Shown: piece after piece, positions 1-64,000 of the stretch | Layout: every line of letters starts with the position of its first letter | Numbering within the stretch: position 1 is the stretch's first letter | From: Macrostomum lignano | Taxonomy: Eukaryota | Assembly: GCA_002269645.1 (NCBI GenBank) | Contig: NIVC01002030.1 | Location: 223,389 to 287,388, forward strand | DNA length: 64,000 nucleotides | Direction: 5' to 3' | Program-made: the position numbers and the translations under genes | The notes under the pieces: model-generated | Told to the model about the DNA's origin: nothing | The model's database searches: none | The model's input: the letters and a program-made list of their open reading frames with translations, nothing else

Positions 1-2615
1 CGGCGCTGGAGACCGCTGATGCTGGGAAGATTTGCCGGCTTAGGACGTCACTGGGATTGGTGAGCCTGGCCTGTACATTGTCTCGAACACCAGGTCCTGG
101 ATGCTCAGTGCCATCCTCTCGATTCTTGGTGCGGATGCGATCCTGGCTTAAATAGGTGCACCAGCTGCTTGTGGTCAGTGACGACCCGGAAACCGGACGA
201 ACCACTGAGGTAATGGCGGAAGCGCAGGCAACCGAATTTGACGGCGAGGGCTTGTCTTTCCGTCTGAAAATAGCGCGTCTCCACCGCTGACAGTGCGCGC
301 TTGCGTAGGCGATCGGTCGCAGGCTGCCGTCTGGCTGCTGTTGGCTGAGGATCGCTCCGAGTCCCGTCGGGCTGGCATCCACGATCACTTCTGTGGGTCT
401 GCGCTTGTCAAAGAATGCCAGTGTGCTGCTCGCGGAGATCGAGTTCTTGATGGCGCTGAAAGCAGTCTCCTCAGCCGCTCCCCAGGACCACGGCGCATCC
501 TTTCTGGTCAGATCTCGCAGGGGCTTGGCTATGTCTGACAGGGCTGGGATAAAGCGACTGACAAAAGCCACAAGGCCGAGAAAGGACCTCACTTCGGACG
601 CGTTTTTCGGTGCTCTGAATGCTTTCACAGCGCTCACCTTCTCGTCTGTCGGTTGGATGCCCTTCTCGGACAGGCGCATAGCGAGAAACTTGGCCTCCTT
701 GACGGCGAACTTGCACTTTGCAGGATTTAAGGTGATGTTGTCTCTTCTAGCCTTTGCAAGGTTGCCGCTAGCCGCTGGTTGTGCTCAATGATGGAGCTTG
801 CATAGATGATAATGTCGTCATGTACCCAGCGGACTCCTGGAGCCCACCGAGCACGCTGGTCATGACTCGTTGTAGAATCTCAGACGCTGACGTAAAGCCC
901 ATGCACAGGTGCGTCAGTCTCATGAGACCCTTCGGCGTCGAAAATGTTAGCAGATGGCGCGAGTCTTCTCGGACGCGGATCTGGTGGAACGCCTTGTTGA
1001 TGTCCAACTCGGGGAAGTAGCCGCGCACCGGCCATTTCATCAGTGACCTCTTCAAAAGTTGGTATGGGCTGTTTCTCAGGCACTAAGAACTTGTTCACAT
1101 CTCGCAGATCTTGGGTAATGCGCACTTGCCAGGCTGCGACTTCGGGACAACAACTATTCGTGCCACCCATTCGGACGGTCCGGTCACTTTCTCGATTATT
1201 CCAGCCTGCAGTTGATCGTCGAGCTCGCGCTGCGCAGCCTCCCGCAGATGCACGGAGATGCGACTTGGCGGATGGCAGACCGGCACGGCTCCGTCTTGCA
1301 GGTGGATGCCGACTTCAACGTCCTTGACGCACCCAATTCCCACAAATCGCTGCCTGAAGGTCTTGATAATGTTGCTGAGGCGCTCGTGCTGTGGCATTGC
1401 CTGATCGTCTGCCTCCGTCGCTGCGGCGCCAATGCAGCGCTGAGTGGCTCATGGAATCACCAGAGTCTTTCAGATGACAGACGCTGGGGTTGCTTGGTCC
1501 GATGCGTAGGATTCCCACCTCCTCGCTGGTTTCGCGGCCACGATCGTCGTGCCCGTCTCCTTGACGATGATGTAGCTAATGCTGGCGCTGACGTCATAAA
1601 CGGCGGTCCGGAGGGTCGCTTTGCCAAGAGTGGTGAGGGGTTCACTGGAGCCAAACGGGAAGACCCGCTGCCTTGACTCGCGAAGGTCGTCTGCCGTGCT
1701 TCCGATGGCCTTGAAAGTTTTTGAGTCCATTAGATTGCAGCTGGCGCCGCTGTCGATTAGCAGGTCTGTGGCGTGGCCGTTGATGTCTGCTCTAACGAGC
1801 GGCAGTCGCTTACGCTGTGGCGTCAGGCAGAACACCTCGCAGCTGCTCTCACTGTCTCGCTGTTGCTGATCACTCGGCTGCTCCTCGGCAATGGCGTGCA
1901 CCTTTCTGGAGCTCGCGGGTTTGGACAAGCACGCTTTTGCCAGGTGGCCGACCTTGTTGCAGTTCCGACACGTCTTTCCTCTGGCCGCCTCGCACGTTCG
2001 GTGGTCCGACTCTCCACAGCGGATGCACTTTGTTCTGGTTCGCTCCGGTCGGTCTGGCTTCTCGATACGCCGCATTGCGTTCACAGACTCGCTCTTCCGC
2101 GCTTCGATGACTGCAGATTGAAGGTCGGCCGCCTCGAATGCCCCTGCTTGCTGCAGCGCTTCTTTGAGCTGGATATTGGGTTTCTGCAGCAACCTGCGCC
2201 GGAGCTGGTCTGACTGGCAGCCGGCGACAATTTGGTCTCGGATGATGAAATCCCGTTGAGTCTCGAATTCACAGCCTTCTGCAGCCTTGAACAGCCGTTG
2301 CACCAGGCGTTGATGGCTTCGCCGGGCTGCTGCGTGCAGTGCCGGAATTCCTATCGCACGAATACCGGGTTGTGCCTGCTCTTGAAGTGCTCTCTGAGGG
2401 CGTCCAGGAGCTCTTCGAGGGTCTTGCCTGTCTTCGTGAGTTCTGCTTACGCTTCAGCCACCTGTTTGCCGCCGACGTAAAGTAGAATCTCTCGTTGTTG
2501 ACTTGCATCTGTTATGCCGCTTGCAGTCACAAAGCACTTGAATCGGTTGGCCCATTCTGCCCACCGTGCTGAGAGGTTGTGTGGCTCTTTCTGAGTATCG
2601 AAAAGCTCAAATTTA
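1..2615 (-). mobile_element. Degenerate Ty3/Gypsy LTR-retrotransposon gag-pol (gag, two Zn knuckles, protease, RT, RNase H); continues past the left edge
   Basis: Stitched minus-strand ORFs give: gag (RWAEWANRFKCF...RDQIVAG), CX2CX4HX4C knuckle (CRNCNKVGHLAKAC), protease LLIDSGAS, RT (WVARIVVVPK, DLRDVNK, ELDINKAFHQ, ..DDIII at about 810-822), RNase H (VIVDASPTGLGAILSQ, IAYASRAL, TDHKQL, NPSDVLSR). About 7 frameshifts, plus in-frame stops at 2447-2449 and 2351-2353. Confidence 0.95.
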
Positions 2616-3752
2616 GTGCCAAAAGTGTGCAGTTACGTGTACTTGTACATGTACTTCTGGGAATTCGGTAATGAAATAGTACATTTAGTGGTGTATAAAG
2701 GCTCGCCAGCGCAAGAACCCCTGCATAAGTCCTCTCTGTCCCTGCATGGCCAATGCGATCTTAGTCCCAGCAGCGTCCCTTCTATTCAGCTATGACTTCG
2801 AGATATAGACAGTGATGTAACCGCCCTTGTCGCCTGTCCGCTCCTATTGAGAGACGAACGCTTGACTAGAGGGGGCAATGACCGTAGGCTGCCTAGACCG
2901 GGCAATGACCTGACGGACCTCCAGCACCAGACTGTCCCGCCCACATGATTAGTAGCTTTGGTAGCGCTTCGTGACCAGAGGGCTAAGGACCCACATGGAC
3001 TCCCACCTGTAGCCAAGGTGCAATAGTTGGTCACTCGGTCATGGTATGACCGAGTGGCTGCCACCACTCTATGTGACCTGGCGCACCTGGATCTTTCTAC
3101 CAGACCTCTCGAGGCTAGAGCCCCGCCTGGATTGGTTACCAGGGGATTTAGGCTAACAGGGGAGACGCATGCAGCCGAGTACAGGGACTCTGCTTGGGGC
3201 ATGATCGGGAACTCTGGGCTCAATCCTGGAGGATTTCTCAGCAGGGGATCCTTTGTGGCTGTGAGCGAGGCTGACTTGCGACTTTGATTACTAAGAGTAG
3301 TATGAGGCGAACATGTACTGTCTCCAGTTTAGATTGCTCAGGGCGAAGGGACGCGTTAGCATGGGGTTGCAACCTTCCTACTGCCATTCTGTGCCAAGAC
3401 TCGCTAATCCATCTACTGCACGCACACGCGGCCCGCAGCACGCACTCACAGGCGGGCTTTGCACGGGGAGAGGCCATTAGCTTAACCAAACTCCTTATGC
3501 TTTGCCACCCCGGGAGAAAGGCTTAGCAAGCCATGAGTTAAATGATGGTGAAAGATTGAATAATGATGAAGTTAGTTAATAGTTAATAATTAGGCCCTTA
3601 GGCGAATAATCAGGCAATTAGGCGGCTTCACTATTGAGTAAAATACAGCAAAAGATACGGTATCACAATTGGCTCAGCTCTCTAATCAGACAATGGAAAA
3701 TAGGCAAACCCCGGATAAGCAAAGGCAATTAGAGCACAAATTAGTAACAGGA

Positions 3753-4620
3753 ACTTACCGGCAGCTGCACAGAGAGAGAGAGAGAGAGGCGGAGTGACCG
3801 AGGGTGGCTGTAGGCTGCAGTCAGGCAGACAGTGAAGCGGCGATGCGCTGGAGCGACGAGGCGCTGATGTAGATCAGGTGATGCTGATGATGCTGGGCGG
3901 TATCAGACCGCTGGCCGATAGGCGAGCTCGCTTGGGGAGCTAAGGATAACTTGACGGTAACAGACCGCGGACCGGCAGGGATTCGTCTAATAGACGAATG
4001 GGTCAGAACTCAGTCTGACGGCAAGTCTAAAGAAAGACTAGGAGCCCGAAGGTGGGCAGAAGTTGAGGATTCTCATGCCGAAATCGCTTCCTTTTATAGA
4101 CCTCACAGCCGCCTCCTCAAGGTCGTTACCATGGCTCCCTCTCTCTGATTGGCTGCCGGCAGAATGACGTCAGAATGAGTCATGATGAGAAGCATGAGAC
4201 CGGCATAGCAACATGAGAAATAGGGAAATTGCGCAATCCGGAGGTGGGGTGGGGGGATAATTGGCGCAGCGGGTGGTCGCGAAAGTGTTGCGCAAGCAAA
4301 CATTGAGAACAATAGGGCTGGGGTCGAGAACAAAGGAATTGGAAATCGGGGATAATTGGGGAAAACTGAGAACAATGGAAAAGTAAACATTGGAGAAAAG
4401 GTGATAATTAGGTGCGAAAACGAGAACAAAAGAAAGAGAAAATCGGAGAAAATGTGATAATTGGTGGGGGTCGAGAGAACAAAAGAATCAAAAACGAGAA
4501 CAATAGAAGCGGAGGTGGGTGGGTGTCGCATGAGAAATTTGGGGAGGAGAACAATGGCATGAGAAAAGGTTGCGCAAGAGAGGAAGATGAGTCATCGATG
4601 AGTCATCGGGGGAAGAAGGG
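3753..4620 (-). promoter_or_regulatory. Candidate Pol II promoter/enhancer (LTR-U3-like) facing the Gypsy ORF
   Basis: Minus-strand TATAAAA 4098-4092, CCAAT 4152-4148, TGACGTCA 4165-4172, TGAGTCA 4176-4182 and twice near 4587-4604, ATTGCGCAAT 4228-4237, and a downstream CG|GTAAGT donor at 3758. Confidence 0.4.
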
Positions 4621-5719
4621 GTCACACGACTTGCGTCACCGTTTGGGAGTTTGGGAGGGGATGGGGAGACGGTGAGCACACAAAATACTGTAAGTAGACA
4701 CAGAGAAGGAGGGGACAGCGCAGGAAAAGAGTGCAGAGAGAGACAAAAAGAGGGGGGAAAGGGAAAGTACAAGAAGAATAGGGTGGAGTGCAGGGGAGAT
4801 AAGGTAGAGGGGAGGGTACAGAGAGGGACAGGGAGCTCCGCAAAGGCAGGTGTGGCGGCAGGAGAGACGGGACCAAGGCAGCAGGAGGGGTGCAGCAGAG
4901 CGGGAGTCTCCAGGCCCGGTCGGAGACCTGGCCGAGTCTCGACAGCTCTGTGCAGAGGGTGCACGGGATAGGAGGCACTTTCGAAAAAGTTCCCATGCCC
5001 TATCCCGCGACCAGAGCGTGGTTACATCAACAGCTAAAAGACACTAGATGGCAGGTAAGTGCAGTGCCCCTCTAGTCGGAAGTCCGATTTCGATAGCTCC
5101 GGTTTGGTGAGCCGGGGCGCACGGACTGGTGGCAGCGGGTCAGTTAATCTGTGGATTAGCTAATCTCTACCTTTCAAATTCTCCCTGCTTGTCTCTCGCT
5201 GTCTTCTCTTAGCTAAAGGACCTTGCTGCTCGCCCACAATCTAGCTACCACGGGGCTGACCATCTGACAGGAGTGAGAGAGGCCAGAGTTTTAAGAGATT
5301 CATTGCTGAGTTCTGAGTCCCGAAGCTATAGGCTTAAAAAGGCCGAACCCATCAATTGTGAAACCCTGGCCCCTTGCTGGGATGACAAGAGACAGTTGAT
5401 AGTCAGCAGAGCCGCTCCACCTGCTCATGGAGGGCTCAATCTGTTAAGCTGAGCATGCTTTGTTTTATTGCTTTGTATTGCTTTGCACACTTATAATTGA
5501 CTGGCCTGCAGGATACTGTCGGAAAAGTATTACGTAGTTTAAAATAATTTATTCCTTTCTGTGTGGGAGAGGGCCCAGATTTCTAGTTTAAGCACTAAAA
5601 ATTCTTAACAACCTCTCACCTTCTGGACTCCCGTGATTTGCAAATAAAACGAGTCTGCAGTGTTTTGAGTGTTTTGTTCGAAGTTACCCAGAAAAATGCT
5701 CTTTTTTGCAGTGCCGTTC

Positions 5720-6135
5720 TCCGGACTCCTACTAGTCTTACCCCTTCCCACTCGACCCAACCTTTCCCACCTTACTCTACCCCTTTCCCACTTCACCCTA
5801 CCTACCCCTTCCCACTCCACCCTACCCTTTCCCACTTCACCCTACCCCTTCCCACTTCACCCTACCCATTCCCACTTCACCCTACCCCTTCCTAAGTCAC
5901 CCTACCCCTTCCCAATACACCTACCCTTTTCACTTTAACCCTACCCCTTCCCACTCGACTCAACCCTTCCCACCTTACTCTCTGTACCCCTCTCTACTCT
6001 ACCCCTTACCACTCCACCCTACCCCTTCCCACTTCACCCTACCCGTTCCCACTCCACCCTACCCCTTCCCACTTCACCCTAGCCCTTCACGCTCCACTCT
6101 ACCCCTTTCCATTCGACCCTAGCCCTTCCCTCACG
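5720..6135. repeat. 20-bp pyrimidine-rich minisatellite (cctaccccttcccacttcac)
   Basis: Tandem copies visible directly; degenerate at the edges. Confidence 0.9.
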
Positions 6136-7333
6136 AATATTTTATTGTTTCCTCATTGGAGATATTTGAGGTAAAAAGGATTTAAAAAGTTGAAACGACG
6201 ACAAAAACTGATGTAATTTGCAATTACAAATGATGCGATATGCAATTAAAATTTTTGCTTCCAAACTTGCTGGCATCATACATACCTTCAACAATTATAT
6301 TTTAACATCATCGACAAGTTATTTGATTTTAAAACAGTCAAATTTTATTAACAGTTGCGCTAATTGTGGAAATGCATGGAATCCAATTAGTTGGTTACCG
6401 CTGATCAACACAGCAAGATTGATTGAGGAAGCAATTTATAATAAAACTAATAAAACTAACGCCAGTTAATAAGGCGCAATGACAAATGTAAATGCTTATT
6501 ATAGCTATTTTTGCAATTTTTCTAATGATTTTAAAGAAGGCTAGAGTATGGCTAAAACAGATGTTTAGAAAAGAAGTTCCAGACATTTTATACATATTTT
6601 GATAAAATAGATTTTTTCGCAATACACTGCTGTTAGTAGCTAGCATTGTAGATATAAATAATATGCACATTTTTTTACAATATACCGGCGGATAGCGCAA
6701 GAGAATAAACAAATTTTGCAAAAAATATTAATGACAACATTCAAAATATTACAAAAAATATAACAAATATTGATTTACAGAAAACTGGGCCCTTATAATT
6801 TAATAGACATTTTTGCGAAAGCCGTTCGTTAGAAATAATGGACTTGAATGCTTCATGAATCCAACTAACACCTTTTGTGTTATGGCAGAGGCACACAAAG
6901 TGTTAGAGAACAAATGTCATTGCAACCTGTACTATAAATAATTACGATAGTTCTAAAACATGCTAATTAATTAGACAATTAGTGTTTTATACATGGCGCT
7001 AATTTTGCAATTATACATCACTTTTTTCTTTTAAATCGTTACACAAGCTTTGTTACAAAACACACGCACACACACCACGGCAGACAAAAAGGCCAAGCCG
7101 CGTTGCACAAAGTGGGATCTTGTGATGACTTTTGCTCCAGACCGGTTTTTACTCCTTAAATTTTTTTCACTCTTAATAATTTAATTCACAATAAGGTATA
7201 AATTATAATATCAATTATCGCTTAAAATCGTACATTTTTTAGGCAGCAAAAACCGGTCAGTACAAGTTGTCCTGGTATCAATTATTATAAATTAAAGTCA
7301 ACGGTTAAAAAACTTAAGGTAGATCAATTTAAA

Positions 7334-9337
7334 TTAGAACAGAACTTTACTGGCGGCCACGAGTCGGCTGTGCTTACTGCGACTGTGCTGCCGCTCCCAG
7401 GAACGGGTCAGGCGCTGGAAATGGGTCAGCTCGGCTTTGTGCTCCGGGTCAACCATCTTCACGTACTTTGCCGGCTGGCAGTTCGACTGCAAGTTTTGGT
7501 TGTTGTTGAGTAGTTCAGCGTATTAACACGCTCCCCCTTGATAAGACCACTAGTGTTAGTAGCAGTAGAATAAGAGGTAGGGTGAAGAGAGTGGTAGACA
7601 GTAGAGTGAAGCATGGAAAGTCGAAGGGTAGACAGTAGAAGAGTAGACAGGAAGGGTAGACAGGAGCATGAGGGGTAGGCAGTAGAAGGGTAGACAGGAG
7701 GGGTAGACAGGAGGGGTAGACAGTAGAAGGAAGCACAGAAGGGTAGAGAGCAGAATACATGCTCGAGCCCAGAGAATGATGCTGTCACGTCGAAGCCCTC
7801 CCCTGACAGCACCCAAGCCGCTCACCTTGAACGCATCGTAGAAGGCCTTGTAACCGCCTTGCAGCACGTAGACCTCCGGATAGAACAAATCCGGATAATT
7901 GCACACGTTGGCCTCGCGGTCCCGTTGACGCAGAAAGCGCGCTAATTTTGGCGCCCGTTCGCTGCTGAACTCGCAGTGAAAGATTAACACAGAGGCCTTG
8001 GTCGCCGGACTGCAGCAGCCTGGCTGGCCGGCTCGAGGAATCGGCGGAGAAGGTCCTCCTGGGAGGGTTGAGTTGGGATTTGTTAGGTAAAAATGTTTGG
8101 AAAGCGAGCAGTCATCACGTCGATATGTAGTGTAGATAACTTTAGATTATTTACTTTACAAGCCAAATTTCAATTAAATTTAGAAATAAAAAATTACACT
8201 TACTTCTAACTACTCTACTATAAGTAGAAAAACAGGATAACTTTGACAATGAAAGCTAACCTGAGTAAAAACGTTGACGGCGCCTTGAATGTGGCCGCCT
8301 GAGAATTCGTAGGGATAGCGGCAGTCAATGATGGCGTAGCTGGACACCGTACTGGAGAATTCTCCGTTCACCAGCCGGCTGACGGTGTCGCTGGTCACGT
8401 GACGAATGCCATAATCCAACTCCTTGACGGTTGGCAGGGCGTGCCGCTGCTCGGAGTTGCCAATCAGGTTCAGCGAGTCGATGGACGCGATGGCCCGGTC
8501 GACGCGGGCTGAATCCAAGGCTGTGGCCGCTGACTCCTGGCGATGCAGGCTGGGGCGACTGTTACCGGGGGTGCCGTCGACACTGCTGCTGCACGCGATC
8601 TCGCTGGCGCACCGGTGCAACGCAGCCGCAGGCGCAGCGACGGGGACGGTGGAGGCAACAGTGGAGAAAGTCTTCGTTGGCGGCTTCTTGAATGTCGGCG
8701 TAGTTGAATTGGTCAGGTCGCCGAGCGGCCGGCCCAGGCGTCGGCGTTTCGGCGTGCCGCACTTGTTGGCGCCGCTGTTCGGACACCGGTTCTCGCTGTC
8801 TTCGTCCTTGTCCTCAACGTCGTCAATGTCGATGGCGAAGTCGGCAGAAGTTGTTGTCACGTCGTTCAGCGTGTCGACAGACATCGGCGACGGCCGCTTC
8901 TTGCAGGACAGGCGACGACTACGCCACGCCGACGACGATGACGGAGGCTGAGGCGGCGGAGCCGATGGGAGCCGGGGCAGCTCGGAGGCCAGCGGCTGAC
9001 CAGCTGGCAGGCGTCTTGAGGGCTCCGACGGCGACGGGCGAAAGGCAACGGCAGCGCCGATGCCCCAGTCCATGCCGCAGGCGGTCGTTGATACATCGTC
9101 CTCATCATCGTCATCGTCGTCAAAAGACAAAGGCGCCGGCAGAGTCAAAGCGGCGTTGACGGCGGCAGAATTCGGAGAATTGACGAATCGCATAAAAGAA
9201 TCGTCGTGGCTGCAGTCTTCTAGGCTGAAGTTGAAAAGCCCTGCTGAATCGCTGAATGGCATCCGAGCATTGGTGCCCACTGTTGCTGAAGCTGCAGGGC
9301 TGAAGCTTTCTCGGTCAGTTGTAAAAGACACGTCCAT
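7334..9337 (-). CDS. cdc25: Cdc25 (M-phase inducer phosphatase), 3 exons, with an apparent 1-nt frameshift in exon 2
   Basis: Exons 9337-8261 (CAG|GTTAGC), 8058-7826 (cccag| ... AAG|GTGAGC), 7486-7334 (TAA). Motifs [20 protein letters not shown], catalytic [11 protein letters not shown] (HCX5R), [24 protein letters not shown]; D-box-like RPLGDLTN. The start of exon 2 ([10 protein letters not shown]) is out of frame with VLIFHCEF. Confidence 0.93.
7595..7745. repeat. Degenerate purine-rich repeat (gtagacag...) in cdc25 intron 2
   Basis: Recurring gtagacag/gtagaagg words. Confidence 0.65.
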
Positions 9338-10061
9338 TATTGCTTTGTTTATTATTAATCTGAAGTAACTAAATAAGAACTAAAACTATCGGGGAAGTGA
9401 ATTCTAAATTGTAAAATCAAACAAGGGCCACCACTACACAACTGCCACACCGGGGGAGACGCGAGGCAAACGCGAGTGAATTAATTGTAAGTGCAAGATT
9501 TCCGATATTTAAGGCTTCTTGTGGACCCTTCAGTCCGGGTCCTTTTTTTAACGAAATGGAGGGTGGGTTGCATCGCTTGCCTCCCCACACACTTTTCGGG
9601 GGGAAGGTTGTTTTGCAGTTTGGCTTGGACCAAGGGGTAAAAAGAGTAAAGCGAAGGAGTGAGGCCTGCCAGACTGAATTGAGGAGGGGCCAACCAATAA
9701 GGGGCCTGCCAACCCCCTCTTCACCCGCCACCCGCCCGTGGCCAAACAGCTGATTTTTACAACCGATAGCTTTGGTTGGTTGAAACAGCCAATGTACAAT
9801 TTGACTAAACAACACGCTCCCCGCGTACATAGGCGCCCTTTACCCGATACAGACTAAATAGACTACGATTATAATACTAATTTAAGGCACAAGTGTAATA
9901 TAATCAGCTGTGTGTCTGCGTTGTTTGCTGCACGACTCGACTCAGTCAGCTTATCTTTAATTTGAATTATATGATGCATATTAGCGGACTATTTGCCGAC
10001 GGTTTACGAATTACTCTGCGTACACACTTATTAATGATAACAGGGGCGTTGCCATGGATTT

Positions 10062-10695
10062 TTGGCGCCGCAGACACTCATTTTAGCGACGCAGGCACTC
10101 ATTTTAGCGCCGCAGACACTCATTTTAGCGCCGCAGGCACTCATTTTAGCGCCGCAGACACTCATTTTAGCGCCGCAAGCACTCATTTTAGCGCCGCAGA
10201 CACTCATTTTAGCGCCGCAGGCACTCATTTTAGCTCCGCAGGCACTCATTTTAGCGCCACAGGCACTCATTTTAGCGCCGCAGACACTCATTTTAGCGCC
10301 ACAGGCACTCATTTTAGCGCCGCAGGCACTCATTAAGCGCCGCAAGCACTCATTTAAGCGCCGCAGGCACTCATTTTAGCGCCGCAGGCACTCATTTTAG
10401 CGCCGCAGGCACTCATTTTGGCGCCGCAGACACTCATTTTAGCGCCGCAGGCACTCATTTTAGCGCCGCAAGCACTCATTTTAGCGCCGCAAGCACTCAT
10501 TTTAGCGCCGCAGGCACTCATTTTGGCGCCGCAGGCACTCATTTTAGCGCCGCAAGCACTCATTTTAGCGCCGCAGACACTCATTTTAGCGCCGCAGGCA
10601 CTCATTTTAGCGCCGCAGACACTCATTTTAGCGCCGCAGGCACTCATTTTGGCGCCGCAGGCACTCATTTTAGCGCCGCAGGCACTCATTTTAGC
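10062..10695. repeat. 21-bp minisatellite cactcattttagcgccgcagg (about 30 copies)
   Basis: 7-aa periodic spurious ORFs (APQALIL); some units read ttttggcgcc. Confidence 0.97.
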
Positions 10696-11469
10696 AGAGT
10701 GACAGAGCTACACGAAGCCGAAGGCGCCTGGATTTTGTCACTTTTTTGGCCCCGGATCGCCCCCCCCCACAGCGTCGAATTGAGAACGAAGCGAACACCA
10801 TCTGCAACCCAAAGCGTTTTTTTGACACCTCGATCTCTCCATTCTTCCTAGCCCAAAAACTAAACACCAGGCCTGTCCCCAATTGACAGATCGCTCCACT
10901 TTCAACCCGAAACCGAAAAAGTTGGTGACAAAGCTTCGATGCTAATGCACCCCTCGCTGTGTTTTCTTTACTCCTCGCTCGAAGCCTTCATTCAAGATTC
11001 GAGTCAACACAATCGACTCTCTCTCAACATAGACCCAGACCAAGCCAACCGTGCTTATTCGAATTACGTTTTATATAGATCGTATTATGCGAACGTATTA
11101 GGCTCATATCAAGCATCGAATCGTGCAGTCTTATAGGAATCTACGATATCATTACCACGCAATCTGACAGAGCAGTTCGACGCTTGGATGCGTGGGGTCA
11201 GGTTGCATTGGGCCTTGGGCAGAGGATCAATCGCAAATTATTATCGAGTATAATTTTCGCATTTACTTTGTTCAGTTCTTAGAGTCTATTTTGCTAAATA
11301 ATCTAACCAGTAGTCAAGTTGAGTCAAAAAGCAATCGAACTCAACAAAATTCTTTTTTTTGTATTTATTTTGGTAAAAAAAAAATTTCCTAGCTAGCTAG
11401 TAAACGGACAAATAAGTTGATAAATTAAAAGGCATTCGATTAGGAAATTAGGAAAAGAAAAATATTTGG

Positions 11470-12005
11470 ACATTGGGAGAGAGAGATGGGAGAGAAATGG
11501 AGGGGAGGGATGGGAGAGACATGGGAGAGAGATGGGAGAGAGATGGGAGAGAGATGGTAGAGAGATGGTAGAGAGATGGGAGAGAGATGGGAGAGAGATG
11601 GTAGAGAGATGGGAGAGAGATGGGAGAGAGATGGTAGAGAGATGGGAGAGAGATGGTAGAGAGATGGGAGAGAGATGGTAGAGAGATGGGAGAGAGATGG
11701 GAGAGAGATGGGGAGAGAAAGATGGGAGAGAGATGGGAGAGAGATGGTAGAGAGATGGGAGAGAGATGGTAGAGAGATGGTAGAGAGATGATAGAGAGAT
11801 GGTAGAGAGATGGTAGAGAGATGGGAGAGAGATGGTAGAGAGATGGTAGAGAGATGGTAGAGAGATGGGAGAGAGATGGTAGAGAGATGGTAGAGAGATG
11901 GGAGAGAGATGGGAGAGATGGGGAGAGAAAGATGGGAGAGAGATGGTAGACAGATGGTAGAGAGATGGTAGAGAGATGGGAGAGAGATGGGAGAGAGATG
12001 GAGAG
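11470..12005. repeat. 11-bp GA-rich minisatellite gagagatgg(g/t)a
   Basis: Tandem copies visible directly. Confidence 0.95.
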
Positions 12006-12559
12006 ACAGTTGGGAAGAGTTAGAGCAGTTGGCACAGTGATTTCGTCAGTTAATCAAAGGACAGGTTTCGAATTTCAGAATCGCCCCCAGTTCCTCTGAA
12101 ACGCCGTCCCGCATGGCCCGCTCCGATTCAGAGCCATCGCTCGCTATACCCCGCTTTCCATCTGTCTCGTTTCGTTACCTCTTTTCAAGCCGAAAGGGCT
12201 TATAATATATACATCTAGAATCCCAACAGCCCCAAGGCCCACATCAATCTAAATCTAAATTATTTCTCCTCTCTGGCTCTGATCGTAAAAGCAGGGGGCA
12301 ACGGAGATTGCGATAGTTGGGTTGGATTCAGTTCTTCTTCACTGGGGCTGAAGAGGGCCGGGGCCCGAGGAAGTGAAGCACGTAGCACAACTCCCGAAAA
12401 CCCCTTGGCGATGACGTCAGGCGATATTTTCGTTAAGACCAGGGACTTCCATAGAATATGGCACTTGTGGACTGGAAGCTGGTATAAAATGACTATTTAT
12501 TTTATTGACAGAACTCCTATATCTGCAGCTTTGATGCCAGAACCAATGAAGGACACTTT

Positions 12560-13072
12560 GTGGGGGCGCCATCGTGGGGGTGCCATCGTGGGGGCGCCAT
12601 CGTAGGGGGCGCTATTATAGGGGCGCCATCGTATTCGTAGGGGGCGCCATCGTGGGGGCGCTATCATAGGGGGCGCCATCGTAGGGGGCGCTATCATAGG
12701 GGCGCTATCATAGGGGCGCTATCATAGGGGCGCTATCATAGGGGCGCTATCATAGGGGGCGCCATCGTAGGGGGCGCCATCGTAGGGGGCACTATCATAG
12801 GGGGCGCCATCGTAGGGGCGCTATCATAGGGGGCGCCATCGTAGGGGCGAAATCGTGGGGGCGCAATCGTAGGGGGGCCAGCCATGTAGGGGGCGTGGAA
12901 TCAGCGCCATCATGGGATCGTGGGGGGGCGCCAGTAGCAAGGCCTGGGGGCGCCAGTAGCAAGGCCTGGGGGGCGCCAGTAGCAAGGCCTGGGGGGCGCC
13001 AGTAGCAAGGCCTGGGGGGCGCCAGTAGCAAGGCCTGGGGGGCGCCAGTAGCAAGGTCTGGGGGGCGCCATC
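12560..13072. repeat. Composite G-rich array: 14-15-bp gggggcgccatcgta, then about 23-bp ggggggcgccagtagcaaggcct
   Basis: Two adjacent unit types share a G-run plus GCGCC/GCGCT core. Confidence 0.92.
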
Positions 13073-13734
13073 GCTGCCGCTGCTAAGCTGTAAAACGGTA
13101 ACAGAACGGTAAAATGACGTTTAAAACTGTTTTAGTAAGCCTCCAAGCTCCCAGTCCAGTCCATCGTTGCGAGTTTCAGAAGTCCTTGGCAAGGGGCACC
13201 CCTCTCCCTTCTGTCAACGCTTTGCCTATGTAAATAAATGAATGGTCGGGACGGTCCGCCCCTCGAGGCCCCTCTCGAGTCGAAAATATGAGTCACAGAC
13301 CCCCAACTCCGAACAAAGCGCACAGGCAGACAGAGGGAGGGCTTTCGGGAAAATTCTCCCAAAAATAAAGCTTTACACTTATACACTCACTAATGCCTAT
13401 TAGACATTACAGTATTATGCAGTGTTTATTAACGATTGTCCATTGACAATGTGGGTGCGCGGTATCCCATTGTGCTGGGGAAATGTGCGAATTCATAGAC
13501 TATATTATACGTATTATATTATCAATATAGACTTGAAAATGGTCCCTTATTTAATGCCATTGAGCGGGGTGTAACTTTTAGGCTCCGTAAGCTGGGGAAG
13601 GTCAACAAATTTTAGGAGGTGAAATTTTGATGTGTTGATTGCGAAATGTGCATAGGTGGCCTCACCTTGCTATTGGCGATATTGGCAATTTATTATTCAA
13701 AGAGTGACAAAGCCCGTGTGGAATAGCTTATGTC

Positions 13735-16700
13735 ATACACTCATTTTGGCGCCTAGAGACTCATTTTGGCGCCTAGCCAACTATTTTGGCGCCTAGACAA
13801 CCATTTTGGCTTACAAATAACCATTTTGGCGCCTAGACAATCGTTTTGGCGCCTAGACAACCATTTTGGCGACTAGACAATCATTTTGGCGACTAGACAA
13901 TCATTTTGGCGTCTAGAAAATCATTTTGGCGCCTAGACAATCATTTTAGTTTCTAGAAAACCATTTTGGCTTACAAATAACCATTTTGGCGCCTAGAAAA
14001 TCGTTTTGGCGCCTAGACAACCATTTTGGCGACTAGACAATCATTTTGGCGACTAGAAAATCATTTTGGCGTCTAGAAAATCATTTTGGCGCCTAGACAA
14101 TCATTTTGGTTTCTAGAAAACCATTTTGGTGCCTAGACAACCATTTTGGCGCCTAGGCAACCATTTTGGCGTCTAGAAAATCATTTTGGCGTCTAGAAAA
14201 CCATTTTGGCGCCTAGGCAACCATTTTGGCGTCTAGAAAATCATTTTGGCGACTAGACAATCATTTTGGCGTCTAGAAAATCATTTTGGCGCCTAGACAA
14301 TCATTTTGGTTTCTAGAAAACCATTTTGGTGCCTAGACAACCATTTTTGCGCCTAGGCAACCATTTTGGCGTCTAGAAAACCATTTTGGCGTCTAGAAAA
14401 CCATTTTGGCGCCTAGGCAACCATTTTGGCGTCTAGAAAATCATTTTGGCGACTAGACAATCATTTTGGCGTCTAGAAAACCATTTTGGCGCCTAGGCAA
14501 CCATTTTGGCGTCTAGAAAATCATTTTGGCGACTAGACAATCATTTTGGCGTCTAGAAAATCATTTTGGCGCCTAGACAATCATTTTGGTTTCTAGAAAA
14601 CCATTTTGGTGCCTAGACAACCATTTTGGCGCCTAGGCAACCATTTTGGCGTCTAGAAAACCATTTTGGTATCTAGAACACCATTTTGGCGCCTAGGCAA
14701 CCATTTTGGCTCACAAATAACCATTTTGGCGCCTAGAAAATCGTTTTGGCGCCTAGACAATCATTTTGGCGCCTAGACAACCATTTTGGCGCCTAGACAA
14801 TCATTTTGGCGCCTAGAAAATCATTTTAGTTTCTAGAAAACCATTTTGGCTCACAAATAACCATTTTGGCGCCTAGAAAATCGTTTTGGCGCCTAGACAA
14901 CCATTTTGGCGACTAGACAATCATTTTGGCGACTAGACAATCATTTTGGTTTCTAGAAAACCATTTTGGTGCCTAGACAACCATTTTGGCGCCTAGGCAA
15001 CCATTTTGGCGTCTAGAAAACCATTTTGGCGCCTAGGCAACCATTTTGGCGTCTAGAAAATCATTTTGGCGACTAGACAATCATTTTGGCGTCTAGAAAA
15101 TCATTTTGGCGCTTAGACAATCATTTTGGTTTCTAGAAAACCATTTTGGTGCCTAGACAACCATTTTGGCGCCTAGGCAACCATTTTGGCGTCTAGAAAA
15201 CCATTTTGGCGTCTAGAAAACCATTTTGGCGCCTAGGCAACCATTTTGGCGTCTAGAAAATCATTTTGGCGACTAGACAATTATTTTGGCGTCTAGAAAA
15301 CCATTTTGGCGCCCAGAAAATCGTTTTGGCGCCTAGACAACCATTTTGGCGACTAGACAATCATTTTGGCGACTAGACAATCATTTTGGCGTCTAGAAAA
15401 TCATTTTGGCGCCTAGACAATCATTTTGGTTTCTAGAAAACCATTTTGGTGCCTAGACAACCATTTTGGCGCCTAGGCAACCATTTTGGCGTCTAGAAAA
15501 CCATTTTGGCGCCTAGGCAACCATTTTGGCGACTAGACAATCATTTTGGCGCTTAGACAATCATTTTGGCGTCTAGAAAATCATTTTGGCGACTAGACAA
15601 TCATTTTGGCGTCTAGAAAACCATTTTGGCGCCTAGGCAACCATTTTGGCGTCTAGAAAATCATTTTGGCGCTTAGACAATCATTTTGGTTTCTAGAAAA
15701 CCATTTTGGTGCCTAGACAACCATTTTGGCGCCTAGGCAACCATTTTGGCGTCTAGAAAACCATTTTGGCGCTTAGACAATCATTTTGGTTTCTAGAAAA
15801 CCATTTTGGTGCCTAGACAACCATTTTGGCGCCTAGGCAACCATTTTGGCGTCTAGAAAACCATTTTGGCGTCTAGAAAACCATTTTGGCGCCTAGGCAA
15901 CCATTTTGGCGTCTAGAAAATCATTTTGGCGACTAGACAATCATTTTGGCGTCTAGAAAACCATTTTGGCGTCTAGAACACCATTTTGGCGCCTAGGCAA
16001 CCATTTTGGCTCACAAATAACCATTTTGGCGCCTAGAAAATCGTTTTGGCGCCTAGACAATCATTTTGGCGCCTAGACAACCATTTTGGCGCCTAGACAA
16101 TCATTTTGGCGCCTAGAAAATCATTTTAGTTTCTAGAAAACCATTTTGGCTCACAAATAACCATTTTGGCGCCTAGAAAATCGTTTTGGCGCCTAGACAA
16201 CCATTTTGGCGACTAGACAATCATTTTGGCGACTAGACAATCATTTTGGCGTCTAGAAAATCATTTTGGCGCCTAGACAATCATTTTGGTTTCTAGAAAA
16301 CCATTTTGGTGCCTAGACAACCATTTTGGCGCCTAGGCAACCATTTTGGCGTCTAGAAAACCATTTTGGCGCCTAGGCAACCATTTTGGCGTCTAGAAAA
16401 TCATTTTGGCGACTAGACAATCATTTTGGCGTCTAGAAAATCATTTTGGCGACTAGAAAATCATTTTGGCGTCTAGAAAATCATTTTGGCGCCTAGACAA
16501 TCATTTTGGTTTCTAGAAAACCATTTTGGTGCCTAGACAACCATTTTGGCGCCTAGGCAACCATTTTGGCGTCTAGAAAATCATTTTGGCGTCTAGAAAA
16601 CCATTTTGGCGCCTAGGCAACCATTTTGGCGTCTAGAAAATCATTTTGGCGACTAGACAATCATTTTGGCGTCTAGAAAATCATTTTGGCGCCTAGACAA

Positions 16701-19700
16701 TCATTTTGGTTTCTAGAAAACCATTTTGGTGCCTAGACAACCATTTTGGCGCCTAGGCAACCATTTTGGCGTCTAGAAAACCATTTTGGCGTCTAGAAAA
16801 CCATTTTGGCGCCTAGGCAACCATTTTGGCGTCTAGAAAATCATTTTGGCGACTAGACAATCATTTTGGCGTCTAGAAAACCATTTTGGCGCCTAGGCAA
16901 CCATTTTGGCGTCTAGAAAATCATTTTGGCGACTAGACAATCATTTTGGCGTCTAGAAAATCATTTTGGCGCCTAGACAATCATTTTGGTTTCTAGAAAA
17001 CCATTTTGGTGCCTAGACAACCATTTTGGCGCCTAGGCAACCATTTTGGCGTCTAGAAAACCATTTTGGCATCTAGAACACCATTTTGGCGCCTAGGCAA
17101 CCATTTTGGCTCACAAATAACCATTTTGGCGCCTAGAAAATCGTTTTGGCGCCTAGACAATCATTTTGGCGCCTAGACAACCATTTTGGCGCCTAGACAA
17201 TCATTTTGGCGCCTAGAAAATCATTTTAGTTTCTAGAAAACCATTTTGGCTCACAAATAACCATTTTGGCGCCTAGAAAATCGTTTTGGCGCCTAGACAA
17301 CCATTTTGGCGACTAGACAATCATTTTGGCGACTAGACAATCATTTTGGTTTCTAGAAAACCATTTTGGTGCCTAGACAACCATTTTGGCGCCTAGGCAA
17401 CCATTTTGGCGTCTAGAAAACCATTTTGGCGCCTAGGCAACCATTTTGGCGTCTAGAAAATCATTTTGGCGACTAGACAATCATTTTGGCGTCTAGAAAA
17501 TCATTTTGGCGCTTAGACAATCATTTTGGTTTCTAGAAAACCATTTTGGTGCCTAGACAACCATTTTGGCGCCTAGGCAACCATTTTGGCGTCTAGAAAA
17601 CCATTTTGGCGTCTAGAAAACCATTTTGGCGCCTAGGCAACCATTTTGGCGTCTAGAAAATCATTTTGGCGACTAGACAATTATTTTGGCGTCTAGAAAA
17701 CCATTTTGGCGCCCAGAAAATCGTTTTGGCGCCTAGACAACCATTTTGGCGACTAGACAATCATTTTGGCGACTAGACAATCATTTTGGCGTCTAGAAAA
17801 TCATTTTGGCGCCTAGACAATCATTTTGGTTTCTAGAAAACCATTTTGGTGCCTAGACAACCATTTTGGCGCCTAGGCAACCATTTTGGCGTCTAGAAAA
17901 CCATTTTGGCGCCTAGGCAACCATTTTGGCGTCTAGAAAATCATTTTGGCGACTAGACAATCATTTTGGCGTCTAGAAAATCATTTTGGCGCTTAGACAA
18001 TCATTTTGGCGTCTAGAAAATCATTTTGGCGACTAGACAATCATTTTGGCGTCTAGAAAACCATTTTGGCGCCTAGGCAACCATTTTGGCGTCTAGAAAA
18101 TCATTTCGGCGCTTAGACAATCATTTTGGTTTCTAGAAAACCATTTTGGTGCCTAGACAACCATTTTGGCGCCTAGGCAACCATTTTGGCGTCTAGAAAA
18201 CCATTTTGGCGCTTAGACAATCATTTTGGTTTCTAGAAAACCATTTTGGTGCCTAGACAACCATTTTGGCGCCTAGGCAACCATTTTGGCGTCTAGAAAA
18301 CCATTTTGGCGTCTAGAAAACCATTTTGGCGCCTAGGCAACCATTTTGGCGTCTAGAAAATCATTTTGGCGACTAGACAATCATTTTGGCGTCTAGAAAA
18401 CCATTTTGGCGTCTAGAACACCATTTTGGCGCCTAGGCAACCATTTTGGCTCACAAATAACCATTTTGGCGCCTAGAAAATCGTTTTGGCGCCTAGACAA
18501 TCATTTTGGCGCCTAGACAACCATTTTGGCGCCTAGACAATCATTTTGGCGCCTAGAAAATCATTTTAGTTTCTAGAAAACCATTTTGGCTCACAAATAA
18601 CCATTTTGGCGCCTAGAAAATCGTTTTGGCGCCTAGACAACCATTTTGGCGACTAGACAATCATTTTGGCGACTAGACAATCATTTTGGCGTCTAGAAAA
18701 TCATTTTGGCGCCTAGACAATCATTTTGGTTTCTAGAAAACCATTTTGGTGCCTAGACAACCATTTTGGCGCCTAGGCAACCATTTTGGCGTCTAGAAAA
18801 CCATTTTGGCGCCTAGGCAACCATTTTGGCGTCTAGAAAATCATTTTGGCGACTAGACAATCATTTTGGCGTCTAGAAAATCATTTTGGCGCTTAGACAA
18901 TCATTTTGGTTTCTAGAAAACCATTTTGGTGCCTAGACAACCATTTTGGCGCCTAGGCAACCATTTTGGCGTCTAGGAAACCATTTTGGCGTCTAGAAAA
19001 CCATTTTGGCGCCTAGGCAACCATTTTGGCGTCTAGAAAATCATTTTGGCGACTAGACAATTATTTTGGCGTCTAGAAAACCATTTTGGCGCCTAGAAAA
19101 TCGTTTTGGCGCCTAGACAACCATTTTGGCGACTAGACAATCATTTTGGCGACTAAACAATCATTTTGGCGTCTAGAAAATCATTTTGGCGCCTAGACAA
19201 TCATTTTGGTTTCTAGAAAACCATTTTGGTGCCTAGACAACCATTTTGGCGCCTAGGCAACCATTTTGGCGTCTAGAAAACCATTTTGGCGCCTAGGCAA
19301 CCATTTTGGCGTCTAGAAAATCATTTTGGCGACTAGACAATCATTTTGGCGTCTAGAAAATCATTTTGGCGCTTAGACAATCATTTTGGCGTCTAGAAAA
19401 TCATTTTGGCGACTAGACAATCATTTTGGCGTCTAGAAAACCATTTTGGCGCCTAGGCAACCATTTTGGCGTCTAGAAAATCATTTTGGCGCTTAGACAA
19501 TCATTTTGGTTTCTAGAAAACCATTTTGGTGCCTAGACAACCATTTTGGCGCCTAGGCAACCATTTTGGCGTCTAGAAAACCATTTTGGCGTCTAGAAAA
19601 CCATTTTGGCGCCTAGGCAACCATTTTGGCGTCTAGAAAATCATTTTGGCGACTAGACAATCATTTTGGCGTCTAGAAAACCATTTTGGCGCCTAGGCAA

Positions 19701-20101
19701 CCATTTTGGCGTCTAGAAAATCATTTTGGCGACTAGACAATCATTTTGGCGTCTAGAAAATCATTTTGGCGCCTAGACAATCATTTTGGTTTCTAGAAAA
19801 CCATTTTGGTGCCTAGACAACCATTTTGGCGCCTAGAAAATCATTTTGGCGCCTATAGCTCGTACAACTATTTTGGCGTCTACACAACCATTTTGGCTCC
19901 CAGATATCCATTTTGGCGCCTAGACACTGATTTTGGCGCCTAGACACTGATTTTGGCGCCTAGACACTGATTTTGGCGCCTAGACACTGATTTTGGCGCC
20001 TAGACACTGATTTTGGCGCCTAGACACTGATTTTGGCGCCTAGACACTGATTTTGGTGCCTAGACACTGATTTTGGCGCCTAGACACTGATTTTGGCGCC
20101 T
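13735..20101. repeat. 20-bp satellite (c/t)cattttggcg(c/t/a)ctag(a/g)(c/a)aa with higher-order structure
   Basis: 306 units in unbroken 20-bp register from 13741 to 19860. Rare variants recur 2400 bp apart. A homogeneous tail (cactgattttggcgcctaga) runs about 19905-20101. Confidence 0.99.
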
Positions 20102-20539
20102 AATACATGGGCCGTCAGGATCTAGATTTCTACCTGGTAAAGTTCGCTTAGGTTTACCAGCCCCTGATTACAACTTACGTTCCAAACCAAGTGGTCTTGG
20201 CGATAACGATCCCAAAACAACAATTTTCGAATTCAGAATTTCAACTTTATTCAAGCGTATTAAATAATATAGAAATTGGGTGACGAAATAAAATATAGCA
20301 ACGACAATTGCAGAACCAACCATCACCTAATTATCAAAGTGCCAAACGCAGGTGTGCAGGGGGTCACCCCATGCATTTAAAGTTCCTCAGAGATTAATAA
20401 ATAGTAAATATAAAATACGTATGGGTGGTATCGAATGTTTGTTACTGAGACGAACTCAGATGAGTCACTGCTTGCACATTTGAATTGTGAAATTTTACCT
20501 TGCAGGTAAGGTAAACTTGGCAGTAAGGCCCGCGCTGGG

Positions 20540-20870
20540 TTCTGTCTCTTCTAAGATCTCTTGTTTCATCTCATCTCCTCTTTCATCTCCTCTCATCGCT
20601 ATCATCTATTCTCAGCCTTTCTATATTCTTATCTTCTCTCTTATTCAAACTCTCATCCCATCTCTCTTCCCATCTCATTTGACATCTCATCTGATTTCTA
20701 ATTTTATCTTTCATCTCTCTCTCCTCTTCTCAATCTTCTCAATCTTCTATCTTACATCTTCTCTCACTCATCTCATCTCATCTTTTCTCCCTCCCCTCTC
20801 CTCTCACTTTTCTCTCTTCTCTCCCCTCTCCCTTCTCTGCATCTCTTCCCTCATCTCTCATTTCCTCTCA
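20540..20870. repeat. CT-rich low-complexity tract
   Basis: Repeated tcatctctc-like words. Confidence 0.7.
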
Positions 20871-20909
20871 ATTTGCTTGCAGCCATAAGTTGAATTTTTT
20901 ATCTGGCCT

Positions 20910-21680
20910 CTTAAGCGCCACAGTAAAAGATTTAAGCGCCACAAACAAAGATTTAAGCGCCACAAACAAAGATTTAAGCGCCACAAACAAAGATTTAAGC
21001 GCCACAAACAAAGATTTAAGCGCCACAATCAAAGATTTACGCGCCACAATCAAAGATTTAAGCGCCACAAACAAAGATTTAAGCGCCACAAACAAAGATT
21101 TAAGCGCCACAATCAAAGATTTAAGCGCCACAAACAAAGATTTAAGCGCCACAAACAAAGATTTAAGCGCCACAAACAAAGATTTAAGCGCCACAAACAA
21201 AGATTTAAGCGCCACAATCAAAGATTTACGCGCCACAATCAAAGATTTAAGCGCCACAAACAAAGATTTAAGCGCCACAAACAAAGATTTAAGCGCCACA
21301 AACAAAGATTTAAGCGCCACAATCAAAGATTTAAGCGCCATAATCAAAGATTTAAGCACCACAATCAAAGATTTAAGCGCCACAATCAAAATTTAAGCGC
21401 CCCAAATTCAAAGATTTAAGCACCACAATCAAAGATTTAAGCGCCACAATCAAAGATTTAAGCGCCATAATCAAAGATTTAAGCACCACAATCAAAGATT
21501 TAAGCGCCACAATCAAAATTTAAGCGCCCCAAATTCAAAGATTTAAGCGCCACAATCAAAATTTAAGCGCCACAATCAAAATTTAAGCGCCCCAAATTCA
21601 AAGATTTAAGCGCCACAATCAAAGATTTAAGCGCCACAATCAAAATTTAAGCGCCACAAACAGAGATTTAAGCGCCACAG
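20910..21680. repeat. 21-bp minisatellite aaagatttaagcgccacaa(a/t)c
   Basis: 7-aa periodic spurious ORF (KDLSATN). Confidence 0.97.
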
Positions 21681-22019
21681 CCACAATTTCCCTATCATTC
21701 CCACGGATGAAGTTTTACTTCATCCAGTTAGTTACCGAGTGGCAAGCTGGGGCCATTGAATTGGAAACGAAGGCATGATTTCGGGCAGAATTTCGGGCAA
21801 AATTTATTAATTGATGAGGGAGGAATGAAGGGATTGTAAAATATGGTTGGCTACATTGTATTTGTGCCCGACACTTTAACCATGGTAAAATGCATTTCCA
21901 CATCTGTAGAATCACTTCCCGCTTACCTTTAGACTAAATAATCAATCTGGTTAACTTTGATCTGGTCTTCTGTTGTTGCGTGGAATCTTTTGAACAGATC
22001 AGGGAGAGATGAAAGGCTG

Positions 22020-22880
22020 GAAGAGTAAACCTATGATGAAAGTGAAGAGAGGATAAAGAGATGAAGGGAGAGGACAGAGAGATGAAGGGAGAAGACAGGC
22101 ATCGTTACCTCCAGGAGAAAATTCGCAGTGAGGAAAGCCCTTTCTGCCTCTCCGGTGTCGAGAATGCGGAGCACTTCATCTGTGAATGCCCCGCCTTGAC
22201 TCAGGTCAGGCTCACCTACCTCGGCCCAAACCCGGACCTCTCCGACGTTTTCAGGCCCGAGAATCTCTGCCAGCTCGTCCGCTACCTAAGGGCTACCGGG
22301 CGAGCGACAATCCACCTCCTGGACTCTCCGGAGGGGGACCGCGCTGCGGACGCCGGCGCCACCGGAACTCCCTGCGCGACACCGCAGCACCAGCTGCCCG
22401 TGGTCGCCAGGGGTTAGCGAAATGGGCGGCAACGCCTCCTCGCTGTTTCCGGACGCACGGAGCCCCCTGCAGCTAAGTCAAGTAAGTCAAGTGAAGGGAG
22501 AAAAGAGGACAGAGAGATGAAGGGAGATGAGAGACAGAGAGATGAAGGGAGATGAGAGAACAGAGAGATGAAGGGAGATGAGAGAACAGAGAGATGAAGG
22601 GAGATGAGAGGGTGGAGAGATGAATGGTGAGAAGAGGACAGAGAGATGAAGGGAGATGAGAGACAGAGAGATGAAGGGAGATGAGAGAACAGAGAGATGA
22701 AGGGAGATGAGAGAACAGATAGATGAAGGGAGATGAGAGGGTGGAGAGATGAATGGTGAGAAGAGGACAGAGAGATGAAGGAGATGATAGGACAGAGAGA
22801 TGAAGGGAGAGAAGAGGACAGAGAGATGAAGGGAGAGGAGAGGACAGGAAGGGAAGAAGGAAAAGACAGAGTAGAGAGAT
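22020..22880. repeat. GA-rich degenerate array (gagagatgaaggga...) interrupted by a LINE fragment
   Basis: Same words at 22020-22097 and 22493-22880. Confidence 0.85.
22098..22492 (+). mobile_element. 5'-truncated 3' end of a non-LTR retrotransposon (LINE; R1/LOA/I-like C-terminal Zn knuckle)
   Basis: Translation [16 protein letters not shown]...[22 protein letters not shown]...[10 protein letters not shown] resembles the ORF2 C-terminal CCHC region (one Cys lost). Ends in a short tandem tail, taagtcaagtaagtcaagt. Confidence 0.75.
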
Positions 22881-23739
22881 GAAGGGATCGAGGTGATAAT
22901 ATTCTGCAGCAGTGACAACATAGAACTCTCTGATATGTTAGAATTTGCATGCATTACATATATACACAAAAGTTTACTGGACTTAACAAGCATTTCCCAG
23001 AAAGGCAGACAGTGCACTTAAGAAAGCGCCTTAGCGACTGGGATGAAGAAGTGGAGATACAAAAATACAGCACACCAGCTGCCTGTCAAACATCAAAGAT
23101 GCCAATTGCCTAGTAACTATTAGAAAGCCTAGATAGTATATATAATTACCAAGACAGGCAAAAGGGCGGTATACATTATAAGCCTCTTTAAGCCCCAAAA
23201 ACTTCCTTGGACCAGCTCATGATCCAGATGACATTTTAGACATCATAGCAACTAACAATGATACTTATTTCCAAGTTTTATGATGAAATCAATCCAGGTT
23301 TGCGGTAGGATTGGTGTAATTTAGTTACTATGCCAGTTCTTAACCCATAATCGTGCATTGTCTTTTCAAATGATGGTTAAAGCAACAGTGATATCAGACG
23401 AAACCCCAAATTGGTTGTTATTTTTGAATGCATTTATATTTATAGCGTGATTTCTAATATTTATTTGATACCTTATAAACTAGCTCATAAATTCACAATA
23501 AACTCACTCACAATCTTAAACTCCTCAATCAAAAAATAGCTCATTTGACTGCGTCACTTCGACAAAAATTAGTCACAAAATTTTTACTGTAAGTCACAAC
23601 TGCATTTACCTACTCAATAGTAGCGTTGTTTGCTGATTATAAGCCATAGAATACCAGAATATTCCTCCGTAATATTGCTGCAATAGCCAGAGAGCAATTT
23701 ATCAAAACTCTCGACTCACTGAGAGTTGTCGAGACTCTC

Positions 23740-24110
23740 TTGCTTACTGAGTCTCTTGGCGCCTCACTGACTCTTTGGCGCCTCACTAACTCCTTTGGCG
23801 CCTCATCAACACTCTTGGTGCCTGACTGACTCCCTTCGCGCCTCACTGACTCTCTTGGCGCTTCACTGACTCTTTTGGCGCCTCACTGACTATCTTAGCG
23901 CCTCACTGACTGACTCTCTTGGCGCCTTACTGACTCTCTTGGCGCCTTACTGACTCTCTTGGCGCCTTACTGACTCTCTTGGCGCCTTACTGACTCTCCT
24001 GGCGCCTTACTGACTCTCTTGGCGCCTTACTGACTCTCTTGGCGCCTCACTGACTTCCTTGGCGCCTCACTGACTCTTTTGGCGCCTCACTGACTCACCT
24101 GGCACCTGAA
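23740..24110. repeat. 20-bp minisatellite ggcgcct(t/c)actgactctctt
   Basis: Tandem copies with a ttggcgcc core. Confidence 0.93.
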
Positions 24111-24762
24111 CGTGATAAAAAATACTGTTGCTATTGAGACTTTCACAACTGAATTTAACCTTATTTGTTCCCTGAACTTACCAGACCAAATTAACAAAGT
24201 ATTCTGGCAAACTATTGTTCCTCATTAGAAATCTAGACTAAATGACTAATTGATAGATTAAATAAATAAGCAAATCACGGACTGATTACTGCTTTAATAG
24301 CTGACAATACAGTTCCTCTAGAGTATGACAGGTCTGCGCTTCTGTTTGTCTCAAAGTCTATATTTATAGTTTTAAAAACCAAACAACAGGTTGGCACTGC
24401 AGTTAATGATGCGTTACAGCTTATTAAACTGAGTAGGGGAAAAGTAAATGTAAAATAAGGTGTTGTTTTTTAGCTCGCGCGAGTTGCCAAGCGGGTGGGG
24501 AAAATAATTAGATGGAAAGTTTTGCTTGTTCGTGTGGCACACAGGTAAGCATGCAGGTGTGTTAATATTAGTTACAGGTATTAGTCCCGTGTTAGTAACT
24601 CACAAACACGGCTCCCACAGCAGGGCAGAAGGTTGCCAGAACTCAAGCAAACCTTACTAATAATGAAAAGGCCGAAAATGAATCAGAAAGGAATTATGAA
24701 TAAAAGAAAAATTTCCCAACAAAAAAGCTCCGCTGGTTTCTGTCTTTTTTTATAAAAAAGGA

Positions 24763-25244
24763 TTAAAGTTCTCGAACAGCAGCGAAGCTGGCTCCCTGCT
24801 GCTGCGGCTGCTGAGGTGGAGGCTGAGGCTGCGATGAAGCGGATACTGCCTGCTGTTGTGCCGAAGCTCCCTGCTGAGTCTGCTTGCCGCTGTCCCGCCT
24901 ATCAAAGTCTCCAGCTGCGGCCTGACTTAGCCAGCTGGCATAAGCTGAGCTGCTATCGTCCTGCCCGGCAACAATAAATGCAGATGATGATGAGGACTGA
25001 GCCTGATGATGATGATGATGCTGAGACTGCGGCTGCTGAGGAGACTGGCCGCCGCCTCCACCACCGCCACCGCCGCCGCCGATTGGCTGAAGGTAGGCCG
25101 CAGGAGGCGGCGGCGGTGGTGGCGGCGGAGGCGGAGGCGGCAGCGGCGGAGGTGGCGCCAGACTGGGCCAGGCGACCAGCGCCTGCGGCAGCCATGGCGG
25201 CTGTTGGGTGCCCCAGGGCGCGGTGCAGAAACCGCCGTCCAGCA

Positions 25245-25291
<47 letters not shown>

Positions 25292-25547
25292 CCAGGATAA
25301 TAGGCCAAAGTGCAGACTCCGGCTCCCTGACCGGCGCTAGGATCGCACGGCATAGCCGGTTGCCAAGCAGTTGCCGGGTAGGCGATATGAGCCGGCATTG
25401 GCGGCAGCTGCTGCTGCTGCTGCTGCTGCTGCTGAGGATGCAGCAGATGGTGCAACGGCGGCAGAGACGGTTGAAGGGGCGGCGGCGGCGGTGGCGGCAG
25501 CAGCTGGTGCGGCTGCATCAAGTGATAGGGCTGCGCAGCTTGGTAGA

Positions 25548-25578
<31 letters not shown>

Positions 25579-26911
25579 GTACTGAGAGGTGGCCGCTGCA
25601 GCCGCTGCAGCAGCCGCCGCAGCGGCCGACGCTTGGCCTCGAGCGGCAGCAGCGGCGGTGTCGAAGTTTGGCGGCTTCATGGCTTTGACTTCGACTAGTC
25701 GGCCACAGATGTCGACGTAGTGCAGCTGCACCAGCCGGGCTACCACGCGCTCGTCGTCGAAGGCGACAAAGGCGAAGCCGCGGTGCCGTTGCTTGGTCTG
25801 GTCCAGCATGAGGTTGACGTCCGTCACCCGGCCGAACTGGGAGAAACAGGCGCGCACCTGCGGGTAGGTCAGTTTTAACTGGCTTATTAACAGGCAAGCA
25901 CCAGGGGCGCCAGCACCAGGGGCGCCAGCACCAGGGGCGCCAGCACCAGGGGCGCCAGCACCAGGGGCGCCAGCACCAGGGGCGCCAGCACCAGGGGCGC
26001 CAGCACCAGGGGCGCCAGCACCAGGGGCGCCAGCACCAGGGGCGCCAGCACCAGGGGCGCCAGCACCAGGGGCGCCAGCACCAGGGGCGCCAGCACCAGG
26101 GGCGCCAGCACCAGGGGCGCCAGCACCAGGGGCGCCAGCACCAGGGGCGCCAGCACCAGGGGCGCCAGCACCAGGGGCGCCAGCACCAGGGGCGCCAGCA
26201 CCAGGGGCGCCAGCACCAGGGGCGCCAGCACCAGGGGCGCCAGCACCAGGGGCGCCAGCACCAGGGGCGCCAGCACCAGGGGCGCCAGCACCAGGGGCGC
26301 CAGCACCAGGGGCGCCAGCACCAGGGGCGCCAGCACCAGGGGCGCCAGCACCAGGGGCGCCAGCACCAGGGGCGCCAGCACCAGGGGCGCCAGCACCCCT
26401 CTGCAATCGGGGGAGTCTACGACCCATGTGACAGTGATTTCGCAGAAAATTTGAGTTTGAATGCGCGCCCTACCGTAGCGGAGTCGTGCTCCGGAGCGAT
26501 GCCGCCGACAAAGATCTTAAGACTGCGGCTGCTCTTTCCTTTGACGTTGATGTTGCTCTGCTTCACGTCCACGGCCTTGCCGTCGATCACGTGATCGCTG
26601 GTCTCCAGCACGGCGTCCACTACGGCGGGGTCGCGGAATTTCACAAAGCCGAAACCGCGCGACCGACCAGTCTGGCTGTCCATCATCACCACGGCGTCCT
26701 CCACCTGGCCGTACATGCCGAAGTGGCAGCGCAGGCTGGTCTCGTTAGTCAGCTGACTGAGCCCGCCGATGAAGAGCTTGCCGAACTCGTTTCCAGCCGT
26801 GTCCGTGGCTCCGGCCACCGGCAGGCAGTGCAGCTGCTGACTGGCCGCGCCCGTCGGGTCCTTGTTGCCGCTGCCGCAGCTGTCGTCGTCGCCGTCGACA
26901 GAGGCTAGCAT
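24763..26911 (-). CDS. Two-RRM RNA-binding protein, DAZAP1/Hrp48/Musashi family, 2 exons, about 510 aa
   Basis: Exon 1 26911-26474 (ACG|GTAGGG): RRM1 GKLFIGGL...RSRGFGFVKF, and RRM2 start KIFVGGI. Exon 2 25857-24763 (cccgcag|GTG): KQRHRGFAFVAF...HYVDICGRLVEVK, then a Q/P/A-rich tail. Closest to DAZAP1 by my recollection of the family; orthology not established. Confidence 0.9.
25898..26397. repeat. Perfect 15-bp intronic array gcaccaggggcgcca (about 33 copies)
   Basis: No variant unit seen; lies in the RRM-gene intron. Confidence 0.98.
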
Positions 26912-27399
26912 GTCGCTATTTTTTTCAGATGAAGAACAAGAGTCTGAAAGCCTGCGGAGTTCTTGCAGCGGCAGGAGAGACTCCAGCCGACAGTCAGGGA
27001 GCAGGAGGGGGCAGGGGAATCCTTATAACTGCTAAATCTGCTGCTTCTGCTGCACTTCTCACTTTGTAGCTGGGGTGCTGGCGGGCCACAGAGCTGCAGC
27101 GCTGGATCTGACGCTTTCCCGTGTTGGCAACAGAATCCGAGCCAATACAGAAAGAAAAGTCGAGAGAAGCACCGCGGTTTGTGCCATAGAGGATGAATTT
27201 ATTTGTTTTCTAGTGCGCCAGAATTCCACGACTCAGCTGGCTGCCCGAAAAGCCGCCAAACACGCATGCAGGCGGTACTGCGGCAAAAGTACACGCGGCA
27301 TTCTAGTGTCACTGCCGTGGCATCTCGTAACTGATATCGTATTGCAATAAACTGAGAATCTCATGCCTAGACTGGGGATCTCAATGATATTTTTACTGA

Positions 27400-27880
27400 C
27401 AATCTCATGCCTTAAACCGACAATCTGCCATTAAACTTACTCCAGTCCTTAAACCGACAATCTCAATCCTTGGACCGATAATCTCAATCTTTGAACCGAT
27501 AATCTCAGTCCTTGGACCGATAATATCAAATCTTAAACCGACAATCTCATTCCTTAAACCGACAATCTCTATTCTTAAACCGACAATCCCATTCCTTAAA
27601 CCGACAATCCCATTCCTTAAACCGACAATCTCAATCCTTAAACCGACAATCTCAATCCTTAAACCGACAATTTCAATCATTAAACCGACAATTTCAATCT
27701 TATAACCAACAATCTGTCCTTAAACCGACAATCTCAATCCTTGGACCGACAATCTCAGTCCTTAAACCGACAATCCCAGTCCTTAAATCGACAATCCCAG
27801 TCCTTTAACCGACAATCTCAATCCTGAAACCGACAATCTCATTTCTTAAAAAAGACAATCTCATTCCTTTAACCGAAAAC
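27400..27880. repeat. 21-bp minisatellite ttaaaccgacaatctcaatcc
   Basis: 7-aa periodic spurious ORF (IEIVGLR). Confidence 0.93.
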
Positions 27881-28254
27881 GTCATACCAGAAGCGTATAA
27901 ACTAGCATAACCTTTAATTGTCATTAATTTGTACAACTTTTTTCAAAATAAGCAAGCCAATTAATGCGCAAAGTTCAAGATTTATTGCAATCGCAGCCGA
28001 CTTTTTGAACAGAAATCTGTTGCACAACATGACTCGAACCAATGACCGCAACCTTGCGCAAAGTCAACTGTCTGTCGTAAATTTTATTTTCATTTGAATA
28101 AACATAGAATCTTAATCGGGCTCCAGTAAGCAATGAATGACTGTTCAATGCGTTTGTAGGGCTACTTATTGGGAACAAGCAAGCACGCACAAGACGGATC
28201 TACTATTGAAATTGGGCACCTGAGCATGCGAACACCAATCAGTAAATCTTCACA

Positions 28255-29125
28255 CCCGAATGAGTCCGGGATCTTTACATCAAAGTCCCGAAAAAATCCG
28301 GGATTTTCTCCTGAAAGTCCCGAATAAATCCCGGATCTTCAGGTCAAAGTCCCGAATAAGTCCGGGTTTTTCACATCAAAGTCCCGAATGAGTCCGGGTT
28401 TTTCACATCAAAGTCCCGAATGAGTCCGGGTTTTTCACATCAAAGTCCCGAATGAGTCCGGGTTTTTCACATCAAAGTCCCGAATGAGTCCGGGTTTTTC
28501 ACATCAAAGTCCCGAATGAGTCCGGGTTTTTCACATCAAAGTCCCGAATGAGTCTGGGATCTTCACATCAAAGTCCCGAATGAGTCCGGGTTTTTCACAT
28601 CAAAGTCCCGAATGAGTCTGGGATCTTCACATCAAAGTCCCGAATGAGTCCGGGTTTTTCACATCAAAGTCCGAATGAGTTCGGGTTTTTCACATCAAAG
28701 TCCCGAATGAGTCCGGGTTTTTCACATCAAAGTCCCGAATGAGTCTGGGATCTTCACATCAAAGTCCCGAATGAGTCCGGGTTTTTCACATCAAAGTCCC
28801 GAATGAGTCCGGGTTTTTCACATCAAAGTCCCGAATGAGTTTGGGATCTTCACATCAAAGTCCCGAATGAGTTTGGGATCTTCACATCAAAGTCCCGAAT
28901 GAGTCCGGGTTTTTCACATCAAAGTCCCGAATGAGTCCGGGTTTTTCACATCAAAGTCCCGAATGAGTCCGGGTTTTTCACATCAAAGTCCCGAATGAGT
29001 CCGGGTTTTTCACATCAAAGTCCCGAATGAGTCCGGGTTTTTCACATCAAAGTCCCGAATTAGTCCGGGGTTTTCACATCAAAGTCCCGAATTAGTCCGG
29101 GGTTTTCACATCAAAGTCCCGAATG
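28255..29125. repeat. 32-bp minisatellite cacatcaaagtcccgaatgagtccgggttttt
   Basis: Tandem copies visible directly. Confidence 0.97.
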
Positions 29126-29293
29126 TTTACACGAAAATCCTATTTAAAGAATACAGAGTTCAGTCAACGAGTGCCCTAAGTTAAAATGAAACAGAAAAGC
29201 ACAAAAAACTCGCAACAAGCCTACTATCAGTAGGCGCAGTACATTCGACAGAAAAAAAGATTAAAAAAAAATCAAAAATTAATTTTTCTAGAA

Positions 29294-29770
29294 TCATCGC
29301 TTCTTTTTTTGCTTCTTCTTCTCCTGGGATGATTGGCCGCCGCCGCCTCCGCCGGAAGCTCCTCCACCTCCACCGGAAGCGCCGCCACCGCCGCCGGAAG
29401 CACCCTGGCGAGTTTTCAATTTCGGTATCTGAGCGGCCACGTAGTTAAACACGGCCATTCGATTAGGAAAATTGTCCGGATGCCGCAACGAGCCGTCCTC
29501 ATTTTTCAGCTGGATTCGAACCCGGCCGCGCAGATTCTTGTCATAGATGTCGCGCTCTCTAGGGTGGATTTTGTTCTCAACGCCCAGGGTCATGCCGGCG
29601 GCGGCGCACACGTCACGAATCTCCTCGGCGCGAGGATTGTCGACAGCCAGGCTGTAGGACACTTTGCGGCCGCGAGCTCGCGACCACGCCCTGTTGATGT
29701 AGCAGGGGTAGAAGCAGATCCACTTCTCCCGGTCAGCGTGGGAGAATTCCGGGTTGAATGGGCGAGCCAT
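29294..29770 (-). CDS. SRP19: Signal recognition particle 19 kDa protein
   Basis: Single-exon 158-aa ORF: WICFYPCYIN...GRKV...AVDNPRAEEIRDVC...ENKIHPRE...RGRVRIQLKNEDG, then a Gly-rich linker and C-terminal KKKQKKKR. Confidence 0.96.
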   Translation of the reverse strand: MARPFNPEFSHADREKWICFYPCYINRAWSRARGRKVSYSLAVDNPRAEEIRDVCAAAGMTLGVENKIHPRERDIYDKNLRGRVRIQLKNEDGSLRHPDNFPNRMAVFNYVAAQIPKLKTRQGASGGGGGASGGGGGASGGGGGGQSSQEKKKQKKKR

Positions 29771-29819
29771 GCAGCAGAATTATGAGATTTGGGAGATTAA
29801 TTACATGCTTAACCTGCGA

Positions 29820-30310
29820 CTGTGTACCTGTGTACACCCCAATATCGATTAGATATCTACCTGTGTACACCCCAATATTGATTAGATATCTACCTGTGTA
29901 CACCCCAATATTGATTAGATATCTACCTGTGTACACCCCAATATTGATTAGATATCTACCTGTGTACACCCCAATATCGATTAGATATGATCCACCTGTG
30001 TACACCCCAGTATCGATTAGATTTCTACTTGTGCACACTCCAATATTGATTAGATATCTACCTGTGTACACCCCAATATCGATTAGATATGATCCACCTG
30101 TGTACACCCCAGTATCGATTAGATTTCTACTTGTGCACACTCCAATATTGATTAGATATCTACCTGTGGACACCCCAGTATCGATTAGATATCTACTTGT
30201 GCACACTCCAATATTGATTAGATATCTACCTGTGTACACCCCAATATAAATTAGATATCATCTACTTGTGTACACCCCAATATCAGTTAGATATCTACCT
30301 TTGTGCACCT
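29820..30310. repeat. 33-bp minisatellite acctgtgtacaccccaatattgattagatatct
   Basis: 11-aa periodic spurious ORFs. Confidence 0.95.
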
Positions 30311-30884
30311 CAACATTAATTATAAACTATATTGCACTAATGTAATAAAGTGCAGACACGTCAAGTTGAAATGAAACGCATAAGAAGCCTTTTAAAAGAA
30401 CTTCAAAACAATTTATTTAAACTTCAAATGAAATATTGTAAAGAGAAATTATTAAAAAAACAATTAGGAAAACAAAGAAAAATCTACATAATTGGATAAA
30501 AGTACAACAGGTTAAAAATTCGCATATATCCAGTAAATATACATGGAATATAAAATACCTGGGTGAGATTTTAAAATTTTAAATAAGTAACAAAACAATA
30601 AAAACAGTGCGAAATAACAAAGGAATCTTTGCAACAGTCACCAGAGTCATAAATGTATTTATATTTATACATGTATACTGAAGACGTATATTTATTATAC
30701 GAGTACGTAATTGCACAAAGATGAATAGAGAATGAATGAACAAGATAGCATACGGTGTGTAACAATATACTACTGACAGGAAACTTTTGTACAGTAGCTG
30801 ATAACAGATATGACAACAAATTAATTTTGATATACATTTCCTTAATACACATAAAATTGTGGCCTCTGTTGGGCATTGACGCGC

Positions 30885-31250
30885 CAAAAGACAAAATGAG
30901 GCGTCAAAGGAGGCAGTAATGCGCCAAGGGATGAAATGAGGCGCCAAGGGGGCCAATGAGGCGCCAAATGATGAAGTGAGGCGTCAAGTGAGGCAATGAG
31001 GCAACAAGGGGGAGCAGTGAGACGCCAAGAGGCAGTGTTGTGCCAAGGGGGGCAATGAGGCGCCGAAGGATGAAATGAGGCGCCAGGGGGGCAATGAGGC
31101 GCCGAAGGATGAAATAAGACGCCAAAAGGGGGGCAGTGAGGCGCCGAAGGATGAAGTGAGACGCCAAAAGGGGGGCAATGAGGCGCTGAAGGATGAAATG
31201 AAACGCCAAGGGGGGCAGTGAGACGCCAAGAGGCAGTGAGGCGCCAAGTT
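30885..31250. repeat. Degenerate gaggcgcc(a/g)a-containing array
   Basis: Recurring aatgaggcgcc/gtgagacgcc words. Confidence 0.8.
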
Positions 31251-31331
31251 AGGCAAGAATAGATTAACTAGACACCACAATTGAAGCCCAACAAGCCAGT
31301 CAAGCCGTGACGGCATCGCCAATTTCAGCAG

Positions 31332-34248
<2,917 letters not shown>

Positions 34249-34339
34249 TGGATAGAGTCAGCTGATGGAGCTGGGGCGGCACTTCAAGAGTTGAGCATGC
34301 ATGAAAAATATGCTGCATTGCTTAGGTATGAATCCATCA

Positions 34340-35370
34340 AAAGGTCAACAATATGAGGCTAATTCTGACAGGTCAACAATATGAGGCTAATTCTGACAGG
34401 TCAACAATATGATGCTAATTCTGACAGGTCAACAATATGAGGCTAATTCTGACAGGTCAACAATATGAGGCTAATTCTGACAGGTCAACAATATGAGGCT
34501 AATTCTGACAGGTCAACAATATGAGGCTAATTCTGACAGGTCAACAATATGATGCTAATTCTGACAGGTCAACAATATGAGGCTAATTCTGACAGGTCAA
34601 CAATATGAGGCTAATTCTGACAGGTCAACAATATGATGCTAATTCTGACAGGTCAACAATATGATGCTAATTCTGACAGGTCAACAATATGAGGCTAATT
34701 CTGACAGGTCAACAATATGATGCTAATTCTGACAGGTCAACAATATGATGCTAATTCTGACAGGTCAACAATATGAGGCTAATTCTGACAGGTCAACAAT
34801 ATGAGGCTAATTCTGACAGGTCAACAATATGATGCTAATTCTGACAGGTCAACAATATGAGGCTAATTCTGACAGGTCAAAAATATGAGGCTAATTCTGA
34901 CAGGTCAACAATATGAGGCTAATTCTGACAGGTCAACAATATGAGGCTAATTCTGACAGGTCAACAATATGAGGCTAATTCTGACAGGTCAACAATATGA
35001 TGCTAATTCTGACAGGTCAACAATATGATGCTAATTCTGACAGGTCAACAATATGAGGCTAATTCTGACAGGTCAACAATATGAGGCTAATTCTGACAGG
35101 TCAACAATATGAGGCTAATTCTGACAGGTCAACAATATGATGCTAATTCTGACAGGTCAACAATATGATGCTAATTCTGACAGGTCAACAATATGATGCT
35201 AATTCTGACAGGTCAACAATATGAGGCTAATTCTGACAGGTCAACAATATGATGCTAATTCTGACAGGTCAACAATATGATGCTAATTCTGACAGGTCAA
35301 CAATATGATGCTAATTCTGACAGGTCAACAATATGAGGCTAATTCTGACAGGTCAACATGAGGCTAATTC
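34340..35370. repeat. 28-bp minisatellite tcaacaatatga(g/t)gctaattctgacagg
   Basis: Near-perfect array between SIL1 and LIX1. Confidence 0.98.
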
Positions 35371-35932
35371 AAGATCAACGGCAATAATTTCCTGATAGCA
35401 AGAAAAAATAGTAAAACAGCAAGCCAAAAAGCCTTTGGAGCTGCAAGCCTGAACTGGCCTGCATTCAATTTGTGCACTTCATTAATGTACTTTGGCTTGA
35501 CAACTGGATAAGTAAATAATTAAAAGCAGAAGACAAAACTGAATAGAAAATAATAAAGGCTTTTAATTTTTTCATAACACCATACTTTTCAGCAAAACAA
35601 CAAACAAACCTACTTAAAGTAATAGAAAAGCAAACTAAAAAATGACCGACTTTATCAAAAAGTCCAACCACAGCGCAGCATATTATTTTGCAGAAATTCT
35701 TTGTAGAACAGTGTAGAATAAAACTTCATATTGCCAATTTTTTTTCATTTTTGAAAGCTGATAAATTTAGTGGAAAGTACAGGTCTACAAGAACTATAAG
35801 GAGTATGTTCTAAACTTCACTACCTCAAAACTTCCACTTTCTGACTCAACCCTGGTTTGGTTTTCCCTGCAGCAGACATTATAAATCATATTATGGGCGT
35901 AGCAACAGATCGCGCTGACTCATAGCCCAGCA

Positions 35933-38900
35933 TCAGAGCTCAGATCTGACCGATGCGCCCCCAGCCTCAGCCAAGCGCTGTTTGAGCAGCCCCACCCGCT
36001 GCCGCATCTGCTCAAAGTAGCCGGCAGCTCCCTCTTCTTCCAGCTCCTCCTTAGCCAGCCGCTCGTACCGGCCGACCAATTCATCCAACGCCGCAATTGT
36101 CGATTGAGCACCGTCGTTAGACGCGAACTCGCGACCGCACACATCAAATAGATTCGACATGGCAGTTACAGTTTTCTCAACAGCGTCGTGATCTTGAAAG
36201 TTTAACAGGCGTGTTATGGAGCTGCACCAGCCAGTCTCAGCTATGGCCTTAGCAACCGAGACTTGTTGATACTGACGATGCCGCTCGGAGGCAGCCGCGG
36301 AGCTGGCGCCGCCTGCGGATGCCGCGTGAGCCTCCGCCTCGGCGGCCTCCAGCGCCATGTCCGACAGCAGGGTGACGATCCGCAGCACGCGGGCTCGGTC
36401 GGTGTCCCGGGAATCGAAGGCCGAACGGAGCGCGGCCAGGCCGCCAGACTTGAGCAAGACAGTCTGGGAGCAGAGGGTGCGACAGCGAGAGCGGCTTTGT
36501 AAATCTCGAGCTTTTATATTTCCAGAATCCACCGTTAGAGTCCTTAAAATCTCACCCAGCATATAAGAATCCTCACAATCTCACCCCAGATATTGGACCC
36601 TCTGAAAATCTCACCCCAGATATTAGAATCCTCAAAATCTCACTCTAGATATTAGAATACTTAAAATCTCACCGCAGATATTCGATTCCACAAAATTTCA
36701 CCCTAGATGTTAGAATTGTCAATATCTCTCCAGATTTTAGACTGCTCAAAATCTTACTCCAGATATTAGAATCCTCAAAATCTCACCCCTGATATTAAAA
36801 TCCTCAAAATTTCATCCCAAATATTAGAATCCTCAAAATCTCACCCCAGACATTAGAATCCTCAAAATCTCACCCCTGATATTAAAATCCTCAAAATTTC
36901 ATCCCAAATATTAGAATCCTTAAAATCTCACCCCAGATATTAGACTCTTAAAAATCTCAACCCAGATATTAGTTAGACTCCTAAAAATCTCAACCCAGAT
37001 ATTAGTTAGACTCCTAAAAATCTCACCCCACACATTAGAGACTTCTCAAAATCTCAGCCGAGATATTAGAATCCTCAAAATCTCTGTCCAGATATTAGAA
37101 TTCTTAAAATCTCATCCTAGATATTAGAATCCTCAAAATCTCACCCCAGATATTCGAATCCTCAAATTCTCACCCCACAAATTAAAATTCGCAAAATTTG
37201 ACCCCAGATTTTAGAATCCTCAAAATCTCACCCCAGCTGTTAACAGCGTCTCAAAATCTCACCCTAGATATTAGAAGCGTCTTAAAATCTCACCTTAGAT
37301 ACCAAGAGCGGTCTTCAAAGCTCAATGCCTACACTAGAAGCGTATTAAAGTCTAAGAAGTCCCTTAAAACCTCATATAAAAGACAACACTGCAATTATAG
37401 CCAACTAACCTGAGCCAGGGGGAAATTTCTGCACAGGCTGGCCAAAGCAAGCACGCTGGCCGATCGAGTCTGCTGCTCCAGACCGCTGCCAGCCAGCATC
37501 GCCCGCAGCAGCACCGGAAGGAAACCGGCTTTGATGGCGGCCACCTGTGGAGCAATTGTTATTGTTATTGTTGTTGTTGGTGAAAGCAAAAGTGAATTGC
37601 CTGCAAACTGTTATGCTTAATGCTTCCTAAATGATCAGATTATAACCCTAAATGATCAGATTATAACCCTAAATGCTCAGATTATAACCCTATGACCAGA
37701 TGTAACCCTAAATGACCAGATGTAACCCTAGATGACCAGATGTAACCCTAGATGACCAGATGTAACCCTAAATGACCAGATGTAACCCTATGACCAGATG
37801 TAACCCTAAATGATCAGATGTAACCCTAAATGATCAGATTATAACCCTAAATGCTCAGATTATAACCCTATGACCAGATGTAACCCTAAATGACCAGATG
37901 TAACCCTATGACCAGATGTAACCCTAAATGACCAGATGTAACCCTATGACCAGATGTAACCCTAAATGACCAGATGTAACCCTAAATGACCAGATGTAAC
38001 CCTAAATGACCAGATGTAACCCTAAATGACCAGATGTAACCCTAAATGATCAGAATATAACCCTATGATCAGATGCAATTCAAAGGATCAAATTAAAACC
38101 TCATGAGCAGATAGAACTCATTCAATATAAAATATACTGAGTAAGTTAAAATCAGAAAGGCATTGAAATACCACCACCAACCTGCACAGGGGCGTTGCCT
38201 TGGCAACAAGCGGCCAGAACTCGCAGGGCGGCAGCGGCGGATTCATTATCAACCGACTCTGATCCGTTACTAAAAGTGCCATTAATCTGGCTCATTAGCA
38301 ATTCTAATCCGCCGAGCTGTACAAAATTTTGCGCATTATCAATCTGCCGAAGGTGATACTCAAACTCGGACAGTATTCGAATTCGATTAGCCCGATCTGC
38401 CGTTGATCTGCGCCATTCGGCCAGCAGCTCCTTGATCACCTCCAGGTCCGTCTTGATGCCAGCGTTGATCTTGGCGAAGTCAGACTGAGAATTGGTTATA
38501 AAAGTACATTGGGTTTGCTTTCTGTTGTGTCTACACGGTACTCAGGCACTTCAGCTGGCTATCCTATTCCCTTCAGGCACTTCAGCTGGCTATCCTATTC
38601 CCTTCAGGCACTGCAGCTGGCTATCCCATTCCCCTCAGGCACTTCAGCTGGGAGCTGGCTATCCCATTCCCTTCAGGCACTGCAGCTGGCTATCCTATTC
38701 CCCTCAGGTACTTCAGCCGGCTATCTTATTCCCCTCAGGCACTCCAGCTGGGAGCTGGCTATCCCATTCCCCTCAGGCACTGCAGCTGGGAGCTGGCTAT
38801 CCCATTCCCCTCAGGCACTTCAGCTGGGAGCTGGCTATCCCATTCTCCTCAGGCACTTCAGCTGGGAGCTGGCTATCCCATTCCCCTCAGGCACTGCAGC

Positions 38901-40599
38901 TGGCTATCCTATTCCCCTCAGGCACTTCAGCTGGCTATCCCATTCCCCTCAGGCACTGCAGCTGGCTATCTTATTCCCCTCAGGCACTGCAGCTGGCTAT
39001 CCCATTCCCCTCAGGCACTTTAGCTGGCTATCCCATTCCCCTCAGGCACTGCAGCTGGGAGCTGGCTATCCCATTCCCCTCAGGCACTTCAGCTGGGAGC
39101 TGGCTATCCCATTCCCCTCAGGCACTTCAGCTGGCTATCCCATTCCCCTCAGGCACTGCAGCTGGGAGCTGGCTATCCCATTCCCCTCAGGCACTTCAGC
39201 TGGCTATCCCATTCCCCTCAGGCACTGCAGCTGGCTATCCCATTCCCCTCAGGCACTTTAGCTGGCTATCCCATTCCCCTCAGGCACTTCAGCTGGCTAT
39301 CCCATTCCCCTCAGGCACTGCAGCTGGCTATCCTATTCCCCTCAGGCACTTCAGCTGGCTATCCCATTCCCCTCAGGCACTGCAGCTGGCTATCTTATTC
39401 CCCTCAGGCACTGCAGCTGGCTATCCCATTCCCCTCAGGCACTTTAGCTGGCTATCCCATTCCCCTCAGGCACTGCAGCTGGGAGCTGGCTATCCCATTC
39501 CCTCAGGCACTTCAGCTGGGAGCTGGCTATCCCATTCCCCTCAGGCACTTCAGCTGGCTATCCCATTCCCCTCAGGCACTGCAGCTGGGAGCTGGCTATC
39601 CCATTCCCCTCAGGCACTTCAGCTGGCTATCCCATTCCCCTCAGGCACTGCAGCTGGCTATCCCATTCCCCTCAGGCACTTTAGCTGGCTATCCCATTCC
39701 CCTCAGGCACTTCAGCTGGCTATCCCATTCCCCTCAGGCACTGCAGCTGGCTATCCCATTCCCCTCAGGCACTTTAGCTGGCTATCCCATTCCCCTCAGG
39801 CACTTCAGCTGGCTATCCTATTCCCCTCAGGCACTTCAGCTGGCTATCCCATTCCCCTCAGGCACTTCAGCTGGCTATCCCATTCCCCTCAGGCACTTCA
39901 GCTGGCTATCCCATTCCCCTCAGGCACTTCAGCTGGCTATCCCATTCCCCTCAGGCACTTCAGCTGAGAGTCGCATAAAAAGAACTATTAACACATCATT
40001 AGTTATTCACCAGCCGAACTAACCTTCAAATCTTCATAGCTACGAAACTGTTGAACAATGGACTCTCCATCTTGATCGCCAGTCTGACCAGATGCCAAAT
40101 TTTCAGCTTTAATCTTTTTCAAAGCCTCCTTCATTCGTCTACTGCTCAGAGCTTCGCGCAAGGCTTGGCCAGACAGTCCGCCAATATTATTGTTTTTCTC
40201 TTCTTTAGCAGCATCCTCATCGCCAGTACTAGGATCCTTGTTGTCATTAGCAACCAGGGCTGGTAGATTAGATGCGCTAGCCGGATTATCATTGGCATTA
40301 GAGGGAGGCATTAGCCTGGCCTCGGTGTGCCCAGTCTGAATATTCATGCGCACATGAAGGCCAGGTGGAATCCGCTGACCGGGCTGCACTACCTGCCAAT
40401 CCTCTGTGGCAACAAAATCGCTGCCAACACTTTCTGGCGTTGATTTTGTATCTATGGCAACCGAGTGCCGTTTGCAATGAACACTAACTGGTACTTGTAA
40501 TAAGCATACAATAGTTGCTAGGGCTAATAACAGAATAACTGCCTGCTTAGCAACTACCAAATGGCGGCTACTGGTGGCAGAAGAGAATAGAATTAACAT
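35933..40599 (-). CDS. SIL1: Nucleotide exchange factor SIL1 (BiP co-chaperone), 4 exons, about 514 aa
   Basis: Exons 40599-40024, 38484-38182, 37544-37410, 36463-35933, all phase 0 with GT-AG. Hydrophobic signal peptide; FVATEDWQVVQPGQRIPPGLHVRMNIQTG; EYHLRQIDNAQNFVQLGGL; ACCQGNAPVQ; C-terminal KDEL-like RSEL. Confidence 0.95.
36560..37300. repeat. 29-bp degenerate minisatellite ttagaatcctcaaaatctcaccccagata in SIL1 intron 3
   Basis: Tandem copies visible directly. Confidence 0.92.
37625..38065. repeat. 19-21-bp minisatellite taaccctaaatgaccagatg in SIL1 intron 2
   Basis: Every unit carries TAACCCTA. Confidence 0.95.
38520..39965. repeat. 31/38-bp minisatellite ggctatcccattcccctcaggcacttcagct(gggagct) in SIL1 intron 1
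   Basis: Two unit lengths interspersed; source of long spurious plus-strand ORFs. Confidence 0.98.
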
Positions 40600-42684
40600 C
40601 TTTGATTACTTTTTGGGAACTTTGAGGAATTCTGAAAAAGTGAATCGAAATTTTATAGTATTTAATTTTTCTGCTATCAATTTCTTATTAAAGGATAGAG
40701 AAGGCTTTGTTCACATTTTTACACAACTGGCAAGAGGCATTACTGGTTATTCCACCAACACCCCTGAGTAGGCACATAAGCACAAGGATATGTATGCAGT
40801 CATATGCATAGACATTCACTCACACAGGAATGTACAGTGGCCCTAACATTATTAATCATTAAGAATGTTGTTTTTTACTTTATAATGCACTGAAGTTTGG
40901 TCTTCAAGGATATCAATTGTAAAAGTAGACCAAAGCTGAGATTCCAATTTACCCCCCAAATTAATGATTGCACTTATAATTGAGCCTAGACCACTAGGCT
41001 GGCCTATGGCTCTCTTTTATGCTACATGCTACATGCTGATATTAGTAGTCAAAGTCTTCTTAATAATTTGCAATAGCTCAAAAACTTGCTAATAAAAAAC
41101 TGAAGCATTAGAAAAAATAAACTAACAAGACTTAGAATCTGACTTAGTTAATTTTTTTAGTAAAGTGAAATGGAGAGAATTTGTATGGTATTTACTACAA
41201 AAAGGTAGAATACTGAATTTAGAAGGAAACAAAGTAGATCTTGGAGTATACATATAGAATACCAAAGGACATGACCCTCTAATCTTGAAAACACCTAGGA
41301 CTATAAGAGATATACATATATATGCAATACATATACTAATAACAATAATATACTGCTTAGGCCTAAAATGTTAATTAGTATAGAATAAGAATGTTACTAG
41401 TATATAAAAAGAACACTACCAATAAGAAATAAAGAATATACTTGTGGCATTTGAGCCATGGACATTATGAACTTTTCCTGTTTTCTATATGCACTTTCTC
41501 CCCTTGACTGAATCACTGTGTCTGTCTGGTTCTTCATCTATCTCTGTCTGTCTATCTGTGTGTGACTTACCCTATTGTCTATTTCTCCATTGTCTATGTG
41601 CATTCCACTGCCTTCCTTCTACAAAGCTTAGGATGTATCTACCCCAAATATACTGCCATAAATATGCTTCCCACTTTGCTTGGGAAGGGCACCTTTTTTC
41701 CAATATCTTTCTGCATACTGAATTCAGCAGAGCAAACTATTTTGTGCGATAAGCTAGCCTTTGCCTTTCAAAGTTATTAATAATAATTAGACTAATACTT
41801 GGACTTATATACTTAGACTAATACTTAGACCTATTTTAAGACTTATGCTCAAAGGTTAATTATAGTCTACTACAACCTTGATCATGGTACAATTTTGACA
41901 AAAAGAGTCCTTTAACATCAGTGAAATCAATAAAACCTCTATTATAATTTGGTCATTGCAATTAAAATTTAGAGAGAAATTAACCACAGGGACAAGTAAA
42001 ACACCCAGGATGTAAAATGCACCAAATCATAATGAAAAAAGTTAGGGGCTTGTTTAAGTCTATATGGAGGATATCAGGCAGCAAGGCGCTTGGCCCCAAC
42101 AAAGTCATAGTCAAAACAGTGCCTCTTAGTCCTAGGTCCCAGGCATTATAAAGTGCATGCTTGCTATAAAATTATATATTCCTTAGCTGCCAAGATAGGT
42201 ATGTGTTAGTCTAGTTATTAATATTATATTGATACTAATATTATTTAACTAAGGATAAGAATAAAATGATATTTAATGATATAACTATGCCCAACCAAAC
42301 AAAGGTTTAAATACAATGACTAATTTACTAAAATAGAAGCATTGGCAAATGCCCATCCCATAGTATGCTCACTTAATAAAAATATTATTGTTATTAGCTA
42401 GTCTATTATAAACTTTAAGATAGGCCTAGGGTATAGGGCCTAAGTCTAGGCTAGGCCTGTAATAGCCATATCTAGGTTTTACAACTTGTAAATAAGCTTA
42501 TTTTATGAAGTATGAATATTTAAGACTTAGCTAGGGCTAGGCACTAGGGCTGGGATTTTTTCTAGAAATTTCAGAATAGAAAAATTGGGCTTCTTAAAGT
42601 TTATGTTGATAAAATACTTCCTCACAAAGAATCTCCCCACCCTAAAACCCCCCATTCCCCATGCCCCGATGGTTGGCTTTAATA

Positions 42685-42981
42685 TAATAATTAATAATTG
42701 ATTACACCTGGCCAATGGGCAGATGTGCAACCGACAGCTCAGCCGCAGCTATTGCGCGGCGCATCTGAAGGCTGCGTACGGCTGTTCAGTCCAAGGACTG
42801 GGGGGTCGCCACACACACCCTCAATTACCCCAGCTAATGCTGGTACCCATTTTACAGCTGGGTAAACTGAAGCAACGCAGAGTTAAGTGTCTTGCTCAAG
42901 GACACAAATTGTTGCAGAGGGATCAGGAATCGAACCCCCGACCTTCAAGTCGTGAGTCCGACGCCCTAACCACTAGGCTAC
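42685..42981 (-). mobile_element. tRNA-derived CORE-like SINE, copy 1 (5' end displaced to 45706-45720 by the MULE insertion)
   Basis: Minus strand: A box tagtggttagg, B box ggttcgattcc, then gtgtccttgagcaagacacttaac...cagtttacccagctgtaaatggg, which resembles the MIR/CORE domain. Homologous to 55273-55490. Confidence 0.85.
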
Positions 42982-43402
42982 GGATCCTAGTCATTTCGTC
43001 AACTGCCATTTCGTCAACTGGACACATCGTCAACCCGTTCCCCATATTGGTCGTTTCGTCAACCAACCAATAGGATACTTTCAAAGCTTGGTTATTTCGT
43101 CAACTGTTCAATGGGACGATGTCAACTTTTGGTCACTTCGTCAACTGCCAATAATACACGCCCCGCATGCAGCCCTCCTCCTTTCTCATTCTGTGCTTGG
43201 GACCAGACAATGGCGGAGTTACTGCCACAAAGATGCAGTTTGTATGGTAAAAAAAGGAAAATGCATTGCACAAAATCACAAAGATCACAAAGGCCACCAC
43301 AAAGGTCACAATCAAATATAAAGCTGAAGATATGCGCAGAGTGTACAGTACACTTATCCACTTCTACACTGTATACACTAATACCTATATACACTTTAGG
43401 TA

Positions 43403-43406
43403 CTAG

Positions 43407-43445
<39 letters not shown>

Positions 43446-44709
43446 TGTTGCCGCTGTCTGTACGCAAACTGGGGAACGTGGCCGAGGCGCGAGCACCGGA
43501 GCAGGAATGCACGGATTGACAACTCACCAGTGCGGTACTGCGCCCAGTACCGCTCCACACTCGTCTGCAGACGCTCGTACCGTGCTCTGTGCTGGCGCTC
43601 CTGAGCACCCTGGTTCACCAGCGCGGCATGCACTGGCACAAGCTTGGCCTCCATGTGCAGCAGGTGCAGGAGTGGGTAGAGTGTCAACTGCACTCTCTCG
43701 GCCCGCTGCTTGAGTCTCCGGTGCCAGCCCTCGACCTCGTTGTTGGTACGTATTGACTGGCAGTACACACTGACTTCGTGGACTCCGTGGACCGGGTTCG
43801 ACAGCCAGGTTGCGCTCACGTACTCGGCCAGGTCCAGCAGCAGCGGCGCGTGCACACCAGCAACGATCTGCGCCAGACCCTCGCCCATGTGCTCGGCCGG
43901 CAGGTAGGGGAGCGCCATGAGCATGCGAGCGAAGTCGCGGGTGCCAGGATCTGTCAGATAGGCCTGCTGCAGGCCCAGGTGCTGCAAGCGACGAAATATC
44001 GCCTGCGCGAAGTGAAACAGGCAGCCCTGGAACCTTGCAGCCGGAAACACGGACCGTAAAGCCTGCCATGCCGCAGCTTCGAAGTCCATGACACAGACCT
44101 CCGGCGTCGAGTTGCCCAGTGACGGCTTTTGCTTCTTGGTGCCATTGCGAACAATGACGAATTCCTCTAGATCGTTGGCCTCATCAATTTCTGGGAGCAC
44201 CTGAGGCTCCAGACCTTCCATCGAGACTTCAGTGAGACGGACCGGCTCTTGGAAGGGCCCTGCGAGGAAGAAACGTGTTTTTTAATTTTTTTAAGAGCAG
44301 TTCCTAGGGTACTAACCATAATGTCTATAATATTTATTTAAAATTGTTGTCAATTATTTTATTGTAATTAGCCTGTCTTATTAGAAAAGATATGTTATAG
44401 CATATGTTATTAAATATAGAATTTCTCACCTGCTTCGGCAGCATACATTTCGGCCAGTAGACCTGCTGCGTCTTCTGCCTCCGCCGCAGGCTCCACCGCA
44501 GGCTCCGCCGCAGGCTCCACCGCTGGTCTTGCCTGACAAGTGGCACACGACCATACAAACACGTCCTGCCGCATAAGCTGCCTGTACTCTGCTTGTGAGA
44601 TTCTAGTCCCACAAGTTCGATGTTGCCACTTTTGGCATGAATCGCACTGTATGGCCTGTTGACGTGGCCGCACAGTCTCTGAGCACTGAATACACTTATC
44701 AGTATCCAT
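43403..44709 (-). CDS. PHD-finger plus C-terminal half of a MULE transposase, 2 exons, about 378 aa
   Basis: Exon 1 44709-44430 (G|GTGAGA): C4HC3 finger. Exon 2 44259-43403 (tttcttcctcgcag|): MDFEAAAWQALRSVFP...QGCLFHFAQAI and RTNNEVEGWHRRL. The phase-1 join is in frame. Confidence 0.85.
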
Positions 44710-44944
44710 CCAAAGATGTAAAAATTGAGTGGCCCTCCTGAAACCCTACTCCATTATATAGTGTTTGAGGAGGTTGCAGTGTCAGGTTTAAAGTATTTTG
44801 GATTGGTTTGGCTGGTGGGGTTGTTGAGACATGATAGTTGGGGATAAGACCTGGTGCCAATTCGCACCTCACAAGAACTGCCTACCTGCCTATACCCCTC
44901 CCCTCCGACACCACCCACGTTTTGATTGAAACCAAGACCAAGAT

Positions 44945-45300
44945 AGGGTGCACGAGCTAGGGCGCACATTGACAGCTTGGGGGGGGAGTGGGTGCGAAGA
45001 TGGATTGAGAGAACAGGTGTCAACGCGAGAGGCACTGGTTCAAGTAAAAGAGACAGGGCGCACATTGACAGCTTGGGGGGGGGGGGGTGGGTGCGAGGAT
45101 GGATTGAGAGAACAGGTGTCAACGCAAGGGGCGCTGGTTCAAGTTACAGAGACAGTTACAGAGACAGAGACGTTGTCAGTTTGGGGGGTGGGTGCAAAGA
45201 TGGATTGAGAGAACAGGTGTCAGCGCAAGGGGCGCTGGTTCAAGTTACAGAGACAGGGCACGTTGACAGTTTGGGGGTGGGTGCGAAGATGGATTGAGAG
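44945..45300. repeat. Internal about 85-100-bp direct repeats within the MULE, upstream of its ORF
   Basis: gatggattgagaga(acaggtgtca) and ggttcaagt recur three to four times. Confidence 0.8.
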
Positions 45301-48300
45301 ATTAAGTCAGTTGGTTCATCGGTGGTTCTTTTTGTGGTGAATTCAGAAGTAGTCGAAGAAGAAGGTGGAAAGCGTGAAAGATCAATCTTGCCTTTGTAGC
45401 GGCATGCTTGCTGCATATGTATACAAATTAATAGAGAACGTTCCGGAAAATCTGGGAGTTTCTGGGATAATACCCGATAATAACAAAGGTAATAGCGGAT
45501 ATGACATGCGTTAGTTGATGTACATGTTATGACATTTGCAAACTGTAGACGAAGTAACTAACATTCTCAGGTCATTTCGTCAACTGACTAATGAACCAAT
45601 CTAAAACCTTGGTCATTTCGTCAACTGCAAGTGAGACCACCTTAAAATGTTAGTCAATTCGTCAACCCAGTTGACGAACTAGCAGTTGACGAAATGACCA
45701 GCACCCTAGGCTACAACCCCTTATTGGCTTTAAGCTACATATAATTAGGTTAAAGCTACCAAAAAATGGAGCTCAAATTTGAAATCACTAATCAGCACCA
45801 TCAAAAACCCCTATAGAGACGGAATTATGATCCTATCAAAATTGCAACTATTTTATCAACATTAACTTCAAGAAGCCCAAAAAATCATAGAAAACTGAAA
45901 AGTTATTTTATAATTTATAATATTTAGGACAAAAAAAATTAGGCACCAACCATCAGCAATATTTTCAGCTAAAAACTTAAGTAGGACTAGATTTACCATG
46001 GCACTAGGCTAGGCCCAGGTAACACAGTCATCAGATATATTATTAAGATAGATTAAATAGTGGAAAACTAAAATCTGTTGAACAGTTTTAAAGTTTCATA
46101 TCATTAACTGTAACTTAGTCATTACAAGATCCTGAGAGATAAATGGACATGTTATCATACAATACATTAGGATTACATTCTCCATTCTCCATATCATCCA
46201 TATGCCATTCTTTCATGCATGTTTTGTAGTATAATAGGCCCTACAACTTACAAGTTTAAAGCTGCATTGCTTGCTTAACGTTGAAATATTGAACAACGAC
46301 ATCTGATGATGATGACGACAGCACCCCCTCTAAAAATCAAGTAATATACACGTTAAAAACGAAACAAATTGTTTTTGTGAATTATTTATAATTTATTAAT
46401 AGTTACTGTTTTTACTGTTTTAATACTGCTTAATGTTACTGTGTTTTGTTAATATTTTTTTTGCAAATCTCTATAGCAGTTTTAAATTGGCATTTCTTTG
46501 AAAGGAGTTTTCGTGGCTGGCTGGCTGGCTCGATCCGATCTTCTTCGACAACCAAACATGACTGACAGTGACAACTGGACAAGGCTTTGTTCGAAAGTTT
46601 AAATTATTGGTTGGTAAGGTCGGCCTTCGTGACTACTCATTCATATCTGAGATACTAAGCCATTCTGTGCTTAAGTGTATATTGATATTTTTAGTTTTGT
46701 AATTTGTGGCTTAGCCTCGCCCTCCCTAAGCCTGAGACTGAGAGCCCTAAGCTGAGTTTGAGCTCCCTCAAGAAAGGGAAGATGGGAAGTTAAGCATTAT
46801 AGTTCATCACTTATCAGTACCAGTATCAGTATCTAGCCAATATTTAGCCAAAATATGAAATTTGAAATGAAATTAAATTTAGTGGAAAATCCCTCTACCT
46901 ATCAAACTTGGTATTAAAATGCTTGCTTAAAAGATGATTTAAAATGCTTAAAAGAGAATTTTCAATTCATATTATATTATATTTATTATTATGGCCTTAC
47001 AGGAAATTATATAAGGTGCTCCAAATCTCTATAAACTAAACTGTAGCTTGCCACTAGGGGCTTTTTCATATTGCTTGTTCTGGTTACAGAACCAGAACCA
47101 ATTTGTGAAGTATAACTTTTTGTCTCCATAACTAGAGGGAGATATGTGCTATAAAGTTTTTATTATTGAATGACAATTGCCAAGAGGAAAGTGAAAAGTT
47201 GTGCTAAGTGAGGTTGTTAAGGCAGTCAAACATTCAACAGAATTAAATAGTTATACTGCTGTTTTTCTTGGAAGATCCAAACCGATTTTGATTCTGGAAT
47301 TGGTACTATGAAAAGCCTCTAGAAAAGATCTAGTGCTAGTGCAGTTTAATTGGAAAAATTATTTTTCTTTTGAATTTAGCTAAGCAAATAATTCTAACTT
47401 TATTTTCTTACTATTGGGAGTGCAAGGAACTATTATAACATGTAAAACTTTTGTTGGTTTGTTTATAACAATTATAAATGTAACTGGAAACTAGAAAAGG
47501 AGTTTGTAGCTTAGTATAGTAAGGTGGGGGCGAAGAAGAATTTTTTGGTAGTTCTTGGGTTTTTGAAATATTGGTTGACACCAGTGAGGTAGGGCGGATT
47601 CCACATTTGAATTGCCGCTGACATTGAGTTCACACAAATAAAACCGGAAAAATCGCGCAAACGAAACTCAACAGGAAAATTTTCTCCTTTTACTCCAACT
47701 GCCAGGTTCTCAAGTCCAGGGGGAGGGTAGTCGTAATCGTAGCGAAGCGGTCGTGTAGCGGCGAGGTCATTCGAATCGATGAAACATTGTAGTCGGAGAT
47801 TCCTGACTCCGTAAGATAATACGTCAAATAGCTGAGTTTGTTACTTTCAGTAGGGTAGTTGCTGCCACCACCATAATTTATGTATTATGGAACAAATAAG
47901 TCTCAGAGCTTTCTTTGAGATGAGAACTTTGGTTATTTTATGCCCCACGGGCAAATGACTTAATAAATACTATGGCCTATGTCAATAGAAATAAATTTGG
48001 TTTGGATTTAGTGTTTATTAGCTGTTATTATTTATTGGCTGAGCAGGTTTTAAAATGCTAATAATCAAATGAATTAAGTAACCATTATTTTTGACAAGTA
48101 TTGATGTCATGGGTGCCGGTGCATTGACTAAATAAGATAAAGGCTAACTGTTAGTACAAAACGCGAAAGAGAGTGACGAAACAAAGCAAGTACGAGCACG
48201 AGGGAGGAAGGGAGGGGGGAAAGAAAAAGAAACGCAAGCATGCAATAAGGCGGCCATCAGAGGCAGTATAAATATTAGGAGAAAATATTACAAGCATCAG

Positions 48301-49166
48301 ATGGGGGTGCTGCTGGATGCCCATCTGGACTAAAAGTCCTGAGAATAGAGCCCTCCGGTGGATAGGCTCGTTAACACACGAAAAATAAAAAAATATAACA
48401 AATTTTAACTTGGATTCCAGCGGGGGGAAGAAACATTTTCCAAGCAAGGGAAGAATAAACTTTAACTGGAATTTCTTGACAACGAGCGGACAATTAAAAT
48501 ATTAGTAATAGCTTTAAAGTCATTAGTGCAACGGTTAATAAATTCACTAACTGTTTTCATCAGTGGCACACAACTGCCACAATAGTTATGGATCAATTGT
48601 TGTTAATAATAATGATGGATCCAATACAGGATGTTAGCAAATGCTGCTTCTAGATCTCTATGCACACGCTACCATATAAACTCCTAAATATAGGACTCAA
48701 AGAGCTCACTATAAGTCCTCTTTAAGCTGCTAGAACTTGGCCTTGCAATGAGCTTATGTGCCTTCAATGGTGTTCATATATAGGGTTGGGTTATATGGGT
48801 CCACAAAATGTAGAATATGCTTATAAGAATACTTTTTGCTTTAGAAAAAATAGATTTAGTAAAAACTTTTTGCTATTTCCACCCCCTTGCACTTAGCAAT
48901 TATCAGACCACCCCTTTAGGCCATAGATAAGATAACTCACAAGGTAGACTTCTTTGCCACATTGCATTATCACTCAAATCATTGATTCAAATCCTTGGCA
49001 CTGGCGCGTATATTCAAATGAAAAATAATTCTATGAAATTTTGCTGACCAACGTGACAATGATGTTGAAATTTTGTTAGCATTATCAATCATTAGAACTT
49101 AGCACAAATTAAAAAAAAATAATTTTGCAAACAAAACTGCACTAGTGCCCAAGATCTCTTTAGCTA

Positions 49167-50478
49167 CAAGGGTGATCAAAAAGTTCTGTAAGTGATCTCA
49201 TAACTCAGTGTTACAGCAACTGAGGCATCTAATCATTGTTACATTCCCTCAAAGTAACTTTCCACCACCATCTATGCACTGTTGCATGTGTGTGCACCAT
49301 GACTGAAAGCATTCATGGTACTCCAAAGTTGGTATATCCTATAGAGCTAAATGTACTACAAGGTCTTGTATATGTGAAAATAGCTTCCCAAAAATGATGG
49401 ATTTGATCCTCCAGAACAGCCAAAAGTCGCAAGGTGCTAGGTCTAAAAAGTAGAGTAGATGGGGCAGCAGCTGGACCCCCTTGTTGCTCCAGGTATGCCA
49501 TGGTTGAGTCTGCTCTGTGCGATGCCGCATTGTCATGGTGCAGCAGGAGTTGAGGTCCATGCCTGGTTTGCACACATTCCTACCACTCCTGTAGCACGCC
49601 TGGTAGAACAGTGTCTGTGTAGTACCTGGCAGTCATTGTGGCACCTGCTGTAAAGATTTTCACCGATACAACACCCTAAGAATAAAAAAAATAGTGAACA
49701 TCTGCTTCTAACTGCAGAATCCGGTCTTTAGCACCTCAGGCCTTGGCTCATCTTCTGCTAGCCAGACCATTTTGGACTGCTCATCCTTCATGGCAAAGAA
49801 GGCGATCCAACATTTGTCTCCTGTGATGACATCCAACAGTCATCGTGGGCTGTGGGGCTCAAACATTTGCAGCCACAAGCAACAGATGCACACCCTCTCT
49901 GCTTGCTGCTCTAGAGTAAGAATATGGGGTACCCACCAAGCGCAGGTCTTTGTGCGGCCCAGTTGCTCAGGCATGATGTTATGAGCACTTCCATAGCTAA
50001 CACCAAGCTCATAGGCAAGGAATCTCAGCGTAATGCTCCGATCCTCATGAATTATTGCATCACCATAGGCCACAACATCTTTGGTAACGAATATCCAAGG
50101 TCGGCCAGACCTTGGTTCATTGTTGAAGCTGTCCCAGCCTTCTGAGAAATGGCGCACCCAGTGGGCAACCATTTCAAATGATGGAGCAGAGTCAGCTAAA
50201 ACATTCACTAGATCAGTATAAATCTCAATTGCTCTGCAGCCAAGTTGCATGTGCATAAAGATATAGAAGCAAACATTGTCTTTTGATGGTTCCATCAGCT
50301 AATGAAAACACATGGGAAATATATGGCTGTAAAATTTGACTAGGGCATATTTGGAAGCCAAAAATGCATATAAATATAGCAAACAGATATAGCCGCATAT
50401 GTATAAGTTTTTGGCTTTTTCTGATTCTATACCTAAAAGCTATAACAAGAGATTGCAGAACTTTTTGATTACCCCTCA
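49167..50478 (-). mobile_element. Degenerate mariner (DD34D-type) transposon, 1312 bp
   Basis: TA at 49165-66 and 50479-80. TIRs caagggtgatcaaaaagttctg and tgaggggtaatcaaaaagttctg. Remnant motifs PRSGRP, WVPHIL, ITGDK.W, LHHDNAASH, DLAPCDFWLF, split over several frames. Confidence 0.93.
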
Positions 50479-52757
50479 TACAAGTACAATCCAAAACCAA
50501 ATTTTGCTAAAAAGTGCCACCCTAAATTTTCCCATATCAATAAGCATAGTTACAATTATGTTAGATCACTACTATTTATTCATATTTAAGGTAATTGGTC
50601 ATTTTGCCCCTAAACCATTTTGGCCATAGACTATTCAGCCATGGACCATTTTTCCTCCAAGCCTGTGTCTGATCAAAATGACTTATGTGCTTTTTATATA
50701 ATTTTAGAACTTTTTGGAGTTGTGACAATAAATGACCTTTTTTGCAGTTGCAAGAATAAAGGACCTTTTTGCCATTGCAACAATTATATGCACACTACAC
50801 ATAGATGACTTAAATTGCTATAAAAATGAAGACATCATTTATCAAGACTAACATTAAAAAACAATAAGTAAAATTTGCAATGCCACCAGTGTAAGGTTTT
50901 TATTTGCAGAAGTTTTAGTATTAGGATAAACTTTTTCAAAAAGTAAACAGTTTAAATAAAACTATAGAAAATGTCTTTGTTATATCATAAAATCAATAAA
51001 TATTTGTTGAAACATATAGAACTATATATAAATCCTTAAGAAAATAAAAAAACATTTACAATAATAAGAATATTATTTCAGTTTAACAGATTTTCAATTT
51101 GGTCTTGATATATGAGCTGCACTATTGACTCTCTTGCATTGTACCACTGCACACGGCATACTAACATTGCATAGCAGCATAAAATTTGCTGTGCACACTA
51201 TGTACATGGCTATATGTGGTAGAAATGGTTCTATGCTGCAAGTGTGGCACACATATTCAAAGGCCTATCTGTGCGGGAATTTTTACCAAAAAGGGCCTCT
51301 ACAAGACTATGGGAAAAACCATAGTTTAGATTATGTCTTAGTATATGCTGGGTTCAATGCTAGAAAAAATGACAAGACCTCATTTGTAGGCTTTGAGGTT
51401 TGAGGTTGTAGGTGTGTGCACCAATATAAAAAAATTGTTATTTGACACAATGTATCTGCTGTGTCATGATGTACACTAAAAATGGTAAGACCCTTATTGT
51501 ATACTGGGAAATCCCGGCGTACATGTCACCTTCCAAACTATGGAGGAAAAACACTAAAAATGCTAAATGATTTTGCAAACAATTTGATAGCATCAATGCT
51601 GAAGTTATCAAAAACTGACAAAGAAGAATACTCTAGATATACTTGCAAATTTTAAGCAATTAGCAATTGCTTAGCAACTAGCAATTGTATAGTTATTATA
51701 AAAATAAAACATTTTCTGAAAGCAAAGAGAAATTTTTAATATTGTCTTTTGGAAATTATGAACTATATGTCATTGGCTTAGCCTTAGAATTGACTTATTG
51801 CTACAATCATTGTTATGACACAAGTGAATAATAGTTTAAAGTTGCTATAAGCGTAACTTAAGTTATATATACAATATGTGCAATATAGGTAAGGCCAATA
51901 TATGACAGAAATTTTTATCATATAGGTATACCCTTCCTTTCATAGATTGGGTGCCTAGTATTTATATTTTATTATATATTAAAGATAAAACATTAGCATT
52001 GAAAAGCTAAATATTGCTTAGTAATATGGATAGGTACATATAATCAAATCACTATTGTGGTCTAAATGCCTATAGTCAAACTGGCTTATAGGCAAAACAG
52101 TCTATGGGCAAAATGGTTTGCTGGCAAAATAGCCAGAATTCATGTTTAAGTATACCAGTATGGTAATATTTGAAAGTAATATATTTTCATATTTTTTAAT
52201 CCTAATATATTACTTCATAGATGATTAGATATTTTTATTATTTACTTTCAAGATCAAAATTATAACTAGGTGACAATATACGATTTTACATAGCAAAAAT
52301 ATGAAGACTTTATATATATACAAATACTTTAGTAAAAATTATCTATTGCTTAGCAAAACAAGGTAATAATATTCTTTTAAAGGATAATATATTTTTTTTG
52401 AAGGTATTTTATATTATATAGACAGTTTAAAGCTAAAATACCAATAGAATGATATAGTATAAGGTCAAAATGACAATGCCATTAGGGTATTATACTAAGC
52501 CCCTAAGTACAAAAATAAAATGTTTAATACTCGTTTTGTCTAATATTTTAACAATAAGACAATAGGCAAAGCTGTTAAGGCCTAATATATACTTTTGACT
52601 TATTATCCTAAAAAATGCCTTCTAATATTCCTAATCCCATAGAACCATGACTATAAAATTGTTTAATTACTTTTTTTCTGTTCATTTTCAACAAGTGGTT
52701 AACACAGCTAAAACAAAACAGGTCATTTAGATCAGCTTGTCTATCATTGCCCATAAA

Positions 52758-54617
52758 ATGGCTGCAGGGGACACTGTACCACAGACTGATAACAGTCAGT
52801 GCCCAGTGTCAATATCCACTATCAGTGTCAACAATGCTGCTATGCCATCAGCTGACTCGGCAGTGCAGCAGCAGACAGGCTATTACCTTTGGCACAGATT
52901 CTGTATATGCCTATTTGGATTGACTAGGCGCCGTATTCGCAATGAGAGCTTATTTGTGATGTCTCTGGTGCAGGCTCTGTGCGCCACAGCTGACCTTATT
53001 TTGTCTGCTGTAGCTGCCACCAGGTCTGTTTGGTTTGGCTTCTTTTATTTGTAAATTGTTCTCTTTGGTATTGTTTGATGCTCCTTGCACCTGATGTCTT
53101 CCTGCTTGTCTCTTGTCTTTCCTCTCCCTTCCCAATCTCATACCTCCCCCCTCTCGTGTATTGCCTCCCTCTTCTCTCCCTTCTCTTCTCCCTTACATTC
53201 TCTCTCCCCTTCTCTCTCTCCCCTCCTCTCCCTTCTCTCTCCCCTTCTCTCCCTCCTCTCCCCTTCTCTCTTCCCTCCTCTCCCTTCTCTCTCCCCTTCT
53301 CTCCCCTTCTCTCTCCCCTTCTCTCCCCTTCTCTCTCCCCTTCTCTCCCTCCTCTTCTCCCTTCTCTCTCCCCTTCTCTCTCCCCTTCTCTCTCCCCTTC
53401 TCTCTCCCCTTCTCTCTCCCCTTCTCTCTCCCCTTCTCTCTCCCCTTCTCTCTCCCCTTCTCTCTCCCTCCTCTCTCTTCTCTCTCCCCTTCTCTCTCCC
53501 CTTCTCTCTCCCCTTCTCTCTCCCTCCTCTCTCTTCTCTCTCCCCTTCTCTCTCCCCTTCTCTCTCCCCTTCTCTCTCCCTTCTCTCTCCCTTCTCTCTC
53601 CCCTTCTCTCTCCCCTTCTCTCTCCCTCCTCTCTCTTCTCTCTCCCCTTCTCTCTCCCCTTCTCTCCCTCCTCTTCTCTCTCCCCTTCTCTCTCCCTCCT
53701 CTCTCCCCTTCTCTCTCCCCTTCTCTCTCCCCTTCTCTCTCCCTCCTCTCTCTTCTCTCTCCCCTTCTCTCCCTCCTCTTCTCCCTTCTCTCCGCCATTA
53801 TCTTCCTCTTATTCTATCCCTCTCCATCTGTGTTGAGTACCGCCTCATATATTTAACCGCAACCAACTAAGGGATGGCTAATCTCCCACCCAGATCAAAG
53901 GAATCTGCCGGCAGCTGCGTATTCGCCAGACTAATAGCCGGAGCCGTAATTCTGACAGCCGCCTGTCACGGCATCGCCACCAGCCGGAGGAAACAGTTTG
54001 GCACTGTGCTGGGCCTGTTCGTACTGTGCCAGGCAGCCTGCTTAGCCAGCTTAATCCTTCTAAGCTGCAGCGGCATTGCTTTGCACGCCTATATTGTTGA
54101 AGCGCATCAGTATTTTAATGTGGCGCAATCTACTATTAGTAGTAGGCGATCTCCGCCAGATCTAGCCGATCTAATCACTAGCGGATTAGCTATGCTGTTA
54201 AGCCTAATGGAATTAGGCGTCGCTTTGTCCTGCTGTCTCGCCTGCGGCCGGCAGCTCAGGCCGAGAGATTCTCGAATTATGTTAGATCCGCGTGGAAACG
54301 GATTAATTGTGTCAGATTTTGGCAATCGAGATTTTATTGCTATTGCTACTACTGCCGCTAATAGTGCTACTAATAGTAGTAGAATTCGTAGCCGGTGCCC
54401 GCCGCCGCCGCCTCACTATGCGGCAGTCGGTACGCCGCCTCCGGCCTACAGCACCGTGGATCGAAGACGCTGGCGGCGGCATCGGCCTCATCAACCTGTC
54501 AGCGCTGATGCTTCGGTGTCGAACACGGCTTCAACAAGTTCCACTCTGGCCGATGATGGCGAGGCTGTGGTGGCAGCTTCAAATAATGAGGTGTCAAGTT
54601 GTGATAATCGAATTTAA
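52758..54617 (+). CDS. Unassigned four-TM membrane protein (CD20/MS4A/TMEM255-like topology) with PPxY motifs, 2 exons, about 329 aa
   Basis: Exon 1 52758-53023 (AG|GTCTGT) and exon 2 53894-54617 (cccag|A), phase 2, in frame. Four hydrophobic segments; cytoplasmic PPPPHY and PPPAY. Family assignment rests on topology only. Confidence 0.7.
53100..53790. repeat. 12-bp CT minisatellite tctctccccttc in the TM-gene intron
   Basis: Tandem copies visible directly. Confidence 0.95.
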
Positions 54618-55272
54618 CTAATCATTAAGTCTAAAAAATCCATTCCGAAGTTTCAAATTAAGTACTAATTATCTGGCGAGGCATTCGTTCTTCGAAATGC
54701 AGTATAATTTACTCCGGCCTGTTACCAACAGGGCATAGATCACAGATGCTAGAATGACTAGATGGGCCACCCAGCGCATTTGCGTACAAGCTACTTTCAG
54801 TTCAGTAGTAAGTAAACAGAAGTATTTTAATTTTTTTAAACGTAAGGCTCATTAATTGGCTCTTACCTCCCAGCTTAAGCGTTCCAACTGCGCCTTTCCA
54901 CACTACCCCCTCCGCCCGCCCCAATTTTTATTGCCTTTCTCGGAATTCCAGCTTAAAGCTGCCATGTACATTCAGTGGACTGGCTAATGTACATTATTGC
55001 TGAACCAATTAGCAAGTTGTTTACGCCTGCAAGCTTGGCCTTCTAAACTTATCAAATTCATTTCAGCTGCCTTATTATTATAAAATAGCTTATGCATTCT
55101 TCTTTGCTACTGAACTGAAAGTAGAAAGCTGTTTTGCTAAATATAAATGCCCTGAGTGGCCCATCTAGCTATTCTAGTATCTGTGGCATAGATTGTGTTT
55201 GAATACTACATTTGAATACTACACTACGTGTATAGTCGCTATTGTTAGCATCCTAAAGGAAGAACTCAACTA

Positions 55273-55490
55273 TAGTATTAGTGGTCAGAGCGTCGGACTC
55301 ATGACTGAAACGTCGGGGGTTCGATTCCCGATCCCACTCGGAACAATTTGTGTCCTTGAGCAAGAAACTTAACACTGCATTGGTTCAGTTCTCACCCGGC
55401 TGTAAAATGGGTGCCAGCATTAGCTGGGGAATTGAGGGTGTGGGGCGACCATTAAGGCAGGTGTAATCAGTTCCTATCCAGCCTAGGATA
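55273..55490 (+). mobile_element. tRNA-derived CORE-like SINE, copy 2
   Basis: tagtggtcagagcgtcggactcatgact...ggttcgattccc, then gtgtccttgagcaagaaacttaac...ctgtaaaatggg...cagcattagctgggg...caggtgtaatca. Colinear with copy 1 but lacks an internal segment. Confidence 0.85.
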
Positions 55491-56424
55491 CTCGTGTCGG
55501 CATCCCCTGTGAGCTTTGGCATCAAAGCCTCTCTTTAAGCCATGGCTTTACTCGAACTCTGATGCTTGGCACAGTTCGGTTATATAATAGGCTAAGTATT
55601 ACAGAATTAGTTTGGCCGGTTAAATCAGACTTTCCAGCTCGTCAGACTTCGAGTATTAATGCATATTATAGTCAGACAGTAATCCAGTATTAAAATGAGT
55701 ATTGTTAGTATGCTTTGCCTAATAAATTAGTTTTTTATCATTCCTATTCTATACGCTTCAGCAACTATTAGCAGGTATAATTTCAAGTGACGGCCAAGAT
55801 ATATTAACTACCTGGAACAAACAATTCCATTTATTCACATTTACAATGCAGCAGATTCTTTTTACTTTGGAATTATTTTCTAAAACTTGGATAAAAATCG
55901 CTTCAAGCTTTCTGATTGAGTAGTATAGTTTGAAAATGTAGGTTATTTAGTATAAATTTGTAATTTTTAAAGCTATTTACCGCACAATGCAATGCAGAAT
56001 TTTTCTATGCAGGATTTAAATGAATTATTTTTCTCTGTCCAACATTCAGTAACTTATTTTTCAAACGTGCTTTCTTCCCAGTCTATATATATTTTTAGTC
56101 CCAAAAATATGCTTACTTTAAGTATAAGACAGATATCATTGTGATTGATACAGAAATCTGTTGATTAATTACTTAGGTTTGTTAAAATTTTATATCGTTT
56201 AATAAGTTTCACATTTGACTTTTTATTTGTTAGTTTTTTATTCCACATATACTCAGTTGATTTAATAACTTTATTGTGCAATGTTACCAGCTGTTTTTCT
56301 CATTTTAAGCGTCAATTAAAAAAAACGGAAGTTATAATTTAATATTCTATGAAATTTTCCGTTTTTACAAACTTATTTTTACAAAAATTACAAGCTAGAC
56401 AGGTGATACAGTATCTAAAAATGC

Positions 56425-57385
56425 GTGAGTGGTCTGATTGGGTGTGAGGTGTTCTGATTGGTTGTAAGGGGTTGTGGTTCAGTTTAAGTGCTTCTGATTG
56501 GCCGCGAGGGTTCTAATTAAATGGGAGGGGTTTCTGATTGGATATGAGGGGTTCTGATTTGGTGTGAGGGGTTCTGATTGGATATAAAGTTGTCTGATTG
56601 GATATGAGGGGTTCTGATTTGGTGTGAGGGGTTCTGATTAGATATAAAGTTGTCTGATTGGATATAAAGTTGTCTGATTGGATATGAGGGGTTCTGATTT
56701 GGTGTGAGGGGTTCTGATTGGATATGAAGGGTTCTGATTGGATGTGAGGCGTTTCGATTGGGTTTGAGGGGTTCCGATTGAATGTAAGGGTTTCTGATTG
56801 AATTTGAAGGGTTCTGATTGGGTGTGAGGTGTGAGGGGTTCTGAATGGGTATGGGTTTCCGATTGAATGTGAGGGGTTCTGATTGGGTATAAGGGGTTCT
56901 GATTGAATGTGAGGGGTTCTGATTGGATGTGAGGGGTTCTGATTGGATGTGAGGGATTCTGATTGGATATGAGGGGTTCTGATTGCGTATAAGGGGTTCT
57001 GATTGAATGTGAGGGGTTCTGATTGGATGTGAGGGGTTCTGATTGGATGTGAGGGATTCTGATTGGATGTGAGGGATTCTGATTGACTGTGAGGTTCTGA
57101 TTGGATATGAGGGGTTCTGATTGGATGTGAGGGGTTCTGATTGGATGTGAGGGGTTCTGGTTGAATGTGAGGGGTTCTGATTGGATGTGAGGTTCTGATT
57201 GGATGCGAGGGGTTCTGATTGGATATGAGGGGTTCTGATTGAATGTGAGGTTCTGATTGGATGTGAGGGGTTCTGATTGGATGTGAGGCGTTTCGATTGG
57301 ATATGAGGGGTTCTGATTTGGTTTGAGGCGTTTCGATTAGATATGAAGGGTTCTGATTGGATGTGAGAGGCTCTGATTTGATTTG
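56425..57385. repeat. 20-bp minisatellite gaggggttctgattggatgt
   Basis: Tandem copies; most contain ctgattgg or ctgattga. Confidence 0.96.
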
Positions 57386-57509
57386 ATGTTTCTCACAATG
57401 CTGCGTACAGAATATTAATTGTAAGCATAGGTATTCGAATTTCCTAAATTCCTTGAATCCGAAGGCATTAAAATTTACGCTCGTATTAATGCATGCCAAA
57501 TCTGCCGCC

Positions 57510-60500
57510 ATGTTTTGGCAAATGCCCTGCATGCTGTCCAACATTGACACGGTGTTGGAAAAATCTGATGTACAACTAGCCGAAGTGCTGGACGATGAGA
57601 GCGTCATTCAGGAGTGCAAGTCTCAGAACTCTAAACTATTAACCTACCTGTGCGGTGAGGCAGTGATGGAGCAGATGATTTCTATCATTGTCTCGGAGCC
57701 TGACTGCGCCTTGTCAGACAAGGTGCGCTATCGTCATCCGAATGTGTGCTGCGAACTGCTTACCTGCGATATTGAGTCGCTTAATGATGCTCTGGTTGAT
57801 GGAGATCGGCATCTGGATCGGTTGTGCGAATATTTGCAATCAGATCTGCCGCTTAATCCTTTGACAGCCAGTTTCGTGTCTAAGGTAATCAATCTTAATA
57901 ATTGTATGTTTATTAGGTGGCGAAGCATCTTTGTCATAGATACTCTCCCGTTTACCCTGTGTTAAAGCCACTAATTTGAAGGCACTAAAAAGATAAGACA
58001 GATAGTCAAGGAACGTTAAAACAGATAAGTAAAGGAATATTGGACAGCTGAGAGAAAGGAGATTAGACAGCTGAGTAAAAGGAGAATCGACAAGCGAGTG
58101 AATGGAGATTAGACAGGTGAGTGAAGGAAGCTTAGACAGGCGAGTGAAGGGAGATTAGACAGGTGAGTGAAGGGAGATTAGACAGGTGAGTGAAGGGAGA
58201 TTAGACAGGCGAGTGAAGGGAGATTGGACAGCTGAGTGAAGGGAGATTAGACAGGTGAGTGAAGGGAGATTAGACAGGTAAGTGAAGGAAGCTTAGACAG
58301 GCGAGTGAATGGAGATTAGACAGATTAATGAAGGGAGTTTCGGCAGGCTGTCAACCCAATCGGACACAGCAATATTGATTTTAGACCTGCCTATACAAAT
58401 AAATAGGTGCAATAACTACTTGATTATGACAAATTCCTCAGGTGCTGCAGTTGCTGGCCAGGCGCAAGAGCAAGCGCCTACTGGCCTATTGGAAAGCGCT
58501 GCCCAACGGTAAATTCGTAGCCAAATTAGTGAGCCACACGGCCACTGCAGCTGTAGTTGACCTCCTGCTAGCTATAGTCACTATGCGAGATGAAGAAGAT
58601 TCAACAGGTGCGGTAGCGGCCAGCGCCTCGGCATCGGAGATCAGCGCCGAGGCCAGCGATTGGCTGATCAGATCCGGCCTGGTTGATCGCCTTCTTGACG
58701 CGTTGACTGGCTCGGACGCTTCGGAAGAGCGGCGTTACAATGCCGCGGATTGCATCTGCAGTATGCTGGCCTATTGTCGTGAGCAGGCTTCTCAGCTGGT
58801 ACAGGTGAGTGAAGTACCTGAGTGATGAGGGAGGGATGCTGTGAGCCAGTGTGAAGTACCTGAGTGACGAGGGAGGGATGCTGTGAGCCAGTGTGAAGTA
58901 CCTGAGTGACGAGGGAGGGATGCTGTGAGCCAGTGTGAAGTACCTGAGTGATGAGGGAGGACAGCTGTGAGCCAGTTTGAAGTACCTGCCCCACCCGCTG
59001 GTTCTCAGCCGTGAAGGTGAACTCAAAGTCCAATTAATCCAAAACACCAGGAGAAATCAGACACGGAAGCAGCCAAGAGCGGCCACGGACTGCTGGACCT
59101 CCTGGAGAGTCGCCAAACGACCGACCGCCTGCTGTTAGCCCTGCTGAAGCCGGACACTCGAGCTGAGGAGTCCTTGACCGTGGCGTCGCTGCAAGTTGTT
59201 CTGGCTCTGCTAGACGATCCGGACTTTGTCGGCAGCGGTAGCGGCAGCGGTGGTGACTCTGAAGCCCTGTTAGCGCCAGAATTGGATGGCGATCGAATGG
59301 GTGCGGGTGCAGCAGCTGAAGCGTTCGGCAGCTCGAAGCAGGCCTCGACCTCGCCGCAGCAACAGAAGCAGCAGCAGCACAGGCTGAGTCCTGAGCGGCT
59401 GTCCATTGTTGCAGAATCTGCTATCTCGGCTCTGCTGGATAGCAACAGACTGGCGGCTCTGCTTGAACTGCTGGAGTCGCCGCCAGTGTCGCAGCGTTGG
59501 CCGAAGATGCCGCACACGGCGGGGCCGCCACTTGAACCGCCGGTTGGTCGGCCGCGCCTCCTGATTGGCCGCCTGCTGCTCCGTCTGGTGCAGCTGCTGC
59601 TGCTGCAGCCTGCAGCTACTGATAGTAGTAGTAGTAGCGGCATTCTGTCTGGCAGTGTGGCAGCCAGTTTAACTGACACCATGTTAGCCCATTCAGCTCT
59701 GCCTCGGCTGATGAATCTGGCATTGGCCTATCCTTGGTGCAGCTTTCTTCATCTTGTGACCGAGCGCTGCTGCTCAAGCGTGTTGAACTCCACTCCGGTT
59801 TGTTTTATCGATTCGAATTCGCCTCAGCTACGCTTGGCTCGTCAGTTATTGATAGAAGCTCGGCTGCCTGATAGGCTGATTGACGCGATTAGCCGATTCT
59901 CCAGAAACGGCGTGCCTGGATACCGAGGGCACCTAGTCCGGCTGGCCAACTGCATCAATAACAATTGCTGTCTGTCCAATTGGGCTACAGAATTGGGCGA
60001 TCAACAATTATCAGACGATTGGCAAGCATTTGTTGACGGCGATTTAGCCAAATTAAATAGCCTAGCAACTGCGACTGTTGCTAATAACTCAACTGCCGCC
60101 GCAGCAGCAGCAGCGATACTTGGCGCTCCGCCTGGCGCCGTGGCGCCGCCGCCGTCTCTCAATTTGACTCGGCCAGTTGGTAGCGACAGTTTCAATAAAT
60201 CATGCCTGAGCAAGAACGACCCCGAGAATGACGACGAAATCGATGAGATTGACAGCGGAGACGATGATGATGATGCTGATGAGGATGCTGGAATCGGGCC
60301 GGCTTTTATTGTCTCCGGCTCGGCTAGGCGTCGTCAGGAAATGCAAAAGCAACAACAACAACAGGAACAGGAGGCTCCTTTTGCTGCTTTTGCTACGGCC
60401 CAGCCTGCTGCAGCTACCGATTGGGCAGACTTCAGCTCGTTTGAGCAGTCGGCTGCTGGATTTAGCGCCACTACTACTGCTGATGTGACCGCCAGTACTA

Positions 60501-60652
60501 CTGCCAGTGGTAGTAACGAAGGCTGGGCAGATTTCAGCTCATTTGAGCAGTCTGCCGTAGTTAATGCCACTGCTACTGCTGATGAGACTGTTAGTACTAC
60601 TGCCGATAGTAGTAACGAAGGCTGGGCGGATTTTAGCCAGTTGAATCAGTGA
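57510..60652 (+). CDS. PPP6R: Protein phosphatase 6 regulatory subunit (SAPS domain, PPP6R1-3 family), 3 exons, about 779 aa
   Basis: Exons 57510-57884 (AAG|GTAATC), 58442-58804 (CAG|GTGAGT), 59051-60652 (acceptor least certain). MFW...IDTVLEK.DV.LAEVLDDESVIQECKSQNSKLLTYL, LNPLTASFVSKV, GPPLEPPVGRPRL, YPWCSFLH, GYRGHLVRLAN, WQAFV, then an acidic tail. Confidence 0.94.
58050..58340 (+). repeat. 23-bp minisatellite gggagattagacaggtgagtgaa in PPP6R intron 1
   Basis: Tandem copies; same family inverted at 62015-62215. Confidence 0.92.
58808..58990. repeat. 42-bp repeat, about 4 copies, in PPP6R intron 2
   Basis: gtgaagtacctgagtga(c/t)gagggagggatgctgtgagccagt; 14-aa periodic spurious ORF. Confidence 0.95.
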
Positions 60653-61045
60653 CAATGGCATCGACGTATCTATACTTATTGATCTTTCGGTTCTAATATT
60701 ATCGATCGATTTTTTAAAATACAAAAAATGAGCCAGTTTTGAGAGTGAGAAACATTCCGTGTGGTACTTTGCTACTTGTGTGAAAATCTTTCAAAATCAT
60801 TGTTTTTGGAGGCCATTTTTCGGCAGAGATACTGGAATAGCGAAATTATGTGACTCACAGTTTAATTAGTAAAAAAGTAAAGCATCTACTCTTTTTCAGT
60901 AGTTTTTCTGCGCAGTGTCACTTAAACTTAATATGGCAGCTGAAATTCCTTGCCTTCCACGGGGCTTGCGGCCTCAGGAGTATAATAAGGGTTAAAGACA
61001 ATAAACAATGGTATCTTATTCGATGTACACAAGTGAAAGCAAGCG

Positions 61046-61366
61046 GGACGAAACTCAGCCTAGAAGGCAGGTCTAATCTGGCTCAGCCAATGAGAGAGCA
61101 GTAAGGAGAGAGATCAAAGTCAGACGGACGAAACTCAGCCTAGGGAGCAGGCCCAATCTGGCTCAGCCAATGAGAGAGCAGTAAGGAGAGAGATCAAAGT
61201 CAGACGGACGAAACTCAGCCTAGGGAGCAGGCCCAATCTGGCTCAGCCAATGAGAGAGCAGTAAGGAGAGAGGTCAAAGTCAGACGGACGAAACTCAGCC
61301 TAGGGAGCAGGCCCAATCTGGCTCAGCCAATGAGAGAGCAGTAAGGAGAGAGGTCAAAGTCAGACA
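61046..61366. repeat. 80-bp tandem repeat, 4 copies
   Basis: gacgaaactcagcc recurs at 61047, 61127, 61207 and 61287. Confidence 0.95.
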
Positions 61367-62014
61367 CAAACGGACAATTGGAAAGCCAAACTGTTTTGGG
61401 GCTGGGGCGCCACCCCTTTTCTCTCTTGCTTGCCAAGCATACGAGCAATAATATGCATAATATCAAGTCTAGAGTCGGTAAAACAGTAAAAATGCTGAAG
61501 GCAAAAAACGCTAATTTTTCTACTATTAAAAGAGTAGGTGAGAGCGCGAGTGACATCTAGTTATTCTGGTATCTTGGTTCAAACCCGATATTAAAGAAAT
61601 CAGAAGTTCGGACAACGTTCTAGTTTAGTTTAGTTGCTAGGGAAGGAGGCAAACTCTGGGCGCTTCTGCAAGTCCAAGATGACAGTCAACGCGCACCCAG
61701 GGCAGAGGCAAGCAGTCATTGCCCATTTAGCTGTGACTCCTTGTACTTTAGTTATCCATGACTGAAATAAAATCTCTTGACGAAGAGATTCCTAATCTCC
61801 TTTAATCTCCGGCCTCAGTATTTTTTAGTTTTTTTAAACTATTCCAAAACTAGTAGAGCTTAAGCTTATAGGATAAGAATTATATATAAATTATCCAACT
61901 ATTATTAAACTGATTTAATTGTTGCTATATCTAATTTCCTTGGAGAATTTTCAACTTAGAATAAACTCTGCTTTTTCTGGAACACTTTAATATTTTTGTT
62001 TTTTACACTAATTA

Positions 62015-62215
62015 TCTCCCTTCACCCACCTGTCTAATCTCGCTACACTCGCCTATCTAATCTCCCTTCACCCACCTGTCTAATCTTCCTCCACTCACCT
62101 GTCCAATCTCCCTTCACTCACCTGTCTAATCTCCCTTCACTCACCTGTCTAATCTCCCTTCACACACCTGTCCAATCTCCCTTCACTCACCTGTCTAATC
62201 CCCTTCACACACCTG
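62015..62215 (-). repeat. Inverted copy of the 23-bp gggagattagacaggtgagtgaa array
   Basis: Plus strand reads ctcccttcactcacctgtctaat. Confidence 0.9.
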
Positions 62216-62604
62216 GTTTATTCAGTCAATTTTTATTAGTGGTAGTGAATTATGATTATAGTTTTACTGTCAAAATAATATTATTTCAGAGACATATTCT
62301 ATTGTTGAAATTTGCTAATTGTCAGTTGCAGTGTTTCGCTATTTAAATTTGTCATTTTTTCAGCGCTATGCTTTGTTTATTTCTTGCACTTTAAAATATT
62401 TTTACTCTAATTTTGACAGTTTAATCTGTGTTCGAAATTTGTTTAGCTTAAGTGAAATTCACACGTTTTAACAGATGTATTCCATCTTGCACCGTAACCG
62501 AGGTTAATACGATACTTTTTGCCGAATTGTCATTGCTGGTAACTATTCATCTGATTTATGTTATGCATAATATTCTTCGAAATTTGATTTATTAAAAGTG
62601 ATTA

Positions 62605-63600
62605 CTCTGATGACCCTGACACCACTCTAATGACCCTGACACCACCCTGATGACCCTGACACCACTCTGATGACCCTGACACCACTCTAGTGACCCTGAC
62701 ACCACCCTGATGACCCTGACACCACTCTGATGACCCTGACACCACTCTAGTGACCCTGACACCACTCTAGTGACCCTGACACCACCCTGATGACCCTGAC
62801 ACCACTCTGATGACCCTGACACCACTCTAGTGACCCTGACACCACTCTAGTGACCCTGACACCACTCTGATGACCCTGACACCACTCTGATAACCCTGAC
62901 ACCACTCTAGTGACCCTGACACCACCCTGATGACCCTGACACCACTCTGATGACCCTGACACCACTCTAGTGACCCTGACACCACTCTAGTGACCCTGAC
63001 ACCACTCTGATGACCCTGACACCACTCTGATGACCCTGACACCACTCTGATGACCCTGACACCACTCTAGTGACCCTGACACCACTCTGATGACCCTGAC
63101 ACCACTCTAGTGACCCTGACACCACTCTAGTGACCCTGACACCACCCTGATGACCCTGACACCACTCTGATGACCCTGACACCACTCTAGTGACCCTGAC
63201 ACCACTCTAGTGACCCTGACACCACTCTGATGACCCTGACACCACTCTGATGACCCTGACACCACTCTGATGACCCTGACACCACTCTAGTGACCCTGAC
63301 ACCACTCTGATGACCCTGACACCACTCTAGTGACCCTGACACCACTCTAGTGACCCTGACACCACCCTGATGACACTGACACCACTCTGATGACCCAGAC
63401 ACCACTCTGATGACCCTGACACCACTCTGATGACCCTGACACCACTCTGATGACCCTGACACCACTCTGATGACACTGACACCACCCTGATGACACTGAC
63501 ACCACCCTGATGACACTGACACCACCCTGATGACACTGACACCACCCTGATGACACTGACACCACTCTGATGACCCAGACACCACTCTGATGACCCAGTT
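62605..63600. repeat. 20-bp minisatellite tgaccctgacaccactct(ga/ag)
   Basis: About 50 copies in register. Confidence 0.98.
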
Positions 63601-64000
63601 AACATCTTTCAAGGCAAGTATTTGCACCTGTTTCAAAGTCTAATCTTGTTTTCACTGTCTGTGTGCATAGTAACTGGAAAATTCGGACAAATTAAAAGTT
63701 ATAAACCTGTAAAAAAGACAATATTTCTAACATGATTTTGTTTATCTGCTATCCGCAAATCATCATATTTATATAATAATTGCAGTCTGTCTTGATGCGT
63801 TGTCCTGCAAATTATAATACATAATTTATTACATTATAAAATTTCATTTTATCTCTAATTGTCCTTTAAATGATTAAATATACATATATATCACAGAGTC
63901 AGATGCACTTTAAGCTACGCTTTATATCTTAGCTCATGTCTGTCATGTTTTGTGTAAATAGCCTTTGCTACTGCCTTATTACATGTTTTTTTTTTACTTT

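Follow-up and report, generated by a model that had tools for sequence, protein, structure and literature searches.

The DNA upstream of a cdc25 gene in Macrostomum lignano is crowded with short-unit tandem arrays, several of which carry a GGCGCC or AGCGCC core, and the question raised by this locus is whether such arrays act on the cell-cycle gene beside them, are parts of a mobile element, arise through some property of the core, or belong to a repeat family with a pattern of spread and decay of its own. The window, by which is meant the whole 64,000-nucleotide stretch of contig NIVC01002030.1 that was analyzed, is 100% identical to L005, a locus from that contig; it was searched for arrays with TRF, and the array set comprises the 31 that are 100 bp or longer. 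Arrays account for 35% of the window and for 65% of the segment from 10 to 24.7 kb, in a genome of which 15% is simple and tandem repeats (PMC5730564). Neither these arrays nor the GGCGCC core are described in the Macrostomum literature that was covered, the 2015 genome paper lying outside it, and there were no matches in Rfam and tRNA scans of the arrays or in a metagenome scan with a dimer of the 15-mer as query.

Core-bearing arrays upstream of cdc25

The gene and the core-bearing arrays beside it are as follows.

7556..9337, minus strand: cdc25 (Mlig005390g1), 5' exon with the ATG at 9337 and catalytic exon; the reference for "upstream"
10060..10695, plus strand: array of 21 bp x 30, units TTTTAGCGCCGCAGGCACTCA / CACTCATTTTAGCGCCGCAGG (TRF, sequence)
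12560..12880, minus strand: array of 14/15 bp x 22, GGGGGCGCCATC..., unit GGGGGCGCCATCGT(A), G-rich subfamily (GGGGCGCCA) (TRF)
12923..13070, minus strand: array of 23 bp x 6.5, unit GGGGGGCGCCAGTAGCAAGGCCT (TRF)
13742..20102, plus strand: array of 20 bp x 318, unit CATTTTGGCGCCTAGACAAC, in strict register without indels (TRF)
20911..21679, plus strand: array of 21 bp x 37, unit TTAAGCGCCACAATCAAAGAT, with the A variant of the core (TRF)
23746..24107, plus strand: array of 20 bp x 18, units ACTGACTCTCTTGGCGCCTC / CTCTTGGCGCCTCACTGACT (TRF)
25897..26397, minus strand: array of 15 bp x 33 with 100% identical units, AGCACCAGGGGCGCC on the plus strand (TRF)
30881..31256, minus strand: degenerate array of 20/40 bp units, reverse complement CCTCCCTTGGCGCCTCATT (TRF)

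The original prediction had named seven such arrays; all were recovered by TRF, and the count becomes eight because the 12923 array had been merged with the one at 12560, which lies 43 bp away and has GGGGGCGCCA in common with it. Scored as [GA]GCGCC on either strand, the core is present in 9 of the 31 arrays, whereas units shuffled 5000 times with their composition preserved gave a mean of 0.65 and never more than 5, and a scan of all k-mers returned GGCGCCA as the most widely shared 7-mer (6 arrays), a level that any 7-mer reached in 2 of 1000 shuffles. Restriction of the core to 10-31 kb, as first proposed, holds for eight of the nine core-bearing arrays (8 of 13 arrays within 10-31.3 kb versus 1 of 18 outside; Fisher p=0.0012); the exception is a 44959-45281 array with a 101-bp unit, which has GGCGCT.

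The likeness among these arrays extends beyond the hexamer. The sequence GGGGCGCCA is common to the 12560, 12923 and 25897 arrays, TTGGCGCCT to those at 13742, 23746 and 30881, and CATTTTRGCGCC to those at 10060 and 13742; as had already been noticed, the 13742 array opens with cactcattttggcgcc, and tttaagcgcc is present in both the 10060 and the 20911 arrays. The 23746 and 30881 arrays form an inverted pair, with 135-nt arms that are 73% complementary and the 12-mer CTTGGCGCCTCA in common, and a further inverted pair, with an identical 23-bp unit, is found at 58021 and 62014. A second, GA-rich array family shows the same sort of kinship throughout the window, which suggests that family formation is a general habit of these arrays. 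The G-rich subfamily (AGGGGGCGCC) presumably recalls half of the CTCF motif, the 5' half of which is absent. The 25897 array sits between two RRM-domain exons of an hnRNP-like gene, the models of which skip the array; matches in a protein search with the RRM sequence were UniRef-only models.

E2F-like motifs and array turnover

One proposal is that the arrays are polymerized sites for E2F/DP, or for another factor reading ACTCATTTTGGCGCC, and serve as a distal enhancer, silencer or local sponge that tunes cdc25 in dividing cells. As in E2F-responsive promoters of the cdc25A type, TTTGGCGC is found upstream of a cdc25 gene, and it fits the textbook E2F consensus TTTSSCGC; the estimate of roughly a hundred such sites is borne out by a count of 132 on the plus strand, from 0.7 kb upstream of the ATG outward. 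The 10060 array begins 723 bp upstream of the cdc25 ATG, and the unit at its promoter-side edge is TTTTGGCGCC, so that this array could derive from a single promoter site. Promoters of the cdc25A type, however, have one or two conserved sites near the transcription start, and typical E2F sites are promoter-proximal, whereas the present locus has hundreds of decaying copies 0.7-12 kb away, their number unconstrained, with most arrays off-consensus and most sites 4.4-10.8 kb from the ATG. Of the eight arrays, 13742 is the sole one with a consensus unit that fits TTTSSCGC. The description of the arrays nearest cdc25 as E2F-like is for the most part mistaken: the 10060 array consists mostly of TTTTAGCGCC, a sequence off the consensus, the fitting G variant being confined to about 4 of 30 units, and the 12560 and 12923 arrays are devoid of the T run.

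Within the 13742 array TTTSSCGC is kept in 113 of the 318 units (36%). Of the four positions with the least information, one, position 11, lies inside GGCGCC and ranks last in the unit; positions 9-12, within the motif, belong to the most variable of the unit, each being below the array-typical level. The extra units of this array are mostly motif-broken variants, GGCGTC and GGCGAC. Methylation-driven decay of CpG is an unlikely source of this variability: unique DNA has a CpG observed/expected ratio of 0.83, and the prevailing variants do not correspond to CpG transitions. Across ten family arrays (seven in the window and three at the paralogue locus described below), retention of the core hexamer is about that of the median hexamer of the unit. 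The mark of an E2F element, a site conserved relative to neighboring bases and between copies of the gene, is thus not seen.

All eight arrays of the 10-24 kb segment, six with the core and two without, are preserved in order and unit in a diverged copy of the locus, L001, the unique DNA of which is 94-98% identical, while their lengths differ, as judged between locus copies inside one assembly rather than between population alleles. The 10060 array is 636 bp long in the window and in the copy L003, and 1184 bp in L001; the 13742 array comprises 318 units (6361 bp) in the window, 55 (1106 bp) in L001 and at least 279 in L003; and the 20911 array measures 769 bp in the window versus 582 bp in L001. 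As is typical of minisatellites, copy number is variable: when the window is compared with L001, or L006 with L007, the two copies of the paralogue locus, array lengths differ by factors of up to 5.8. These lengths come from a PacBio assembly, in which mis-assembly is possible, but the identical order of unit types in the window and L003 counts against it. As we read the string of unit types, the 13742 array appears to be built of repeated blocks of roughly 60-110 units each. In the annotated copies with the largest arrays the cdc25 reading frames are frameshifted.

Family members at other loci

The genomic loci compared were those of cdc25, a protein search with a retroelement gag having given no M. 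lignano loci, and occurrence apart from cdc25 is known from one gene model. Family arrays lie within 4 kb in two of the three cdc25 paralogue groups. The unlinked paralogue Mlig027235 (L006/L007) has four, one of which has the 16-mer CACTCATTTTGGCGCC in common with the window; the two upstream GGCGCC arrays do not match TTTSSCGC, and the two downstream arrays do, with GGCGCCAAA(A)TGAGTG. The 13131 and 14937 arrays of L006 fit the E2F consensus, and the unit of the latter, reverse-complemented, is CACTCATTTTGGCGCCTCTGT. Between the 10060 array and this 14937 array a 15-nt block is kept, except for the A/G variant of the core, while 3 of the 6 spacer nucleotides are different, a pattern that would also fit a protein-binding block. 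The two arrays, the second reverse-complemented, start and end at the same unit phase. The third paralogue, Mlig022781 (L002/L008), is embedded in array-poor DNA (11-16% arrays), with no family arrays and no consensus E2F site in its 1.5-kb upstream intergenic region.

Outside the cdc25 genes, an M. lignano aminolevulinate dehydratase gene model (P0227, A0A1I8GIS5) contains (T/A)HF(G/S)AAG seven times, which is the translated 21-bp unit of the 10060 array including the spacer; the array itself translates as THFSAAG. A HMMER search with the translated 10060 array gave 529 matches, and among the 23 inspected all except P0227 were unrelated heptad repeats; ten matches checked for origin included no M. 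lignano source. Another candidate member, P0306/L009, was rejected, its unit being unrelated. One contig ends at a family array. Units of 10-100 bp that differ among several loci and share one core, as expected of a core-sharing minisatellite family, were thus found in eight arrays of the window, in four of L006 and in that of the dehydratase model. The idea of one locally spreading family is upheld in part, by the shared blocks of 9-16 nt and the inverted pair, but the family is not confined to this locus, since it has members on other contigs (Mlig027235 and the dehydratase model).

Origin and spread of the arrays

The presence of two upstream and two downstream arrays at an unlinked cdc25 paralogue, and the retention of the 15-nt block while the spacer changes, are what a role in regulating cdc25 would lead one to expect. 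Set against them are the fit of one in eight consensus units, the weakly conserved motif positions, the roughly 6-fold difference in copy number and the array-free paralogue Mlig022781, together with the occurrence of family arrays in the intron of the RRM gene, beyond SRP19 and in the dehydratase gene model. The suggestion made originally, of an enhancer or sponge through which E2F/DREAM would act on cdc25, finds no support in these comparisons, and we regard E2F/DP regulatory arrays as very unlikely. The narrower proposal, in which the block ACTCATTTTGGCGCC would be a candidate site for E2F/DP or another factor and the arrays would have been repeatedly recruited or retained by cdc25 paralogues as platforms tunable by copy number, has in our estimation only a slim chance of being correct. 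If it were true, an array that expanded or contracted would thereby directly tune a cell-cycle gene in an animal that regenerates and is rich in stem cells, and if the family were tied to cell-cycle genes genome-wide, it would amount to a heritable dial for cdc25 expression in a regeneration model that is ready for transgenesis.

Two further explanations concern how the arrays came to be where they are. The arrays could be repeats within or at the ends of a mobile element, whether foldback-like, Helitron-like, a MITE or the repeat tail of a LINE or SINE, that has spread by transposition. Three or more unlinked contigs or genes carry the family, the shared start and end phase of the 10060 and L006 14937 arrays would be natural for an element, a GA-rich array at 22492 comes directly after what we read as a putative LINE-like ORF2 C-terminal fragment, and the inverted pairs at 23746/30881 and 58021/62014 recall foldback transposons, in which short-subrepeat arrays likewise flank a segment, here of 4-7 kb. 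Unlike in foldback transposons, however, the intervening segments hold ordinary host genes whose orientation is intact (RRM, SRP19 and a putative SAPS-domain gene, represented by exons), the outer flanks are unrelated, and neither common termini nor target-site duplications were found. Self-comparison of the array-masked window, comparison of L006 and L002 with the masked window, short-word comparison of flanks and a search for inverted repeats revealed no common body or termini beside the arrays, no unique sequence shared beside related array pairs, within the window or between loci, down to words of 7-11 nt, and no terminal inverted repeats around individual arrays, the only inverted repeats being the arrays themselves; in so small a sample, an element body that is very short or degenerate could escape such tests. 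A common MITE with termini around the arrays, raised as a possibility at the outset, was thus not found, and of the suggestion that a transposon-derived minisatellite family merely contains the motif, the minisatellite family fits what was found and the transposon derivation does not; on balance a mobile origin seems unlikely. Alternatively the palindrome GGCGCC might itself be cis-acting, as a preferred site of breakage, template switching or recombination-protein binding, so that arrays arise repeatedly and independently; that a minisatellite core causes arrays is a classical idea. The core is the sole element common to every subfamily, its sharing is far above chance in the shuffles, and a palindrome would permit seeding both ways, both array orientations being seen. 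Yet 17 of the 22 core-less arrays of the window lie outside 10-31 kb, a zone with one marginal core-bearing array, and the core is therefore not needed for array formation. GGCGCC occurs 16 times in unique DNA, where 8 are expected, with no arrays around those sites; the shared 12-16 nt blocks speak for common ancestry rather than convergence; and the core decays inside arrays as fast as other positions. A causal role for the core is accordingly quite improbable.

The explanation that we favor, and consider likely, is that the arrays are dispersed, core-sharing, non-coding minisatellites, of the type with which introns and intergenic DNA of M. lignano are filled, that turn over by slippage and unequal exchange, seed new arrays and are not maintained as regulators of cdc25; their repeats are probably neutral. 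Changes in length would result from replication slippage and unequal exchange. New arrays may be seeded from fragments of old ones without flanking DNA, in direct or inverted orientation and either close by or on another chromosome, possibly when excised pieces of repeat are re-inserted as breaks are repaired, after which each array would spread its own unit variant along its length. The GCGCC core, and in one subfamily the longer block ACTCATTTTGGCGCC, would be remnants of an ancestral unit still common to its descendants, and that TTTGGCGC fits the E2F consensus would be a by-product. Dispersal without flanks is suggested by the unrelated flanks of related arrays and by the inversion of 23746 relative to 30881. 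Counter to the neutral reading stand the nearby arrays in two of three paralogue groups, the fit of two of those arrays to the E2F consensus, and the dehydratase gene model as the only case apart from cdc25.

There are parallels with better known repeats. Like human minisatellites of the Jeffreys type (33.6/33.15), the arrays have short units, here of 14-23 bp, and differing loci with a common short GC-rich core, are strongly variable in copy number between locus copies and are dispersed among genes; unlike them, they have the palindrome GGCGCC in place of the core GGGCAGGANG, are far denser (more than a third of the window) and favor common descent over core-driven formation. We know of no link in M. 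lignano between such arrays and recombination hot spots. The Drosophila 1.688 repeats, a euchromatic satellite thought to spread via extrachromosomal circles, likewise form short arrays of one family among genes, with unrelated flanks and in either orientation, although their units are about 360 bp long, as opposed to about 20 bp here, where units also diverge strongly between arrays. For M. lignano, in which tandem repeats make up some 15% of the genome, the locus would, if the favored explanation is right, mainly document how they are organized, with short-core families, severalfold turnover between duplicated copies and seeding free of flanks; this would help in annotating repeats, in making sense of assembly breaks and in studying how minisatellites are born.

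Genes and tandem arrays of the window

The window's cdc25 gene lies on the minus strand with its ATG at 9337, and all positions beyond 9337 are therefore upstream of it, as the original prediction had assumed. The 375-aa ORF at 8210-9337 (-) has 98% identity with BOX15_Mlig005390g3 of Macrostomum lignano, an M-phase inducer phosphatase (cdc25), and window 1-19337 is matched at 100% identity by the assembly locus L005 (contig NIVC01002030.1, GCA_002269645.1).

Genes and gene fragments in the window
1470-2303: retroelement gag/protease fragment
7556-7990 (-): catalytic exon of cdc25 (ATG of the gene at 9337)
24763-26911 (-): hnRNP-like gene with two RRM domains
29294-29770 (-): SRP19 (Pfam, E=1.4e-24)

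TRF detected 31 distinct arrays with a length of 100 bp or more. Together they make up 35% of the window and, within the 10-24.7 kb interval, 65%. All of the arrays named earlier were recovered, but the block at 12560 consists of two adjoining arrays (12560-12880 and 12923-13070), so that eight arrays between 10060 and 31256 bear the hexamer core (G/A)GCGCC. Counted on either strand, the core is present in nine arrays window-wide (mean 0.65, maximum 5 in 5000 unit shuffles), and in a scan of all k-mers GGCGCCA was the most widely shared 7-mer of the array units, occurring in six arrays, a level matched by any 7-mer in just 2 of 1000 shuffles. The ninth array, at 44959, has a 101-bp unit with GGCGCT and lies outside 10-31 kb; the core is thus not strictly confined to that interval, as had been claimed, but the clustering is genuine, with 8 of 13 arrays bearing the core inside 10-31.3 kb and 1 of 18 outside (Fisher p=0.0012).

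In 11 of the 31 arrays the unit recurs every 20 or 21 bp, approximately two helical turns. The array at 25897-26397, between RRM exons, comprises 33 copies of a 15-bp unit that are 100% identical; it would translate as GAGAP x33 and is skipped by the gene models. Such uniformity suggests either a very recent expansion or variation collapsed in the assembly.

Kinship of the units and variation in the E2F-like motif

When units are anchored on the core and compared, subfamilies emerge. The 10060 unit, (A/G)GCGCC-GCAGGC-ACTCATTTT, has CATTTTRGCGCC in common with the 13742 unit, GGCGCC-TAGACAA(C/T)CATTTT, and ACTCATTTTGGCGCC is retained in the initial units of the 13742 array. The start of this array (cactcattttggcgcc) and the presence of tttaagcgcc in the 10060 array and again in the 20911 array are as originally quoted. 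Further shared segments are TTGGCGCCT (13742, 23746 and 30881), the 12-mer CTTGGCGCCTCA (23746 and 30881) and GGGGCGCCA(G) (12560, 12923 and 25897), and unrelated pairs of arrays typically have just 4-6 nt in common. The 23746 and 30881 arrays are mutually inverted; their 135-nt arms show 73% complementarity and have the RRM and SRP19 genes between them.

Kinship of the same type is seen window-wide in a second, GA-rich family (GAAGGGAGA...) with arrays at 7623, 11479, 22492, 53165, 58021 and 62014, which indicates that these arrays form families in general, not only on the cdc25 side. Blocks of the GAAGGGAGA type, GA/CT-rich, occur at these positions and at 20755. The arrays at 58021-58337 and 62014-62215 are built of one and the same 23-bp unit, ACAGGTGAGTGAAGGGAGATTAG, run in opposite directions and lie 3.7 kb apart, with unrelated flanks; the exons between them, judged from ORFs by eye, we take to belong to a SAPS-domain (PP6 regulatory subunit-like) gene. 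The open frame at 22100-22420 (+) has no Pfam match and presumably, as read by eye, resembles a LINE ORF2 zinc-knuckle C-terminus; the GA-rich array at 22492-22887 follows it directly and could represent the repeat tail of a LINE truncated at its 5' end. A dispersed repeat of ~250 bp (window 42731-42974 and 55269-55450, and 16757-17001 of L006, a locus of the cdc25 paralogue Mlig027235; copies 88-93% identical) contains a tRNA match that Rfam scores as borderline (29.1 bits, 42919-42987, -); a tRNA-derived SINE is a possible identity. Close by are a MULE-transposase-like ORF (43403-44221) and, at 49840-50295, a mariner HTH fragment.

The estimate of on the order of a hundred E2F-like sites is borne out by 132 matches to TTTSSCGC on the plus strand. 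That the arrays nearest cdc25 are E2F-like holds only in part: the 13742 consensus fits, but the 10060 array is mostly TTTTAGCGCC and the next two lack the T run, so that one of eight consensus units (13742 only) fits the E2F consensus. Within the 13742 array TTTSSCGC is kept in only 113 of 318 units. Position 11, inside GGCGCC, has the lowest information content of the unit (0.57 bits), and positions 9, 10 and 12 have 1.15, 1.33 and 1.43 bits against a typical level of 1.6-1.9; variability is comparable at spacer positions 17, 20 and 16 (0.62, 1.00 and 1.13 bits). Across ten family arrays, seven in the window and three in L006, survival of the core hexamer is about that of the median hexamer of the unit. 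Methylation decay is an unlikely source of the pattern, since CpG is undepleted in unique DNA (observed/expected 0.83), and a general genomic excess of GGCGCC does not explain it (16 observed in unique DNA, 8 expected).

Copies of the cdc25 locus and its paralogues

The arrays expand and contract several-fold. Four copies of the cdc25 locus are present in the assembly: the window (g1), L001 (g3), L003 and, at the end of a contig, L004. L001 covers window 1-24083 with 94-98% identity in unique DNA and contains all eight arrays of 10-24 kb, with order and unit unchanged and lengths different.

Array lengths in the window and in L001
10060 array: window 636 bp; L001 1184 bp
11479 array: window 541 bp; L001 349 bp
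12560 array: window 321 bp; L001 383 bp
13742 array: window 6361 bp; L001 1106 bp
20911 array: window 769 bp; L001 582 bp
22492 array: window 396 bp; L001 630 bp

The 13742 array keeps a strict 20-bp register across 318 units with zero indels. Written as one letter per unit according to core variant (GGCGCC 103, GGCGTC 88, GGCGAC 42, GGTTTC 22, GGTGCC 22), it can be read as repeated blocks of ~60-110 units each, and the large array of L003 has the same order of unit types with one block different. The large array of L001 has 55 units, mainly of the intact type, and growth in the window copy has therefore been largely in units with a broken core. The contig of L004 (NIVC01000630.1) stops 46 bp past its own copy of the 10060-type array, and the arrays thus seem to break the assembly. 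Among the copies only g3 has an annotation of full length (487 aa). Those whose arrays are longest are annotated as truncated by single-base deletions relative to g3, with one C missing ~1329 nt from the ATG in g1 (383-aa product) and one at nt 767 in L003 and L004 (g2/g4; 288-aa product). The deletions may reflect genuine decay of the duplicates, or else indel errors of PacBio sequencing.

Besides this locus, M. lignano has two more groups of cdc25 paralogues. The DNA around Mlig022781 (L002/L008) is dense in genes and poor in arrays (11-16%); there, none of 13 arrays has the core and TTTSSCGC is absent from the 1.5-kb upstream intergenic region; the GA/CT-rich family was likewise not found at L002. 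Mlig027235 (L006/L007) lies in DNA that is 39-45% arrays, four of them core-bearing, two upstream (ATGGCGCCACTCAGATCCCAA and AGATTGGCGCCCCTCAGATCT) and two downstream (...GGCGCCAAATGAGTGGCAA... and GAGTGACAGAGGCGCCAAAAT). Reverse-complemented, GAGTGACAGAGGCGCCAAAAT is CACTCATTTTGGCGCCTCTGT, which agrees with the 10060 unit in 17 of 21 nucleotides, and in variant units of this array (GCTCATTTTAGCGCCTAGGTC) features of the 10060 unit are mixed with those of the 13742 unit. Outside the arrays, the only sequences common to L006 and the window are the exons of cdc25 and a single short repeat of dispersed type. GA/CT-rich arrays lie at 3060, 4018, 8433, 15792 and 20572 of L006. The 14937 array of L006 (region 14880-15400), when reverse-complemented, and the 10060 array both start TTGGCGCC and both end CTCATTTTRGC; GAGTGACAGAG, directly after the end of the 10060 array (window 10696-10730), is an inverted piece of the L006-type unit.

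A family member outside cdc25 came from a HMMER search of 1.84 billion representative proteins with the translated 10060 array (THFSAAG repeats). Among the 23 inspected of 529 matches, the sole clear relative was UniRef A0A1I8GIS5, an M. lignano delta-aminolevulinic acid dehydratase gene model whose enzyme sequence has, midway, seven (T/A)HF(G/S)AAG units in a row. Judged by sequence, these repeats are the translation of the 10060-type 21-bp unit including its spacer, and presumably arose when the gene predictor continued through an array in an intron. Arrays enter protein databases only by such accidents, and one match thus implies further family members.

Origin of the core-bearing arrays

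The presence of family arrays at Mlig027235 is the strongest point for a regulatory platform for an E2F-type or other factor, to be set against the fact that all genomic loci in the comparison were cdc25 loci. The core family is found at two cdc25 paralogues and absent at the third in line with array density, and the GA-rich family has the same presence and absence. We regard such a platform as highly improbable. A transposon vehicle, missed owing to the small sample, is unlikely: in an array-masked self-comparison and in 7-nt-word comparisons of 300-bp flanks, related arrays had no unique flanking sequence in common, and around the arrays there were no inverted repeats except the arrays themselves, so that a common MITE with termini, which would have counted against the original prediction, was not found. 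We give very little credence to the core itself causing array formation.

Core-sharing dispersed minisatellite families are an already known phenomenon, and no description of this one in Macrostomum was found in the literature. The simplest account, and a probable one, is that the core-bearing arrays are such a family, in which slippage and unequal exchange would change array lengths, fragments of old arrays would found new ones, orientated either way and lacking flanks, and every new array would then spread its own variant along its length. The shared core would accordingly be inherited, not selected, and the E2F match of one subfamily would be incidental.
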